Shown: one piece after another, positions 1 through 64,000 of the stretch | How positions within the stretch are numbered: the first letter of the stretch is position 1 | How the letters are laid out: each line of letters begins with the position of its first letter | Assembly: GCF_030028105.1 (NCBI RefSeq) | Contig: NC_092381.1 | Coordinates: 73,186,505-73,250,504 of the forward strand | DNA from: Mobula birostris | Lineage: Eukaryota | Reading direction: 5' to 3' | DNA length: 64,000 nucleotides | Made by a program: the position numbers and the translations under genes | The notes under the pieces: generated by a model | Database searches by the model: none | The model's input: only the letters and a program-made list of their open reading frames with translations | Told to the model about the DNA's origin: nothing

Positions 1-109
1 TCTGCAGTGGCAATGTATGATAATGCACCTTCACAAAATTCCCAGGAGACTGACATATGTCCAGAATCACAGTCCATGTAAGCATCAACGTTCTGGGGGA
101 CACACGGTA
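1..109 (-). CDS. Exon M4, unit U5 (truncated by window edge)
   Basis: Acceptor ttgcag|; VPCVPQNVDAYMDCDSGHMSVSWEFCEGALSYIATA. Confidence 0.85.
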
Positions 110-3100
110 CTGCAAGAAGAAAATTTATCAATAGAGGCTGAAGGGTACATAAAAGGCAACACTGCAAACAATGTATGTAAATTTTAGAAATGATTTTCAA
201 TACTTCACATGTTACCTGCTTTAACTGCCAGAGCAGAGCTGTGTGAGCTGTTACACTCCATGCGGACTGCCTGTACAGTTATGTAGTAATACAGTCCACA
301 GTACACATCAGAGACCTCACATTCAGTGCCTGTTGTATTCCAGGAGGCCCAGTGGCCGTTGGTCCCTTGTGCTGTTACGTGGTATGACTCTGAGCCATTG
401 CTGGGATCCCAAGACACTGAGACAGTGTTATTCTCGCAGTTGATGTGAGCTACCACATTCTGTGGGATACATGGTACTGTAGAAAGATGCACAGGAAACT
501 ATTGTAAACAATATAACATGATTACAATTACACAATATCAAATCTTACAATTTTTGTATAGAAATCATAGCTAATTTGTGCAAATCATATTACTACAACA
601 ATGAGCAAAACTGCAAACAATCTTTTTTGTAACATTATTTAAGACTGAATCTTAACAGAGAGTATATATTAGAGTGTTTCCTATATGATAATGGAAATGC
701 TACATACTTAACATGGCCTGAATATTATCTGTTTCTGTCTATTACCATAGGACCATATGATCATAAGTCATAGGAGCAGAATTAGGCCATTCAGCCCATC
801 AAATATACTCCGCTATTCAAGCATGGCTGATTCATTATTTTTCTTAACCCCATTATCCTGCCTTCTCCCTGTAACCTTTGATGCCCTGACCACAGAACAT
901 ATCAACCTCCACTTCAAATATACCCAATGGTTTGTCCTCCCTAGCCATCTGTGGCAATGAATTCCCCAGACTCACCACCCCCATCTCAGTTCAAATGAGT
1001 TATCCTTCTATTCTGAGGCTCTGCCCTCTGACCTTAGACTTCCCCACTATAGGAAACATCCTCCCATGTTCACTCTATCCAGGTCTTTCAATATTCGATA
1101 GGTTTCAATGAGACCACCCCTCTATATCTTCTAAACTCCAGCAAGTACAGGTCCAGAGCCATTTAACACTCCTCATACCCTTTCATTCCCAGAATCATTC
1201 TTGTGAACCTCCTCTGGACCATCTCCAGTGTCAATTCATAGCTAAGGGGCCTAAAGTTGTGCACAGTACTCCAAGTACGTTCTAACTAATGCCTTTTGAA
1301 ACCTTAGTATTGCATCCTTGCTTTTATATTCTAATCTTCTCAAAATGAATGCTAACATTGCATTTGTCTTCCTTACCCCTGCTCAACTTGCAAATTAATC
1401 TTTAGGCCATCCTGCACGAAGACTCCCAAGTCCCTTTGCGCCTCTGATTTCTGAATTTTCTCCCCATTTTGAAAATAGTTTACGCCTTTATTCCTTCTAT
1501 CTAAGTGCATGCCCATTCACTTCCCTACACTATATTTCACCTAACCAAGGTGGATTGTATATGAAAGAGATATCTTTGTCTCCTTGCCATGCTAAATATT
1601 TTCATAATCTCAGCAAGCTCTGAAATGATCAGAAAGCAAGGTCTATAAAGTGAGAGTGTTGAACCCTTATTAATGTTACATGATCACCAGATAAGACAGC
1701 ATTCCCAATGCACAGTTAAAGCACAAGCAAGAGGCTTCCTCTATCTGCCAGGATTATCTGCTACCCAATTGAGTTTTTTGCAATGATTACCTATGTTAAT
1801 TATTATTTTACTAACTGTTTGGTGTTGGATATTGATCTCCTGTTTTATCATGTTATGCAATTTTTGAAATTCATTTCTGATGCTCATTCTGTTGATTTTT
1901 ATTGAAAAGGAAAGAATCGTTACCTGTTTGAATTTCAAAAGCTGGACTTGGTAAGCTGGTGCAATTCTCGTCCATCGCTAACACAGTTATATTAAACATC
2001 TGGCCACATGGGAGGCCTACAATCTCACAGTTTGCTCCCGTTGTATTGCAGGAGTAGTCCTCTCCTTCCACTCCTTCTGCCATAGCAGTGTAGTACACTG
2101 CACCCTCGCTCTCCTCCCACCAAACTGATGTTGTGTATTTTCCACAGTCCAAGTGAGCACTTACATTCTGGGGACTACAGGGAGCTTAAGAAATATTAAA
2201 ACATAACAGAATGGAAAAAGGAATAGCCATACATTTACTTAAATTAACATGTATACATCAATAAATTAAAAAAATGGAAACTTCCAAATAAGACCATTAA
2301 TAACTCTTTCTGTGAACATGGGAAAGCTTTGTATGGGACAGTAGAAACATCAACAACTAAATGATTCAATCTGGCTACTGTGTGATAGTCACATATCTAG
2401 AAGTTGCCTTGATGAACTCCCTGGGTTTCACTACTATATAATACCTGTCGCACCAGACAGTCAGCCATTCTTGTCTGGTGCGTGGTGTCAGGATTAGTCT
2501 CCTTTCGGATTAACTGGGTCAGGATATGAATGTTCCTGACTTGACCCTCGTTTTTTACGAGGCCGAGTGGCTAGCTCAATGCTCAACCCGGCACGGATGG
2601 AAAGCGTGTTCGGGGGGTGGCCCGACTTGGATTCGAACTCGGGAGCCTTCACTCCGGAGTCCAGCGCTGATGCCACTGCGCCACCAGCCGGCCAGAGGCT
2701 AACTTGATCAGTACTGGAAGAAGTCAATCAATATCAGATATCGGAATCTAAAATAATTGATAATTTACCATTATTGGGGATTAAATCATTGAATCCTGCA
2801 TGGATTTATTAATTTCAAGGCATGCTTGATAGTATTCACATCATTAGGTGGAGGATTAGAGCACAGATATTGTTTCAGGTTGTTTACAGAAAAAAGTTGA
2901 AATGTTCAAAGTAAAATTTATTATCAGACTATAAACAAGTCACCACGTATAACCTGGAAGTTAGACGAAATGGTGTTGGAGCGGTTATGGTAACATAACA
3001 TGCAAAATCTAAACAGCAATTTGATCTTGTGTGGCTGACTAATAAGACTTAGGTACAACTGATAATTTTTATTTAATATTATGTCAATATACTGCTCTAG

Positions 3101-6100
3101 TATACTACTGAATTAAAATAATGGAATTGCATTTTTCGATTATATGTCATAGTCAATAATCAATGGATTACCTGTCTGTATTTCAACTGCTGAACTCAGA
3201 GAGTGGTTGCAGGTCCTGTCAGATGCTACAACATACACAGAATATAACTGGCCACAGAGCAGCATGGGTGTTCTACATGATGTTTCTGATGTGCTGCATG
3301 AAATGTTGCTCCCGTCAGCTCTTTCTGCAATGGCAGTGTACCACAGTGCTCCTTCACTATCATCCCACAATACAAGAGCTGTATTGAGGTTACAATCCAG
3401 TTGTACTTTGACATTCTGTGGGTCACAAGGGACTGAAAATAAGGTTGAAAGTTAAAGTGGATATCAGGCAATGGATCAAGCATTGTGGATTCAAATAAAC
3501 CGATTGACAAACTTACTAAGTTAGTAATAACTTTATTGGAGTTTATTATTCTAAATCATGGAAATGGTTAGCAATTTAAAGTATCAGTGTTGATGAGATT
3601 CACTCTCTAAATTTGTGAACATGATGTTTGAATTCATTGCAGATGATACAATTGTTAGCAGAAGTGGAATCCATGAACTGAAGGGCAGGGGCAGCATGGT
3701 TATCAAATGATTAACAGACAGTAATCAGAGGTGGTGGTAAATTGTTGGTTATCATACTGTAGAGAAGTATGTAGTCGTACTCCTATAGAGTTAGGACTTC
3801 ATTCAATAATTAATTAATTTTATATATTAACATCTTAGACAAGTCTGCCAAAGATTCTAAACATAGTATATAGTTAACAGCATGATGGGGAAGGATTTAA
3901 GTAGGACATAGAATTATGAGATGGATGAAAATACTAACAGTATCAAGTAATCCTTTTTTGAAGGAAAGATGAGGAAGAACATAAAATAAATGGTACAATA
4001 TCACCAGTAAATCTGCTGTTTAGAAACAAAGATCTTTGAAGCTAAACTTTTCTCATTTATTTATTATTTTTTTCCAGGGATTGGACATAGTGGGAAAGAC
4101 CAGTATTTATTTCTCATCCCTAATTGCCTTGAGAAGGTGGTGGTATGCTGCCTTCTTGAACTGCTACTGCAGTTTTGATTAAATACTTTCATAAAGCGCT
4201 TGGAGAAGCATTTCCAGAATTTATACTGAGCAGTGATGAAAGAGTAGTAATATATTTCAAAGTTGAGATTTGTGACTCAGAGGGGAAGCTTTAGGTTATG
4301 ACTTATTTGTGTGCATGTTGCATTTGTGCTTCATGGTGGCAGAGGTTACGGATCTGGGAGGTGACTTTAGGATAATTTTGGTAAGTCACTGCAATGCATT
4401 TTGTAGAAAGTACATATTGCAGCCACTGTACATTGGCGGTGAAGGAAATGGATGTTTAAGGTGGTAAATTGGATGCCAATCAAGTAGGTTGCTTTGTCCT
4501 GGAAGGTATTAAAACAGAAGTTACTGGCAGCACTCAGCATCTGTGGAGAGGGAAACAGAGTTAACGCTTCGGATTGATGATACTTCATCAGAATTTGGAA
4601 AAGTTGGAAATGTTATAAGCCACAGAAAAGTGAAAGTGGTGAAGCAAACAAAGTAGATGTTTGTGATTAGACTGAAGGTCAAGAGAGACTGAATAACACT
4701 GATATTATAGTTGCTAGCTGAAGGAGGGTGGCTATGGCTTGTTGATCACAGCTAATATATCCAGAGGAGAAGTAAATAGAGAAAAAAGAATGAGGGCCTG
4801 GAGAGAGGGAAAAATCAAAGCTGCAACTTTCCTGCAGTTTCTGGAAAACAAGACCATGAGAAATACTGGAAGTATTAAGCAAATCAGGCAGAACCTTAGA
4901 GAAGGAGTAGTTAACAACACCAATGGATGACCTTTCATCAGAACCAGAATTTTCAGATATAGATAAAAAAAGCTGGTTATCTGAAAATTTTCAGTTAAAT
5001 ATTGAGCTTTGATTCCCCCTTCCTTGTAAACTAAAACATCTTTTCAACTTCCCCAGGTCTCATGAAAGGCCAACAATGTGAAATGCTATTTGCCTGATTG
5101 ATGAGAATTTCCAGTATTTTGGATTTCCACCGGTTGCAGCTTTTTGATTTTATTCATGATAGTTTTGAGCTACTTCAGTGCTGCTGGTGGTGGATTCATC
5201 TGAGAAAGTGGGTAACTTTCCATCGTATGCTTGACTTGCACCTTGTGGATGGTCGAAAGGCTTGTGATGTCAAGTGGTGAGGACTCTTGTGCTCACGTGA
5301 CTCATTCATTTGAATTTCCCATGAATGGTGACCCCAGGATGTTGAAGCATGCAGGATACAATGTAATGGTGGTGACATTGAACATCAGATGGAGGTAATC
5401 AGGTCCTCTTGTTGCAGATGGTCAGTGCCTGGCATTGAACATCAAAGGGAGGTAATGAGGTCCTCTTGTTGTAGATGGTCAGTGCCTGGCATTGAACATC
5501 AAAGGGAGGTAATCAGGTCCTCTTGTTGTAGATGGTCAGTGCCTGGTATTGAACATCAAAGGGAGGTAATCAGGTCCTCTTGTTGCAGATGGTCAGTGCC
5601 TGGTATTGAACATCAAAGGGAGGTAATGAGGTCCTCTTGTTGCAGCTGGTCAATACCTGGCACTTTGGTGACTTGAAAATTATTTGCCACTTAGCTTGCA
5701 TATTGTCTAGCTCTTACAAAATGCTGGCAAGGGTTGATTTATTTCCTGAGGAGTTGAAAATGAAGCTAAGCATTCCTACTTCTGACCTTAAGAAAGGAAA
5801 GACATTGGTGGCTGGGCTGAGGACACTGTTCTGAGGAACTCCTGCAGGGTGGGCTGATTGACATCCTGCAACCATAACCACCTTCCTTTGTACAAAGTAT
5901 AACTGAAACATTATCCTTGATGCCAACTGACTTCAATTTTTCTATAACTTCTTGACGCCAGACTCGACAAAAACTGCTGTTTTATTGAGAACCTTCTAGA
6001 ATTCAACTAATACTGTAATGAGGTGTTAAGTCAATTGATCCTGACAAATTCCCAAAGTGGCCATCAGATTACTAGTGAATAAGTACCACTGTTGACAAGA

Positions 6101-9100
6101 CCTTCCATCACTTTACTGATTAACCTCAGGAGCATTGGCCATAATTAGCCAGTTTGGATTTATTTTGCACTTTGTGAACAGGCAAAAAGCCAACTTAATT
6201 CACAATAAAAAAAAGTTGCAGATGTTGGGTATCTGAAAGAAAAAAATAAATAAAGTAGAGGAAACCTTCAGCCAGCTAGGTAGTGCTTGTGGAAAGAGAA
6301 AGAGATTTAACTTTCAGATCTTTCAACAGTTACTGCCTAGCTTCTTGAAAACATAAAGCATACTTCATTTGTATTTTAATGTTTCATATTGTCAGGTGTA
6401 TGCCTTTGTTGGGTGTATTACACGGTTGCAATTGCACTGAAACCGCCTGGCATATGGCAGAATTAGCTCTGGAACTCAGGTTTCAGTATTACAGATTAGA
6501 TATCCCAACATGGGAGCTGAACAGCCATTCCTGCACTGTTAGTCCTGGCATCCTGGGTGAGTTACATATTAATTTCAGTGTGTACCACAGATTGCAATCA
6601 ATTCTACCCATTAAGTTTCATTGACCATATCTTTGTATACACAATTCAATTAAAACCATGGAATATAAATCTAATATCCCTCCTACGCTGTAGTTCTCCT
6701 GCCCAGTGACTCAGGTTAAAAAGAGCCCAATAGATTTAGTGCATGCGAGATTGGTTAGAGATTATGACTTGGTGCATTGGTTTTAGTGCAGGCTCACTTA
6801 TTCTCAGTAGACATGAATAATTTTGACTTAACAAGCCTGTCAATAATAGTGACAAGCCAGTCTTCTCACATGCATGGACAATGTGACCATAGAAGAGTTC
6901 TCCTCCAGGTGGTAAAAAAGCAAGGAAAAAAAATTCTGAATCTTTCTAAATTTCTGGTACTCCCCATTACTGGTATACACTGTTAAATTCTGCACATTAC
7001 ACTTTACAAAGCATGCAAAGTACATGGAGATTTAGTGGAATGATAGCGAAGAATGAGGAAATTCCATTATGTAAAGGCACTGAAGCAAGTGGAGATGGTG
7101 ATGAGTTCAATATTCATTTTATTAAGTACACGGTCAGAATTCCAAACTTCTGGCTGGAGCTAAAACAATGTTTATCATTCTATGGTGGTCCTTACGAATA
7201 GCTTTGATCGTTTCCAGGGTGAGCATGGACAGTGGTTGATTTAGAAATACACCTGTGAAAATGCTGCAATCCCGTACAAATAACATAGGGAAATGATCCA
7301 TTAATCAGAACTCACACGGTAGCAAATATTACTCCCATTACACCACTGGAAAAATCTCGAGTTGAGGTAGAAATGACATTTTGAAAAATGTTTAACATGA
7401 GGATAATTTTTAAAAAGTGAGAAATATACACAATGATATATTGCCAGTGGATTGCAAGACTTCATTTGCTGATCTGTCACAAAAAGATTTCAGGAAATGA
7501 GCAATACCTGAATGTACATTCACCACTGCTCTCTGGGGCCTCCTGCAGATGTCATCTGTTGCTAGGACAGAGATTGTATAATATTCACCACACTGCAGGT
7601 CCTGGATTTGAGCCCTTGTACCACTTGTGTTGAATAAAGCTGTAACTCTTTGACTGTCTCGAACAGTCACAGTGTATAACTTTGCTCCAGCAGTCTCATC
7701 CCACCAGAAGGATATTGTGCTCAAATCACAATTAAGCTCAGCCGTTAGGTTCTCAGGAATGCAGGGTGCTATTTAGAAAATAAATATCAATTCCTGCTGT
7801 CCTGCAGAAACACAAAATGAATACACATGGGAATTATTTCCTTGCTGAATGTTACTTACCGGTTTGTATTTGGACAGAAGTACTCGAAATGCCATGCCGG
7901 CTGTAACTCAGTGTCGTTACGGTTATGTTATAGGACTGTCCACAGTGTAAATCCAGCATTTCATGGTGTGTCTCTGTGGTGTTGTGTGAGTGTATATGAC
8001 CATCACTGCCTTCTGCAGTTACATCGAATGAGGTCGCTCCACCAGTCCTTCCCCAGGACACCACCACTCTATTGGAGTTACAATCCACATTGGCAATGAT
8101 TTCATCCGGGGCACATGGTGCTGTGGAAAACGAAATACAAAAATTAAACTCCACTACCTGCTAGCAAATCTCTGAAGTTAAACATCTTCAAATTTGTTCT
8201 ACATTTGTCCACTCAGCCCAGCCATATTAGAATCAAAGGAATTCCAGGTCAAGAGAGAGGGTTGAGAAAGTCTGCAGATGCTGAAAATCCAGAGCAACAA
8301 ACACAAAATGCTGAAGGAACTCAGCAGGTCAGGCAGCATCCATGGAAATGAATTAACAGATAACGTTTTGGGCCAAGACCTTTCTTCAGGACAATACTTA
8401 GGGTCAGTGTGATTGGCACCAAGTTTGAAAACTAAGTCATCAATGTTGACTGGAAAAATTAGAAGGATTCTGTTTCCAAAATCCATAGAGAATTTTGGAA
8501 TTTATGGAGATGAGTGAAAGTTGAACACCATGCAATGATTGGAAATGAAATCAGTGGAGCTTGGGAGTGCACTTCCATAGCAACCTGTCATCACACCGAG
8601 AAAAGGAAACTGAGAGACAGGCTAGAGTGACTAAGTTGACAGACAGTGCTTCTGTGTCCGTTTAGTTTAAAACCAATTGCTTGAAAAAGTAGGCACATCA
8701 GAATGATGGACAATTGGCCACTCCAATGCCCGGTTATAACAGTGAGTTGCTGTGTACCATCTCTGTATACTTCAGCATTGCAATGCAGTTTTAACTTTAA
8801 CCACCCAAATGTAAATTTAGCAGGAGGGCAATTTAAAACAATGTTGGAATAATTTACAATGATTATTGTTCAATCGAGTAAAGATTACTAGGCACATAAT
8901 AGCAGTTCGGCGACGTCTGTTCCAGTTAACGATACTGAAGAACACTTTTGAAGAAGTATGCACTACTGTGTCACCAGGGAACTGCCTTTTCTAACCAAAT
9001 AATTCAGTTTAATGACTTTTCTTCAGAGATCGCTGTACATAGCCTGGCTGCTCACTTTTCCATGACTCCTACGCTGCAAACACTTCAAAAATAATCTCTT

Positions 9101-12100
9101 CATTGCAAACTCCATCAGGACATTGCAGGGAGATGAGAGGTGCTATATAAAGCTTTATTTCTTTTTTACCTGTATGAATTTCGTAGTGGGAGCTCCGGAA
9201 GCTGCTGCAGGTTTCACCAAATGCGAGTACAGAGATGTTGTATGTTTGGCTGCAGTGAAGATCTGGGACGAGACAGTTTGTTTTGGATGTGGTACAGGTG
9301 GCTGTGTGTCCATCGCTCCCCTCAGCCGTAGCGGTGTACCACACTGTGAGGTTACTCGGCTCCCATGATACAAAGGCAGTGACACCGTCACAATCAGCTT
9401 GTACGTTCTGAGGGGGGCAAGGGACTTGGAGAGAGACAAACACATGAATTACTGAAATGAGTGAGTACTTCAAACGGCAGATGTCAGACATTGGGGCAGC
9501 ACTAGACTAGGCCATTCGTTCCCTCAATTTGTTTCCGCTGTTTCATTAGATTAAGGCTGAATTATCCACGAGCACCTTGTTTTCAATTCCCTGAACATCC
9601 TCAGCTGTCAAAATTTGAAAATGCCTATTAATCTAACATCGTCAGTCAGGCAGCAAACTCCTGATTGCCATTTTTAATTATGTTAAATTGTAATTGTTGA
9701 TCCCATCCCTGAAGGATCTTTCTGTAATTTTAAACTGATTTCCCCTTTGTTCAGAAATCCTCTGCCATTGGAATTAGTTTCTGTCTCCACAGACAAATCT
9801 TCTAATCATCTTTAAAAACAGTTCACCTCTTAATTTTAAAAGAGTACACCTTTGGTCTTATCTGAAGCCAGGATCAAGTTTCAAGCTCTTATCCTCTGCA
9901 GTTTTGCTCTTGAAGTTTCCATTGTTCTTATGTATTCAGTAAACAGCCTCAGACCAATGAATTGAAACAGCAAATGCTAGTTTCAAGTTGATGATGTTTC
10001 ATTAGAACTGGGGAACAAGTTTTAAATTGCAAAAGAAATAGGAAGGGACAGAGAGAACAAAGAAATGTTATAGGGTGCACGTGAGGAGATCTTGAACGAG
10101 CTGTCAAAGACATACTAGTTGGTGGGTAAACTGGTCATTGTAAATTGTCCTGTGATCAGGCTAGGGTTAAATTGAGGGTTGCTGGGCGGCACGACTTGAA
10201 GGGCCAGAAGTGCTTGTTCCACACAGTATCTCAAAAAATAAAAATAAAAAAAAAATAAAAGAATAGTGGAGGTATGTCTGGAATATATAAACAAAGGGAA
10301 TCAAATCTATCTGTGGGAGTGAGTTGTCAGAGGAAGTGATTGAGGCTGTTGTAAAAAGACAATTGGACAGGTAAATGGATTGGAAAGATTTAGAAAGTTA
10401 TGAGCGAAATGTTGGCAAATGGGACTAACTTAAATGGGGCAATGGGTCATCTCAGTCAGCACGGGCCAGCTGGGTCAAAGGGATTCTTTTTGCACTGTGA
10501 AATCTGAACTACCAATACAGTAATGTGCACATCTCCCCTGTGACAACGTAGCTTTCTCCAAATGCTCGAGCTTCATTCTATAGTATATACCAACAATGTG
10601 TGTGGCTAGGTCAATTGTCCCTACTGTGTAGGAGAGTGGTAGAATCTGGGGGAAGTTGATGGGACTGTGGGGAGATTTGAATTGGCTTAGTGTAAATGTC
10701 TTTTTTGTCAGCATGATCGTCAAAAGGATGAAGGGCCGGTTTCTGTGCTGTGTCACATTATAACTAAGATTTTTTCCCTCTTTTCCAATAGTTCTGATTA
10801 GTTATCTTCTCCTTGTAACAATTCTTCCAGATGTGACTCCTCCACCAGGCTCAGTATGCACTATAACTACTTTGTGTCAGAGATTTATGAGCATGCTGCC
10901 TGGACTAGAGATCCTGAGTTATAGGGAGAGGTCGGCACACTGGACCTTTGCTCCCTTGTGCTCAGGAGGATGGTTGGGGTGGGGGCAGAGGTGACCTCAT
11001 AGAAATCTATAAAATCATGAAGGCTGTGGACAAGGTGGAAGGTCTTAGCCTCTCACCCGGGGTTGTGGGGTCAGAAACCATAAGGCACAAAAACAAAATA
11101 ATTGGCGAGAGACTCAGAACAGACCTGAGGGAACTTCCTTGCATAGAGGGCAGTGAATAGTTGGGATGAGCTGCCAGAGGAGGTAGCTGAGGTGGGTACA
11201 ATTGTAACATACAAGAGGCATTTGGATAGCTACATGGAGCGGAGGAGCTTGGGCGACTGGCATTAGCATGGACCCGTTGAGCTAAAGAGCCTGTTTACAT
11301 GCTGCTTGATTCCATGTTAAAGCCCTAGTGAAGATATGCATTGCACTCAGACAGAAAAATGTAGAGAAGTAACATTTACTTTGATTAAATGTGGTAATCT
11401 ATAAAAATCAGTTGGCATATTCCTTCCTCTGGATGAAATACCTTGAACAATATAACTTCATTTTATGCTTAAACATAATATTAGTAGATTGTTTTATTTT
11501 GGTAACTATTGTGATTGGTTTGGTTGCTGGGTGTGATACAGACACGGGTGAGTTGCCATCTGTGACTGGACAGAAGACAAATCCCAGGAGAGGCTTAGAG
11601 GGAGCCTGTAAATTCTGTGATTTGGGCCCCAGGAGCAGCTAACATGAAGATCAGTATCTGTGGGAGTGGATAAGAGGTAGGCCCGAGGTCCCGGAAAGAG
11701 AGCTGGCTTAGCTGATCCAGCCTATTGTGATACTGTGGAATTGGAATTTTCTGCAATTTTGTTATTTAGGTTCTGACATAGTCAATGACCTGAAACATTA
11801 ACTCTTTCTCATCATTGACACTGCTTAAATTGTTAACTTCCTTCATTTCTAATTTCTTCCAGAATTTCATTAAGTCTTTGTATCCATTTGGCCAGCAAGG
11901 AAACAAGGATTGCCAGTTGTCATTTGGATTGAATTCAGCCTATGAATTCAACACAGGCTACAGTGTTTAATTAGGACTTGCAATTGCAAGGGTCAAGAGA
12001 GGCTACTTTTAGTGGAGGAGAAGGGAGAATACTGGATAGAAACCCTCTGATCACTCAATACTTCTACTGAATGAGTTCACACTGAAGATCCAGAAACACT

Positions 12101-15100
12101 CAGTGATTTTTCCAATTCTGAGATCTCAGAATAGTTCTTCCTTCTGTAGTGGCATCAGCTTTTGTCTTACACGCCAGAGACTTTAGCAACGTTACCTGTC
12201 TCAGTTTCAAACACTGAAGCGTTTATACTCTGACAGTAAGCATCCACTGCTTTTACAGTCATTGAATATGTCTGACTGCAGTGCAGATCTATGAAATCAC
12301 AGCTCGTCTCTGTTGTGTTACACAGTGAAACGTGTCCATCTTGTCCTTCTGCTGTTGTAATGTACCACATGGCACCCTCAGCCTTTGCCCAGGTCACTGA
12401 CGTACTCCTGGTGTCACAGTCCAGGTTAATGGAAATGTTGTCAGGTGCACATGGGGCTGCAAGGTACAGAAACACAAACCAGGAGGAAATTGTTACAAAA
12501 CAGATCTTTCAAAATGTTTGGTTATGACAATGTAAAATTTACTTCTTAAAAATAGATTATAATGGGTAATCCTCACTCCATTTACATAGAGAATTTCTCC
12601 ACATGCCTTAATTTTGATATCTTTGGCTTTGTTAAGAATTATACTAAAAAGCTTCCCATTTCCCTTCTGACATGTCGGTCTACAGCCTCTTCTACTGCCA
12701 CAATGAAGCCGCACTCAGACTGGAGGAGCAACACCTCATAATCTGTCAGGGCTGCCATCAACCTAACAACATGAACATTAATTTCTTTAACTTTTGGTAA
12801 TTTATCTCCCCTTCTCCTTCTCTCTTCTTTCATTCCTCATTCTGGTTCCCCTCTCACCCCTTCGCACCTTCCCATCTCCTTCCTTGGGTGCCCTCTTTCT
12901 TCCATGGTCCATTATCCTCTCCTAACGGGTTCTTTCTTCTTTACCTTTTCCACCTATCACCTCCCAGCTCCTTACTTCATCCCCCCTTCCCACCTATCTA
13001 CTCACTCATCTGGTTTAACCAATCACCTGCTGACTTATACTCCTTTCCCTCCCCCTCAACTTCTTGTTCTGGCTTCTTTCCCCCTTCCTTTCCAGTCCTG
13101 ATGAAACCTCGCACCGTTGGCCTGAAACACCAACTGTTTATTTCCTTCCACAGATGCTGCCTGACTTGCTGAGTTCCTCCAGCACGTTGTGTCTGTTGCT
13201 CAAAGTTTCCAGTATCTGCAGAAGCTCTTGTGTTTATGATTCCCAGTAGATAGACATTTTGCCCATTCCTGCCACCTGAACTGAAGTGATTGTGGATGTG
13301 GATCACATTACACGACCAACCAATCTAAATTTTGTTTTAGTAGAGATATTTTTATCTAAGAAGGAACAGCTGCTGAAAAAGAAATTATTATAGTAAACTG
13401 ACTTAGTTTAGTATGAAAAATAATAATTCAAGAAAAGAGACATACCAGTGCTGAACTCAAACTGAGAGCTTTGTGAGGTGTCACACACACCATCCAGCGC
13501 TGTCACAGTTAAATTGTACACCTGTCCACAGTATAGGTTGGTTATCTGACATTCGGTACTGGCCGTCTCACAGGAAACTGGGTGCCCATCACTTCCTTCT
13601 GCTGTTGCCGAGTAAGAGACTGCACCTTTAGTGTGGCTCCACAGTACTGAAGCATCGTTTGTGTCACAGTCTACATGGACATCGAGGTTCTGTGGGATGC
13701 ACGAAACTAGAAATGGCAAACAGAAGACAAGCATTGTCAGCGGCTTTATGGATGGTTTACTTAGCCAGAACCTTCAATTAATTTTACAGTATGTGGCTTT
13801 ATAAAATTGGGAGTACACACCTTTTTGAAATGTACCGCTTGTATGTGATATACATACACACTCAGTGGCCATTTTAATAGAAACAAGAGTTGAACCTGGT
13901 GTGTCTTCTGGCGTGTAACCCATCCACCTCAAGGTCTGACGTATTGTGCTGCTCACCACTGTTGTAATGTATGGTTCTTTGAGTTACTGTCAACTTCCTG
14001 TTAGCTTAAACCAGTCTGGTAATTCTCCTCTGTCCTCTGTCATTAACAAGGTGTATTTGCCCACAGAACTGGATGTTTTTTTTTGCACCATTCCCTGTAA
14101 ACTCTAGACTGTTGTTTGTGAAAATCCCAAGAGATCATTAGTCTCTGAGATACTCAAACCACTCTGTGCGGCACCAACAATCATTCCACAGTCAAAGTCA
14201 TTTAGATCATATTTCTCCCCATTCTGACATTCATTCTGAACAACAACTAAATCTCTTGACCATGTCTGCATGCTTTATGCATTGAGTTTCTGCCACATGA
14301 TTGGCTGATTAGATAGCAGGTGTACCCAATAAAGTGGCCAATGATTTGGACAAAAAGTAGGTGGGCTGATTAGTAAGTTTGTCAATGCTCTTGATCGTCA
14401 GCAAGGTTATCAAAGGAGACATTAGGATATGAGTCAGTTGGAAAGGTTAGCAGAGGAGTGACAGGTGGTGTTTTATCTGGACAACTCTGAGGTGTTGCAC
14501 TGTGGGTGGTCAAATGTAAGAGGGAAGTATACAGTAAATGGCAGGACCATTGAGAGCACTGATTCGCTAAGGATTCTTGGAACATAAGTCTAACTCCCTG
14601 AAAGTGGCAACACCAGTCGATAGGATGATGAAGAACTCATAAGGCACAGTTGCTTTCATTGGTCAGGGTGTTGAGTATAAAGTTGAGCAGTCATGTTGCA
14701 GCCGTATAAATCTTCGGTCAGACCACATTCAAACTATTCTGATTGCCACATTTCGGGAAGAAAATGGAGACTTTGGGGAGAGTGCAAAAGAGGTTCACCA
14801 GAATGTTGCCAAAACTAGAGAGATGTAACTCTAAGGAGTGGTTAGACAAACTTGGATTGTTTTCTCTGGAGTGCCGGAGACTGAGAGGCAACCGGATATG
14901 AGTATCAAACACTATGAGAACCACAGATGGTGTCGTTGCAAAGTCTCTTTCCCAGAGTGAAAATATCAGATACTAGAGAGCATGGCCATAATGTGTGATA
15001 AGAAAGTTTAAAAGAGATTTTTGAAGTAAAACGTTTTTAGGTGGAAAGTGGTAGGTGAACAGAAATCTCTGCCAAGGGAAGTAGTGGAAACAGATAAAAT

Positions 15101-18100
15101 AGAAATGTTTAAGAGACATTAAGACAGATACATAACAAGCAGGGAATGAGGGATATGGAACACGTGCTGCCAGATGTGCAAGTTAAATTGGGATTATGGT
15201 CACTGCAGACATTACGGGCTGAATTGTCTATTCCTGCACTGTGGCCAACTCCTCCCCATATAAAGACTTGTATTGTGAGTATTGAAACATCTGGAAGTGG
15301 CTTTTTTAATAACAGGCAGACAGATAAGTAAATGCTTTGCCACCTCATAAGGTTCCACTTAAATAAAAGACTTAGTTTAAACCCACAAGTTGTACTGTAC
15401 CTTACAACGTCAGATTGAGAGAAAGCATTTGAGGATATTTCTCAAGCAGTATGATGCTGAAATAAAGATTAGTGTGACCAATAGTGTTGCAGGAAATTGC
15501 TCTTCGCTGCAGTTACCTGTTCTCACTGTGATGGAAGGACTTTCAGCAGAGTCACAGGTGTCATCGTGCGCAAGGACTGTGACAGTGTAGGTCTCTCCAC
15601 AGGACAGGTCAGTGATGTCACACAGCGTATCGTTGGCGCTGCATTGCTGCACGTCGCCTCCTTCTGCAGTGGCAATGTATGATGATGCACCTTTACTGAA
15701 CTCCCAGGAGACTGACATATGTCCAGAATCACAGTCCATGTGAGCATCAACATTCTGGGGGGGACACGGTACTGCAAGAAGAAAATTTTTCAATATAGGC
15801 TGAAGGGTACATAAAAGGCAACACTGCAAATAATACATGTAAATTTTATAAGTGATTTCCAATTCTTCACATGTTACCTGTTTTAACTGCCAGAGCAGAG
15901 CTCTGTGAGCTGTTACACTCCATGTGGACTGCCTGTACAGTTATGTAGTAATACAGTCCACAGTACACATCAGAGACCTCACACTCAGTGCCTGTTGTAT
16001 TGCAGGAGGCCCAGTGGCCATTGGTCCCTTGTGCTGTTACATGGTATGACTCTGAGCCATTGCTGGGATCCCAAAACACAGAGACAGTGTTATTCTCGCA
16101 GTTGATGTGAGCTACCACATTCTGTGGGATACAAGGTACTGTACAATGGAGAAAGCATAGAGAAAGAATCCTTAAACAGCTGAGAATTTAATATTGCAGT
16201 TCTGTTACTAATATTTAAACAATACAGAATGTTGAACTAGCTGCCTGAAAGTATGCCAGCTAACTGGAGCAATGAGGTAACGTGAGGTGATCTGTTCCAT
16301 ATTTAAGGCAGCTCTTAATACCCTCCATTTAATGGAGTAACTACTCTGGCTCGCTATGTTTTTTTTATGGCACGGAGCACACAGCTCAACATTTTGTAAA
16401 TACAGTGGATTCTGGTTAATTGGTCCATTTGTTAATTGGGGCTGCCACTTTTTTGAGATAGCTCTTAAAGAGCAAAAACTGATCGAGAGAATAGCCAGGA
16501 TTCCCATTGTTTATTTGGGACACTATGCCGCTTAAATCTGACGGGAGGGTGTTGCCAAAAAGTTTCTAACTAGCACCAGACGTGTGCACTTGTGTGGCCA
16601 TTATCTCTACACCTTACTTAGAGCAAACACTTTTTAAATAACATCAGTCGCAAGTGGTTGTGTTCAAAAAGCAGTGACTTTTGTCACTGACAGTTGGCGA
16701 GAAAAAGGCGTAAGACAATTCAGAACCATTTTGCTCACAGCAGTTTCCAGCATTCACGCTTGGAGATACCAGAAATAGCCGGAAGTTAAAAATGAAACGG
16801 TTTCACTACTTCAGCAAGTTAGGAACTGCAAAGAATTTGAAGGTATCGACAATCATCTTGAATGTCACAATGAAATTGAAGATTTGCAATCATTGACAGC
16901 ATTGTATGAAGGCAGTCCATTACCTGCAATAGGTGTCTGCATACTGATTTTGTTCATCAAAGGAACCTGGCAGCACACATTGGTTTAATTCCTCCATTCA
17001 CAAACAAGAGAAAATCTGCAGATGCTGGAAATCCAAACAACACATACAAAATGCTGGAGCAGGTCAAGCAACATCTATGGAAAAAAATACAGTCGTAGTT
17101 TTGGCCCGTAACATTGACTGTACTTTTTTCCATAGATGCTCATTCCTCCATTGATAACTATTAGGAAATACAGAGTTTTATAGTACTGTAGTAGTATTGG
17201 TAGTGTTTTAATTTGTTCTGTATTTCATTTAAATACATAATTTGTTACTTAGTTAAATGGCAAATTGTCTTTTTTATACCTCTTTAACTATTTCCATGAA
17301 ACCAGCTAAATGGGGCTACTATTTAATTGAGCCAAAACATACTGGTCCCGATGTGTCCCAATTAACCAGAATCTGTGGTACATCCTCTGAATTCTACTGT
17401 TGTCCAAGAATAAGAATATATGACAACACCAACAAACAGCTGTCAGCTCCTAGCTGAACAAATCCCATAACCTCAACAAATAGAAAAGCTAGCTTTATTT
17501 GTCACTTGTACAATGAAACATCCAGTGAAATGCATTGTTTGCTAATAAGTAATGGTATTGAATCATCCTGTGTTGTAGCTGGGATCCCAGATATTAAGTT
17601 TTATTATGTAGTAACATTATGATGGTTTTATGTTTGTTTTTGAGACATACATCATGCATATACAGTACATACTAAAATTGAGATATTATAACAGATTAAG
17701 TTATTTGGACAATAGACTACTTTATGTTTTTCACATAATTAAAAGATAATTTACCTGTTTGAATTTCAAAAGCTAGACTTGGTAAACTGGTACAACTCCT
17801 GTCCATCGCTAACACAGTTATATTGTACATTTGGCCACATGGGAGGCCTGCGATCTCACAGTTTGCTTCCATTGTATTGCATGCGTACTTGTCTCCTTTC
17901 ATTCCTTCTGCCATGGCAGCGTAGTACACTACCCCATCGCTCTCTTCCCACCAAACTGACACTGAGTGTGTTGCACAGTCCAAGTGAGCACTTACATTCT
18001 GGGGACTGCAGGGGGCTGGAGGAATAGATTTTAAAATGGAGACACATTGTTAGCTTTGTATATAAATCCACAAATATGAATATGCAAGTAGGAATTGTAA

Positions 18101-21100
18101 ACAAATTTTACAAGTAGTTGTAATTGTAAACGAGCATGCTACAGCACCAGTGAAAACTGAGCCTCCAGGTGATCCTAAAGAATTCTAAAGATACTGTAAT
18201 CACCGAGAGAAGAAATTTCTTCTCAACTCAGTGATGAATGGTTGACCCTTTAATCTGAGGCAAAGACCACAGGTTTTCAACACCCCAGCTAAGGGAAGCA
18301 TCATCCATGTATCCATACTGTCAGCCTTATAACAGAATCTACAGTAATTAGTCCGACAAATTGGAAGACCTGTATCAGATACAATATGAATTACAGTGAG
18401 GTGATATATTCTGGTGGAAAGATAAGGATTGCAGTCACACTGCTAGTGAATGGTGAAGGTAACCTTGGTGAGTAGCTGATGTTTATTGTACAGCATTTTA
18501 ATTTATTTACTTATGAGAAATGAATGACACTGGTAAGCCCGTAATTTATTGTCCATGCATATCTGTCCCTGAAGTGATGGAGTGGTTCATTTCAGAGGCT
18601 AAGTAACGACCACATAGGCCAGACACAGTAACTGTGGCAGTTCGAAGGATATAAGTAACCAGATGTCTGTTTCTGAAAAACCAAATTAATCATGCCCACC
18701 ATTATCAGGACAATATTTTTATCCCAGATTTATTTACTAATTTCAGTTTCAATTCCCAAGCAGTTCTAGAGGATGACAAACCAATGTCTCCAAAATCACT
18801 GAACCTGCCTCTAGATACCAAATCCAGTAATTTAATCACTGTCACCAATATGATATCAACAAACTGCAGCAACAAATGATGGATAGACATGACAGCCTTA
18901 TTTTTTTGGATAGTGTGTTACAGCAAGCAGTAAAAATAGTGAGTTACCTGTCTGAATTTCAGTTGCTGAACTCACAGAATGGTTGCACGTGCTATCTGAT
19001 GCAACAACATATATGGAGTATAACTGGCCACAGAGTAACATGGGTGTCCTACATGATGTTTCTGATGTGCTGCAAGATATGTTGGCTCCGTCAGTTCCTT
19101 CTGCAAAAGCGGTATAACACAGTGCTCCTTCACTATGGTCCCACAACACCAGCGCAGTATTGAGGTTACAATCCAGTTGTACTTCGACATTCTGTGGGTC
19201 ACAAGGGACTGAAAATAAAGCTGAATGTTAAATTGGGTATCATGCCATTGGACCAACCGTAACCAAGTAAATAAGTGGATGGATGAAGTCATGAAGAAAG
19301 TTATTTTGAAGATGTATTCATAATTTTGTAGAGTAGAAAAGCGAAGAAGGTAGTTAAACCTTATAAATTATAGGTGCAGCCACAAATGGAGTACTGAATC
19401 CATTTCAGGATTATGAAAGGTTTACGAGGTCCGAAGAGAGGGTGCAGGGGAGATTTAATAGGATTTAATAGGCGGGGCAAGGGAATTCAGTTACATTAAG
19501 ATACTGGAGAGGATGATATGGCTCTCTTTCAGACTGTAAACGGAGCTGGGAAGTAATATTTTGAATGACTTTGCCAGAAAAAGTAAGGAAAATTTGTTCT
19601 GGGAGGAGGGTAACAATCAGACAGATTTATGATAAATGGTAAAGGAGTGGACAGGAAGTAAGATATATTTTTTACACAAGGAGAGCGTGGATTGCAAGGC
19701 CTGGAGTGGAAGTTGAAGAAGATTCAATGATTTTTTTTCTATAGAAGTACATAAATGTTTATAAGGCAAAAGAGCTTAGAGACAAACAAATCAGGAGGAG
19801 GACGTTGGGGGAGAGGTCAAGTGGAGAAGAGGACATGTTCTTACTCAGAATTATTATTATCTAGAATGAATTGTCTGAAAAGGGATTTGAATATATGCAT
19901 TAAAAGAAAAAAAGCTTGCAGAGTTCTATGGAGAAAGCAGATGGATGAGCAGGTTTAAAGAGGCAAATAGATTCATTCTGCTTCATCCGAGCCAGTGATG
20001 TACATTTCAGCAACTCATCCTTTAGAAGGATAAACAGAGCCTTTATCATAATATTTTTATTTGCATTGCTCTAACTCCTTACGCTATTTATGTCTGAAAT
20101 TAATTCTCAAAGAAGTAACTAAATGCTAACATGCCCAGCCATATAATATGACTCAGAACTCTGTAAATTTTACTGGGGACAAAAAGCTAACATTCGTCCA
20201 GAATGATATCCCAATTAAAAAACATTACTCATTTCCTGTGGCAGATGACAGATGGTTAGTTTAGAAATGCTCAGAATCAGGATTCATGAAAATACTGCAA
20301 AGCCATGAAAGCAATGTTGGAAATAACTCTGTGATCCGAATATGGTGCCGGAATAATACTTTCTCCTGTTGGGTCCATGGAAACATCTGCAATGGAGATG
20401 GATATAAATCTAAATGGATTTCCACTGTAGAGTTGCCAGACTAAAGGCCTCAGGCACTGATGCGTAGAAACTGTGATTCATCCACTTTAGGGGCACAAAA
20501 CAGGTGCTGTTCAGCCTAAGAACAAATTCACCAGGCAGAAAAAAAAATCATCAAGTTGAGTCATCCTTGTTTATTGAAAAACAAGCGTGGTGTGGGGGAG
20601 AAGGTTGTGAATCATAGCAAATGGCAGGGGGATGGGGAGGAACAACACCCAAATGCCCACGTGGACATCACTTGGCACATGGAGCAGGCCAGTTGCATTT
20701 TCAGCCTCAAAAAGCTGACACAACATCGGGGTCATGGACTGTGGCATCTGCGACCTGAAGATAGCTGTGCATGGTGGCTTTGTACTGTGCTCAGAGCTGC
20801 TGGAAATCAGATTTGTAATGTATTAGAATGGCTGGGCTGATTTATAAAATGTAATCTCAAGTCCCATGGGCACATTTTTAAGCACATACAATTCACTAAG
20901 TTTGATGTAATCCTCAGTTTAGTGAGAGTTAAACATGAAGGTTGAAAGTCGCAAACATTTGATCCAACTTCAGTTAGTAAGAAACTAATAGGCGCCACAT
21001 ATGTTGATAACTTGTCCACATGCACAAAATACAAGGGGGAAACAGCCCTGTACTGAAGTGGATCATGATGAGAAGTACCTGTTGGGCTGAACTTCAACTG

Positions 21101-24100
21101 CAAAATGACTGTTGCAAGTTGGTTTGTATTGCAACTTGCTTATTAAGAAAGGTGCTAATGGGTTCATATTCCTGCATTAAAATAGTTTGTTTAAGAAGTT
21201 ATAAAATTAACTTTCAAGCAAGCATAACTAATGAAAGAATTATTAATAATATTGAAAACAACAATCTGAATATTGCCAGTGAAACATCGCATTTCAGGTG
21301 ACGAGAGACCAAACTTTTACCTGAATGTACATTCACCACTGCTCCCTGGGGTCTCCTGCAGATGTCATCTGTTGCTAGGACAGAGATTGTATAATATTCA
21401 CCACACTGCAGGTCCTGGATTTGAGCCCTTGTATCACTTGTGTTGAATAAAGCTGTAACTCTTTGACTGTCTCGAACAGTCACAGTGTATAACTTTGCTC
21501 CAGCAGTCTCATCCCACCAGAAGGATATTGTGTTCAAATCACAATTAAGCTCAGCCGTTAGATTCTCAGGAATGCAGGGTGCTATTTAGAAAATACAAGT
21601 AAATATCAATTCCTGCTGTCCTGCAGAAACACAAAATGAATACACATGGGAATTATTTCCTTGCTGAATGTTACTTACCGGTTTGTATTTGGACAGAAGT
21701 ACTCGAAATGCCATGCCGGCTGTAACTCAGTGTCGTTACGGTTATGTTATAGGACTGTCCACAGTGTAAATCCAGCATTTCATGGCGTGTCTCTGTGGTG
21801 TTGTGTGAGCATATATGACCATCACTGCCTTCTGCAGTTACATCGAATGAGGTCGCTCCCCCAGTCCTTCCCCAGGACACCACCACTCTATTGAAGTTAC
21901 AATCCACATTGGCAATGATTTCATCTGGGGCACATGGTGCTGTGGAAAAGGAATTATAAACATTAAAACCTATGGCACAGACATCACTTGCCAGTATGTC
22001 ACAGAGCTCAAATATCTTTAATAAATCAGCCACAACAATGTCCACATATTCTAGATCCAAAGAAATTCAAACCTTTGGTTTGCTTTCAGTTTGAATCCTA
22101 AGCCTCCCACTGATTTCCTTGATCACCGAATCTTTGATTCGGTGATGTCAGGTAGAGATAGAAGGACTCTGAGAGAAAAATCCACAGAGAAATGCTGAAA
22201 AGTACAAGAGCTTTTGCATTAATGGGGGGTGAAATCATTGGGGATAAGATTAAAATCTTGCCACCACCTAGAAGAGCATCCTGCATCCATGCTGAAGAAA
22301 GGCAGCTCCAGGTCCCTGGACTGACTCATGCCCTTTTCAATTAAGTCAATCTGTATCTGCGGCTGTTTCTTTGAAAGTCGGGTACTTATTGAACCAAATA
22401 AAGCCCTGATCTCATGCCCTCTTCTCATTACTACCCTCAGGGAGGAGGTACAGAAGCCTGAAGGCACACACACAAACAGCTTCTTCCCCTCTGCCATCAG
22501 ATTTCTGAATGGACATTGAACCCATAAACACTAACTCACTACTTTTTGTCTCTTTTTGAACTACTTATCTAATTTAACTTTATTTATATATATATATATA
22601 TATTTCTTACTGTAATTTATTGTTTTTATTATTATGTATTGCAATGTACTGCTGCCGCATAATGACAAATTTCTTGACTCTTGCCAGTGATATTAAACCT
22701 GATTCTGAATCCTCTTAGTTAGAACAGTGAACAGCTACAAAAGAAGTCCTTAAGCTGATAGGACATTGTTCCATAGGTCCAAGTGACATATATTTCATCA
22801 CTCCATTCAAATTAATCTCTTCCCCATCCTCTGGAAGTTTGGCAACTTGACATTTACAGAGCAGAGACAAGGAAACTAGCAGAGCAGGCTGACAGATCAA
22901 TGTGGAGCTGGTTGCCCATGTCATGAATTGGTGATGTGCAAATTATCAGGGGACAATGTCAGGATAATGAGCCAGATTCCCTGAATTTGTTTCAAGATGT
23001 TGGATAACTTATCCAAAAAAGTGTTCGTTGTTGTGTCATCGGGGTGTTGCCCCTCTACGACTCTCTTCACACACACTAATGACAATACATAAATTGGTTG
23101 CTAATGAGACATTATTGCATTTAACTTGGCTGCTCAGTTTGCCCTGACTTTGACAGTTTCACTTTCAAACTAATCCCTTCGCTGCAAAGTTTGCCACGAT
23201 ATCCTGAGGAAATGAAAGCTGTTAAATACAGAGACTCTTTCTTCTTTTACTACCTGTCCGAATTTCATGGTGGGAGCTTTGGAGGCTGCTGCAGGTTTCA
23301 CCAAATGCGAGGACTGAGATGTTGTATACTTGGCTGCAGTGAAGACCTGGGATGAGACAGTTTATTTCGGATGTGGTACAGGTGGCTGTGTGTCCATCGC
23401 TCCCCTCTGCCGTAGCGGTGTACCACAATGTGAAGTTACTCAGCTCCCATGTTACAAAGGCAGTGACACTGGCACAAACAGTTTGTACATTCTGAGGGGG
23501 ACAAGGGGCTTCAGGGGAGGAAAAGAGACAAACAAAAGATCCTGAATTAGTGATAATGTTGAGGCACTTCAGTGGTGAATATACAGCACTGCGTGGGAGA
23601 AGGACCTTAGCCCCTCAACTCAGTTGAGCTTTGTCTATTATTGAATTAGACATAAGCTTATAACTAGCAGCTGCTTACCTGCATCTTGGTTGAACACATT
23701 TTTACATTCAGATATAATAAAAATCTATCAATCAGGCTTTTGGTAATTTTAGTATATCTAGCTTCGACAAAGTCCGAGGAGAGAGAGATCCAGATTTCAC
23801 ATTACTGGTGGAAATAATGATTTCTGGTCATGTTCCTGTATATCTTCCTTCTATGCTAATAATACCTCCCATTGTTCAGGACACCCAGTTCACTGAGAAT
23901 TACTGAAAATCAAAACACATGCTGCAGATGCTGTAAATCTGAAATAAAATTAGAACTTGTTGTAAGCACCCTGTAGGTCAGGCAGCATCTGTGGACAAAA
24001 ACAGGTTTTAGGTTGGAGACCCTCCAATGGAACTGTGGAATGGAAGTTAGTTTAAAGGCACAGAAAACCTGAGGGGGGCGGGGGGAACCCACCCTCTCTG

Positions 24101-27100
24101 CAATTTAAAACTGACCCGTTTTCTCCCTTTCCCAGTTTGGACAACTGGTCTTCAACCTGAGGTGTTAATTGTATTTTTTTTCCCCAGTGATGCTGTGGGA
24201 ACTGAATGTTCTGGAGAGCTCTGCTTTTATTACAGGTTGAGTACCCCTATTCCGAAATACCTGGGGCCAGAAGTGTTTCAGATTTTCGAATTTTTTGGAT
24301 TTTGGAATATATAATGAGATAGCTTTGGATTGCCATAATTTCTGACTCGAAACTTATGTGCTACTGGTAAGCAGTCTTTGTTTATCACACACATGTACCG
24401 ATACAGCTGGTTCAATGTGTACAATTTTCATCAGCAACAATCTTGGCAAACTCATCAATGAATTTCTCTGCTTCTTCGTGATCAGCAGGTGCTTTATCAC
24501 CACAAATCTTTAAAAATTTAATGCCGTGTCTTTTCTCAAATTTCTGCAACCAGCCTGCTGAATATTCACAATCACCTTCAATTTTCAGTTTATTGAGAAA
24601 GATCTTCATTTGTTTCATGATCATGCTTAGCGGCATATGTTCACTCCGATGCTGATTAATCCACTCTTTCCAATACACAATCAAGATCTTCATGCAATGT
24701 TTTTCTATTTTTCATTAACTTCTGTTCATTACATATGTGAGGTCGCTTCTCAGAACTGTCTGGGGTGCACAGAGACCTACGCATCAGCTGGGAATTTTCC
24801 CAGCACCTTGTGGAATTTTTCATTTGTGATGTCATGTCAGCACTCAAAAAAATTTTGATTTCAGAAGTTTTCAGATGTTAGAATTTCAGAAAAGAGGTAC
24901 TCAACCTGTAATGGAAATTATTTCTCTCCTTTGAATACCTTAAGCACCTCAATTCCATTATCCTAATATGGTTTTACTACATGTACTCACAATTTAGCTT
25001 TCAGCCCCAGTATTATCCTAGTGAATCTATGCTGCACTTTACCTACTTAACCTATCCATCCAACCTGTAAGCCAAAGCGTAAGGCTATATCATGCTGCTC
25101 TGGTTCCCCTGACCCAATACCACCCATATTCAGATACATATACTGTACCTGGTCTTAATTTGCTAATTGCTCACAACCTTGATCCCACCGATATGGTCTA
25201 GGTGGGAACTGGACCTTAGAAATTATAGAACTGTGAACCCAGTCCCAAGTTGCTCTGAACAGTTCCTAATAAAAGATGGTGCAGGGCTGAGGGCCTTGGC
25301 TTCTATCGGAGCTGATATGAATTTTAATCAATTTTTAGGTTATTTTGATACTCAAAAATATTTAAAAACAATTAAATGTAAAACAATAAAAATATTAGAA
25401 AATGTGTTGAAAATAATTAATCTAAAATCATATTTATGCAGAAATGATTAAAACTAAAGCAATCTCATTTTAAAAACAGATTTTCTTTTTTCATTGCCCA
25501 CTAAAACCCTGGTCTACAAGCCAAATGAACTCAATTGGATTTTGGATTCCGATATGACACAGGATATGGGAGGCAGCTCTCTGCTGTTATGTTGGGGGCT
25601 GAGTTTACAGACAGTCCAACAGGAAAGCATGCAATTAATTTTGCCCCCCTGAATCCATCAGCAAATCGAAGATCTCTGCGTTTCAAGGTTCACACACAAT
25701 GGAGAAGGACCGAGATGTCAGAAATTCCAATCAGAATTGTAATAAACAGAGTTCAGACAGATCCCAGCATTGATTGCACTTCTTGAAATGTGCTGCATTC
25801 AGAGCATTATGCCACCATTCCAGACTTCCCATATCCCATTCGCTTCATCAAGGGCTAGGAACATTAACTGAATTTATCTCCAAAGATGTCACCAAATCTT
25901 AATGTTTTTAATTGTGCATTTTAGTAAATGGTGTTTACCTTTTCAGAAATTCATCCGTCTTGTATCTAAAGTAAATAACCTCAATGTGGTTTACCACAGC
26001 TTTGCATAATGTTTCTCTTTGATAGCGAGCTAATAAAATAATCACTTAGCGATGAGATCCCCCAGTAATCATGCTATAACCAGATATGACTTTGGAATAC
26101 AATATTCAATATTGATTGTAATCTCTAGCTGGGACTTATACTGCCAAGGCACAAGAAGGACTCCTTCATATTTGAAGGGAAGAAAGTGAAAAGATCTGCT
26201 ATTTTACCATGAACGTAAAGTGTTAGTGCTCAAAGCCGGATAGAAACTTCAGGGTCATAGCACTCAACACTACAACTGAATGATAGCAAAACAGGCATCT
26301 CCATAAACATACAAGTCACTAGTGTGACCTTTCTGGATCACAGATCTCATAAAATACCCTTTTCCCTACAGCACTGTAACCTTTCCCTCCCTAAGAAATT
26401 TTTAAAGAAACTTTACCTGTTTTAGCTTGAAAAACGGACGTATTTACACTCTGACAGTCACTGTCCACTGCCATTACGGTTATTGAGTATGTCTGACTGC
26501 AGTGCAGGTCCACGAAGTCACAGCTCGTCTCTGTTGTGTTACACAGTGAAACGTGTCCATCTTGTCCTTCTGCTGTTGTAATGTACCACATGGCACCCTC
26601 AGCCTTCGCCCAGGTCACTGACGTACTCCTGGTGTCACAGTCCAGACTGGTGGAAATGTTATCAGGTGCACATGGGGCTGCATAGTGTACAATACAAACT
26701 GGCTGTTACTGAGCTGGAAGAATATACAATAGGTACTCTACAGCTTTTTATCAGCAAACAAAATATCAACATATTTGATTGAATTAAGAATTTTGAAAAA
26801 AGGGTATTTCTTTATTGAAATCTCTATTATGTTTCTGTTTGGCTTACATCTCGCAGAATCTATCTCTGTACATGTTGGATGACACAGGAAAAGTAATTGC
26901 TTAGCCAGAACCACTTGCTGAATGTCTAAGTTATTAACTTATTAAAGGTTAATACTTTTACAAGGAACTTTCAGCAATTTTAAAAGTCTTTAAAGAGCCT
27001 GAATCTCAGATTTCTTATTTCCAGAAATAAGTAATTTTCTTAGAAGGATCCCAGCTTGGACAGAAAGAAAAGCTCTGCTACCCCACCTCCCCACCCAACT

Positions 27101-30100
27101 CTACCAGTAACTCATTCAAAAACTACAAGGCTGTGAGGGAGATAGGCCTCAGGAGTACCCTACCTGAGGCCTCCTCAACAAGGCCCAATCATTCTCATAA
27201 CCCAGTCCAGGGAAGTGTTGGTATTCAGGGACCATGGCCCTGAGCCTGAAACTCAATATTGGTCCATCTTTCTACCTTGATTTCCAATCACAATCAATTT
27301 TGAGAATTAGTTTTATTGATGCACCAAAAGCATCCTACCTGGATACAATATTGCTTGCTGTGGCAACTGCTCTGCACGTGACTGCAGGAAACAGTCCCTT
27401 GACCTCATTATAATCTTGCACTCCGTAGCTGTTAAACTTCATTGTACATTCTGTTGCTGTTTAACCTTGTTCTATCTCAATGCTCAGTGTAACGACTTGA
27501 CCTACCATCAGCAAGCTTTTCACTGTATCTCGGTATATGTGACAATAATAAACCAGTACCAATATAATCCTAGTAAGAATACTGATCATGTCTGCTTCAA
27601 TGAAAATGCTTTACAATAAACAATTCTCTTTAGACAGTATCCCCTTAGAAGAAAGGGAAGCACATAATTCCACACCACAATTCCTGTTATCACTATTCTC
27701 CAGTGTCTTTCCATCCAAAAATATATCCCAGAATACTGTATGTAAATTGCTTTGGGTTATCCTGTGGCCATAACAGGTGAAGTATAAATTACAGTCATGC
27801 ATTCATTATTAATTCAAATCCTACCATAGTCTCACTCCAATCTATTTCAGAAAACATTTCTTCTTCCTTATCTCAGATTACACTCACAGGCTTTAGGCTT
27901 CTTGTACATTCCTGCAGACCTTTCTCCCTCACAGCAGCCTCCACACCTAGGCAACATGCAACAATAGCTTTTTGTTCCGTATTCGCTGTGTCTTCAGCTA
28001 ATATGGAACTGCTCTGTGGAACTTGCTTTTAAAATTGATTTACAGTCATAGAGAAGTACAGCACAGGGATAGGCCATGCCAAAACCATTTAAACTGCCTA
28101 CTCTCATCAACCAGGACCATAGCCCTCCATATCCCTACTTTCGATGTACCTATCCAAACTTCTCTTAAACGTTGAAATCGAGCTTGCATGCACCACTAGC
28201 ACTGGCAGCTCATTCCACACTCTCACAACCCTCTGAGTGAAAAAGTTCCCCCTCATGTTCCCCTTAGACTTCTCACCTTTCACCCTTAACCCATGACCTC
28301 TGGTTGTAGTCCCACTCAACCTCAGTGGAAAAAGCCTGCTTGCATTTACCCTATCTACACCTCTCATACCTTGCTACTTTTCAGAAATTCTACATTTTAT
28401 ACCTAGCTATCAGTTGTGACTTTTCCCAGTTACTTTTAAATATCCATGCTCCTTGTCCCAATAAGAGGTCTCAGATATTTTACAACAGAAAATAAGTAGC
28501 TAAAGTTACCACTGGAAACATGGTATATTGATAATATCTAATTCAAGACACCTACCAGTGTTGAATTTGAACTGAAAGCTTTGTGAGGTGTCACACACAC
28601 CATCCAGCGCTGTCACAGTTAAATTGTACACCTGTCCACAGTGTAGGTTGGTTATCTGACATTCTTTGTTAGCTGTCTCGCAAGAAACTGGGTGCCCATC
28701 CCTTCCTTCTGCTGTTGCCGAGTAAGAGACTGCACCTTTAGTGTGGCTCCACAATACTGAAGCATCGTTTGTGTCACAGTCTACATGGACATCGAGGTTC
28801 TGTGGGATGCAGGAAACTGCAAAAAAAGCAAGGAGACCAGATGAAGAGCAGTATAGATCTGGCAAACACATGGAGTTACAAAGAAGATGAAGTTGTTTAT
28901 TTAACTGAAATCTTCAATCAAGTGTATTTTTAGAACAATATTTTAGCCACATCAGAAATCATTGTTCATGTGATTGATAGAGAGTTAGTTTTCAGAAATT
29001 GGATGACTCAGCAGTTACCTGTTTTCATTGTGATGGAAGGACTTTCAGCAGAGTCACAGGTGGCATCATGCGCAAGGACTGTGACAGTGTAGGTCTCTCC
29101 ACAGGACAGGTCAGTGATGTCACACAGCGTATCGTTGGCGCTGCATTGCTGCACGTCGCCTCCTACTGCAGTGGCAATGTATGATGATGCACCTTCACTG
29201 AACTCCCAGGAGACTGACAGAAATCCAGCATCACAGTCCATGTAAGCATTGACATTCTGGGGGACACACGGTACTGCAAGAAGAAAGAACATAACCTGAA
29301 ACTGTTGCACAAATATTCAGCCACATAACAGTAAGATGCAAAAGAGAATATCTGCAGAATTTTAATATACAGTTTTGACTAGAATTACCTGCTTTAACTG
29401 CCAGAGCAGAGCTGTGTGAGCTGTTACACTCCATGCGGACTGCCTGTACAGTTATGTAGTAATACAGTCCACAGTACACATCAGAGACCTCACATTCAGT
29501 GCCTGTTGTATTGCAGGAGGCCCAGTGGCCATTGGTCCCTTGTGCTGTTACGTGGTATGACTCTGAGCCATTGCTGGGATCCCAAAACACAGAGATAGTG
29601 TTATTCTCGCAGTTGATGTGACCTACCACATTCTGTGGAATACAAGGTGCTATAGAAAGAGGAAGCAGAGTATGGATTAACGTCTGGCTGGTTTAAAAGG
29701 TTCATAAATAATTTTGTACCAAATATCTAGCGTAACACCTATCCATTATATAAACCTATGCTAATTCATATTATTCCTATTTGTTAGTGATCCTGTTCTG
29801 TTGGTTTTCAAAAAAAAAAGAATAATCAAAATTTTACCTGTTTGAATTTCAGATGGTTGACTTGGTAAACTAGTGCACTTCTCCTCCATCGCTAACACAG
29901 TTACATTGTACGTCTGGCCACATGGGAGGCCTGCGATCTCACAGTTTGCTTCCGTTGTATTGCATAAGTATCTGTCTCCTTCCATTCCTTCTGCCATGGC
30001 AGCATAGTACACTGCCCCCTCACTCTCCTCCCACCAAACTGACGCCGTGTGCGTTGCACAGTTCAAATAGGTGCTTACATTTTGAGGTCTGCAAGGAGCT

Positions 30101-33100
30101 GAAGGAATGAGAGAAACAGGATAGATAAAGGCTATGTCCGACCTTCAGTTCAGCTGAAGTACATGCATCCAAAACAGCATTCAGTGTTTGTAAGCCTTTC
30201 TTCTGTTCACCAGTGAGAGGGTTTTGGTGAATGAATTATGTGACGTGCAACATTAACAAATCTCGTATGGTTATTATTGTGAACAATCATCGCTTTCAAC
30301 AAAGTCCAGTTTAGATTGTTGTTGTACGAACAACAGTCAAGTCTATTGCGCTTGATAGTTACTTCTAAATTGTGCTGGCCTTTGTGCTTGTGAGGTAGGC
30401 TTGATGAGTAGTAAGTCTTTTCTTGGATTTTGCATATACTGTATGTAAATTCCTACTTTCTTGATGAAATGCACGTGGCTTTTCCGAAGGGATATATTAT
30501 GGTGTCCCAGAAAAGAATGCTGGAGAAAATTAGGTGAATTTTGAAAAGGAAATGTAGCAAGATGGGTAGATTGGTGGTTGAGAGGATTTAATCAACAAAA
30601 TAATGAAAGCTTTTTTGCAACTGAGAAGAGACGACGTGACTAACTGTTGCTGCCTGTGTAGAGAGATATTCTGTGGTTAGAAAATATGCTGAAAGCAGAA
30701 AAGAGAGAAGTTGTCTGACATGGATTGACAGAAGACATGGATATCAAGGGGATGTGCAGATTAGTGCCAAAGGTAATTTATCACAAATAGGTATGAGATA
30801 TTAAATTTCTAGGAAAAATAATAATTGTAAATACACTATTAACAAAGTTCATTATAATTCCAGCGTCTTTTGTCAACACCTTAAAATCTACACTGGTTGG
30901 CGTACCTTGCTGTAAGTTTTACTGTGACAATGAAGCATCAGTTAATAAACTACCTGTTTGAATTTCAACCACTGAGCTCAGAGAATGGTTGCAAGTCTTG
31001 TCGGATGCCACAACATACACAGAATATAACTGGCCACAGAGTAACACGGGTATTCCACATGATGCTTCTGACGTTCCACATGACACAATGCTCCCATCAG
31101 CTCCTTCTGCAATGGCAGTGTACCACAGCGCTCCTTTACTGTAGTCCCACAGAACCAGAGCTGTATTGAGGTTACAATCCAGTTGTACTGTGACATTCTG
31201 TGGCTCACAAGGGACTGAAGATAAGATTGGAAATCAAAAAGAATGTAAGACGAGAGGATCAACTATCGTTGTGAATTTACCAAATATTTACTTTAAGATC
31301 TATGGGCTCTAATGCATCATTCATTAGATGCTTCACTAAATATGTGAATAGATATTTACTTATTTTAGCAATGACTGAATAATTTTAATTATTCTCATTC
31401 CTTATTTCTCAAACTCATCATTGCAGACATTATGTTGAAATCAATATTTATGTCTCTGATCAAAAGGGATTGATGAACAAATTCCCAATGGAGCTGGCTT
31501 CCTCATGCCAGATCACACAAAAGCAGAGCAAAATGATTACAGATTCAACAGGTACAACAGGGCAAGTATAAAATGATGCAGGCTGTTTTCTGTCAAGGTG
31601 ACTCCATCGTCCAGCATCTCGCACACCTCTTATGCTTCTGTTTTTATACAACCATAGAGTCATGCCGACTTTAAGCAATTAAACAACCCATACAAGCATT
31701 AGTACTTTGGATGGGACAGCTTTTTAAAATGCATTTTCATTAAAACGGTCTTCCTTTTTTCTCACGAATCCATAAAGATATCCTCAAAACTTTGGGAATA
31801 GGGTGTTTAATTGATAACCAAGCAACTTTTTGAAAATGTTATTATTTTGCAACACAGAACACTGCATTGTCTGTACCAGCGGGAATATTTTAATTGAAGG
31901 GGGTTTGAAAATGCTTTCCTACAGTTCACACGTTAGGACAAAGGCATGAAAAAATAGAGAGGAATTACATCTGTGGAATCACAACTATGAGTTCAAAAAA
32001 TTAACTTTCAAAGACATCTTCAACATGGGCATAATAAAATAATAACATAAAATGTTTGCTGTTCACACTTAAACATTTAACCTCTCATTGTGAAATACAA
32101 GACTTCATCTGCCAGTCTGTTCTAAACATCTTTACAGAAGTGACTGATGTCTGTATATACATGCACTCTGGAATCTCCTGCAGATGTTACCTTTTGTTAC
32201 AACAGAGACTGTATATGCAGGTTTAGATTTGAGCCCTTGTATCACTTGTATTAAAGACATGACTCTTTAAATGCCTTGAAAAATCATAGTGTATAGCATT
32301 GCTCTGGCAGTCATGTGACCAGGAGGATACTGCATTTGAATCAGAACCTAACTCAGTTGTTAGATTCTCAGCAATGAACAGTGTTACTTGGAATATAATT
32401 TTTCCTACTGGCCCAAAATATGCACAATAATATAAAATTATTTCCTTGTTATATGCTATTTAAAGATTAGCTGTATTTACCAGTTTGTATTTGGACGGAA
32501 GTACTCGAAATGCCATGCCGGCTGTAACTCAGTGTCGTTACGGTTATGTTATAGGACTGTCCGCAGTGTAAATCCAGCATTTCCTGGCGTGTCTCTGTTG
32601 TGTTGTGTGAGCGTATATGACCATCACTTCCCTCAGAGGTCACATCGAACTCTTTTGCTCCATTAGTCCGGCCCCATGAAACTACCACTCTGTTGGAGTT
32701 ACAGTCCACATTGGCGACAATTTCATCTGGAGCACAAGGTGCTATAGAAACAGAAATACTGCAATTAAAAAGTTCATCTGAGAAAAATCTTAAGAAGTAG
32801 CCCTTCCTAATGTTTTATATGAACTTAAATAGTCCTGGTGAATCTGTCCCCTTTATATTCCACATGTTGCCAACTCATATGTTATTGTGTAATCATTTGA
32901 ACAAGTTCTAGCTCGAGTCATTGATAGGTTATGGTCCATATCCACACATATTTAATCTCTCAGTGCTTTCTATATGAACAGTGAATATAACACATGGTTC
33001 TGTTACAAGATGAGAGGTCTGAAGTTCCATACTAATGATAAGAGACATGAATTTGAGTCTCGCTGTGGCATTCAGCAACTAAAAGTGATCAATTAAAATA

Positions 33101-36100
33101 TCTGGAATTTAAAAAAAACTATCATTAAGAATAGTTATATGAAACATCTAGAATACGATAACAATCTGTCTGGTTCACTAACTCTCTCCAGTAGGAAAAT
33201 CAGTTGTCGTTGTGCAGTCTGGTCTATGTATGGCTTCAAACATGCAGCAAGCAATTCCAGCAAGCAATTTTCTTAGGTCAAATTGGTATGCTAAAACATC
33301 ATATGAATAATATTGGATAAACTGAAGCACCGGGTTTGAACATGACAAAGGTATATCCAGCTCAAAGCACCCTGGAAAGTTCTCCTCACAAACATCTTGG
33401 GTTTTAAGTGAAGTAGAATTTTACTTTATGCACTTTGCTTCAGAGCTCTCCTTTACCAGTAATGGATACATCTGACTCTACAGTTGGATGTATTGGATAC
33501 AGCAGAACTCTGGTGTATCCATCAAAGTAGGTACACAATGTCCATGAGGTCTCATGATGTTGGGTTGTGTCTTACTAATTACCACTCACTTTCCTCTCCT
33601 AGTTCATGGATCAGCATACTCTTTTATGTTGAGAAGTTTGGAAGAAGCACTTAGGGTGGGAGGGCCCATAACATAGTCATCTACAACAGCCCTGACTCAA
33701 AGCCAAATGGGGCTGCGGCAGGTGTCAAGGCAATTAACATGAAGTGATAAACTAGTTAATCTCATACTCAATCTCTCTTTTGCAGTTGTATCTGTCTGAA
33801 ATTTGTCTACAATGTCCTTGTGGAGACAATGTCCAATATCCAATTGATAATGCTCTCCGTCATATTCCGCATTTCTTTCACAGTATTAAATAGGAATGAT
33901 TCACATCAGTTCTAGGAGCTAAGAAATGGGTATCAACCCAGATCTGTAATCTCATAGACTTCCCTGAGGACGAACCCTGGTTCAATGAACAGAACATGCC
34001 ATGAAAACCACAAGGGGCACCTATGTTAATCTATCTTCCTGGTGAAAGCACCACACAGGACCACGAAGACACAAGAGTCTACAGATGCTGGATTCTGGAG
34101 AATCTGCTGGGGAACTCAGTGGGGTGAGCAGCATCTGCCAGAAGAAGGGAATTGTTGATGCATCAGAACTGAGAGTGGAGAGGTGACATGGCCAGTATAA
34201 AGAGGAGGAGAGGGTAGTGGTGAAAAAGATGACTGGTGGACTGCGGAGTAGTGCAAGATTACAGGTAGGTTGTGCCAATCATCAGAAAGGAGTTAAGGTG
34301 GACTTAGAGCCATGTGTCTCTGATAAATGGTGCAGCAGACTGAAGTGATCTTACAACCAAATGATCTGCTCAAAGCTGTGGAACAATCACATCCAGTCCT
34401 GAATGGTAGTGGACAATTTTAAAAAATGGAGAGGAGCCGAAACCAAGAATATTCTTTTTCTCCATATTGACAGAGCCTAGTATATCTGTAAAGATAAAGT
34501 TTAGCAACTTCCAGCCATTATTAAAAAGAGATGCCATCCATCTCAGCTTCCTCCTTCAGCAAAATTGAATTCCCACTGCATAAAGGCCGCGAGTACTGAG
34601 AAAGGGATGACAACATCACAGCTCTAGGGTGGAAAACATGCTTCAGAACTTAGCGCACGAATAGCCAATATGGCCTAGGAGAGAGACAACAATGAAATTC
34701 TTGCATCCAAGCATAAAATTCCTTTGATTTGCAAGTGCACAAAAGCAGGACCAGTCCAATGCAAATAATTACTGTCTCCTCAGCCAGTAATTGTAAATGC
34801 TAAAAGTGTTGCACAAATTGTGTTGTTGTTTGGGACTCTGATGTGAGTAATTTTGCAACTCATTGGCTTATTACCTACAGTTACTACACTTCAAAACCAG
34901 CCTTTTTAATGATGCAAAATGCTTCTGAAAGTGGTCTTAAACATTCCCGTTAAAACTAAATTCAATTGGAATCAAGGTGAAGCTCTCTCATGACTGGAGT
35001 TATATTTGAGAAAAGGGAGTTTGTGGCTGGTGGATGTCATTACACCTTTTTCAAGCCCTCAGGACAATGTTCTAGGTTTAACTATCTTCAGATGCCTCAC
35101 CAATGACCATCCTTCCATCATAGGGTTAGAAATGGGGATTCTTGCTAGGAAATGCACCATGTTCAATCCCATCTCTACCTCTCAGAAAAGTGAATCATGT
35201 ACAACTGCATGCAGTAAGCCTGGATAATTTCTAGTCATAGGCTGATAAACAGAAAGCAGCATTTGCAAAACGCAAGTGTAATGCTGAGATATTCTCTAAA
35301 AAGATGTAATCTAATCATCTCCCCTTGATGATCAATGGCATTACCCTCACTGAAGGAAAACCACCAAAATGCTGTAGTCACCACTGGCCAGAAACTCAAC
35401 AGGACCAGCCATATGAATGTTGTGGAGATAAGAGTAAGTTGGAAGCTGGAAACTTCACATAGACCATAAGATATAGGAGCAGAATTGCAGCATTTGGCCC
35501 ATGTGGCCCTTGTGGCTACGGGGGTCAGGGGGTATGGAGGGGAGGCTGGGGCGGGGTTCTGAGTTGGATGATCAGCCATGATCATAATGAATGGCGATGC
35601 AGGCTTGAAGGGCCGAATGGCCTACTCCTGCACCTATTTTCTATGTTTCTATGTTTCTATGATTTGCTCTGCCATTCCAACATTGCTGATTTATTATCCC
35701 TTTCAATGTCATTCTCCTGCCTTCTCCCTGTAACCTTTGATGCCCTGACTAATCAGCAACCTATCAACCTCTGCTTTAATTATACTCAGTGACCAAGCCA
35801 TTTATGGCAATGAATTCCACAGGTTCCTTACCCTCAGGCGAAAGAAATTCCTCCCTATCTCTGTTCTAAATGGACATCCTTCTATTCTGAGATCGTGCCC
35901 TAGACTCACCGACTATAGCAAACATCACTTTCACTTTACGTCTAGCAACCGCCATCTACAATGAGTGGTGAACTGAAGGCTCTCTCTGTACTGCCTGGCA
36001 ACAACAACAGCTCACAAGGCTGATGCCATCTCGTACAATGCAATCTATTGGAATGGCATCCCATCCCTCATCATAAACATTCACTTTGTCTATCACAAGT

Positions 36101-39100
36101 TCACTCTGAGGCTGCAATGTGTATCAACAACTCCCGGTTCCTCTTCAATTCGCACAACATCCTGACCATGAAAATACATTTTTTTTCCATTGCCGAGTTA
36201 GTATCTTGGAACCCCTGCTGAATATTACTGTGGGAGTGCTTTCAGCAGAGAAAAGAAAATGGTTTAAAAAGGGAATTCAAGAGCACCTACCCAAATGAAA
36301 CTGGGAGGAACTGATAAATGTTGGTCTTGCCAGTGAATTTTTTAATAAATAATAGACATACAATTATGAAATGCGCTTAGATGAAAGATGTAATAGAAAT
36401 AGATCCTCTTTTTCTAATTTGTTTTTGCTGTTCTTCTTCGGCTGTTGTGGCGCATTGGGTGGCATTTTTTTTGCCATTTCCTCAGCATTTGTCTGTTTTT
36501 TACGGGGTCATGTTGCTGCCTCAACACTCATCCCAACACAGATGGAAAGCGTGTAAGGAGCTGGCTAGATTCGAACCGGCACCATTGGCCTCCAAGTTCG
36601 ATGCTGATGCCACTACACCACTGACTGGCTTTTTTCTAATTTACCTGTATGAATTTCGTAGTGGGAGCTCTGGAAGCTGCTACAGGTTTCACCAAATGCG
36701 AGGACAGAGATGTTGTATGTTTGGCTGCAGTGAAGATCTGGGATGAGACAGTTTGTTTTGGATGTGGTACACGTGGCTGTGTGTCCATCGCTCCCCTCTG
36801 CCGTAGCGGTGTACCACACTGTGAGGTTACTCAGCTCCCACGTTACAAAGGCGGTGACACCAACACCATCAGCATGTACGTTCTGAGGGGGACAAGGGGC
36901 TTCAGGACAGGAGGAGAAAACAAAACAAATGGGTCACTAATAAATGATAGAAGTGCACTTTGAATGTTTCTTTCAATATCAAAGTCAGCAGGAAAAAGCG
37001 AAATGTAGAAAATATCCTGGGATATCATGCAGTAACCAACTTCCTGTTCAAAGACACAGTATCTTCAGACTACAATTTACAATTTTATTTTTAAAACCCA
37101 AGGGAAATAGTCTCACAGCAAGAGGGAAGAAGAGGGAAAAATCTTCACTCTACAAATAGAAATTTATAACTACCTTTATAAGGTGTTAAAAGTTGCATGG
37201 AAACCTAGAGAATAGTCCATCCACTTTATTTTTTTTAAATTAGAACTAAAAGCAAACATAACATAAACACCAAAATTACCAATGTGGCTCTCCTGGATCA
37301 CAATCCTCAGAAAATGAACTATCTTGCACTAGATTAACATTTCTCATGCCTCATAAACTCCTTCAGACTTTTACCTGTTTCAGTTTCAAAAATAGAGGTA
37401 TTTACACTCTGACAGTCACTGTCCACTGCCATTATAGTTATTGAATATGTCTGACTGCAGTGCAGGTCCACAAAGTCACAGCTCGTCTCTGTTGTGTTAC
37501 ACAGTGAAACGTGTCCATCTTGTCCTTCTGCTGTTGTAATGTACCACATGGCACCTTCAGCCTTCGCCCAGGTCACTGACGTACTCCTGGTGTCACAGTC
37601 CAGACTGGTGGAAGTGTGTTCCGGTGCACAAGGGGCTGCAAATTACAGAAACACATTATGACTGGGTAAGATACTGCAACTGCTTTTTTTCTGGAGGTGG
37701 TCCAGGTTATATTGCCAATCTTGACAAACAATTTTGAATACAGAGTCCTCAAATAACAGTCACCATATATTTACAAAAAGAAAAACATGTCCTCTTAAAC
37801 ACCATTAATATAGAAAAGCAAAAGTAAGAGAAAAATCCATACAATATTTTTGGACTAAAGTCTTTTGACACATTTAAACAGCATGTTCACAGGCAGGGAA
37901 CATAGTCATAGTCATAGTCATACTTTATTGATCCCAGGGGGAAATTGGTTAAGACGACGGACCCATGTGCAGACAACTAAGGTTAATTTAATGTGGTATG
38001 GTGGTTGGAATAGACCTCCTAGCTGAAGGGCCTTTTCCTGCACAAAACCTGTCAATATTTCTATGTTTTCAATGAAAAGAAAGATTTATCAGGACATAGC
38101 AGAAATGTTAGATTGTTAGTGTCATCTAACTTAAAGTTAGGTATCTAAGTGTCACTTAGAATAATTTGACACAACAAATCATAGATTTGCTAATAAAGTC
38201 CCAATTAAGTGCATTGGAATATTTTTACATTGTGGAATGTACGGTGCACAGTGAATTAATTTGTTGTGGCAAACAGGCTGCACAGTTTAGAATTATGAGG
38301 AACATAGAAGTAGAAAGACATACCAGTGCTAAATTCAAAATGATAGCTTTGTGAGGTGTCACACACACCGTCCAGTGCTGTCACAGTTAAATTATACACC
38401 TGTCCACAGTATAGGTTGGTTAACTGACATTCGGTATTGGCCGTCTCACAGGAAACTGGGTGCCCATCACTTCCTTCTGCTGTTGCCGAGTAAGAGACTG
38501 CACCTTTAGTGTGGCTCCACAATACTGAAGCATCATTTGTGTCACAGTCTACATGGACATCGAGGTTCTGTGGGATGCAGCAAACTAGAAGAGAACAAGG
38601 AGATCAAATGAGTGGCGGATGTACAGCAGCAGCTGACTTGAGGGACCGGTTTTTGTAATTGCTTGCAAAGACACAGGAGAGCTTTTTCAGGAAAATAGAG
38701 TTTTTGCCAGATCAGAAATCAGTTAGTGTGACTGATGGAGAAATCAGCGATTCAGAAATTGGACGACCCAGCAGTTACCTGTTTTCACTGTGATGGAAGG
38801 ACTTTCAGCAGAGTCACAGGTGTCATCGTGCGCAAGGACTGTGACAGTGTAGGTCTCTCCACAGGACAGGTCAGTGATGTCACACAGCGTATCATTGGCG
38901 CTGCATTGCTGCACGTCGCCTCCTTCTGCAGTGGCAATGTATGATGATGCACCTTCACTGAACTCCCAGGAGACTGACAGAAATCCAGCATCACAGTCCA
39001 TGTAAGCATTGACATTCTGGGGGACACACGGTACTGCAAGAAGAAAGAACATAACCTGAAACTGTTGCACAAGTATTCAGCCACATAACAGTTAGATGCA

Positions 39101-42100
39101 AAAGAGAGTATCTGCAGAATTTTAATATACAGTTTTGACTAGAATTACCTGTTTTAACTGCCAGAGCAGAGCTGTGTGAGCTGTTACACTCCATGCGGAC
39201 TGCCTGTACAGTTATGTAGTAATACAGTCCACAGTACACATCAGAGACCTCACATTCAGTGCCTGTTGTATTCCAGGAGGCCCAGTGGCCATTGGTCCCT
39301 TGTGCTGTTACGTGGTATGACTCTGAGCCATTGCTGGGATCCCAAGACACTGAGACAGTGTTATTCTCGCAGTTGATGTGAGCTACCACATTCTGTGGGA
39401 TACATGGTACTGCAGAAAAAATAATCATAGTTTTATAATCAAATTAATAAAGTACTGTCAATGTATTCCTGCATAAATATGTCCATATCTTACAAACAAA
39501 CAGAATTATGAAATTGCACTTTATCTTTACATTAAAAGGTTCTCAAATTGATTGTTGGGAATGAAAGGAAAATAACTGCGTAATCAGTTTTTCAGAGCAA
39601 GGATCAGCAACTGATACAATTGATGATGAAGCTTACAATAATAACTAACTATAGTTATTGTGAATATATTTGATGTAGAGCCCTAATGATGACATTTCGA
39701 TTTATTCCTGCATTTTCTTAACGAGTGAAATAAGGTAGCTTTTGTTATGTTAAATAAAAAGGTAATCATAAGTTTACCTGTCTCAATATTAAAAGCTGGA
39801 CTTGGTAAACTGGTGCAATTCTCGTCCATCGCTAACACAGTTATACTGTACGTCTGGCCACATGGGAGGCCTGCGATCTCACAGTTTGCTTCTGTTGTAT
39901 TGCACGAGTACTTGTCTCCTTCCGTTCCTTCTGCCATGGCAGCATAGTACACTGCCCCCTCGCTCTCCTCCCACCAAACTGACGCTGCGTGCGTTGCACA
40001 GTCCAAGTGAGCACTTACATTCTGGGGACTACAGGGAGCTGGGGAAATCAAAGAAATAAAATAAGTAAAGGGCAGTCAATTTGTATAAATTCCAGACATG
40101 GGTAAATATAAAATAATATTGAAAAAACTCCCACAATAAATTCTAAAAATTCTTATAAAGCATTAAAAATGCCTAGCATGGGATTGAGATTACAAGTTGA
40201 ATGAAAGAGTATAAATGATTGCACGGAAATGCATGACAAGCTAACCAAACATGCTGTAAGCTTGTTTCATACTGGTACATCCCATATCATTAATTAGTTA
40301 CCTGCTTGAATTTCAACCACTGAGCTCAGAGAATGGTTACAATTGTTGTCAGATGCTACAACATACACAGAATATAACTGGCCGCACAGTAACAGGGGTG
40401 TTCTACATGATGCTTCTGACGTTCTGCACGACACGATGTTCCCATCAGCTCCTTCCGCAACGGCATTGTACCACAGTGCTCCTTTACTGTAGTCCCACAG
40501 AACCAGAGCTGTATTGAGGTTACAATCCAGTTGTACTGTGACATTCTGTGGCTCACAAGGGACTGAAAATTAAAAAGGATGTCAGATAAGAGGATCAAAA
40601 AGACGTGCAAGTGAATTACATTGGTACTTGTCACTAGTGCAAAGTGAATGGGAGATTAAAGCAAATCTGATTTATATGTAATTGCACATAAACAATCTCC
40701 TTAAAAGTAGAGCTGATCTATTTCTCTATCATAATAGTTGTAAGAAGTGATTTTCTTGTAGGCATCCTGAGCATCAGAATGAGCTATAGAAGTTACTGAT
40801 GTACCTGAAAAATGTGTTATTTTAAGATAATAAACAGGGATTACCAATTGCCAAGATGAGATAGCTATCTCTGCAGATGGTGCATACAAGTATGGTGGGG
40901 GGGGGGAATAAAAAGAGGGGCGAGTCTTTGATTCCTGAAGGGCAAACCTCCATGCCAAATAAATAACTATTTGCATCTGGCACAAGGATTGTGGCAATCT
41001 AGATTCAGTTAGGAACAAAGTTAAAGCCTTCTGGAAAATATTTCAGAAGACCAAATGCATCTAATTTCAGCATACAGGTTGAGCACCCCTTATCCAAAAT
41101 ACTTGGAGCCCGAAAGATTTTGGACTTCATATTTTGCAATATTTGCATCAATGGGACACAAGGCTAAACAAGAAATCCATTTACATCGCATACTCTGCTT
41201 ATACATGCACCCTGGAAGAAGTTTTGCATGATAAAATAAGTTTGTCTGGGTACATGGATGGCAGGGTTATAGAGGACTATGGCCCAGGTGCAGGTTGATG
41301 GGAATAAGCAGTTTAAATGGTTCTGCATGGACTAGATGGGCCAAAGGGCCAGTTTCTATACTGTACTTTTCTATGAATCTAATCTATTTTTAATAATTTT
41401 GTGCATGAAACAATAATGTGTACACTGAACCATCAGAAAGGTAAGCTATCAATACCATGGCTGCTTAGGTGTACAGTCAGTGTGTTTGGAATCACCATCA
41501 TTTCTGGATTTATGTGCTACCAGTAAGTAGTCTTTGTCTTATACTTACTCATCACACATATATACTGATTCAGCCATTCAGCATGTTAGATTTTCATCAG
41601 CGGTGATCTTGGCAAACTAATTTGTTTCATAATCACCAGATGCTTCAAGACCAAAATCTTTAAAAAGTTAATGCTGTGCCTTTTCTTAAATGTGTGCAAC
41701 CAGCCTGCTAAATATTCACCTTTGTTTCATTTCATCGTGATAGACCTTTGCTTGTTTCATGATCAACATATGTTAAGTGGCATATGTTCACTCCATCCAC
41801 TCTTTCAATACACATTCGAGATCTTTGTTTTCCGCTTTTTGCAGAGTTTTTTTATTTTTCATTAACTTTTGTTCATTACGTATCTGAGGACAGTTCTCAG
41901 AATTGTCTGTGGAGTGCAGAGACTTATGCATGTGCCTGGGAACGTTCCCAGCATCTTGTGGAATTTTCCATTTGTGACATCATGTCAGCACTCAAAGAAA
42001 TTTCAGATTTCAGAGGTTGTCAGATTTTGGAATTTCAGATAAGGGGTGCTCAAACTTTAACCTCTAACCTGAAGGTTCAGCTGTATCTTTTGCAAACCAG

Positions 42101-45100
42101 CTTTTACTGGACACAAAGGAGATGCATCATGCAGTGGATTTATAAGTAACGCATTTCCCTATTCGCTGTGCAGGTATTAATAAAGGATCACCTGTTTCAG
42201 ACACCTGCCTCTAACATCCACTCTTTAAGATCGAACAGTCTTGTTCAATCCTTGCTGGAACAGAGAATTGCTGGAATATTGTGACCTTTAAACCTCGCTA
42301 CGGAGAAACTTCAGGTGATTTGCCTCCTGCAATGCGGACGAAATGCTTTTGAAGCTACAAACAATGTATTCCCTTGACTTTGCCAGGTCAAAGACACCAG
42401 CAACAAAAAGGATAAGAAGGAAAATTATAACTTTATCCAAAAGCCATTTATCAAGAGAGTGACTAACATGAAAAAAGCAATGACTTGTGCATATTCTCTG
42501 TAGAATACAAGGGTTCACATGCTAATATATTACATGAAATTGAAAGATACCTGAATGTACATTAACCACTGTACTCTGGGGCCTCCTGCAGATGTCATCT
42601 GTTGCTAGGACAGAGATTGTATAATATTCGCCACACTGCAGGTCCTGGATTTGAGCCCTTATATCACTTGTGTTGAATAAAGCTGTAACTCTTTGACTGT
42701 CTTGAACAGTCACAGTGTATAACTTTGCTCCAGCAGTCTCATCCCACCAGAAGGATATTGTGTTCAAATCACAATTAAGCTCAGCCGTTAGATTCTCAGG
42801 AATGCAGGGTGCTATTTAGAAAATAGAGAGGAATATTTATTATTATGCAATTGTGTAAACAAACAAGGTAAAATTATTTCTTCAGTAGATGTAACTAAAT
42901 GATTAATTACTTTACCAGTTTGTATTTGGACGGAAGTACTCGAAATGCCATGCCGGCTGTAACTCAGTGTCGTTACGGTTATGTTATAGGACTGTCCGCA
43001 GTGTAAATCCAGCATTTCATGGCGTGTCTCTGTGGTGTTGTGTGAGTGTATATGACCATCACTTCCCTCAGCAGTTACATCGAATGAGATTGCTGCATTA
43101 GTCCTTCCCCAGGACACAACCACTTTACTGGAGTTACAATCCACTTCCGCAACAATTTCATTTGGGGCACATGATGCTGTAGAAAGGGAAATATAAACAG
43201 TAAAAATGACTGGAGAAAAATATGTAAAATCATTCCTTTCTACCATCAATCCTGTTACTTAAGATGACATACAAAACTTCAAAACATGTCAGGTCGCTGT
43301 TTATCGATTACATGTTGATAGATTTCAACACTACCATTCCCTTAGTCCTAAACACCAAGCTTCAAAATCTGGACCTCTACCTCTGCATCTCCCTTTGCAC
43401 TTGGCTCCTCGAATTCCTTATCAGGAAACCACAGGCATTGCTGATCAGTAGTATTATCTCCTCAATGACAATCAACACAGCAACACCTCAGCAATGAATG
43501 CTTAGCCCACTGCTCTATTCTTTCTACATTCATAACTGTGTGGCTAAGCACAACTCAAATGCCATTTATAAATTTGCTAACATCACCACTGTCCCTCAGG
43601 TGTTAACAAGGAGGCAAATAGGAATTAGATAGATCAACTGGTTGTATGGTGTCATAACTACAACCTCATGCTCAACGTCAGAAAGACCAAACAATTGATT
43701 GTGTTCCTCAGGATGGGGAGCTTGGGAGAACAGATACTGGTCCTCTTTGAAGGATTAGCTGTGAAGAGGGTGAGTAGCTTCACGTCCCTGAACACTGACA
43801 TCTCAGAGGATGCAACCTGGGCCCAACACCATCGATGCAATCACAAAGAAAGCATGACCGTGGTCGTTTTAAAAACGCAAACACGAGGAAATCTGCAGAT
43901 GCTGGAATTTCAAGCAACACACATCAAAGTTGCTGGTGAACGCAGCAGGCCAGGCAGCATCTCGAGGAGGAAGTACAGTCGACGTTTCGGGCCGAGACCC
44001 TTTGTCAGGACTAACTGAAGGAAGAGCTAGTAAGAGATTTGAAAGTGGGAGGGGGAGGGGGAGATCCAAAATGATAGGAGAAGACAGGAGGGGGAGGGAT
44101 GGAGCCAAGAGCTGGACAGGTGATTGGCAAAAGGGATATGACAGGATCATGGGACAGGAGGCCCGGGAAGAAAGAAAAGGGGGAGGGGGGAATACCCAGA
44201 GGATGGGCAAGGGGTATAGTCAGAGGGACAGAGGGAGAAAAAGCAAAGAGAGAAAAAGAATGTGTGTATATAAATAAATAACGGATGGGGTACAAGGGGG
44301 AGGTAGGGCATTAGCAGAAGTTTGAGAAGTCGATGTTCATGCCATCAGATTGGAGGCTACCCAGCTAGAAAATAAGGTGTTGTTCCTCCAACCTGAGTGT
44401 GGCTTCATCTTTACAGTAGAGGAGGCCGTGGTCTGCTGAGTTAGACATTTGAAGAGATTCAATCTGTTGCCAAAGACTTTTGTAAATGCCCGTAGATGTA
44501 TAGTGGACAGCATTCCGACTAGTTGCTTCACAATATGGACATTACAATGCACAGGATCACAACAGGCTGCAGAGAGCTGTAGGCTCGGCTCGCTCCATCC
44601 CAGGCTCAAGACTCCCCACTACTGAGGTGGTGCCTCAGGAAGGTAGCATTCATCACCAGGGACCCTCTTCACTTGGGACGTGCCCTCTTCTCCTTACCAC
44701 CATCAGGGAGGCGGTGTAGCCTGAACAGCCACACTCAGACTCAGAGCCAGCTTCTTGCCATCACCGTCGGATCTCTGAACGGCCCATGAACCCATCAACA
44801 CCACTCTGTAATCCTTTATTGTTGCACTATTTAGCTTTGTAATTCACAGTAATTTGTCTGTCTTTGCAGTGCACTGCTTTTGCAAAACAACACATTTCAC
44901 ATCATATATATTTGTGATCATAAATCTGATTCTGATTTTGATCCACTCCAGCTCTACAGCATTAGGGCCACCAACTGCCGGTTTAAGTGCTCAATCTCTG
45001 TTTTCCCTGAATGCGGGATATTTGAATCAATGATGCTGGATGAAATGAAATATCTTTATCGTCATTGCATAGTACAATTTGTCATGCACCAATACAGCGA

Positions 45101-48100
45101 AAATGAGTTTGCAACTCTCATACTCAATGCTATAAAACAACAAATAAAATAAATAACCAATAAATAAAATCAAGTAACCAGCCAGTACAAGCAATGTCCA
45201 GCAGTAATAAAGCACAGCTCAGATGCATGACAGCCATAAAACCAGTATTGAAGTAGCAATATAACAAATTTATGGATGATGCTTGATTGATTGGTTCAGA
45301 GCAATTATAGCTCTGGGGGATAAAGCTATTTTTCAGTCTGGAAGTGCGGGCATAGAAAAATCTTATAACGTCTGCCAGATGGAAGAAGTTCAAATAGATG
45401 ATTGCATGGGTGTGTATTGTCCTTACAGATGCTTGTAGCTTTCTTTAAGCAGCGAGAGCTGTAGGTGTCCTCCAGGGCTGGGAGGTGTATCCCAATGATC
45501 TTCTGTGCGCTAGAGACGACCCGCTGAAGTGCTTTCCTATCAGCTGCTGTACAGTGATGCAGTATGTTAAGATGCTCTCTATGGTGCAGCGGTAAAAGGT
45601 CACCAGCATCTGTTCAGGTGGACCAGCTTACAGATACTATAAAAGATACTATATGCATATAGTATCTTTAACTTTAGGTCATGGTAAGATTTCAGTGTCT
45701 GTAGTGAAGTTCCTATGTTCCAGCTGGTTTATGAAATCAGTGAACCATAGAACTGCAATCCTTCCACTACAAATAGGGCCACTTTGGAACCCTGGTGAAG
45801 ATGGTGCTTTGGAGAAGAGGTGGGCAAATGTTTACTTATGTTGGCAGAACAGACATTCTGTATACCAGATTAGTTTTGGCTCCAATCTTTACAGAGCACT
45901 TCAAGATAATTGGATGAGTTCCAGGATACTGCTGGAAGATCGAGTGTTTTGTAAATCCTTTTAATTTCACTGTTAGTTGACCCAAGTAAAACAGAACCTA
46001 AGTGTTTCATTATTTGCATGCTTTTCACAAGTCCTGAGGATATTATTGCTTCCTTAAGTTTGTAATAGTAGGGGATAAGCTCCCACTGTCTATTAAATGC
46101 TCCAAAAGGCATGCATTACAAATAGCCTCTGTAAACCAAGACCAGCTCCTGGCCTTCACGCAGGGCTACTAAGCCTGGTGAAACCATTTCTACTGACAGG
46201 AGAAGGGGCAAAGGTGGGCTACTGGCACCTTAAAACTAGTCATTTGGGTAAATGGGGCTCGTCAGCTGTGGTTGGCAGCTAATTTAGGAGAAGAAAATCT
46301 CTGATCTCAAACCTCTGCTGCTATGCAGCTATACCCACTCATTGGGAAGTCTTTGGGAGTAATCCCTGAGGAAAATTCTGGAGCTGGAGTCCCGAAGGCA
46401 GTCTTACGAACTCAGTGCTGACTGGCAACTCCCGTGATGTCACTGGTCTCTGTTATTGCTTTGGATTCATCAGTTGTGTCGAGAGGGGGAGCCTCCTACG
46501 TGGTAGGCTTGTGTACTGGCTTGTGACACCTGAGATGCAACATCCATGGTTGACCCCAACCAATGGAGGGCCTCAAAGAAGATATTATCATTCGGACCTA
46601 TGCCTGCTGTAACAGACACAAAGAGGAGGCCCCTGGATTTTACCAACCAGCCACCTGGTAGTCCTCCTGAGCCATTTGATCCAGTTTTCTGCTTTATCCC
46701 CATGATTCCAGCCACAAAGAGAAAGTCCATGGGAAGCTATCAGGCCTGGAGGAATATAGATTTCTGAGGCCCTTTCCTTTCTAGAAAGGTTTGGGAAATA
46801 GCCAGAATGGCAGAAAGACTGAGGTTAGGTTTTCAGGTCCTCAGGTCAGAGATGTAGTCCTGCTCTGACAATCCTGTTGGGATCCAATTTAATTGGACAA
46901 TAGGCCAGAATGAGCTTGGTGCTCACTTTACCCAGTTCACTCCAGTAATGGCAGTCACAATTATTTGCAAATTATCAAATCCCAATTAATACGTTGACTT
47001 GGTTTCACAGCAAAAATTTAAGTGAATAACCAAAGGTCAGCCACCTTGGCAATATGAATATTCAGCTGTTTTCCACTCTCTTCAGGTTACTAGCTGCCTG
47101 CTTTCACATAATTGCAAATGATAATTTAATAAGAATGTGAGATCCTTGTTCACGAGCTGCACTTCCAGTGAGGCCAATCAGATCTTGTCTATTCTGGTCA
47201 GTAGTTCTTGGAGCCTTTCTTGGAGAAGCTGTCCTGACTACAATTCACCTTTAACCATGAGCACTGTATTAAACTTGCCGGTTTATGCCACTCTCAAGAG
47301 TTATTGTGAGTAAAAGGAGTGCACATCAAACTTATCTCTCGATCTTGAAGCTATTCCTGAGTAGATGAGAAGTTTTATATAAAGGGGGATATTTTATTTT
47401 TATATCACCTGTTTGAATTTCAAAACTAGAGCTCCGGAGGCTGCTGCAGGTTTCACCAAGTACAAGGACTGAGATGTTGTATGTTTGGCTGCAGTGAAGA
47501 TCTGGGATGAGGCAGTTTGCTTCGGATGTGGTACAAGTGGCTGTGTGTCCATCGCTCCCCTCTGCCGTAGTGGTGTACCACACTGTGAGGTTACTCAGCT
47601 CCCACGTTACAAAGGCAGTGACACCAACACCATCAGCGTGTACGTTCTGAGGGGGACAAGGGGCTTCAGGACAGGAGGAGAGAGAAATAACATTATGAAT
47701 TAGTGACATCAGTGTGGTGTTTCAATGGTAAAAATACAACATTGGGAGAGGAATGAACCAGTCAGCCTTTTGAGTCTATTCTGCTTATTAGTTGAATCTT
47801 GTCAATCATTGAATGATTTAGAAAAGCAAAAACTGCAGTTGCTAGGAAACCGATATAAAGTGCTGGAAATAGACAACATCGGTGTAGTTAGAAACAGAGG
47901 TGATTAGTGAACTCACAAAGTCATTAGCCAAGGAGAGGCCTGAATGGCATTGCTGCTACTAGATTCCTATTAAGAGTCACTCAAGTCATTGAAGACTGTA
48001 ATTTATGTTTGGGCCATTCAGAAAATCATTGGCTCAATCAGGAAATATACATGTCAAAATACTTTGGCCTTCATACTGCTTGTCAATATTCTAAATCAAT

Positions 48101-51100
48101 TAATTGTCCTATTGGATCTGTGATTTGGACAATCATTAGTGGACAGGAAGTTGTCTTTCATGTACTTCCAACTAATACGCATGAAAGAAATTTGGTAACA
48201 CACATCAAAGTTGCTGGTGAACGCAGCAGGCCAGGCAGCATCTCTAGGAAGAGACCCTTCGTCACGCCCGAAACGTCGACTGTACCTCTTCCTAGAGATG
48301 CTGCCTAGCCTGACGCGTTCACCAGCAACTTTTATGTGTGTTGCTTGAAATTCCAGCATCTGCAGATTTCCTCGTGTCTGCGTTTTTAAGAAAGAAATTT
48401 GGTGTTCATTTTGTAATTATTTAATTTATTTCTCTCAGTGATAAAGCAGATAAATTGATTATTGCCACACTACTGTGGTGGCATCTTACTGTATACAAAT
48501 TGACAGTCAAGAATCCCACATTGCACTCCACGAGAATATGTTGGTCTATTTTGAAATGGCACAATATAATTGCAAATTGTTTGAAAATTGGACCTTAATA
48601 TCTTTCTCAAGCCTTTTCATATTTTTCATTTCACTTTAAGTCTTTATTATTCAGTTCCTTCGGTTCTCACAACAGACGATGATTTGGATTCCCATCTTGT
48701 GGAACTGATTGTCTAGCTGTTATACATCTTTACATAATGTCACACTGGCAGAAGGATTTGTAGGGTGATGGAAGTCAGCTCTTTTACAAAAGCTCCCTAT
48801 TTCACTAGCCCTTTAACAACATTGTGCAAAAGAATTTAAGCAATGTCCTACTTTTCAAATGTGAACAGAATGAAAAATGAAATGGGAATTTTGAAAAATT
48901 ATATTTGCATTTTACAGTTGGTGTATATATCTTGTCCAGCTAGTTATTGTTGCAGCTGGGTGTGGGTTGCTTCATTTGTGAGTGATGCAAATGCAATTGA
49001 GCATTGTGCAGTCGATCAGTCACCATCCCGCATTATGATGGGATAAAGTCATTGATAAAGCTTCTAATGCTGTGCCTATCAACACACATGAAATGTTGGA
49101 GGAACACAGCAGGTCAAGCAATATCTTTGGAAAGGATATCAAAAAATATCAATTGTTTACAAACAAGAGAAAACCTGCAGATGCTGGAAATCTGAGTAAC
49201 ACACACAAAATGCTGGAGGAACTCAGCAGGCCAGGCAACATCTATGGAAAAAAGTACAGTCAACGTTTTGGGCCGAGACCCTTCGGCAGGACCGGAGAAA
49301 AAAAGCCGAGGAGTGGATTTAAAAGTTGATGGGAAGGGAGAGAGAAACACAAGGTGATCGGTGAAACCTGAAGGGGGAGGATGAAGTAGAGAGGTGGGAA
49401 GCTGATTGGTGAAAGATGCAGGTGATGGGCAGACAGGGAGATAGGTGAGAGAGGGAAAAGGGGATGGGAGATGTTGAATGAGAGGGGGGAGGGCTGTGGG
49501 ACATTATCGGAAGTTTGAGAAATCAATTTTCATGCCTAATTGACTCCCTCTCGTGCTTCTCCCTCCTTTTCTTTCTTCCATGGCCTTCTGTCTCTTTCAC
49601 CTATCAACTTCCCAGCTCTCTATTCACTCCTCCCCCTTCAAGTTTCACTTCTCACCTTGTGTTTCTCTCTCCCCTCCCTCCACCTTTTAAATCTACTCCT
49701 CGGCTTTTTTTCTCCAGTCCTGCAGAAGGGTCTCGGCCCGAAACGTCGACTGTACTTTTTTCCATAGGTGTCAATTATTTATTCCGTTCCATAGTTGCTA
49801 CTTGACCTGCTGAGTTCTGCCAGAATGTTGAGTGTATTGTTCTGGATTCCCAGTATCAACAGAAAATCTAGCATTTACAACGTTGTGCCTAGGGCACTTC
49901 TCTTTTTTTTGGCGTGTGCCTGCGTGCGTGTGAGTTTGCGCGTGTGCGTGCGTGCACGTCTGTGCATGGGCGTCTGCGTGTCCATGCCTCCATGATGATG
50001 TCTTTTTCATGGCTTTTTACAAGGTGCGGAGCGAGAGAGAGACAGTGTGGCGTGCCACTCCTCACACAGACATTTTCGCAGTATTTTCCCTTTATTTTAT
50101 GAGGTCGAGTTGCAATCTCGACACTCAACCCAGCACGGATGGAAAGCGTACTCGGGGGTGGACCTGACTAGTTTCGAACCCGTGAACCTCTGCTCCCGGC
50201 ACCGGCGCCGATGTCATTGTGCCACCAGCCAGCCCCTAGGGCACTGTTCTGAGGAACTGCTTCTGTGGTGTCCAGTGGCTGAGATACCTGAGCTCTAGAA
50301 GTTTCTGGAATCACAACCTCAGGAAGATTTTTAAAGATAAAAGATTTAAGGATAAGATTGCAATGTAACAAACTCTACAAACAGACGTATAAAGTTAACT
50401 TCTAGCTTCTGACTAAATTTGGAGCTATTATAAATTGCAACTCATATTTGATCTGAGGAGTTATAAGGCAATTCCATGTTTATATTGATTGCCGCATGCT
50501 TTTGTTTTGTTGCAAGAATAACCCTGCGATATCCCAACCTCAGTGCTACTCTAAATCTCAGAAAAGTATTTCCAACTGCAGCTTTTCTCTCAAAAATCTT
50601 CAGATATCTCACCTGTTTTGGTTTCAACAATGGTACTTATACTCTGACAGTAACCACGTACTGCCGTTACGGTTATGAAATATGTCTGACTGCAGTGAAG
50701 GTCCACAAAGTCACAGGTCGTCTCTGTTGTGTTACACAGTGAAACGTGTCCATCTTGTCCTTCTGCTGTTGTAATGTACCACATGGCACCCTCAGCCTTC
50801 GCCCAGGTCACTGACGTACTCCTGGTGTCACAGTCCAGGTTAGTAGAAATGTATTTGACTACACAAGGGGCTGCAAATCACAGAAACACAAACTGATTGA
50901 GACAGATGAAGGAATAGATGCAGTGCAAATACACACAATCAGAAGTTATGATAAATACTGTGGGGCTCTTGAAAAATGCTGTTGGAACTACTGTAACAGA
51001 ACAGTCAAACAGTCAAAAACAAAACCTGAACTGTTTTAAAAGAAGGAAACTGTCTAAATAAAAATAAATAGTTTTCTAACATGGAAAATTAACCCCAGTA

Positions 51101-52635
51101 TTATTAAAGATTAATTAAAAATCTCTGCAAAAACACATTGAATTAAAATTACAGTGGAATTTATCACGTAATGTTAGCCTTCACTGTTGTGAGTTGTACT
51201 GTGGGGTGATGTTTGGAGTTCTTATAGTTGTTACCGCTGGACAATTTCTGTTCTCTATGGCAGGACAACAATCAAAGGGTGCAGATGTTTAAGAATATTC
51301 ATTGTCCTAAACTTTAACAGTACCAATAGAATTACGTTAATCAATCAATGACTGCGTTGGTTGAATACTTGTCACATAAAAGTTGAACTTCAAGATATTT
51401 GGTGTATTAACCATGAGTGAGAGCAAGGTTTTCCTTTTTGAGCTCCAACTGAGCAGAGTCTGCAATTTTTTTGAAAATCAGATTTTATCAATAATTTTAA
51501 AAATTACTTACAAGGATAAACTTTTCAATGCTTTTTCATTCCTAAATTCATAGTCAATACTTTCAGTACTGTTCTGTTACATTTCATAAATCCAACAGAA
51601 CTGTTGCCACTCACGTGGCCCCCTGGGGTGATACATTACGACAATAACTGAGGGTCTTCCTCACCCAACCCGGCCCCTCCATCTCCAGTGATGGAAGAAC
51701 CCTATAACGTGATCTTTTCCCACTGAGCCCTTGTGGTGTCTGCACCAAACTTCAGTGTGTCCCTCAGCACATATTCCTGTAACCTATGATGAGCTGGTCG
51801 GCAGCGTTCCTCTACCGACAGACCAGCACGTTTTGGACAGGTTGTAAAGACTGCCCAGTTCACAGTTAGGCTTGGTCCAGTGGGGAGAAGGAAACACGAG
51901 CTCGGAGATCCCAACCATACCGGGAGGTCAGCTGCTTGAGTCGGGGTGAGTGAATCAACAGTGAAATCGTGAAGAGGGTGGACAGTCAACAAGTGGAGAG
52001 GAAGTTGATGAATGTTTCTAGGAGAGAGCTAGGAAGCCTAATGGGCATTTAGGGGGTAGGGTCACAAAAGATCAGATCAGTATGTGGAGGGGGGAGGCAA
52101 ATTCAGTAGAGTGGGTAGGAGTGAGCGGATTCAGGAAACCAGGTACCTAAAAAGGTTGTGTCCCACTGCCAGTTTAGGAAGCCCTACATAAAATTGCCAT
52201 GCTTACTTGCTTGTCCAATTGAAACTTGGTTAGGCTGAGACAGCTAAAAAAACACGTGCTTTTCAACCACAAGAACTAATTTTTCCCAGCAGTGTTCTTA
52301 TCAAGTGTTGCACAAAGAATGATGCTATTACATTTATCAAATATGACAAGTTCAATCTGTGACTGAAAGTTCCTGTTCAAATTCCCAGAGTGGTGTGACT
52401 GGACCATCACAACAGGATTGCACTCACAGATTCATACACATTGAAAAAAGAACACTGCGCAGCTGAGAGAAAAAAATCTAATTTCTTGGTGTAAAAGAAT
52501 TTGGCAGTGAAAATTCCAGCCATTCAGAACATAGACTGATTGATATTTTGTTTCCTGAGTTACCCAACTTGAAGAGCAAGTGAAGCACTTGAGGGTATTT
52601 TTAATATATTTACAGTACTGTACAAAAGTCTTTGG

Positions 52636-52698
<63 letters not shown>

Positions 52699-55600
52699 CT
52701 AAGGAGCCTAAGACTTTTGCGTAGTACTGTAGTAATTTTATGTATTGCTCTGCACTACTGCCACAAAAAAAACTAATTTCATGACGCGTGTGTGATGGTC
52801 AACCTGATTCTGATCTGGGTCTTTATTATGGACTGACAGTGGGAGGGGGGCAGGGAAAAGGGAGTCATGACTGGGAAAAGGGGAAGGGAGAGGGGAGGAA
52901 GCAAGAAGCATCAGAGGGACATTCTGTCATGATCAATAAACCAATGTTTTTGGAATCAAATGACCTAGCCTGGTGTCTCAGGGCTGGGTGTGTCTGCACC
53001 CGTACCACACCCCACCCCTGGCACCCTTTCTCTGCCACCTGTCCCACACCAGTCCTGCGGTGCTCCACCCTTGCCATTCCCAATGACCTTTGCTCCCGCC
53101 AGATTTACAAACTTGCTTTCCACTCCACGTTGACAAATGCAGTATTGTGCAAAAGCCTTCAGCACCCTGGCTATAAGTATGTGCCTAAGACGTTTGCGCA
53201 GTACTGTAGGTTGGAAGAATAAACTTGAACAGGCAAAGCCACAATGGGGGAGGGGTTTGATCAACTCAGCAATAGTTCTCCATTTCAAACATGGTAATAC
53301 ATTCTAACTTCCTATTTTGAACACCTATAGACATATACTTCATTTGAAATACTAAAGGGAGTGCGTTTGTAGAACCACCAAGAATTAATCTGCATAGCAG
53401 CTGAGTCTAGTGCTGACCTTTACAATGCTATATGGGGACAATGCCTGTGCAGAAATTTAGCATAAGTCAGCCACACACTGTTGCCAAATATTGCATTATA
53501 CAATTTAGAAAAGGCACTAAAAAAGAGGAAAAGAATGTGGAAAAGCATGTTCCTGAGGGAATAGATGGTTAAAATGAAAGGGTTTGGAGACTTCAAAGGG
53601 CAGAATGTTTGTCTGAACAGCCCAGAAGATGGGTGTGCACTGGCCAAAGTGTAAAGCCCCAGGAAATGAAATCAAGTGTCTGGAAATGCATGGCACAGTC
53701 CTGATGAGAGTGAAGGAACGTTTTAGAATATAGAACATAGAACTTAAAAGCACAGTGTTGTGCTGACATTGTAACCTACTTTAAGATCAATCTAACCCTA
53801 TCTTTTTACACAGCCGTCCATTTTTCTATCATTCATGTGCCCATCTAAGAGTTTCTTAATGCCCCTGATGTATCTGCCTCAATACCCTCCCCTGCCAGGG
53901 CAGTTTTAAGCACTCTTTGCGTAAATTTACCTCTGACATTCCCCCTGTACTTTTTAGATCAGCACACAGAAAGACGATAGAAATCTGATAAAGCTGTAGC
54001 TAAATGCAGTAGAGGTTAGAAATCAGGAAGCAGATCTTAACAGAAATCTGGTCTTGAAGTAAGAAGACCACAAAACTACAACACATTACCAAATTATCTG
54101 TACATCTTAACAAGAGCACTACATGGATTTAATCTTAAAAAAGCAGAGTCCTACAATTTTCATGCAGTATGAAATCTTCAATTACATTAGATAGATAGAT
54201 AGATATACTTTATTAATCTCGAGGGAAATTTGGTTTCGTTACAGCCGCACCAACCAAGAATAGAGCGTAAGTATAGCAATACAAAAACCACAAACAATCA
54301 AACAACAAAATGCAAACTATGCCAGATGGAAAATAAGTTCAGGACCAGTCTATTGGCTCAGGGTGTCTGACCCTCCACGGGAGGAGCTGCTCGTTCGATG
54401 GACACAGGCATTAACCCTGTGGATTGGTTGGGGTAGGTTTTAAATCACCATATTCCAGAGAAGATACCTACCAGTTTCAAATTCTAACTGAGAGCTTTGT
54501 GAGGTGTCGCACACACCATCCAGTGCTGTCACAGTTAAATTATACACCTGTCCACAGTGTAGGTTGGTTATCTGACATTCGGTATTGGCCGTCTCGCAGG
54601 AAACTGGGTGCCCATCACTTCCTTCTGCTGTTGCCGAGTAAGAGACTGCACCTTTAGTGTGGCTCCACAATACTGAAGCATCGTTTGTGTCACAGTCTAC
54701 ATGGACATCGAGGTTCTGTGGGATGCACGAAACTAGAAAAGGCAAACAGAAGAGATGAAGAGCAGTTGTTGAGCAGCTGGTAAATTTATGAGTTGTTTAT
54801 TTAAGTACTACCTTTCAATTAGTACCACTAACACGAGAAAATCTGCAGATACTGGAAATCCAAACAACACACACAAAATGCTGGAGGAACTCAGCAGGCC
54901 AGGCAGCATCAATGGAAAAGGGTAAACAGTCAATGTTTCGGGCCGAGACCCTGCAACAGGACTGGGAAAAAAGGATGAGATTAAGAAGGTGGGGGAAGGG
55001 GAGGAAGAAGTACAAGGTGGCAGGTGATAGGTGAAACTGGGAAGGGGGAAGGGGTGAAGTAAAGAGCTGGGAAGTTGATTAGTGAAAGAGATAAAGGGCA
55101 GGAGAAGGGGGAATCTGATAGGAAAGGGTAGAAGGTCATGGAAGAAAGGGAAGGGGGAGGAGCACCAGAGGGAGGTGATGGGCGTAATTAGTACCTCTAT
55201 TTAATTAATACAATTTTTGGTGGGACTGCATCCAGCGTATCATGTATAAATATTGCTCTTTACCAAAGAAAGTACAATTGTCATTGAAGGACTGTAGTAA
55301 AGGTTCAATAGATTGACTCCTTGGATTGATTAATGACGAGAGAGTTGAGTTGACTTGGCCTATGTTCTCAGGAGTTTAAAGGAATGAAAAGAGATCACAC
55401 TGAAATTTACAAAATTTCACTAAGCTGGATGCAGAGAAGATGTTTACTCTGGCTAAGGAAACTAGAATCTGAGTTTACAATGTCAGAACAAAGGACTGTC
55501 ATGAGTGCAGAGCATGGGTGGACCCAAATGCAGGACACAAACACATTTAGTAGTGTTAACAAAAATAGAGTTTATTAATAGTTACTAGGAAAGCAGGGAA

Positions 55601-58600
55601 GCAAGGATTGTACAGAGAGACATCAAGGAGTGAATGAAGCAGAAGCGGGAATATGCGTGGCTGGAGTTGGGCTCGGACCCTGGACTTAGACTGGAACTCA
55701 GGGCCTGGGCTTGGCATAGGACTCGGGACCTGGACTTGGACTTGGACTTGGACTTGGACTGGGACTTGGAACTTGGGACCCCGACTTGGACTCGGACAGG
55801 GACTTGTAACTCAGGACCCAGGCTTTAACTTGGACAGGGACTTGGAACTCGGGACCCAGACTTGGAACTTGGAACATCGGAGCCTGGACTTGGAACTTGG
55901 AACATCTAAACACAGAGCCGGGACTCTTCCTTGGACACAGGACACAGAGCAAGGACTCTTCCTTGGATACAGGACACAGAACACAGAACATGAAGAGACA
56001 GTTCCCCACTTAGGGTAGCGGCAAACAGTCGGACCTACCCAGTGGAGATGAACATATGAAGAGACAATTCCCAACTCAGGGTAGCAGCAAACAGCCGGAC
56101 CTACCCTGCAGAGGCGAGGACACAAAGAGACAGTTGCCAACTCAAGGTAGCAGCAAACAGCTGGACCTACCCATTGGAGACGAGGACACGAAGAGACAAG
56201 ACCACACAATGATAGACAGTTCTTTTATCTTGGCACGAAGTGGCTCCGAGTAGCGGCAAGCTCTCGATTTGGCCCCGGAACTACAGACAGCGGCTCTAGC
56301 CTCACTCTAGCAGGTTAACTTGATGGACCCACTCTGGCGAGGTAGCTTAGTGGCTCGCTCAGGCGAGGTAACTTCACAGGCTGGCTCTGGCGAGGAGAGG
56401 CGACTTACTGGCACTTGCTTCGGGGAGAAGACTTGACTTGCTCCAGCGATGTGACTTGCTCACACTTACTTCAGTGACGTGAGGTGACGTCGGCTGACGG
56501 TCTAGCACTGAGTAGCTGAAAGCCAACACTATATACTGCCTGTTCAGCTGAGAATCAAGTGCCTTTAATTACAGAGCCCAAGAAACACAGGGACACAATG
56601 AATTAAAGGAAAACAAGGAGTCAACGGTCCCGATCACGACAAAAAGGAAATTTAAAGGGAACCAGGGAATAAGCGATCCGGTCCGTGAGAAGGACAGGAT
56701 GTTTAGGACTGAGAAAAGAGAGCTTTCTCCATTCAGAATTCTCTTCCCAGGAGACCAGTGGAGACTGAATCACTGAATTTACTCAAACGATGTTTGAGAG
56801 ATTTCTGGATATCAAGAAAGTCAAAGAAAGTGCAGGAATTGCACTGAAATGGATCAGTGATGATCTTGCTAAATTACAGAGCGACTTCAGAGGGTCAGAT
56901 GTCCTACAGCTGCTACTATTTGGGTTCTTATTTGAACTTTCTCTGTCCGTAAGTTTTGCTGGCTAACTGTATTTTGGCCAGTGGAGAAATCAGTGTTTGT
57001 GTGATTGATAGAGAAATTAGAGATTCAGAAATTGGATGACCCTGCAGTTACCTGTTCTCATTGTGACCGAAGGACTTTCAGCAGAGTCACAGGTGTCATC
57101 GTGCGCAAGGACTGTGACGGTGTAGGTCTCTCCACAGGACAGGTCAGTGATGTCACACAGCGTATCGTTGGCGCTGCATTGCTGCACGTCGCCTCCTACT
57201 GCAGTGGCAATGTATGATGATGCACCTTCACTGAACTCCCAGGAGACTGACAGAAATCCAGCATCACAGTCCATGTAAGCATTGACATTCTGGGGGACAC
57301 ACGGTACTGCAAGAAGGAAAAACATAACATGAAACTACTGTAGCGTCATAACTGTATGATGCAAAAAAGTACACAATTCCTCACTGTGTGTAGAATTTAT
57401 TATTATATATAGGTTTCCTGACATTACCTGTTTTAACTGCCACAGCAGAGCTGTGTGAGCTGTCACACTCCATGCGGACTGCCTGTACAGTTATGTAGTA
57501 ATACAGTCCACAGTACACATCAGAGACCTCACATTCAGTGCCTGTTGTATTGCAGGAGGCCCAGTGGCCATTGGTCCCTTGTGCTGTTACGTGGTATGAC
57601 TCTGAGCCATTGCTGGGATCCCAAGACACTGAGACAGTGTTATTCTCGCAGTTGATGTGAGCTACCACATTCTGTGGGATACAAGGTGCTGTACAAGAGA
57701 GAAAGGATAAATTAAAATACATCACAATACAGAATTGAAATGAGTAATGCAATAGAGGTTTCAACTTGATTAGAACCTGTTGATCAACAGCTGAATAGTT
57801 GAGTTTATGGTACAGATTTACTAGCAATTATCAATAAACAAATGCAAGTTATAATTCATGTTGCACAGTCAATACTGATTCCTACTTAGGACTTAGTAAC
57901 CACAATGGCTATAGTTTTACCTGTCTCAGTTGTAAAAGCTGGGCTTGGTAAACTGGTGCAATTCTCGTCCATTGCTAACACAGTTACACTGTACATCTGG
58001 CCACATGAAAGTCCTGTGACCTCACAGTTTGCTTCTGTTGTATTGCATGAATATCTGTCTCCTTCCATTCCTTCTGCCATGGCAGTGTAGACCACTGCCC
58101 CCTCACTCTGGTCCCACCATACCGACGTTATGTGTGTTGCACAGTCCAAATAAGCATTGACATTCCGGGGACTGCAAGGGGCTGAAATTGTTTGAGAAAC
58201 AAGGTAGATAAAGGCACTGTCAGAACGGTATTGAAAAATCAAGTTTGGTTACAAAGAAGTAGCATCGGAAATTGATTAAAATAAATTCAATGTGATTATT
58301 ATAATTATCATGATAAATAGTAGGAAAATATCAAAAACTGGAAAAAAAACTGTTTTAGTGAACAGTAAAATAATTTAAAATCATGTAGAGTTACTGCCAA
58401 TTGGGACTGACCGTCAACATGTTATCTTGAAAAATCTAACATTCTGATGATTATACAAAGGGACTGTAGTTAGTGTAATTTGTTTCCCAAATATTTGATT
58501 ATGTTTCTCAAAAGGAACATTCAGGAGTATACGTATATGTATTTTGGTTACTCCAATAGTGATGAGTTGAATGTGGCCAATCCAGGAACCAAAAATGAAT

Positions 58601-61600
58601 GGACCTTTGCTTTTAAATAGACAATATTTGTGAATGCAAAATGCTAGATATTCTGAAAACCTGAACTTGAAACAGAGAAATGAAGAAAGACTTGGCACTT
58701 GAAGGAAGGTAAAATGATCTAACATCTTGTACAGCTATGTATCATATGGATTCTCATAGTAATATTTATTATAGTAAAAGACCAGAAGACCATAAGACAA
58801 AGGAGCAGAAGTCAGCCATTCGGCCCATCGAGTCTGCTCCACCATTTTATCATGAGCTGATCCATTCTCCTATTTAGTCCCACTCCCCCGCCTTCTCACC
58901 ATAACCTTTGATGCCCTGGCTACTCAGACACCTATCAATCTCTGCCTTAAATACACCCAATGACTTGGCCTCCACTGCTGCCCGTGGCAACAAATTCCAT
59001 AGATTCACCACCCTCTGACTAAAAAAATTTCTTCGCATTTCTGTTCTGAAAGGGCGCCCTTCAATCCTAAAGTCATGCCCTCTCGTACTAGACTCCCCCA
59101 TCATGGGAAACAACTTTGCCACATCCACTCTGTCCATGCCTTTCAACATTCAAAATGTTTCTATGAGGTCTCCCCTCATTCTTCTAAACTCCAAGGAATA
59201 CAGTCCAAGAGCGGACAAACGTTCCTCATATGTTATCCCTCTCATTCCCGGAATCATTCTAGTGAATCTTCTCTGTACCCTCTCTAATGTCAGCACATCC
59301 TTTCTTAAATAAGGAGACTAAAACTGCCCACAGTACTCCAAGTGAGGTCTCACCAGCGCCTTATAGAGCCTCAACATCACATCCCTGCTCCTATCCTCTA
59401 TTCCTCTAGAAATGAATGCCAACAGTAAAAGTGACAGATGTCAGTAATTACACAAAGCAACAGCATGTTCAAAAGCATTGTGGTGGAGGATAGGAATTAA
59501 TTAGACCTCTGGCTAAGGAAGAAATGAAGACCCAGCAAGGTCACCTGATGGAGGACAGATATTAATAGATTGTACATACATGGATGAACCGCCTTTGAAT
59601 TTATCATAAGAACATAATAATAGAAGCATGATCAAAGGTAAGAGAGGCCACAAGATTCCTCAAGGGTGTTCAACCTATTCAAAAGTTCCTGGCTAAATCT
59701 GTATCCATTAAATAGGGGCCATGGACAATTCTGATTTGATGGAGACAGACGTGAAAGCATAGAGGAGCATCTGGAGAAATTTCTGAAATGCAAGTTTGCT
59801 GCTGTTGTTACTGCGCGATCGAGAATCTTCCGGAGGGAAGGCCTCAAAATCCCCGGCTTTGCCTGCTGTTGGCGACTGAGATTGAGGTCGAATCGCTCGG
59901 ATAGAGATGGTGCTTGGTACTCAGTGTCGGAGAGCTGTTCTGAGGCTCGAAGTTTTCGGATGACTCAGATTCGGACCGTGGTCGGGTATGGCAGGGAGAG
60001 TTTTTCTTCCTTCTCCTGTCTGTGATAGATGTGGGACATTTGAGAAACTTTGAACTTTTTACTGTGCTCATGGACTGTTCTTCATCAAGTTATGGTATTG
60101 TTGCACTGTTGTAACTATATGTTATAATTATGTGGTTTTGTTAGTTTTTTCAGTCTTGATCTGTCCTGTGTTTTGTGATATCACACAGGAGGAAATATTG
60201 TATCATTTCTTAATGCATGTATTACTAAATGACAATAAAAGAGGACTGCGTGTCTTCATAATCTAAAAATCAAGTCCCAATTCCCACCCTACCCCATATC
60301 CTTTGATGTTCTTTGTATTCAAAAATCTATCAGTCACAGTCAATGGACTGAGCATTCACAGTTCTGTGGTACAGGTCCTCTTAAACGAAGTTTCTCCTCA
60401 TTCCTTGAGATTTGTCCTGTTTCCAGACTGTCCGGTCTTAGGAAATAACCTTTCAGCTTTACCCTGTTAAATCCTCTGAAGAAAGCAAAGACAGAAAAGG
60501 ACTGAACGTACTAGAAATAAACCAAACACTTGCTTCAAAGAAGTGCATAGAGAGTCATAACATGATACCATAAAGGCAGACCCAGGGCAACTAGACTGAA
60601 CATAACATAAAGAGTGAGCAAGAATTTAACTCTCGCATCATTCAATGTGAATGTTTCTGCCTGTTAGCTAACAGGTAATATATCTGAGTGAGGCTCTCAA
60701 AATTTGGATAAAATTTGTTTATTTGGATAATCAGTAAAACATGTCACTCTTACTAATCAGGCCCAAATCATTGAACAGCTGATTATATATCGAAGTACCA
60801 AAGCAAAAATGTATCAATGATTTAGGCTGTGCCCATGATGTCCTTTAGATCAGGGGTTCCCAATGTTTTTTTGTGCTCTGGACCCCTACCATTAACAAAG
60901 GGGTCCATGAATCCCTTGCTTTAGAGTCATAGAGAACTACAACACAGGAACAGGCCCTTCATCCAATCTAATCCATGCCGAGCTGTCATTCTGTCTAGTA
61001 CCATCGATCCACACCTGGACCATAGCCCTTCACATCTCTCCCATCCAAAATTCTCTTAAGTGTTGCAGTCAAACCCGCATCCGCCACTTCCACTGGTAAC
61101 TTGTTCAACACTCTCACCACCCTTTGAGTGAAGAAGCTCCTCCTCAAGTTGCCCTTAGATATTTCACCTTTCACCCTTAACCTATGACCTCTAGTTCTAG
61201 TCCCACCTGGCTTCTGTGGAAAAAGCCTGCTGGCATTTAGTCTATCTGTACCCCTCATAATTTTGTATACCTTGATCAAATCTCCCCTCATGTATGGGAA
61301 AATTAGTAAATGAAAAACGAAGAAAGGCATGGAACAGGATAAATCTGTGAAATTCATTTTGTGCTGCTCTGTTGGCACGCACATAATGAGTGTAGTCTCT
61401 TCAGTTCTGTTCTAACGTCGTAGCGTCAACTGACCTAAGGGAAACAACATATCAATAACGTAGGGAAATTCGATATTTAGACATGAGTACAAAACCCGTA
61501 GCTGTAAGAATATCAACTTTCTCATCACTTATTATTCTGGTTTCTTGTTGTTTGGAGTGTTAACTAGAGAGGGAAATGGATGTTTTTCAGAATGACTTTA

Positions 61601-62114
61601 ATGGATAGTAATAAATGATTTGATCAGAAGAGATTGAACTGATCACATTGGAACAACACCTTATCTGAGTAAAACTTAAACCAAGTTATTGCAGTTCACT
61701 CGAGCATTATGTCCATGCATCAGTACTTAATGGCATTCAACTTAGCAAGTTAATAAGCTTCTGTACTAGTTTAATAAACAAACAAATAAATAAATAAATC
61801 TTATTGATTTTCTCGAATGCAATGTGCCACAGGTCAGTAAAACAATGAGTTACCTGTCTGAATGTTAACCACTGAGCTCAGAGAATGGTTGCAAGTGCTG
61901 TCAGATGCTGCAACATACACAGAATATAACTGGCCACAGAGTAACAGAGGTGTTCTACATGATGTTCCTGATGTTCTACATGATACAATGTTTCCATCAG
62001 CTCCTTCTGCAAAGGCAGTGTACCACAGTGCTCCTCTACTGTAGTCCCACAACACCAGAGCTGTATTGAGGTTACAATCCAGTTGTACTTCAACATTCTG
62101 TGGCTCACAGGGGA
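1..62114 (-). CDS. FNDC7-like: Giant multi-exon FNDC7-like protein (tandem Cys-rich fibronectin type III modules); internal part only, 39 coding exons in window
   Basis: Repeated 85-87 aa modules with motif PCxPxNx..DC....VxW....GA..Y...AEG..G....C.T....C....LxCGxxYxxxVxA....C.S..S......T (FN3 Trp and Tyr-corner, FNDC7-type cysteines). All exons are AG|..|GT bounded and phase 1. No start or stop seen, so the gene extends beyond both ends. Confidence 0.85.
216..476 (-). CDS. Exon M3, unit U5 (261 nt)
   Basis: AG/GT bounded; VPCIPQNVVAHINCENN...AVKA. Confidence 0.9.
745..1545 (-). mobile_element. 5'-truncated CR1-clade LINE fragment
   Basis: Tail cataagtcataggagcagaattaggccattcagcccatc and decayed RT C-terminal region; homologous to 35460-35930 and 58781-59423. 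Confidence 0.75.
1924..2184 (-). CDS. Exon M2, unit U5 (261 nt)
   Basis: AG/GT bounded; APCSPQNVSAHLDCGKYTTSVWWEES...EIQT. Confidence 0.9.
2540..2694 (-). mobile_element. tRNA-derived SINE
   Basis: Minus strand A box TGGCGCAGTGG and B box GAGTTCGAATCC, then ACGCTTTCCATCCGTGCCGGGTTGAG; homologues at 36440-36630 and 49990-50235. Confidence 0.7.
3172..3432 (-). CDS. Exon M1, unit U5 (261 nt)
   Basis: AG/GT bounded; VPCDPQNVKVQLDCNLNTALVLWDDS...EIQT. Confidence 0.9.
4510..5150. mobile_element. Old Penelope-like inverted terminal remnants
   Basis: Decayed cagcatctgtggagagggaaacagagttaacg...ttcatcagaa with an inverted counterpart near 5040-5150. Confidence 0.45.
5376..5660. repeat. 57-bp minisatellite, 5 copies
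   Basis: Unit cattgaacatcaaagggaggtaatcaggtcctcttgttgcagatggtcagtgcctgg starts at 5376, 5433, 5490, 5547 and 5604. Confidence 0.95.
7508..7768 (-). CDS. Exon M9, unit U4 (261 nt)
   Basis: AG/GT bounded; APCIPENLTAELNCDLSTISFWWDET...NVHS. Confidence 0.9.
7860..8120 (-). CDS. Exon M8, unit U4 (261 nt)
   Basis: AG/GT bounded; APCAPDEIIANVDCNSNR...HIHSHNTTETHHEM...QIQT. Confidence 0.9.
8265..8393 (-). mobile_element. Penelope-like terminal fragment
   Basis: ctgcagatgctg...ggaactcagcaggtcaggcagcatc...gggccaagacc, same family as 43866 and 54827. Confidence 0.7.
9170..9424 (-). CDS. Exon M7, unit U4 (255 nt)
   Basis: AG/GT bounded; VPCPPQNVQADCDGVTAFVSW...EIHT. Confidence 0.9.
10100..11320 (+). 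mobile_element. Cluster of SINE and CR1 3'-end fragments
   Basis: RGDLIEIYKIMKAVDKV (CR1 RT C-terminus) at 10990-11040; CR1-type tails gaagggcc...gtttctgtgctgt at 10200, 10480, 10735 and 11285. Confidence 0.65.
12196..12456 (-). CDS. Exon M6, unit U4 (261 nt)
   Basis: AG/GT bounded; APCAPDNISINLDCDTRSTSVTWAK...ETET. Confidence 0.9.
12655..13235 (+). mobile_element. Penelope-like element 3' fragment (GIY-YIG C-terminus plus terminal repeat)
   Basis: Encodes decayed SDMSVYSLFYCHNEAALRLEEQHLI...QPNNMNI, then a pyrimidine-rich tract, CTGATGA...GAAAC motif and the common terminus. Confidence 0.75.
13446..13706 (-). CDS. Exon M5, unit U4 (261 nt)
   Basis: AG/GT bounded; VSCIPQNLDVHVDCDTND...FEFST. 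Confidence 0.9.
13859..14348. mobile_element. Tc1/mariner-type MITE
   Basis: Imperfect TIRs cactcagtggccattttaatag ... ccaataaagtggccaatga. Confidence 0.7.
14365..15245 (+). mobile_element. Decayed CR1 LINE RT 3' fragment
   Basis: ggagagtgcaaaagaggttcaccagaatgttgcc (ERVQKRFTRMLP-like). Confidence 0.75.
15517..15771 (-). CDS. Exon M4, unit U4 (255 nt)
   Basis: AG/GT bounded; VPCPPQNVDAHMDCDSGHMSVSW...TVRT. Confidence 0.9.
15878..16138 (-). CDS. Exon M3, unit U4 (261 nt)
   Basis: AG/GT bounded; VPCIPQNVVAHINCENN...AVKT. Confidence 0.9.
16403..17378. mobile_element. Tigger/pogo-like non-autonomous DNA transposon carrying a nested Penelope palindrome
   Basis: TA|cagtggattctggttaattgg ... ccaattaaccagaatctgtgg|TA inverted termini. 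Confidence 0.7.
16999..17141. mobile_element. Short fold-back Penelope-derived insertion
   Basis: Flanked by direct repeat ATTCCTCCATT (16988-16998, 17142-17152); internal palindrome atctatggaaaaaaatacagtc / gactgtacttttttccatagat. Confidence 0.75.
17755..18015 (-). CDS. Exon M2, unit U4 (261 nt)
   Basis: AG/GT bounded; APCSPQNVSAHLDCATHS...EIQT. Confidence 0.9.
18948..19208 (-). CDS. Exon M1, unit U4 (261 nt)
   Basis: AG/GT bounded; VPCDPQNVEVQLDCNLN...WDHSEGALCY...EIQT. Confidence 0.9.
19320..19960 (+). mobile_element. Highly decayed CR1-like remnant
   Basis: gagagggtgcaggggagatttaatagga and tttttacacaag motifs. Confidence 0.45.
21321..21581 (-). CDS. Exon M9, unit U3 (261 nt)
   Basis: AG/GT bounded; APCIPENLTAELNCDLNT...NVHS. 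Confidence 0.9.
21679..21939 (-). CDS. Exon M8, unit U3 (261 nt)
   Basis: AG/GT bounded; APCAPDEIIANVDCNFNR...QIQT. Confidence 0.9.
22400..22710 (+). mobile_element. LINE 3' fragment (Rex/RTE-like)
   Basis: aacagcttcttcccctctgccatcagatttctgaatgg and tail gccagtgatattaaacctgattctga; similar to 44660-44940. Confidence 0.6.
23254..23508 (-). CDS. Exon M7, unit U3 (255 nt)
   Basis: AG/GT bounded; APCPPQNVQTVCASVTAFVTW...EIRT. Confidence 0.9.
23905..24230. mobile_element. Old Penelope-like inverted pair
   Basis: ctgcagatgctgtaaatctgaaataaaa...ggtcaggcagcatctgtgg with a decayed inverted arm at 24120-24230. Confidence 0.5.
24233..24908 (-). mobile_element. Tigger/pogo deletion derivative with CENP-B-type HTH transposase remnant
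   Basis: TA|CAGGTTGAGTACCCCT ... AGAGGTACTCAACCTG|TA; ORF 24412-24693 EYSAGWLQKFEKRHGIKFLKICGDKA. Confidence 0.9.
26417..26677 (-). CDS. Exon M6, unit U3 (261 nt)
   Basis: AG/GT bounded; APCAPDNISTSLDCDTRS...QAKT. Confidence 0.9.
28045..28370 (-). mobile_element. CR1 LINE 3' fragment
   Basis: MRGVDRVNASRLFP...TRGHGLRV...FFTQRVVRVWNELP. Confidence 0.9.
28556..28816 (-). CDS. Exon M5, unit U3 (261 nt)
   Basis: AG/GT bounded; VSCIPQNLDVHVDC...FKFNT. Confidence 0.9.
29019..29273 (-). CDS. Exon M4, unit U3 (255 nt)
   Basis: AG/GT bounded; VPCVPQNVNAYMDCDAGFL...TMKT. Confidence 0.9.
29389..29649 (-). CDS. Exon M3, unit U3 (261 nt)
   Basis: AG/GT bounded; APCIPQNVVGHINCENN...AVKA. Confidence 0.9.
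29838..30098 (-). CDS. Exon M2, unit U3 (261 nt)
   Basis: AG/GT bounded; APCRPQNVSTYLNCATHT...EIQT. Confidence 0.9.
30954..31214 (-). CDS. Exon M1, unit U3 (261 nt)
   Basis: Hand-translated, open frame (not in the ORF track in this frame); VPCEPQNVTVQLDCNLNTALVLWDYSKGALWY...EIQT. Confidence 0.9.
32151..32383 (-). pseudogene. Degenerate pseudo-exon of module M9, unit U2
   Basis: Aligns to intact M9 (tctcctgcagatgt, gatttgagcccttgtatcacttgt, ttagattctcag) at the expected position about 97 nt from M8. Acceptor AG->AA, donor GT lost, about 28 nt net deletion. Confidence 0.85.
32481..32741 (-). CDS. Exon M8, unit U2 (261 nt)
   Basis: AG/GT bounded; APCAPDEIVANVDCNSNR...QIQT. Confidence 0.9.
35460..35930 (-). 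mobile_element. CR1 3' fragment interrupted by an opposite-strand CR1 tail (about 35503-35661)
   Basis: Homology to 745-1080; the insert ends in (ttctatgt)n. Confidence 0.7.
36440..36630 (-). mobile_element. tRNA-derived SINE ending about 15 nt from the U2-M7 donor site
   Basis: Minus strand TGGTGTAGTGG ... GGTTCGAATC ... acgctttccatc. Confidence 0.65.
36645..36899 (-). CDS. Exon M7, unit U2 (255 nt)
   Basis: AG/GT bounded; APCPPQNVHADGVGVTAFVTW...EIHT. Confidence 0.9.
37375..37635 (-). CDS. Exon M6, unit U2 (261 nt)
   Basis: AG/GT bounded; APCAPEHTSTSLDCDTRS...ETET. Confidence 0.9.
38324..38584 (-). CDS. Exon M5, unit U2 (261 nt)
   Basis: AG/GT bounded; VCCIPQNLDVHVDC...FEFST. Confidence 0.9.
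38779..39033 (-). CDS. Exon M4, unit U2 (255 nt)
   Basis: AG/GT bounded; VPCVPQNVNAYMDCDAGFL...TVKT. Confidence 0.9.
39149..39409 (-). CDS. Exon M3, unit U2 (261 nt)
   Basis: AG/GT bounded; VPCIPQNVVAHINCENN...WASWNTT...AVKT. Confidence 0.9.
39778..40038 (-). CDS. Exon M2, unit U2 (261 nt)
   Basis: AG/GT bounded; APCSPQNVSAHLDCATHA...NIET. Confidence 0.9.
40302..40562 (-). CDS. Exon M1, unit U2 (261 nt)
   Basis: Hand-translated, open frame; VPCEPQNVTVQLDCNLNTALVLWDYSKGALWYNAVAEG...EIQA. Confidence 0.9.
41075..42057 (-). mobile_element. Second Tigger/pogo derivative (same family as 24233) with a nested CR1 tail at about 41235-41380
   Basis: TA|CAGGTTGAGCACCCCTTATC ... GATAAGGGGTGCTCAAAC; internal homology to 24330-24900. 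Confidence 0.85.
42551..42811 (-). CDS. Exon M9, unit U1 (261 nt)
   Basis: AG/GT bounded; APCIPENLTAELNCDLNT...NVHS. Confidence 0.9.
42916..43176 (-). CDS. Exon M8, unit U1 (261 nt)
   Basis: AG/GT bounded; ASCAPNEIVAEVDCNSSK...QIQT. Confidence 0.9.
43866..44425 (-). mobile_element. Young 5'-truncated Penelope-like element
   Basis: Direct repeat CCGTGGTC (43858-43865, 44426-44433); GIY-YIG C-terminal remnant (RLEEQHLIF), hammerhead-like motif and terminus. Confidence 0.8.
43976..44013 (-). ncRNA. Minimal type I hammerhead ribozyme motif (one core substitution)
   Basis: AGTC-CTGACAA-AGGGTCTCGGCCC-GAAAC-GTC-GACT; consensus core CUGANGA carries G->A. Confidence 0.65.
45025..45620 (-). mobile_element. 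LINE 3' fragment (Rex/Babar-like)
   Basis: ARTSRLKNSFIPQ remnant; tail motif aaatatctttatcgtcattgca. Confidence 0.6.
47409..47663 (-). CDS. Exon M7, unit U1 (255 nt)
   Basis: AG/GT bounded; APCPPQNVHADGVGVTAFVTW...EIQT. Confidence 0.9.
48197..48389. mobile_element. Fold-back Penelope-derived insertion with 14-bp target duplication
   Basis: GAAAGAAATTTGGT at 48183-48196 and 48390-48403; inverted arms of about 55 bp. Confidence 0.85.
49080..49865. mobile_element. Nested inverted Penelope-derived elements
   Basis: Inner arms about 49240-49370 and 49650-49768 are reverse complements; older outer arms at 49080-49155 and 49770-49865. Confidence 0.8.
49715..49752 (+). ncRNA. Minimal hammerhead ribozyme motif (core mutated)
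   Basis: CAGTC-CTGCAGA-AGGGTCTCGGCCC-GAAAC-GTC-GACTG; helix I CAGTC/GACTG intact. Confidence 0.6.
49990..50235 (-). mobile_element. tRNA-derived SINE with adjacent (GTGC/GT)-rich simple repeat (49912-49982)
   Basis: Minus strand TGGCACAATGA ... GGGTTCGAAAC ... acgctttccatccgtgctgggttgag. Confidence 0.65.
50613..50870 (-). CDS. Exon M6, unit U1 (258 nt, one codon shorter)
   Basis: AG/GT bounded; APCVVKYISTNLDCDTRS...CQSISTIVETKT. Confidence 0.88.
51640..52180 (-). mobile_element. Tx1/L1-like LINE fragment
   Basis: SVEERCRPAHHRLQEYVLRDTLKFGADTTRAQWEK resembles a Tx1 ORF2 C-terminus. Confidence 0.55.
52613..53208. mobile_element. Composite element with two short Tc1-like palindromic MITE units (52613-52730, 53139-53208)
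   Basis: cagtactgtacaaaagtctt ... aagacttttgcgtagtactg and cagtattgtgcaaaagcctt ... aagacgtttgcgcagtactg. Confidence 0.7.
52642..52695. repeat. (CA)n microsatellite
   Basis: About 27 CA units. Confidence 0.98.
54472..54732 (-). CDS. Exon M5, unit U1 (261 nt)
   Basis: AG/GT bounded; VSCIPQNLDVHVDC...LEFET. Confidence 0.9.
54827..55185 (-). mobile_element. Penelope-like terminal fragment with 10-bp target duplication
   Basis: AATTAGTACC at 54817-54826 and 55186-55195. Confidence 0.8.
55497..56690. mobile_element. Probable solo LTR inserted in a decayed CR1; contains (GGACTT)n and internal repeats
   Basis: 5-bp duplication AGGAC (55492-55496, 56691-56695); termini TGTCATGA...CCGTGAGA (near TG..CA inverted ends). 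Confidence 0.7.
57052..57306 (-). CDS. Exon M4, unit U1 (255 nt)
   Basis: AG/GT bounded; VPCVPQNVNAYMDCDAGFL...TMRT. Confidence 0.9.
57428..57688 (-). CDS. Exon M3, unit U1 (261 nt)
   Basis: AG/GT bounded; APCIPQNVVAHINCENN...AVKT. Confidence 0.9.
57921..58181 (-). CDS. Exon M2, unit U1 (261 nt)
   Basis: AG/GT bounded; APCSPRNVNAYLDCATHI...TTET. Confidence 0.9.
58781..59423 (-). mobile_element. Young CR1 LINE 3' fragment
   Basis: Intact-looking MLKGMDRVDVAKLFP...TRGH...FFSQRVVNLWN; duplication AGTAAAAG at 58773-58780 and 59424-59431. Confidence 0.9.
59795..60265 (+). mobile_element. Interspersed repeat, probable LINE/SINE 3' end
   Basis: CpG-rich block ending ...gacaataaaagaggactgcgtgtcttcataatctaa; family assignment uncertain. 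Confidence 0.4.
60922..61292 (-). mobile_element. CR1 LINE 3' fragment
   Basis: MRGDLIKVYKIMRGTDRLNASRLFP...FFTQRVVRV. Confidence 0.9.
61854..62114 (-). CDS. Exon M1, unit U1 (261 nt)
   Basis: AG/GT bounded; VPCEPQNVEVQLDCNLN...NIQT. Confidence 0.9.
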
Positions 62115-63464
62115 CTGAAAGTAAGATGGAAAATGAAAATTAAAATGTATGTCAGAAACTAATACTTGCCTATTTTGAAATTCAATTTAACTTACCAAAA
62201 AAATCTCCATTACAACATGTTGTTTTAACAGAAGTCAGAAGCAAATAAAAAATTGGAAATCTGAAGTGTACTAATAATCGATTGCAATTGAATAGAAAAA
62301 TATTTGCATGTGCTTGTAGTACAGCATTAATTCTGTATCAGACTAGTTCTATTTTTATTATTATGTTGTAACAATAGTGTAATTAAATAAATTTATTTAT
62401 ATTTATTGGTAATTCACTATTGATGACACTGATCTACCAAAATTGGTAGAGGGATCAATGAGGAATAAATGCTCTCATACAGAAGTAGTAGGGGTCTGGA
62501 ACTCCTGCCTATCAGAGAGATACAAGTAAAAACCCTCATCACATTTAAACATTACTTGGGCTGCTGGATCTAGTGTGGAAGGTGATGATCCAAATGTGAT
62601 GAATTGAACAGTCTTCCACTGTGTCATAAAGTTTCAATGCTCTTTTGATTCCTCTTGTGAATTGCTGGATAGGTACCTCACCCTCAGGCACAGCAATTTC
62701 CCTCAGCTGCTCTAAACTCTTGATGTCCCACAGATCTAATTGTGTTCGAGGCTTCGTTGCTACAGCTGCCCTCAAAGGGATGCCCATCGACAGTAATTAC
62801 ACCTCTGACAGTGCGTCCCGACCACACCGCCCTGTTTGGCCTATCAAATCAATCTGCCCTGACTGGCCTGTCAAATCCATTTCAGCTACTTCTACATTCA
62901 CTGAAGAGTAGCAATTGAAATAAATTACATTTTTTAAACAAAGGAATTATTTAAAGGAATTAAAAATTGAACCATACTTAGTCATAATCTATTTAACATG
63001 TATATCAACTAAAACATTCACATTAATTAAAATAACAAGCAAAAAAAATCTAACGGCTTGGCTTTATTTGGGAGGTATAGATCACTGGCATTTATTCCCC
63101 GTGCATAGTTATGCATTGAGCTGTTTTTGATGGTCTATCCTGAAGAACAATTAAGTGTCAAGTATATTGCCCTGGGACAGGAGTCACAATAGGACTAAAC
63201 CAGATTAGGGCCAAAGGCATCCTTCACTAGAGGACATTACTGAACCTGGTGGGAGTTTAGGATATCTCAGCGGCTCTACTGTTACTTTTATGGACTCTTT
63301 TCACATTGCTCTTGAAATTCTCATACAGCGATGCTGGGATTTGAACCTGCATTCTCACAGGCATGATTCTATGGTGCTGTACACTCTCTGGTAGACTGTT
63401 AAATTGGCTTGTGTACACAACAGATTCATGTTGTGAGTACAAGAAAATTATTTGACAGCCCTGA

Positions 63465-64000
63465 TCCATAGAACCATAGGACACTGCAGCACAGAAAACA
63501 GGCCATTCCGCCCTTCTAGTCTGTGTCGAAACATTATTCCACTAGTCCCATTGACCTGCATCCAGTCCATAACTCTCCAGACCTCTCCCATCCACGTACC
63601 TATCCAATTTATTCTTAAAACTTAAGAGTGAGCCCGCATTCACCACGTCAGATGGCAGCTGTTCCACACTCCCACCACTCCCTGAGTGAAGAAGTTTCCC
63701 CTAAACCTTTCCCCTTTCACCCTAAAGCCATGTTCTCTCGTGTTTATCTTCCTAATCTAAATGGAAAAAGCCTATTCACATTTACTCTGTCTATAACCAT
63801 CATAATTTTGTAAACCTCTATCAAATCTCCCCTCATTCTTCTATGCTCCAAGGAATAAAGTCCTAACCTGTTCAATCTTTCCCTGTAACTCAACTCCTGA
63901 AGACCCGGCAACATCCTAGTAAATCTTCTCTGCACTCTTTCAATCTTACTGATATCTTTCCTATAGTTAGGTGACCAGAACTGTACACAATGCTCCAAAT
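63465..64000 (-). mobile_element. CR1 LINE 3' fragment (runs off window)
   Basis: EHCVQFWSPNYRKDISKIERVQRRFTRMLPG...RGDLIEVYKIM. Confidence 0.92.

What the first reader, a model, noticed from the sequence alone, without database searches (positions are those of the whole stretch)
1..62114. Nine-domain super-repeat building a giant Cys-rich FN3 (FNDC7-like) protein
Seen: 40 exon positions follow the order M1..M9 without exception for about 4.4 cycles. An intact unit is 7x261 + 2x255 = 2337 nt (779 aa), and about 3,325 aa are encoded in this window with no terminus. Established: FNDC7-type proteins are poorly characterised extracellular FN3 arrays, and titin is the classic case of domain super-repeats setting a structural period. 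Inference: this may be a secreted molecular-ruler or filament protein with a fixed nine-domain period, possibly a lineage-specific expansion.
Basis: partly seen in the sequence, partly recalled or inferred. Interest (0 to 1): 0.82.

Follow-up and report, generated by a model that had tools for sequence, protein, structure and literature searches.

The report
Shark-and-ray giant disulfide-stapled repeat protein
This is the middle of a gene for a very long, probably secreted rod protein of sharks and rays, built from a nine-block unit copied about five times, whose blocks appear to be locked to each other by sulfur bridges; the nine-block rhythm looks like a trace of old gene duplication rather than a fixed measuring stick.

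Summary
There are 40 exon positions on the minus strand in strict M1-M9 order: 38 whole, one cut by the window edge and one decayed. They encode 3,325 aa and form nine fully supported clades. The window is the repeat core of a ray's 'fndc7rs1' gene; the Hemitrygon protein is 5,774 aa, with a likely signal peptide and no membrane anchor. The nine-mer is not species-specific: sharks, skates, electric ray, sawfish and stingrays share it, with about five units. A fixed-period ruler is not supported. Unit 2 here has eight domains, other elasmobranch models have 7-, 8- and 10-domain units, and bony-vertebrate relatives have unrelated periods (1-7, once 9) or none. Copies are homogenised position by position (M3 yes, M1 and M2 no). 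New here: over 6,001 domain junctions, Cys13 of one domain is lost together with Cys74 of the next (41 distinct junction types), not with cysteines of its own domain. This implies disulfide staples between domains and a covalently stiffened FN3 rod, with a weaker M7|M8 joint once per unit. Fish relatives mark lateral-line support cells, so a role in the sensory gel is plausible but unproven.

The parts
61854..62114 (-). Exon U1M1, 261 nt; first domain of the repeat core (matches domain 15 of Hemitrygon P0011)
57921..58181 (-). Exon U1M2, 261 nt
57428..57688 (-). Exon U1M3, 261 nt
57052..57306 (-). Exon U1M4, 255 nt
54472..54732 (-). Exon U1M5, 261 nt
50613..50870 (-). Exon U1M6, 258 nt (one codon shorter; the same short domain is in Hemitrygon unit 1)
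47409..47663 (-). Exon U1M7, 255 nt; lacks Cys13
42916..43176 (-). Exon U1M8, 261 nt; lacks Cys45/52/74
42551..42811 (-). Exon U1M9, 261 nt; lacks Cys45/52
40302..40562 (-). Exon U2M1, 261 nt
39778..40038 (-). Exon U2M2, 261 nt
39149..39409 (-). Exon U2M3, 261 nt (Trp at the Cys45 position)
38779..39033 (-). Exon U2M4, 255 nt
38324..38584 (-). Exon U2M5, 261 nt
37375..37635 (-). Exon U2M6, 261 nt
36645..36899 (-). Exon U2M7, 255 nt; lacks Cys13
32481..32741 (-). Exon U2M8, 261 nt
32148..32383 (-). Decayed U2M9 pseudo-exon: acceptor lost, several deletions and frameshifts; skipped in database model P0014
30954..31214 (-). Exon U3M1, 261 nt
29838..30098 (-). Exon U3M2, 261 nt
29389..29649 (-). 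Exon U3M3, 261 nt
29019..29273 (-). Exon U3M4, 255 nt
28556..28816 (-). Exon U3M5, 261 nt
26417..26677 (-). Exon U3M6, 261 nt
23254..23508 (-). Exon U3M7, 255 nt
21679..21939 (-). Exon U3M8, 261 nt
21321..21581 (-). Exon U3M9, 261 nt
18948..19208 (-). Exon U4M1, 261 nt
17755..18015 (-). Exon U4M2, 261 nt (the domain folded)
15878..16138 (-). Exon U4M3, 261 nt
15517..15771 (-). Exon U4M4, 255 nt
13446..13706 (-). Exon U4M5, 261 nt
12196..12456 (-). Exon U4M6, 261 nt
9170..9424 (-). Exon U4M7, 255 nt
7860..8120 (-). Exon U4M8, 261 nt
7508..7768 (-). Exon U4M9, 261 nt
3172..3432 (-). Exon U5M1, 261 nt
1924..2184 (-). Exon U5M2, 261 nt
216..476 (-). Exon U5M3, 261 nt (Trp at the Cys45 position)
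1..109 (-). Exon U5M4, cut by the window edge; the gene continues through U5M9 and six unique C-terminal domains in model P0014

Best explanation
The window is the repeat core of one elasmobranch gene of the giant FNDC7-like family (named fndc7rs1 in Hemitrygon). SHOWN: each exon is one FN3 domain; a nine-exon block was duplicated to about five units before sharks and rays split; copies have since been homogenised position by position, and single exons have sometimes been lost. STRONGLY INFERRED from co-loss of cysteines: each domain has one internal disulfide (C45-C52) and is stapled to the next domain by C13(n)-C74(n+1) and probably C59(n)-C2(n+1). With almost no linker, this makes an acidic, heavily N-glycosylated, covalently stiffened rod of about 66 domains, roughly 200-250 nm long (estimate). 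The M7|M8 junction has only one staple, and M8 and M9 lack the internal disulfide, so each unit has one softer stretch. INFERRED, weaker: the rod is secreted and acts as a long strut or scaffold in an extracellular gel, most likely that of lateral-line-type sensory organs. Total length and stiffness matter; the number nine is the size of the block that happened to be duplicated, not a spacing that must match a partner.
For: Single gene with termini: Hemitrygon P0011 (5,774 aa) is colinear with the window unit by unit; Amblyraja P0025 has the same ends. No 19-residue hydrophobic segment above 1.64 in P0011; pI 4.4; 136 sequons. Purifying selection between units: dN/dS 0.34. Shared order in Scyliorhinus (2 species), Heptranchias, Amblyraja, Leucoraja, Rhinoraja, Narcine, Pristis, Hypanus, Hemitrygon and Mobula hypostoma; Stegostoma and Cetorhinus models cover M4-M9 only. 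Conversion: dS about 0.05 for M3, M4 and M9 against 0.33-0.39 for M1 and M2. The same-unit Hemitrygon copy is closer than any copy in the same genome for M1 5 of 5 and M2 5 of 5, but for M3 0 of 5; the M3 tree needs only the minimum 6 changes for 7 taxon labels. Staples: in 6,001 junctions from 176 named homologues, C13 and next-domain C74 were both absent in 266, and singly absent in 32 and 30; C13 and C59 of the same domain were both absent in 0 (C13 alone absent in 296); C2 and C74 of the same domain were both absent in 3. The 266 double losses fall into 41 clusters at 40% identity, against 8 and 9 for single losses. P(C74 absent | C13 absent) is 0.90 at lag +1 and 0.15-0.26 at lags -1, 0, +2 and +3. 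FN3 fold: pLDDT 93, TM 0.71-0.85 to the listed FN3-type matches. Free period in the family: of 116 non-elasmobranch giants, 79 have no recent internal repeat and 21 have 8 or more duplicated domains, with periods 1, 2, 3, 4, 5, 6, 7 and 9. Expression of relatives: zebrafish fndc7a and fndc7rs4 in neuromast support cells (PMC6363392); fndc7a marks neuromasts in two more atlases; fndc7a, rs1, rs2 and rs4 share a co-expression module with the lateral-line support marker tnfsf10l3 (PMC9851615 supplement); mouse Fndc7 is 138-fold enriched in P1 cochlear supporting cells (PMC5137903).
Against: No expression or transcript data for any shark or ray were seen. The database splits this locus into at least three models (P0013, P0015, P0014). 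Disulfides were inferred from sequence only: the models gave no coordinates, and the six-and-a-half-domain model had pTM 0.49. C59-C2' rests on only 3 double losses. In the window, M7 keeps a Cys near position 13 in units 3-5 although M8 lacks C74; this is an exception to the rule. fndc7rs1 is not among the four fndc7 genes in the neuromast gene list of PMC6363392, and the fndc7 module is not the module of the ear-gel genes otog, tecta and zpld1a. Orthology to one particular zebrafish paralogue was not resolved: only the ends map. About five units (42-44 domains) recur in four lineages despite homogenisation, which hints at a constraint on length. The link between short introns and homogenisation was not significant (Spearman 0.26, p=0.50).
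Confidence: 0.6

Rival explanations
1. Titin-like ruler or template: the nine-domain unit (about 30-35 nm, estimate) sets a spacing that matches a periodic partner or lattice, with the single-stapled M7|M8 joint as the repeating landmark.
For: The order M1-M9 is unchanged between sharks and rays. About five units in four lineages. M8 lacks C74 at every M7|M8 junction listed for 17 elasmobranch models, so there is a real structural period. Most shark units are a clean nine.
Against: Decayed U2M9 in the window. Unit sizes are 8,8,9,9,9 in Hemitrygon and 8,9,8,9,9 in Amblyraja; M5 and M6 are missing from the same unit in two Scyliorhinus species; Heptranchias has an extra domain between M9 and M1. 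Shark-versus-ray identity of repeat domains (69-78%) is no higher than that of unique C-terminal domains (64-82%). No partner is known. Titin's claim rests on a 43-nm match to myosin and on deletion experiments (PMC10665226).
Confidence: 0.12
2. Surface-barrier protein of skin or gill mucus: an acidic, glycosylated, protease-resistant rod whose repeats turn over quickly, as in mucin-like or decoy proteins.
For: 22% Ser+Thr, about two sequons per domain, pI 4.3-4.4. Many teleost relatives carry very young arrays (19 of 21 at 87-100% median identity) with different periods. All named hits are fish or amphibians, apart from one stray mammal label on a tilapia record.
Against: The expression statements found point mostly to neuromast and ear support cells; one lists fndc7 as higher in the ventral caudal fin of swordtails, together with a zpld1-like gene. 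The search for fish mucus plus this protein name gave nothing relevant. No Pro/Thr/Ser-rich mucin tracts.
Confidence: 0.2
3. Not one protein: a cluster of smaller genes, a decaying locus, or an assembly artefact.
For: The database has at least three models for this locus, and several other elasmobranchs are annotated in pieces. One exon has decayed.
Against: No stop in 39 exons, canonical splice sites throughout, and no terminal domain inside the window. dN/dS 0.34. Units span 9.3-21.6 kb with largely unalignable long introns and dS up to 0.6. Single full-length models exist in Hemitrygon and Amblyraja.
Confidence: 0.05

Closest known systems
Giant FNDC7-like proteins of fish and amphibians (fndc7rs1, fndc7b; automatic annotation only)
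   Same: Same six-Cys FN3 module of about 87 aa, same overall plan; the first and last domains map to sturgeon, gar, lungfish and salamander proteins. Hemitrygon fndc7rs1 is 86-98% identical at matching positions.
   Different: The nine-mer is confined to elasmobranchs: no bony-vertebrate domain exceeds 56% identity to a window domain. Bony relatives have no repeat or their own young periods. No paper on the giant forms' structure was found.
Titin A-band super-repeats (PMC10665226, passages)
   Same: FN3 tandems duplicated as multi-domain blocks; domains cluster by position; junction features repeat with the unit.
   Different: Titin is intracellular, mixes Ig and FN3 domains, and has a period matched to myosin (43 nm). 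Here the protein is probably secreted, all FN3, the period varies from 7 to 10, and rigidity would come from disulfides rather than linker sequence.
Multi-domain cassette duplication in repeat proteins, e.g. nebulin (PMC1553488, abstract and passages)
   Same: Repeats expand by several domains at a time, often in the middle of the array, as here.
   Different: Here one exon is one domain, all phase 1-1, and homogenisation differs by position within the unit.
Fibronectin / tenascin FN3 arrays
   Same: Best sequence matches in PDB (E 1e-10); extended tandem FN3.
   Different: Low identity (14-25% in the structure matches). No RGD in P0011 or P0014. Their FN3 domains are essentially free of disulfides (recalled). 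A disulfide between FN3 domains is recalled for the insulin receptor, but not as a staple at every junction.
Mammalian FNDC7
   Same: Family name; enriched in cochlear supporting cells in mouse.
   Different: Short (buffalo 811 aa, 13 exons; PMC8615036). It was not among the listed named hits and was not compared here; it may be a paralogue.

Membership tests
Fibronectin type III domain | Seven-strand beta-sandwich; Pfam fn3 match | tested here: met
   fn3 is the best Pfam hit for 9 of 9 positions, 6 of 9 above the gathering score; model has 7 strands, pLDDT 93; TM 0.71-0.85 to the listed FN3-type structures
Giant FNDC7-like (fndc7rs1/fndc7b type) | Long tandem of six-Cys FN3 modules, one per exon | tested here: met
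Giant FNDC7-like (fndc7rs1/fndc7b type) | N-terminal signal peptide and Cys-poor FN3 domains; distinct last two domains; no membrane anchor | tested here: met
   Outside the window; seen in P0011, P0025 and the end of P0014. The signal peptide and the three Cys-poor domains were judged by eye, not by a predictor.
Orthologue of zebrafish fndc7rs1 in particular | Domain-by-domain colinearity, or synteny | tested here: inconclusive
   Only the first and last domains map to any bony-fish paralogue; the best in-register nine-domain window reached p<0.05 in 2 of 13 proteins, uncorrected; synteny not available
Mammalian FNDC7 orthologue | Reciprocal best match or tree placement | not tested
   No named amniote FNDC7 among the listed hits (12 and 76 further hits were not listed)
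Titin-type ruler super-repeat | Domains cluster by position; duplication at the level of the unit | tested here: met
Titin-type ruler super-repeat | Invariant number of domains per unit | tested here: not met
   8-domain unit 2 in the window; 7-, 8- and 10-domain units in other models, which could partly be annotation skips
Titin-type ruler super-repeat | Unit length matches a periodic partner; deleting units shortens a structure | not testable with these tools
   No partner known
Concertedly evolving tandem array | Copies cluster by species rather than by unit | tested here: inconclusive
   Met for M3 and for Scyliorhinus M1, M3 and M9; not met for M1 and M2 in window versus Hemitrygon: a mosaic
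Acellular sensory-gel proteins (otogelin, tectorin, cupulin) | Presence in cupula or otolithic membrane | not testable with these tools
   Only indirect expression data for relatives; no vWD or ZP domain among the Pfam hits

The most novel reading that the evidence does not exclude
Aquatic jawed vertebrates have an undescribed class of extracellular filament: FN3 chains about 200 nm long in which every domain is disulfide-stapled to the next. In sharks and rays a single-stapled joint recurs once per unit and tunes the stiffness of the lateral-line cupula or the ampullary gel. This would supply a missing structural protein of these sensory gels, with a built-in mechanical period.
Probability: 0.2. 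Interest if true: 0.8.

Novelty: new variant of a known kind. Interest (0 to 1): 0.55.

Why it matters
The gene is already predicted automatically, and multi-domain duplication is a known process, so the repeat alone is of moderate interest. Three things add value. (1) The cysteine co-loss pattern predicts a rod stapled at every junction, an architecture I did not find described for FN3 arrays, and one easy to test on a two-domain fragment. (2) A family of 3,000-6,700-aa proteins across sharks, bony fish, lungfish and amphibians is hidden under wrong names (mucin, fibronectin, phosphatase, adhesin) and has no functional study in the searches run; relatives mark lateral-line support cells. (3) One gene shows, side by side, exons that keep their unit identity and exons that are homogenised within each species, a clean natural experiment on gene conversion.

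Tried and rejected
Mapping the nine-mer onto one block of bony-vertebrate proteins gave no clear result: only the ends map; the in-register test reached p<0.05 in 2 of 13 proteins, uncorrected, and the gar window did not put M7 on its best-matching domain. Short flanking introns as the cause of homogenisation: not significant. The multi-domain model (pLDDT 86.6, pTM 0.49) and its PDB search said nothing about junction geometry; all whole-chain TM scores were 0.34 or lower. The Hemitrygon table had an index shifted by one and was discarded and redone; the N and C labels are shifted likewise, while the M labels are unaffected. Intra-domain pairing C13-C59 and C2-C74, which geometry alone would allow, was rejected by the co-loss counts. 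Literature searches: 'fndc7' 54 papers, 40 listed, none about elasmobranchs or repeats by title; 'fndc7rs' 2; name plus fish mucus 3, irrelevant; super-repeat plus concerted evolution 1, spider silk; fndc7a/b plus cupula: none of the 30 listed held fndc7; ampullae of Lorenzini proteomics 3 reviews, listing only; interdomain disulfide plus FN3 2, irrelevant; fndc7 plus shark terms: none of the 10 listed held fndc7. PMC9750624 (passages) holds only cancer expression data. No complex prediction was run, as no partner is proposed. The prokaryotic genome scan was not used, being irrelevant to a vertebrate gene. Chimaera, lamprey, coelacanth and amniote relatives were not identified or compared.

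Full report
1. Observation. The description is accurate. A profile built from the window's own domains finds 39 strong hits on the minus strand and one frame-shifted remnant. All intact exons have AG acceptors and, where whole, GT donors, are phase 1-1, and are 261 or 255 nt (one is 258); together they make 9,976 nt, or 3,325 aa. Domains at the same position are 87% identical, against 40% between positions. The nearest neighbour is the same position for 38 of 38, and the nine positions are clades with 99-100% bootstrap. The 2,337-nt unit is exact for units 3 and 4. Unit 2 has lost its M9, whose remnant at 32148-32383 lacks an acceptor, has frameshifts and is 76-78% identical to other M9 exons. 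No other decayed exon was found. Units span 9.3-21.6 kb, similarity between units is largely confined to exons and the short introns, and dN/dS between units is 0.34, so this is neither an assembly artefact nor a dead locus.

2. What the gene is. The closest named proteins are 'FNDC7-like' models of rays, nearest Mobula (95-100% per domain for P0008). Record P0014, encoded by this locus, starts inside U1M8, skips U2M9, completes unit 5 and ends after six unique domains. The Hemitrygon protein P0011, named fndc7rs1 (5,774 aa), gives the whole plan: a signal-peptide-like start and about three Cys-poor FN3 domains (both judged by eye), 14 unique Cys-rich domains, five units, and six unique domains. 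The window's first exon is the first domain of the repeat core. There is no membrane-spanning segment and no RGD; the protein is acidic (pI 4.3-4.4), with 6% Cys and about two N-glycosylation sequons per domain. The module is an FN3 domain by Pfam, by prediction (pLDDT 93, seven strands) and by structure search; no close solved relative exists.

3. Age and spread. The same order M1-M9 is found in skates, an electric ray, a sawfish, stingrays, and the sharks Scyliorhinus and Heptranchias, with the M4-M9 part in Stegostoma and Cetorhinus. It therefore predates the shark-ray split (over 250 million years, recalled). Long models hold 42-44 repeat domains: 9,8,9,9,9 here, 8,8,9,9,9 in Hemitrygon, 8,9,8,9,9 in Amblyraja, and 6,9,9,9,9 in S. 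canicula, whose model lacks its N-terminus. One Amblyraja isoform and the S. torazame model show parts of six units. Giant relatives occur in sturgeons, gar, bichirs, teleosts, lungfish and amphibians. None of their domains exceeds 56% identity to the window's. Of 116 named non-elasmobranch giants (three unnamed rows dropped; some are isoforms or close species), 79 have no recent internal repeat, 16 have fewer than eight duplicated domains, and 21 have their own arrays with periods of 1, 2, 3, 4, 5, 6, 7 and once 9. Block duplication with an arbitrary block size is therefore routine in this family, as described for repeat proteins generally (PMC1553488, abstract and passages).

4. How the array evolves. 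Synonymous distance between units is about 0.05 at M3, M4 and M9 but 0.33-0.39 at M1 and M2. Against Hemitrygon, the same-unit copy is closer than any copy in the same genome for M1 (5 of 5) and M2 (5 of 5), never for M3 (0 of 5), and mixed elsewhere; the M3 tree sorts by taxon. S. canicula copies are 81-99% identical to each other and 69-78% to the window. The units are old, and gene conversion homogenises some positions. M3-M4 and M8-M9 are joined by short conserved introns, which would give longer conversion tracts, but the correlation over nine positions was not significant.

5. Mechanism: staples between domains. The module has six conserved cysteines: 2, 13, 45, 52, 59 and 74. Over 6,001 adjacent pairs from 176 named homologues, C45 and C52 are lost together within a domain (502 double losses). 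C13 is never lost with C59 of its own domain, and C2 is lost with its own C74 in 3 cases. Instead C13 is lost together with C74 of the NEXT domain (266 double, 32 and 30 single losses), and the pattern holds after dereplication at 70% (150; 19 and 3) and 50% (40; 9 and 2). The double losses form 41 clusters at 40% identity, and the association is specific to lag +1 (0.90 against 0.15-0.26). C59 and next-domain C2 are almost never lost; their 3 double losses agree with pairing but are few. On the model's strands, C13 and C59 lie in loops at the C-terminal pole and C2 and C74 at the N-terminal pole by FN3 topology (established knowledge), so all four meet at the junction. The inference is a chain locked by two disulfides at each junction. 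Because most domains carry the same four junction cysteines and every exon has the same phase, most blocks can be duplicated or skipped without breaking frame or staples, which explains the freedom of period. Within the nine-mer, M8 lacks C74 at every M7|M8 junction examined, and M8 and M9 lack C45 and C52: one weaker stretch per unit. M7 keeps a nearby Cys in units 3-5, which is either an exception or a spare thiol. None of this is shown by structure: the models return no coordinates, and the multi-domain model had pTM 0.49.

6. Function. No data exist here for sharks or rays. Relatives point to hair-cell organs: zebrafish fndc7a and fndc7rs4 in neuromast support cells (PMC6363392, passages); fndc7a as a neuromast marker (PMC11789645 and bioRxiv 10.1101/2024.01.29.577871, passages); fndc7a, rs1, rs2 and rs4 in one module with tnfsf10l3, apart from otog, tecta and zpld1a (PMC9851615, section 5 and supplement rows; the cell type of the module is my inference from that one marker); mouse Fndc7 138-fold enriched in P1 cochlear supporting cells (PMC5137903, table). 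Against this, rs1 is absent from the neuromast gene list in PMC6363392, and which paralogue corresponds to the ray gene is unresolved. Supplement files 12-14 of PMC6363392 and 13-16 of PMC9851615 were not searched, and bioRxiv supplements were closed; they may hold more expression data. My best guess is a secreted strut in the gel over lateral-line-type sensory cells. Scaling from titin's 43 nm per 11 domains (PMC10665226, passages) and allowing for shorter domains gives about 30-35 nm per unit and 200-250 nm in all; this is an estimate.

7. Ruler or not. It resembles titin's super-repeat in origin, but fails the test of invariant period, has no known partner, and its repeat domains are no better conserved than its unique ones. 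The recurring total of about five units is the best remaining argument for a length constraint. The non-repetitive fndc7b type, with 49-50 detected domains in 36 of 79 proteins and colinear from sturgeon to gar and herring-like fish, is the better candidate for a fixed-length molecule.

8. Novelty and verdict. The gene is automatically annotated, and the process that made the repeat is known. I found no description of the nine-mer, of the giant family's structure or of the staple pattern in ten searches of an open-access library; subscription papers are not covered. New variant of a known kind; interest 0.55.

Noticed in passing
window 58877-59149, 60998-61411, 63747-63998, about 28035-28368 (minus strand): Fragments resembling the 3' end of CR1/L2-type LINE retrotransposons in introns; the label is recalled, not from a database call.
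   Followed up: no
window 5376-5662; 52642-52695; 55719-56199: Intronic tandem repeats: 57 bp x5 (94% match), (CA)27, and a cluster of 6-66-bp arrays.
   Followed up: no
window 43878-44138, 49159-49416, 49583-49863, 54827-55099, 12895-13234: A dispersed intronic repeat family, about 250-350 bp, 67-89% identical, in both orientations; probably a SINE.
   Followed up: no
window 39149-39409 and 216-476; 18948-19208; 21679-21939; 38324-38584; 1-109: Odd cysteines: Trp replaces Cys45 in both U2M3 and U5M3; extra Cys in U4M1, U3M8, U2M5 and U5M4. Possible free thiols or chain-to-chain links.
   Followed up: partly
units 2 and 5: Non-adjacent units 2 and 5 share variants: M3 99%, M6 98%, M8 95% identity, pointing to long-range conversion or shared history.
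   Followed up: partly
window 32148-32383: The decayed M9 keeps a stretch more like shark M9 than like the ray M9 copies beside it (13 and 12 versus 11 of 22 residues), suggesting an old loss; weak.
   Followed up: partly
P0028, P0029, P0035 domain 40; P0093 domain 20; P0037 domain 28: M7's best match in three salamanders, a caecilian and gar is the domain before a junction that also lacks C74; the single-staple joint may be older than the nine-mer. Statistical support is weak.
   Followed up: partly
P0006 (Heptranchias): Two non-repeat domains, then M7 M8 M9, an extra domain, then M1 M2 M3: may preserve the order before duplication.
   Followed up: no
Family members are annotated as receptor phosphatase beta, mucin, fibronectin, tenascin, serine-rich adhesin or G surface protein, which hides the family.
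   Followed up: no
P0025 cluster (Amblyraja): Isoform models differ by eight domains and join M8 to M1 or M9 to M2: real unit-skipping splicing or reads mis-mapped between near-identical copies. Skate models also have 6 rather than 14 unique domains before the repeat.
   Followed up: partly
M8 exons: M8 is His-rich (about 5 per domain), with His at the positions where other modules have the internal Cys pair; a possible metal site.
   Followed up: no

Follow-up and report, generated by a model that had tools for sequence, protein, structure and literature searches.

In tenascin-X, some of the fibronectin type III (FN3) repeats are conserved by position across species and others evolve in concert within each lineage (Hughes 1999, as reported in PMC2267704 and also cited in PMC1578592); the title of that study states that introns evolve in concert as well. 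In the tandem HMA4 copies of Arabidopsis halleri, exons and short introns keep converting while long introns escape, and a simulation combining purifying selection with divergence-dependent interlocus gene conversion yields such a pattern (10.1101/2025.10.29.685298). The mammalian KRTAP1 genes present concerted coding regions with an abrupt change to divergent flanks, for which the authors reject reverse transcription and prefer short-tract conversion together with selection (10.1101/282418). Furthermore, in teleost protocadherin clusters, domains are homogenised regionally and in a lineage-specific manner among tandem paralogues, and GC3 is raised in the converted parts (PMC1852091).

The gene analysed in this work, an FNDC7-like (fndc7rs1) gene of the ray Mobula birostris, resembles tenascin-X in that FN3 repeats within a single vertebrate gene show mixed positional and concerted evolution, but here a nine-exon unit is present five times, with long introns that cannot be aligned. 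HMA4 copies are young whole-gene duplicates whose long introns have diverged by a few percent, whereas in our case a single gene holds the repeats, the introns have reached saturation and entire exon classes have escaped. In KRTAP1, separate genes are involved and the boundary falls on start and stop codons instead of on the splice sites; the protocadherins are separate genes in which conversion acts within a single large, variable exon. The locus is a clean new example of an already known process, and the mechanism itself is not new. In a literature search whose coverage excluded most subscription journals, we found no paper on the evolution of fndc7rs1, on gene conversion in tandem elasmobranch fibronectin type III sequences or on cDNA-mediated gene conversion homogenising the exons of paralogues; among the matches listed for fndc7 with fibronectin type III, no title concerned repeat evolution.

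We propose, with a probability of about 0.83, that the near-identical FN3 exon copies in five old FNDC7-like units are kept alike by ongoing, similarity-dependent, DNA-templated non-allelic gene conversion.

A gene of five nine-exon units

The window (the whole stretch of 64,000 nt that was analysed) contains the middle portion of the gene, which is encoded on the minus strand. Five tandem units (U1 to U5) were identified, each based on a nine-exon FN3 unit (M1 to M9; Table 1). The FN3 domains are Cys-rich and encoded one per phase-1 exon, as in the FNDC7/fndc7rs1 family, from which this gene differs by its at least 67 FN3-type exons and by the nine-exon higher-order repeat. Homology to FNDC7/fndc7rs1 was found in addition to a Pfam fn3 match: the homologues are annotated as FNDC7-like or fndc7rs1, elasmobranch FNDC7-like proteins are 74-95% identical to the gene product, and the gene is colinear with Hemitrygon fndc7rs1 across 64 domains. 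Every one of the 43 intact repeat exons is still flanked by introns, and no fused exons were observed.

Table 1. Units, M3 exons, homogenised short introns and the dead exon, in positions of the window
Feature	Position	Strand	Remarks
Unit U1	42551..62114	-	exons M1-M9
Unit U2	32481..40562	-	exons M1-M8, without intact M9
Unit U3	21321..31214	-	exons M1-M9
Unit U4	7508..19208	-	exons M1-M9
Unit U5	1..3432	-	M1-M3 and beginning of M4; extends ~5 kb past window start
U1-M3 exon	57428..57688	-	Cys45
U2-M3 exon	39149..39409	-	Trp codon 39273-39275; Pfam fn3 E=2.9e-7
U3-M3 exon	29389..29649	-	Cys45
U4-M3 exon	15878..16138	-	Cys45
U5-M3 exon (FN3 domain)	216..476	-	Trp codon 340-342
U2 M3-M4 intron	39034..39148	-	115 nt, 97.4% identical to U3 copy 29274-29388
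U5 M3-M4 intron	110..215	-	106 nt, 91.5% identical to U4 copy 15772-15877
U3 M8-M9 intron	21582..21678	-	97 nt, 93.8% identical to U4 copy 7769-7859
Dead U2-M9 exon	32151..32383	-	neither splice site kept; deletions that shift the frame; ends approximate

The U2-M3 and U5-M3 exons and their introns

The two M3 exons of U2 and U5 are 261 nt long each, lie on the minus strand with AG and GT ends and are separated by 38.9 kb. An earlier note on this DNA had placed them correctly and reported two differences between them; these are a synonymous change at exon position 119 and a Thr/Ala change at position 258. As the same note described, both carry a Cys to Trp change, with TGG at codon 45 instead of the TGC of U1, U3 and U4. 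Among the 29 M3 copies examined, TGC>TGG occurs in these two and Cys in the remaining 27. The pair is the closest of a homogenised class: in each of the ten M3 pairs, 2-10 of the 258 coding nt differ. A whole-genome search with M3 DNA returned only five matches, all within the gene (a lower bound).

The homogenisation includes synonymous sites, with dS of 0.018-0.093 for M3, while the M1 exons of these unit pairs have 0.18-0.66; in the neighbouring exons of U2 and U5 the values are 0.018 (M3) and 0.45 (M1), about 20-fold apart. Pooled dN/dS was 0.25-0.42. When exon dS was compared with intron divergence, the low values of M3 (0.02-0.09) were found beside long introns that could not be aligned. 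Among 119 informative sites of M1-M8, 42 adjacent pairs showed the same split against 14 expected (p<1e-4) and 56% of site pairs were incompatible, which describes conflicting and patchy histories, and the per-pair longest-run tests were weak (uncorrected p 0.001-0.44). The commonest split was U4+U5 in M1 and M4, U1+U4 in M6 and U2+U5 in M8.

Beyond the exon, U2-M3 and U5-M3 stay nearly identical for only 9 nt of upstream intron and 4 nt of downstream intron, in agreement with the collapse of identity by the splice sites that had been noted, and the intron after U5-M3 does resemble the U4 copy (Table 1). The introns had also been called unrelated. This holds for the long ones, which are unalignable, but is slightly too strong, since same-position introns retain a faint trace: over intron nt 30-90 at the 5' end, identity was 54.9% in 66 same-position pairs and 50.3% in 495 other pairs. 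The M3-M4 introns of U2 and U5 are 59% identical, where shuffling gave a mean of 52% and a maximum of 60%.

A change confined to exons would be expected if reverse-transcribed spliced mRNA overwrote them by recombination, and the ends of near-identity 9 and 4 nt beyond the exon, as well as the transcription and splicing of the gene seen in spliced contigs, fit with such a route. However, three short introns are co-homogenised (91-97% identity), and 29 of the 86 same-module pairs, but none of 860 control pairs, are nearly identical over at least 15 nt of the intron on the acceptor side. Since cDNA cannot provide these bases, a cDNA donor is ruled out for those tracts. In addition, the intact repeat exons all retain their introns, genome searches found no processed copy (lower bounds), and the homogenisation of M3 has no 3' bias or gradient over U1-U5. 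The cDNA-templated route, which the earlier note had kept as an option, therefore loses nearly all its weight as an account of the locus; it could be the source of a minority of events, although a spliced-RNA template for some of them is unlikely.

The co-homogenised introns also speak against conversion being targeted to single exons, as had been suggested: the tracts span short introns, all five M3 copies are homogenised and exons differ in their partners. We consider the exon boundary most plausibly the end of homology rather than a target. It should be noted that short flanking introns did not predict homogenisation at the module level (rho 0.01, n=9 modules). Short introns were considered as the reason why M3 and M4 are the most converted modules; with rho 0.33 at the pair level (86 non-independent pairs) and the module-level value just given, this account was not supported.

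The M9 exon of U2 is dead and 77-78% identical to M9 of U1, U3 and U4; the live copies of these three units are 96.5-98% alike (5-9 of 258 nt differing). The U2 unit of Hemitrygon likewise has no M9.

Comparison with other rays

Relatives were compared as proteins, so that trees and distances across species are at the protein level; for Hypanus and M. hypostoma, unit identity in the fragmentary models was taken from the order of domains and the best hit. Protein P0112 of the stingray Hemitrygon has the same five-unit layout as the Mobula ray, so the units are old. Judging from the sequences, the duplications predate the similarity of the exons, as indicated by the Hemitrygon units, by residues shared by no more than an orthologous unit pair (8 in M1 and 20 in M2) and by the unalignable long introns.

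In per-exon protein trees of both rays, M3 splits by species and M1 and M2 by unit. The species split of M3 had support of 94/91 and was recovered in 98% of 200 bootstrap trees; a paralogue was closer than the orthologue for nine of the ten copies, and two residues (codons 24 and 65) are fixed between species in all ten. Species clades were rejected for M1 (AU 0.0005, 0.0009), for M2 (AU 0.003, 0.003) and also for M9; those of M4 were neither recovered nor rejected (AU 0.22 and 0.33). Together with the low dS of M3, these trees support the recent non-allelic conversion between non-adjacent units that had been inferred from the sequence alone, and there is good support for non-allelic gene conversion that is still ongoing.

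At codon 73, Hemitrygon, Hypanus and M. hypostoma have Gly in their U4 and U5 units, and all five Mobula birostris copies have Glu; U4 and U5 were therefore likely the recipients of conversion at this codon. Independent assemblies show M3 homogenised likewise, with residues of their own. Among the gene models examined in rays, several are fragments, and unit number seemingly varies among more distant elasmobranchs (fragmentary models).

Selection acting both on the protein and, through splicing or codon use, at synonymous sites might by itself keep M3 alike, with Trp having arisen twice, and M3 is indeed somewhat conserved across species, with a distance of 0.067 between orthologues where non-repeated domains have about 0.09. 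Nevertheless, selection preserves an ancestral state and does not fix new residues in five copies of one lineage, as at codons 24 and 65, and it accounts neither for Gly>Glu in two orthologous units, nor for the co-homogenised introns, nor for the common loss of a Cys kept elsewhere. The grouping of M3 by species already largely refutes it, and we give it almost no credence.

The same comparison bears on a recent duplication of units or unequal crossing-over as the origin of the similarity. Crossovers within exons are possible, and the seeming variation in unit number would suit this origin. Yet duplication would bring identical long introns, and none is identical; the layout shared with Hemitrygon, the lack of relation between divergence and distance between units (rho 0.08) and the different partners of adjacent exons make it highly improbable. 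Two close crossovers are indistinguishable from conversion.

The Trp codon and the proposed course of conversion

The Trp codon was found in a spliced contig that joins U2-M3 to the U2-specific end of M2 (0 differences; the other units differ from it at 12-13 of 115 nt). Trp in U2 is thus supported by a spliced contig, and Trp in U5 is seen in the assembly alone. Runs X9 and X13 were taken as RNA by their skipping of introns at canonical ends, no run being recorded as RNA. Runs X5 and X13, under a second organism label, show Cys at codon 45; since paralogues are merged in the contigs and minority variants lost, this does not exclude Trp there.

The identity of U2-M3 and U5-M3 could also be an artefact of assembly or polishing, in which the exon of one unit was overwritten by reads from the other: among the reads and contigs available here none joins Trp to the flanks of U5, and the one DNA contig listed at the site for the best-matching run has Cys. 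Against this, besides the merging just mentioned and the spliced contig with Trp, a synonymous base seen only in U5-M3 lies 18 nt from its Trp codon, the U2 introns are evenly covered (depth 13-14.6) except near the short M3-M4 intron, and one contig connects the start of the exon with the U5 intron. As independent assemblies show the same homogenisation of M3, an artefact could affect only the U2/U5 pair, and we regard it as improbable even there.

Under DNA-templated conversion, purifying selection on the protein would probably slow the divergence of exons so that strand invasion still works, and synonymous sites would be carried along. A dependence on selection is suggested by the pooled dN/dS and by the lower identity of the dead U2-M9 to the live M9 copies, and the simulation published with the HMA4 work yields a pattern of this kind. 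Long introns would drift beyond the similarity threshold, where conversion would cease, and tracts would stop near the splice sites unless the adjacent intron is short and still similar. Such feedback would be bistable: similar exons (M3, M4) would keep converting, and those that slip (M1, M2, U5-M9, the dead U2-M9) would largely escape. The change of Cys to Trp likely had a single origin and was then copied, probably from U2 to U5.

This one vertebrate gene displays both outcomes that divergence-dependent models of gene conversion predict. Given the contrast of about 20-fold in dS and the dropout of the dead exon, a few additional ray genomes should suffice to measure the similarity threshold. 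Exon identity is unreliable for dating domain duplications, and genes of this kind are easily mis-annotated.

A more tentative reading, which we hold to be possible but rather doubtful, is that single 261-nt exons act as homology islands that keep exchanging over tens of kb long after intron saturation, with every exon class locked in a state of its own, exchange strong enough to spread the loss of a conserved Cys, and persistent partners. The latter would be pairs retained in different ray lineages, namely U2-U5 (M6 and M8) and U3-U4 (M8), in both the Mobula ray and Hemitrygon. If true, the gene, with its 43 live exons and a single dead one as control, would be a natural gauge of the conversion threshold in vertebrates.

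Compared with the protocadherins, the GC3 signal at this locus is weak: GC3 was 0.51 in M3, M4 and M7 and 0.39 in M1, for non-independent copies, and non-repeated exons had a mean of 0.42 (range 0.24-0.55).

The repeated gene

The window covers the middle of a minus-strand FNDC7-like (fndc7rs1) gene. A profile search of the window plus 100 kb on each side gave 66 minus-strand FN3-type matches with phase-1 splice sites (Pfam assignment, fn3), 65 of which were counted as exons, a degenerate partial duplicate being set aside; two further exons were recovered by tblastn with the start of a stingray homologue as query. The middle of the gene consists of a nine-exon unit (M1-M9) present five times (U1-U5), with 43 live repeat exons and no intact M9 in U2. 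The nearest proteins are elasmobranch "FNDC7-like" models and the 5,774-aa fndc7rs1 of Hemitrygon akajei, whose N-terminus looks like a signal peptide. Exons of the window are matched at 100% by two proteins carrying the label Mobula birostris. In non-repeated domains, mean identity with this ray was 97.7% for M. hypostoma (9 domains) and 91.0% for Hemitrygon (21 domains); together with the 100% matches, this identifies the host as a Mobula ray. The U2 introns are skipped at canonical ends in contigs from two sequencing runs, which confirms the modelled splicing. The contig junction at 40302/40006 (table) probably represents M1-M2 from another unit whose M2 start has diverged, and not a new splice. 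The partial copy of exon 10 (locus L017) keeps its acceptor; it sits about 200 nt downstream of exon 10 itself before dissolving into stops.

Features in and around the window (window positions unless a contig is named)
Feature	Position	Strand	Remark
U5-M3	216-476	-	exon M3 of U5
U2-M3	39149-39409	-	exon M3 of U2
M8 exons	42916, 32481, 21679, 7860		U5-M8 beyond window
Dead U2-M9	32151-32383	-	both splice sites and frame lost
Contig junction	40006-40302		runs X9 and X13, one contig each, join 40302 to 40006 across 32 letters of other sequence
Tandem array	5373-5662		U4-M9/U5-M1 intron; 57-nt unit, ~5 copies, 93-95% identity
Dispersed repeat, ~260 nt	e.g. 43870-44138, 48266-48389, 49159-49416, 49583-49863, 54827-55099		window introns; both orientations, 70-94% identity
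L017	~82950-83036 (window-equivalent)		past window end; partial copy of start of non-repeated exon 10
Weak FN3 match	G000:C16:73375859-73376095	-	~55 kb beyond 5'-most exon found

Near-identical M3 exons and the extent of the tracts

The near-identity of U5-M3 and U2-M3, 38.9 kb apart, and their shared Trp, both described in the earlier note, are real. Of their 261 nt, the two exons differ at two, one change being synonymous and the other Thr/Ala, and they have TGG in common at codon 45, where Trp is found in these 2 of 29 M3 domains and Cys in the other 27 (eight species). Outside the exon, near-identity persists for 9 nt on the upstream side and 4 nt on the downstream side; the downstream intron of U5-M3 pairs with the U4 copy (91.5% identity), as had been claimed, and that of U2-M3 with the U3 copy (97.4%). 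No full-length alignment was obtained between long same-position introns, which show a faint homology near the donor (54.9% in 66 same-position pairs versus 50.3% in 495 controls). Homogenisation is not unique to this pair, since dS was 0.018-0.093 across all 10 M3 pairs; it was 0.035-0.11 for M4, 0.18-0.66 for M1 and 0.18-0.55 for M2.

In 62 of the 65 exons of the gene, Cys45 and Cys52 either occur together or are missing together; the Trp copies account for two of the three exons that break this pattern. This pattern suggests a likely disulphide between them, in which case conversion would probably have spread a predicted destabilising change.

It could be argued that U5-M3 was overwritten by U2 reads during assembly. 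A spliced contig of run X9 (taken as RNA) joins the Trp exon to 115 nt of M2 with 0 differences from U2, a stretch where 12-13 positions separate U2 from each of the other four units. Contigs of the DNA run X1, possibly the data behind the assembly itself, cross the U2 introns at a depth of 13-14.6, rising to 19.7 in the short M3-M4 intron, a sequence that U3 has as well, and one contig connects the exon start with the U5 intron. The sole X1 contig listed at the Trp site reads Cys, as a merger of five copies would predict, and none of the contigs examined linked Trp to U5 flanks. At a distance of 18 nt from the Trp codon, U5-M3 carries a base of its own, which overwriting by U2 reads would have removed.

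The proposal that conversion was targeted to single exons is not supported, because tracts extend through short introns and the split partners change between exons. Among 119 informative sites of M1-M8, neighbouring sites agreed on a split in 42 cases, with 14 expected and no more than 30 in any of 10,000 permutations, and the most frequent split varied by exon. In U2 and U3 a near-continuous tract starts at M3 position 138, crosses the 115-nt intron with 3 differences and ends at M4 position 108; short introns are also common to U4/U5 and to U3/U4. Near-identity of at least 15 nt on the acceptor side was found in 29 of 86 same-module pairs versus 0 of 860 different-module pairs, and of at least 12 nt on the donor side in 17 of 86 versus 4 of 860. 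These co-homogenised intron bases cannot come from a spliced template, so the cDNA route also lacks support. No intron loss was found among the repeat exons. M3 DNA gave at least five genomic matches, all inside this gene, and the genome protein search at least 63, with 62 of 63 inside the gene; the remaining one, ~55 kb past the most 5' of the exons recovered, may be a neighbouring FNDC7 paralogue. As a separate observation, the 3' third of M8 is near-identical in all units, and its 5' part divides into U2+U5 and U3+U4, with identical pairing in Hemitrygon.

Probable conversion between units, its age and direction

Non-allelic gene conversion between units, as first suggested, is well supported. 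In the simplest reading, DNA conversion would depend on similarity, and purifying selection would keep it possible; pooled dN/dS was 0.25-0.42. The dead U2-M9 is an internal control for such selection-dependent conversion: it has 77-78% identity with the live M9 copies, which differ among themselves at 5-9 of 258 nt, and the adjoining live U2-M8 differs from U5-M8 at 7 nt. Its loss is likely old, since the Hemitrygon model also lacks M9 in U2 (and in U1). The units themselves are old, all five being present in Hemitrygon as they are here. Uninterrupted identity of ~130-230 nt is needed in mammalian cells; the longest identical runs here were 58-160 nt in M3, 52-185 nt in M4 and mostly 20-46 nt in M1 and M2. 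Such long runs are an effect of conversion as much as a cause, and intron length did not predict across modules which exons (M3, M4) stayed above the threshold.

Maximum-likelihood protein trees were built from rows of at least 80 aa of this ray, Hemitrygon, Narcine and Heptranchias only. M3 splits by species with support of 94/91 and in 98% of 200 bootstrap trees, so for this exon conversion passes, at the protein level, the species-grouping test suggested in the earlier note. Species clades were rejected for M1 (AU 0.0005, 0.0009), M2 (AU 0.003, 0.003) and M9, and neither found nor rejected for M4 (AU 0.22, 0.33). Against Hemitrygon, residues unique to an orthologous pair numbered 8 in M1, 20 in M2 and 0 in M3; a paralogue was closer than the orthologue in 2, 3 and 9 of 10 copies, respectively, and in 6-7 of 10 for the mixed M5-M8. 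Two M3 residues are fixed between the two rays over all ten copies. In the Rhinoraja skate (P0004, P0008, P0119) and the Narcine electric ray (P0002, P0006), even M2 copies cluster by species in the gene models, so lineages may not all have the same set of escaped exons; alternatively, the duplications may be younger or the assemblies collapsed.

Regarding timing, U5-M3 of M. hypostoma (three M3 copies recovered, U2-M3 not among them) has Cys, which places the arrival of Trp in U5 after the split from that species. In U4 and U5, codon 73 encodes Gly in Hemitrygon, Hypanus and M. hypostoma, unit labels in the fragmentary models of the last two being assigned from domain order and best matches; Hemitrygon U1-U3 have Glu. 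Here codon 73 is Glu in all 5 copies versus Gly in all 3 recovered from M. hypostoma, one old difference sorted oppositely by the two Mobula species. U5 would thus likely have been a recipient here, making U2 to U5 the simpler direction for Trp.

Similar behaviour is known elsewhere, and the present conversion is an unusually clear new case of an already known process. Some tenascin-X FN3 repeats are kept by position and others are concerted by lineage (PMC2267704, summarising Hughes 1999). Three other studies describe KRTAP1 genes with concerted coding regions and abruptly divergent flanks, the authors rejecting reverse transcription (10.1101/282418); regional homogenisation of Fugu protocadherins (PMC1852091); and an HMA4 simulation in which exons and short introns go on converting and long introns escape (10.1101/2025.10.29.685298). 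No published work on the repeats of this gene was found in the literature searched, which excluded most subscription journals.

Finally, the dispersed ~260-nt repeat of the window introns is likely a SINE-type element, and insertions of this type would account for much of the intron length differences.
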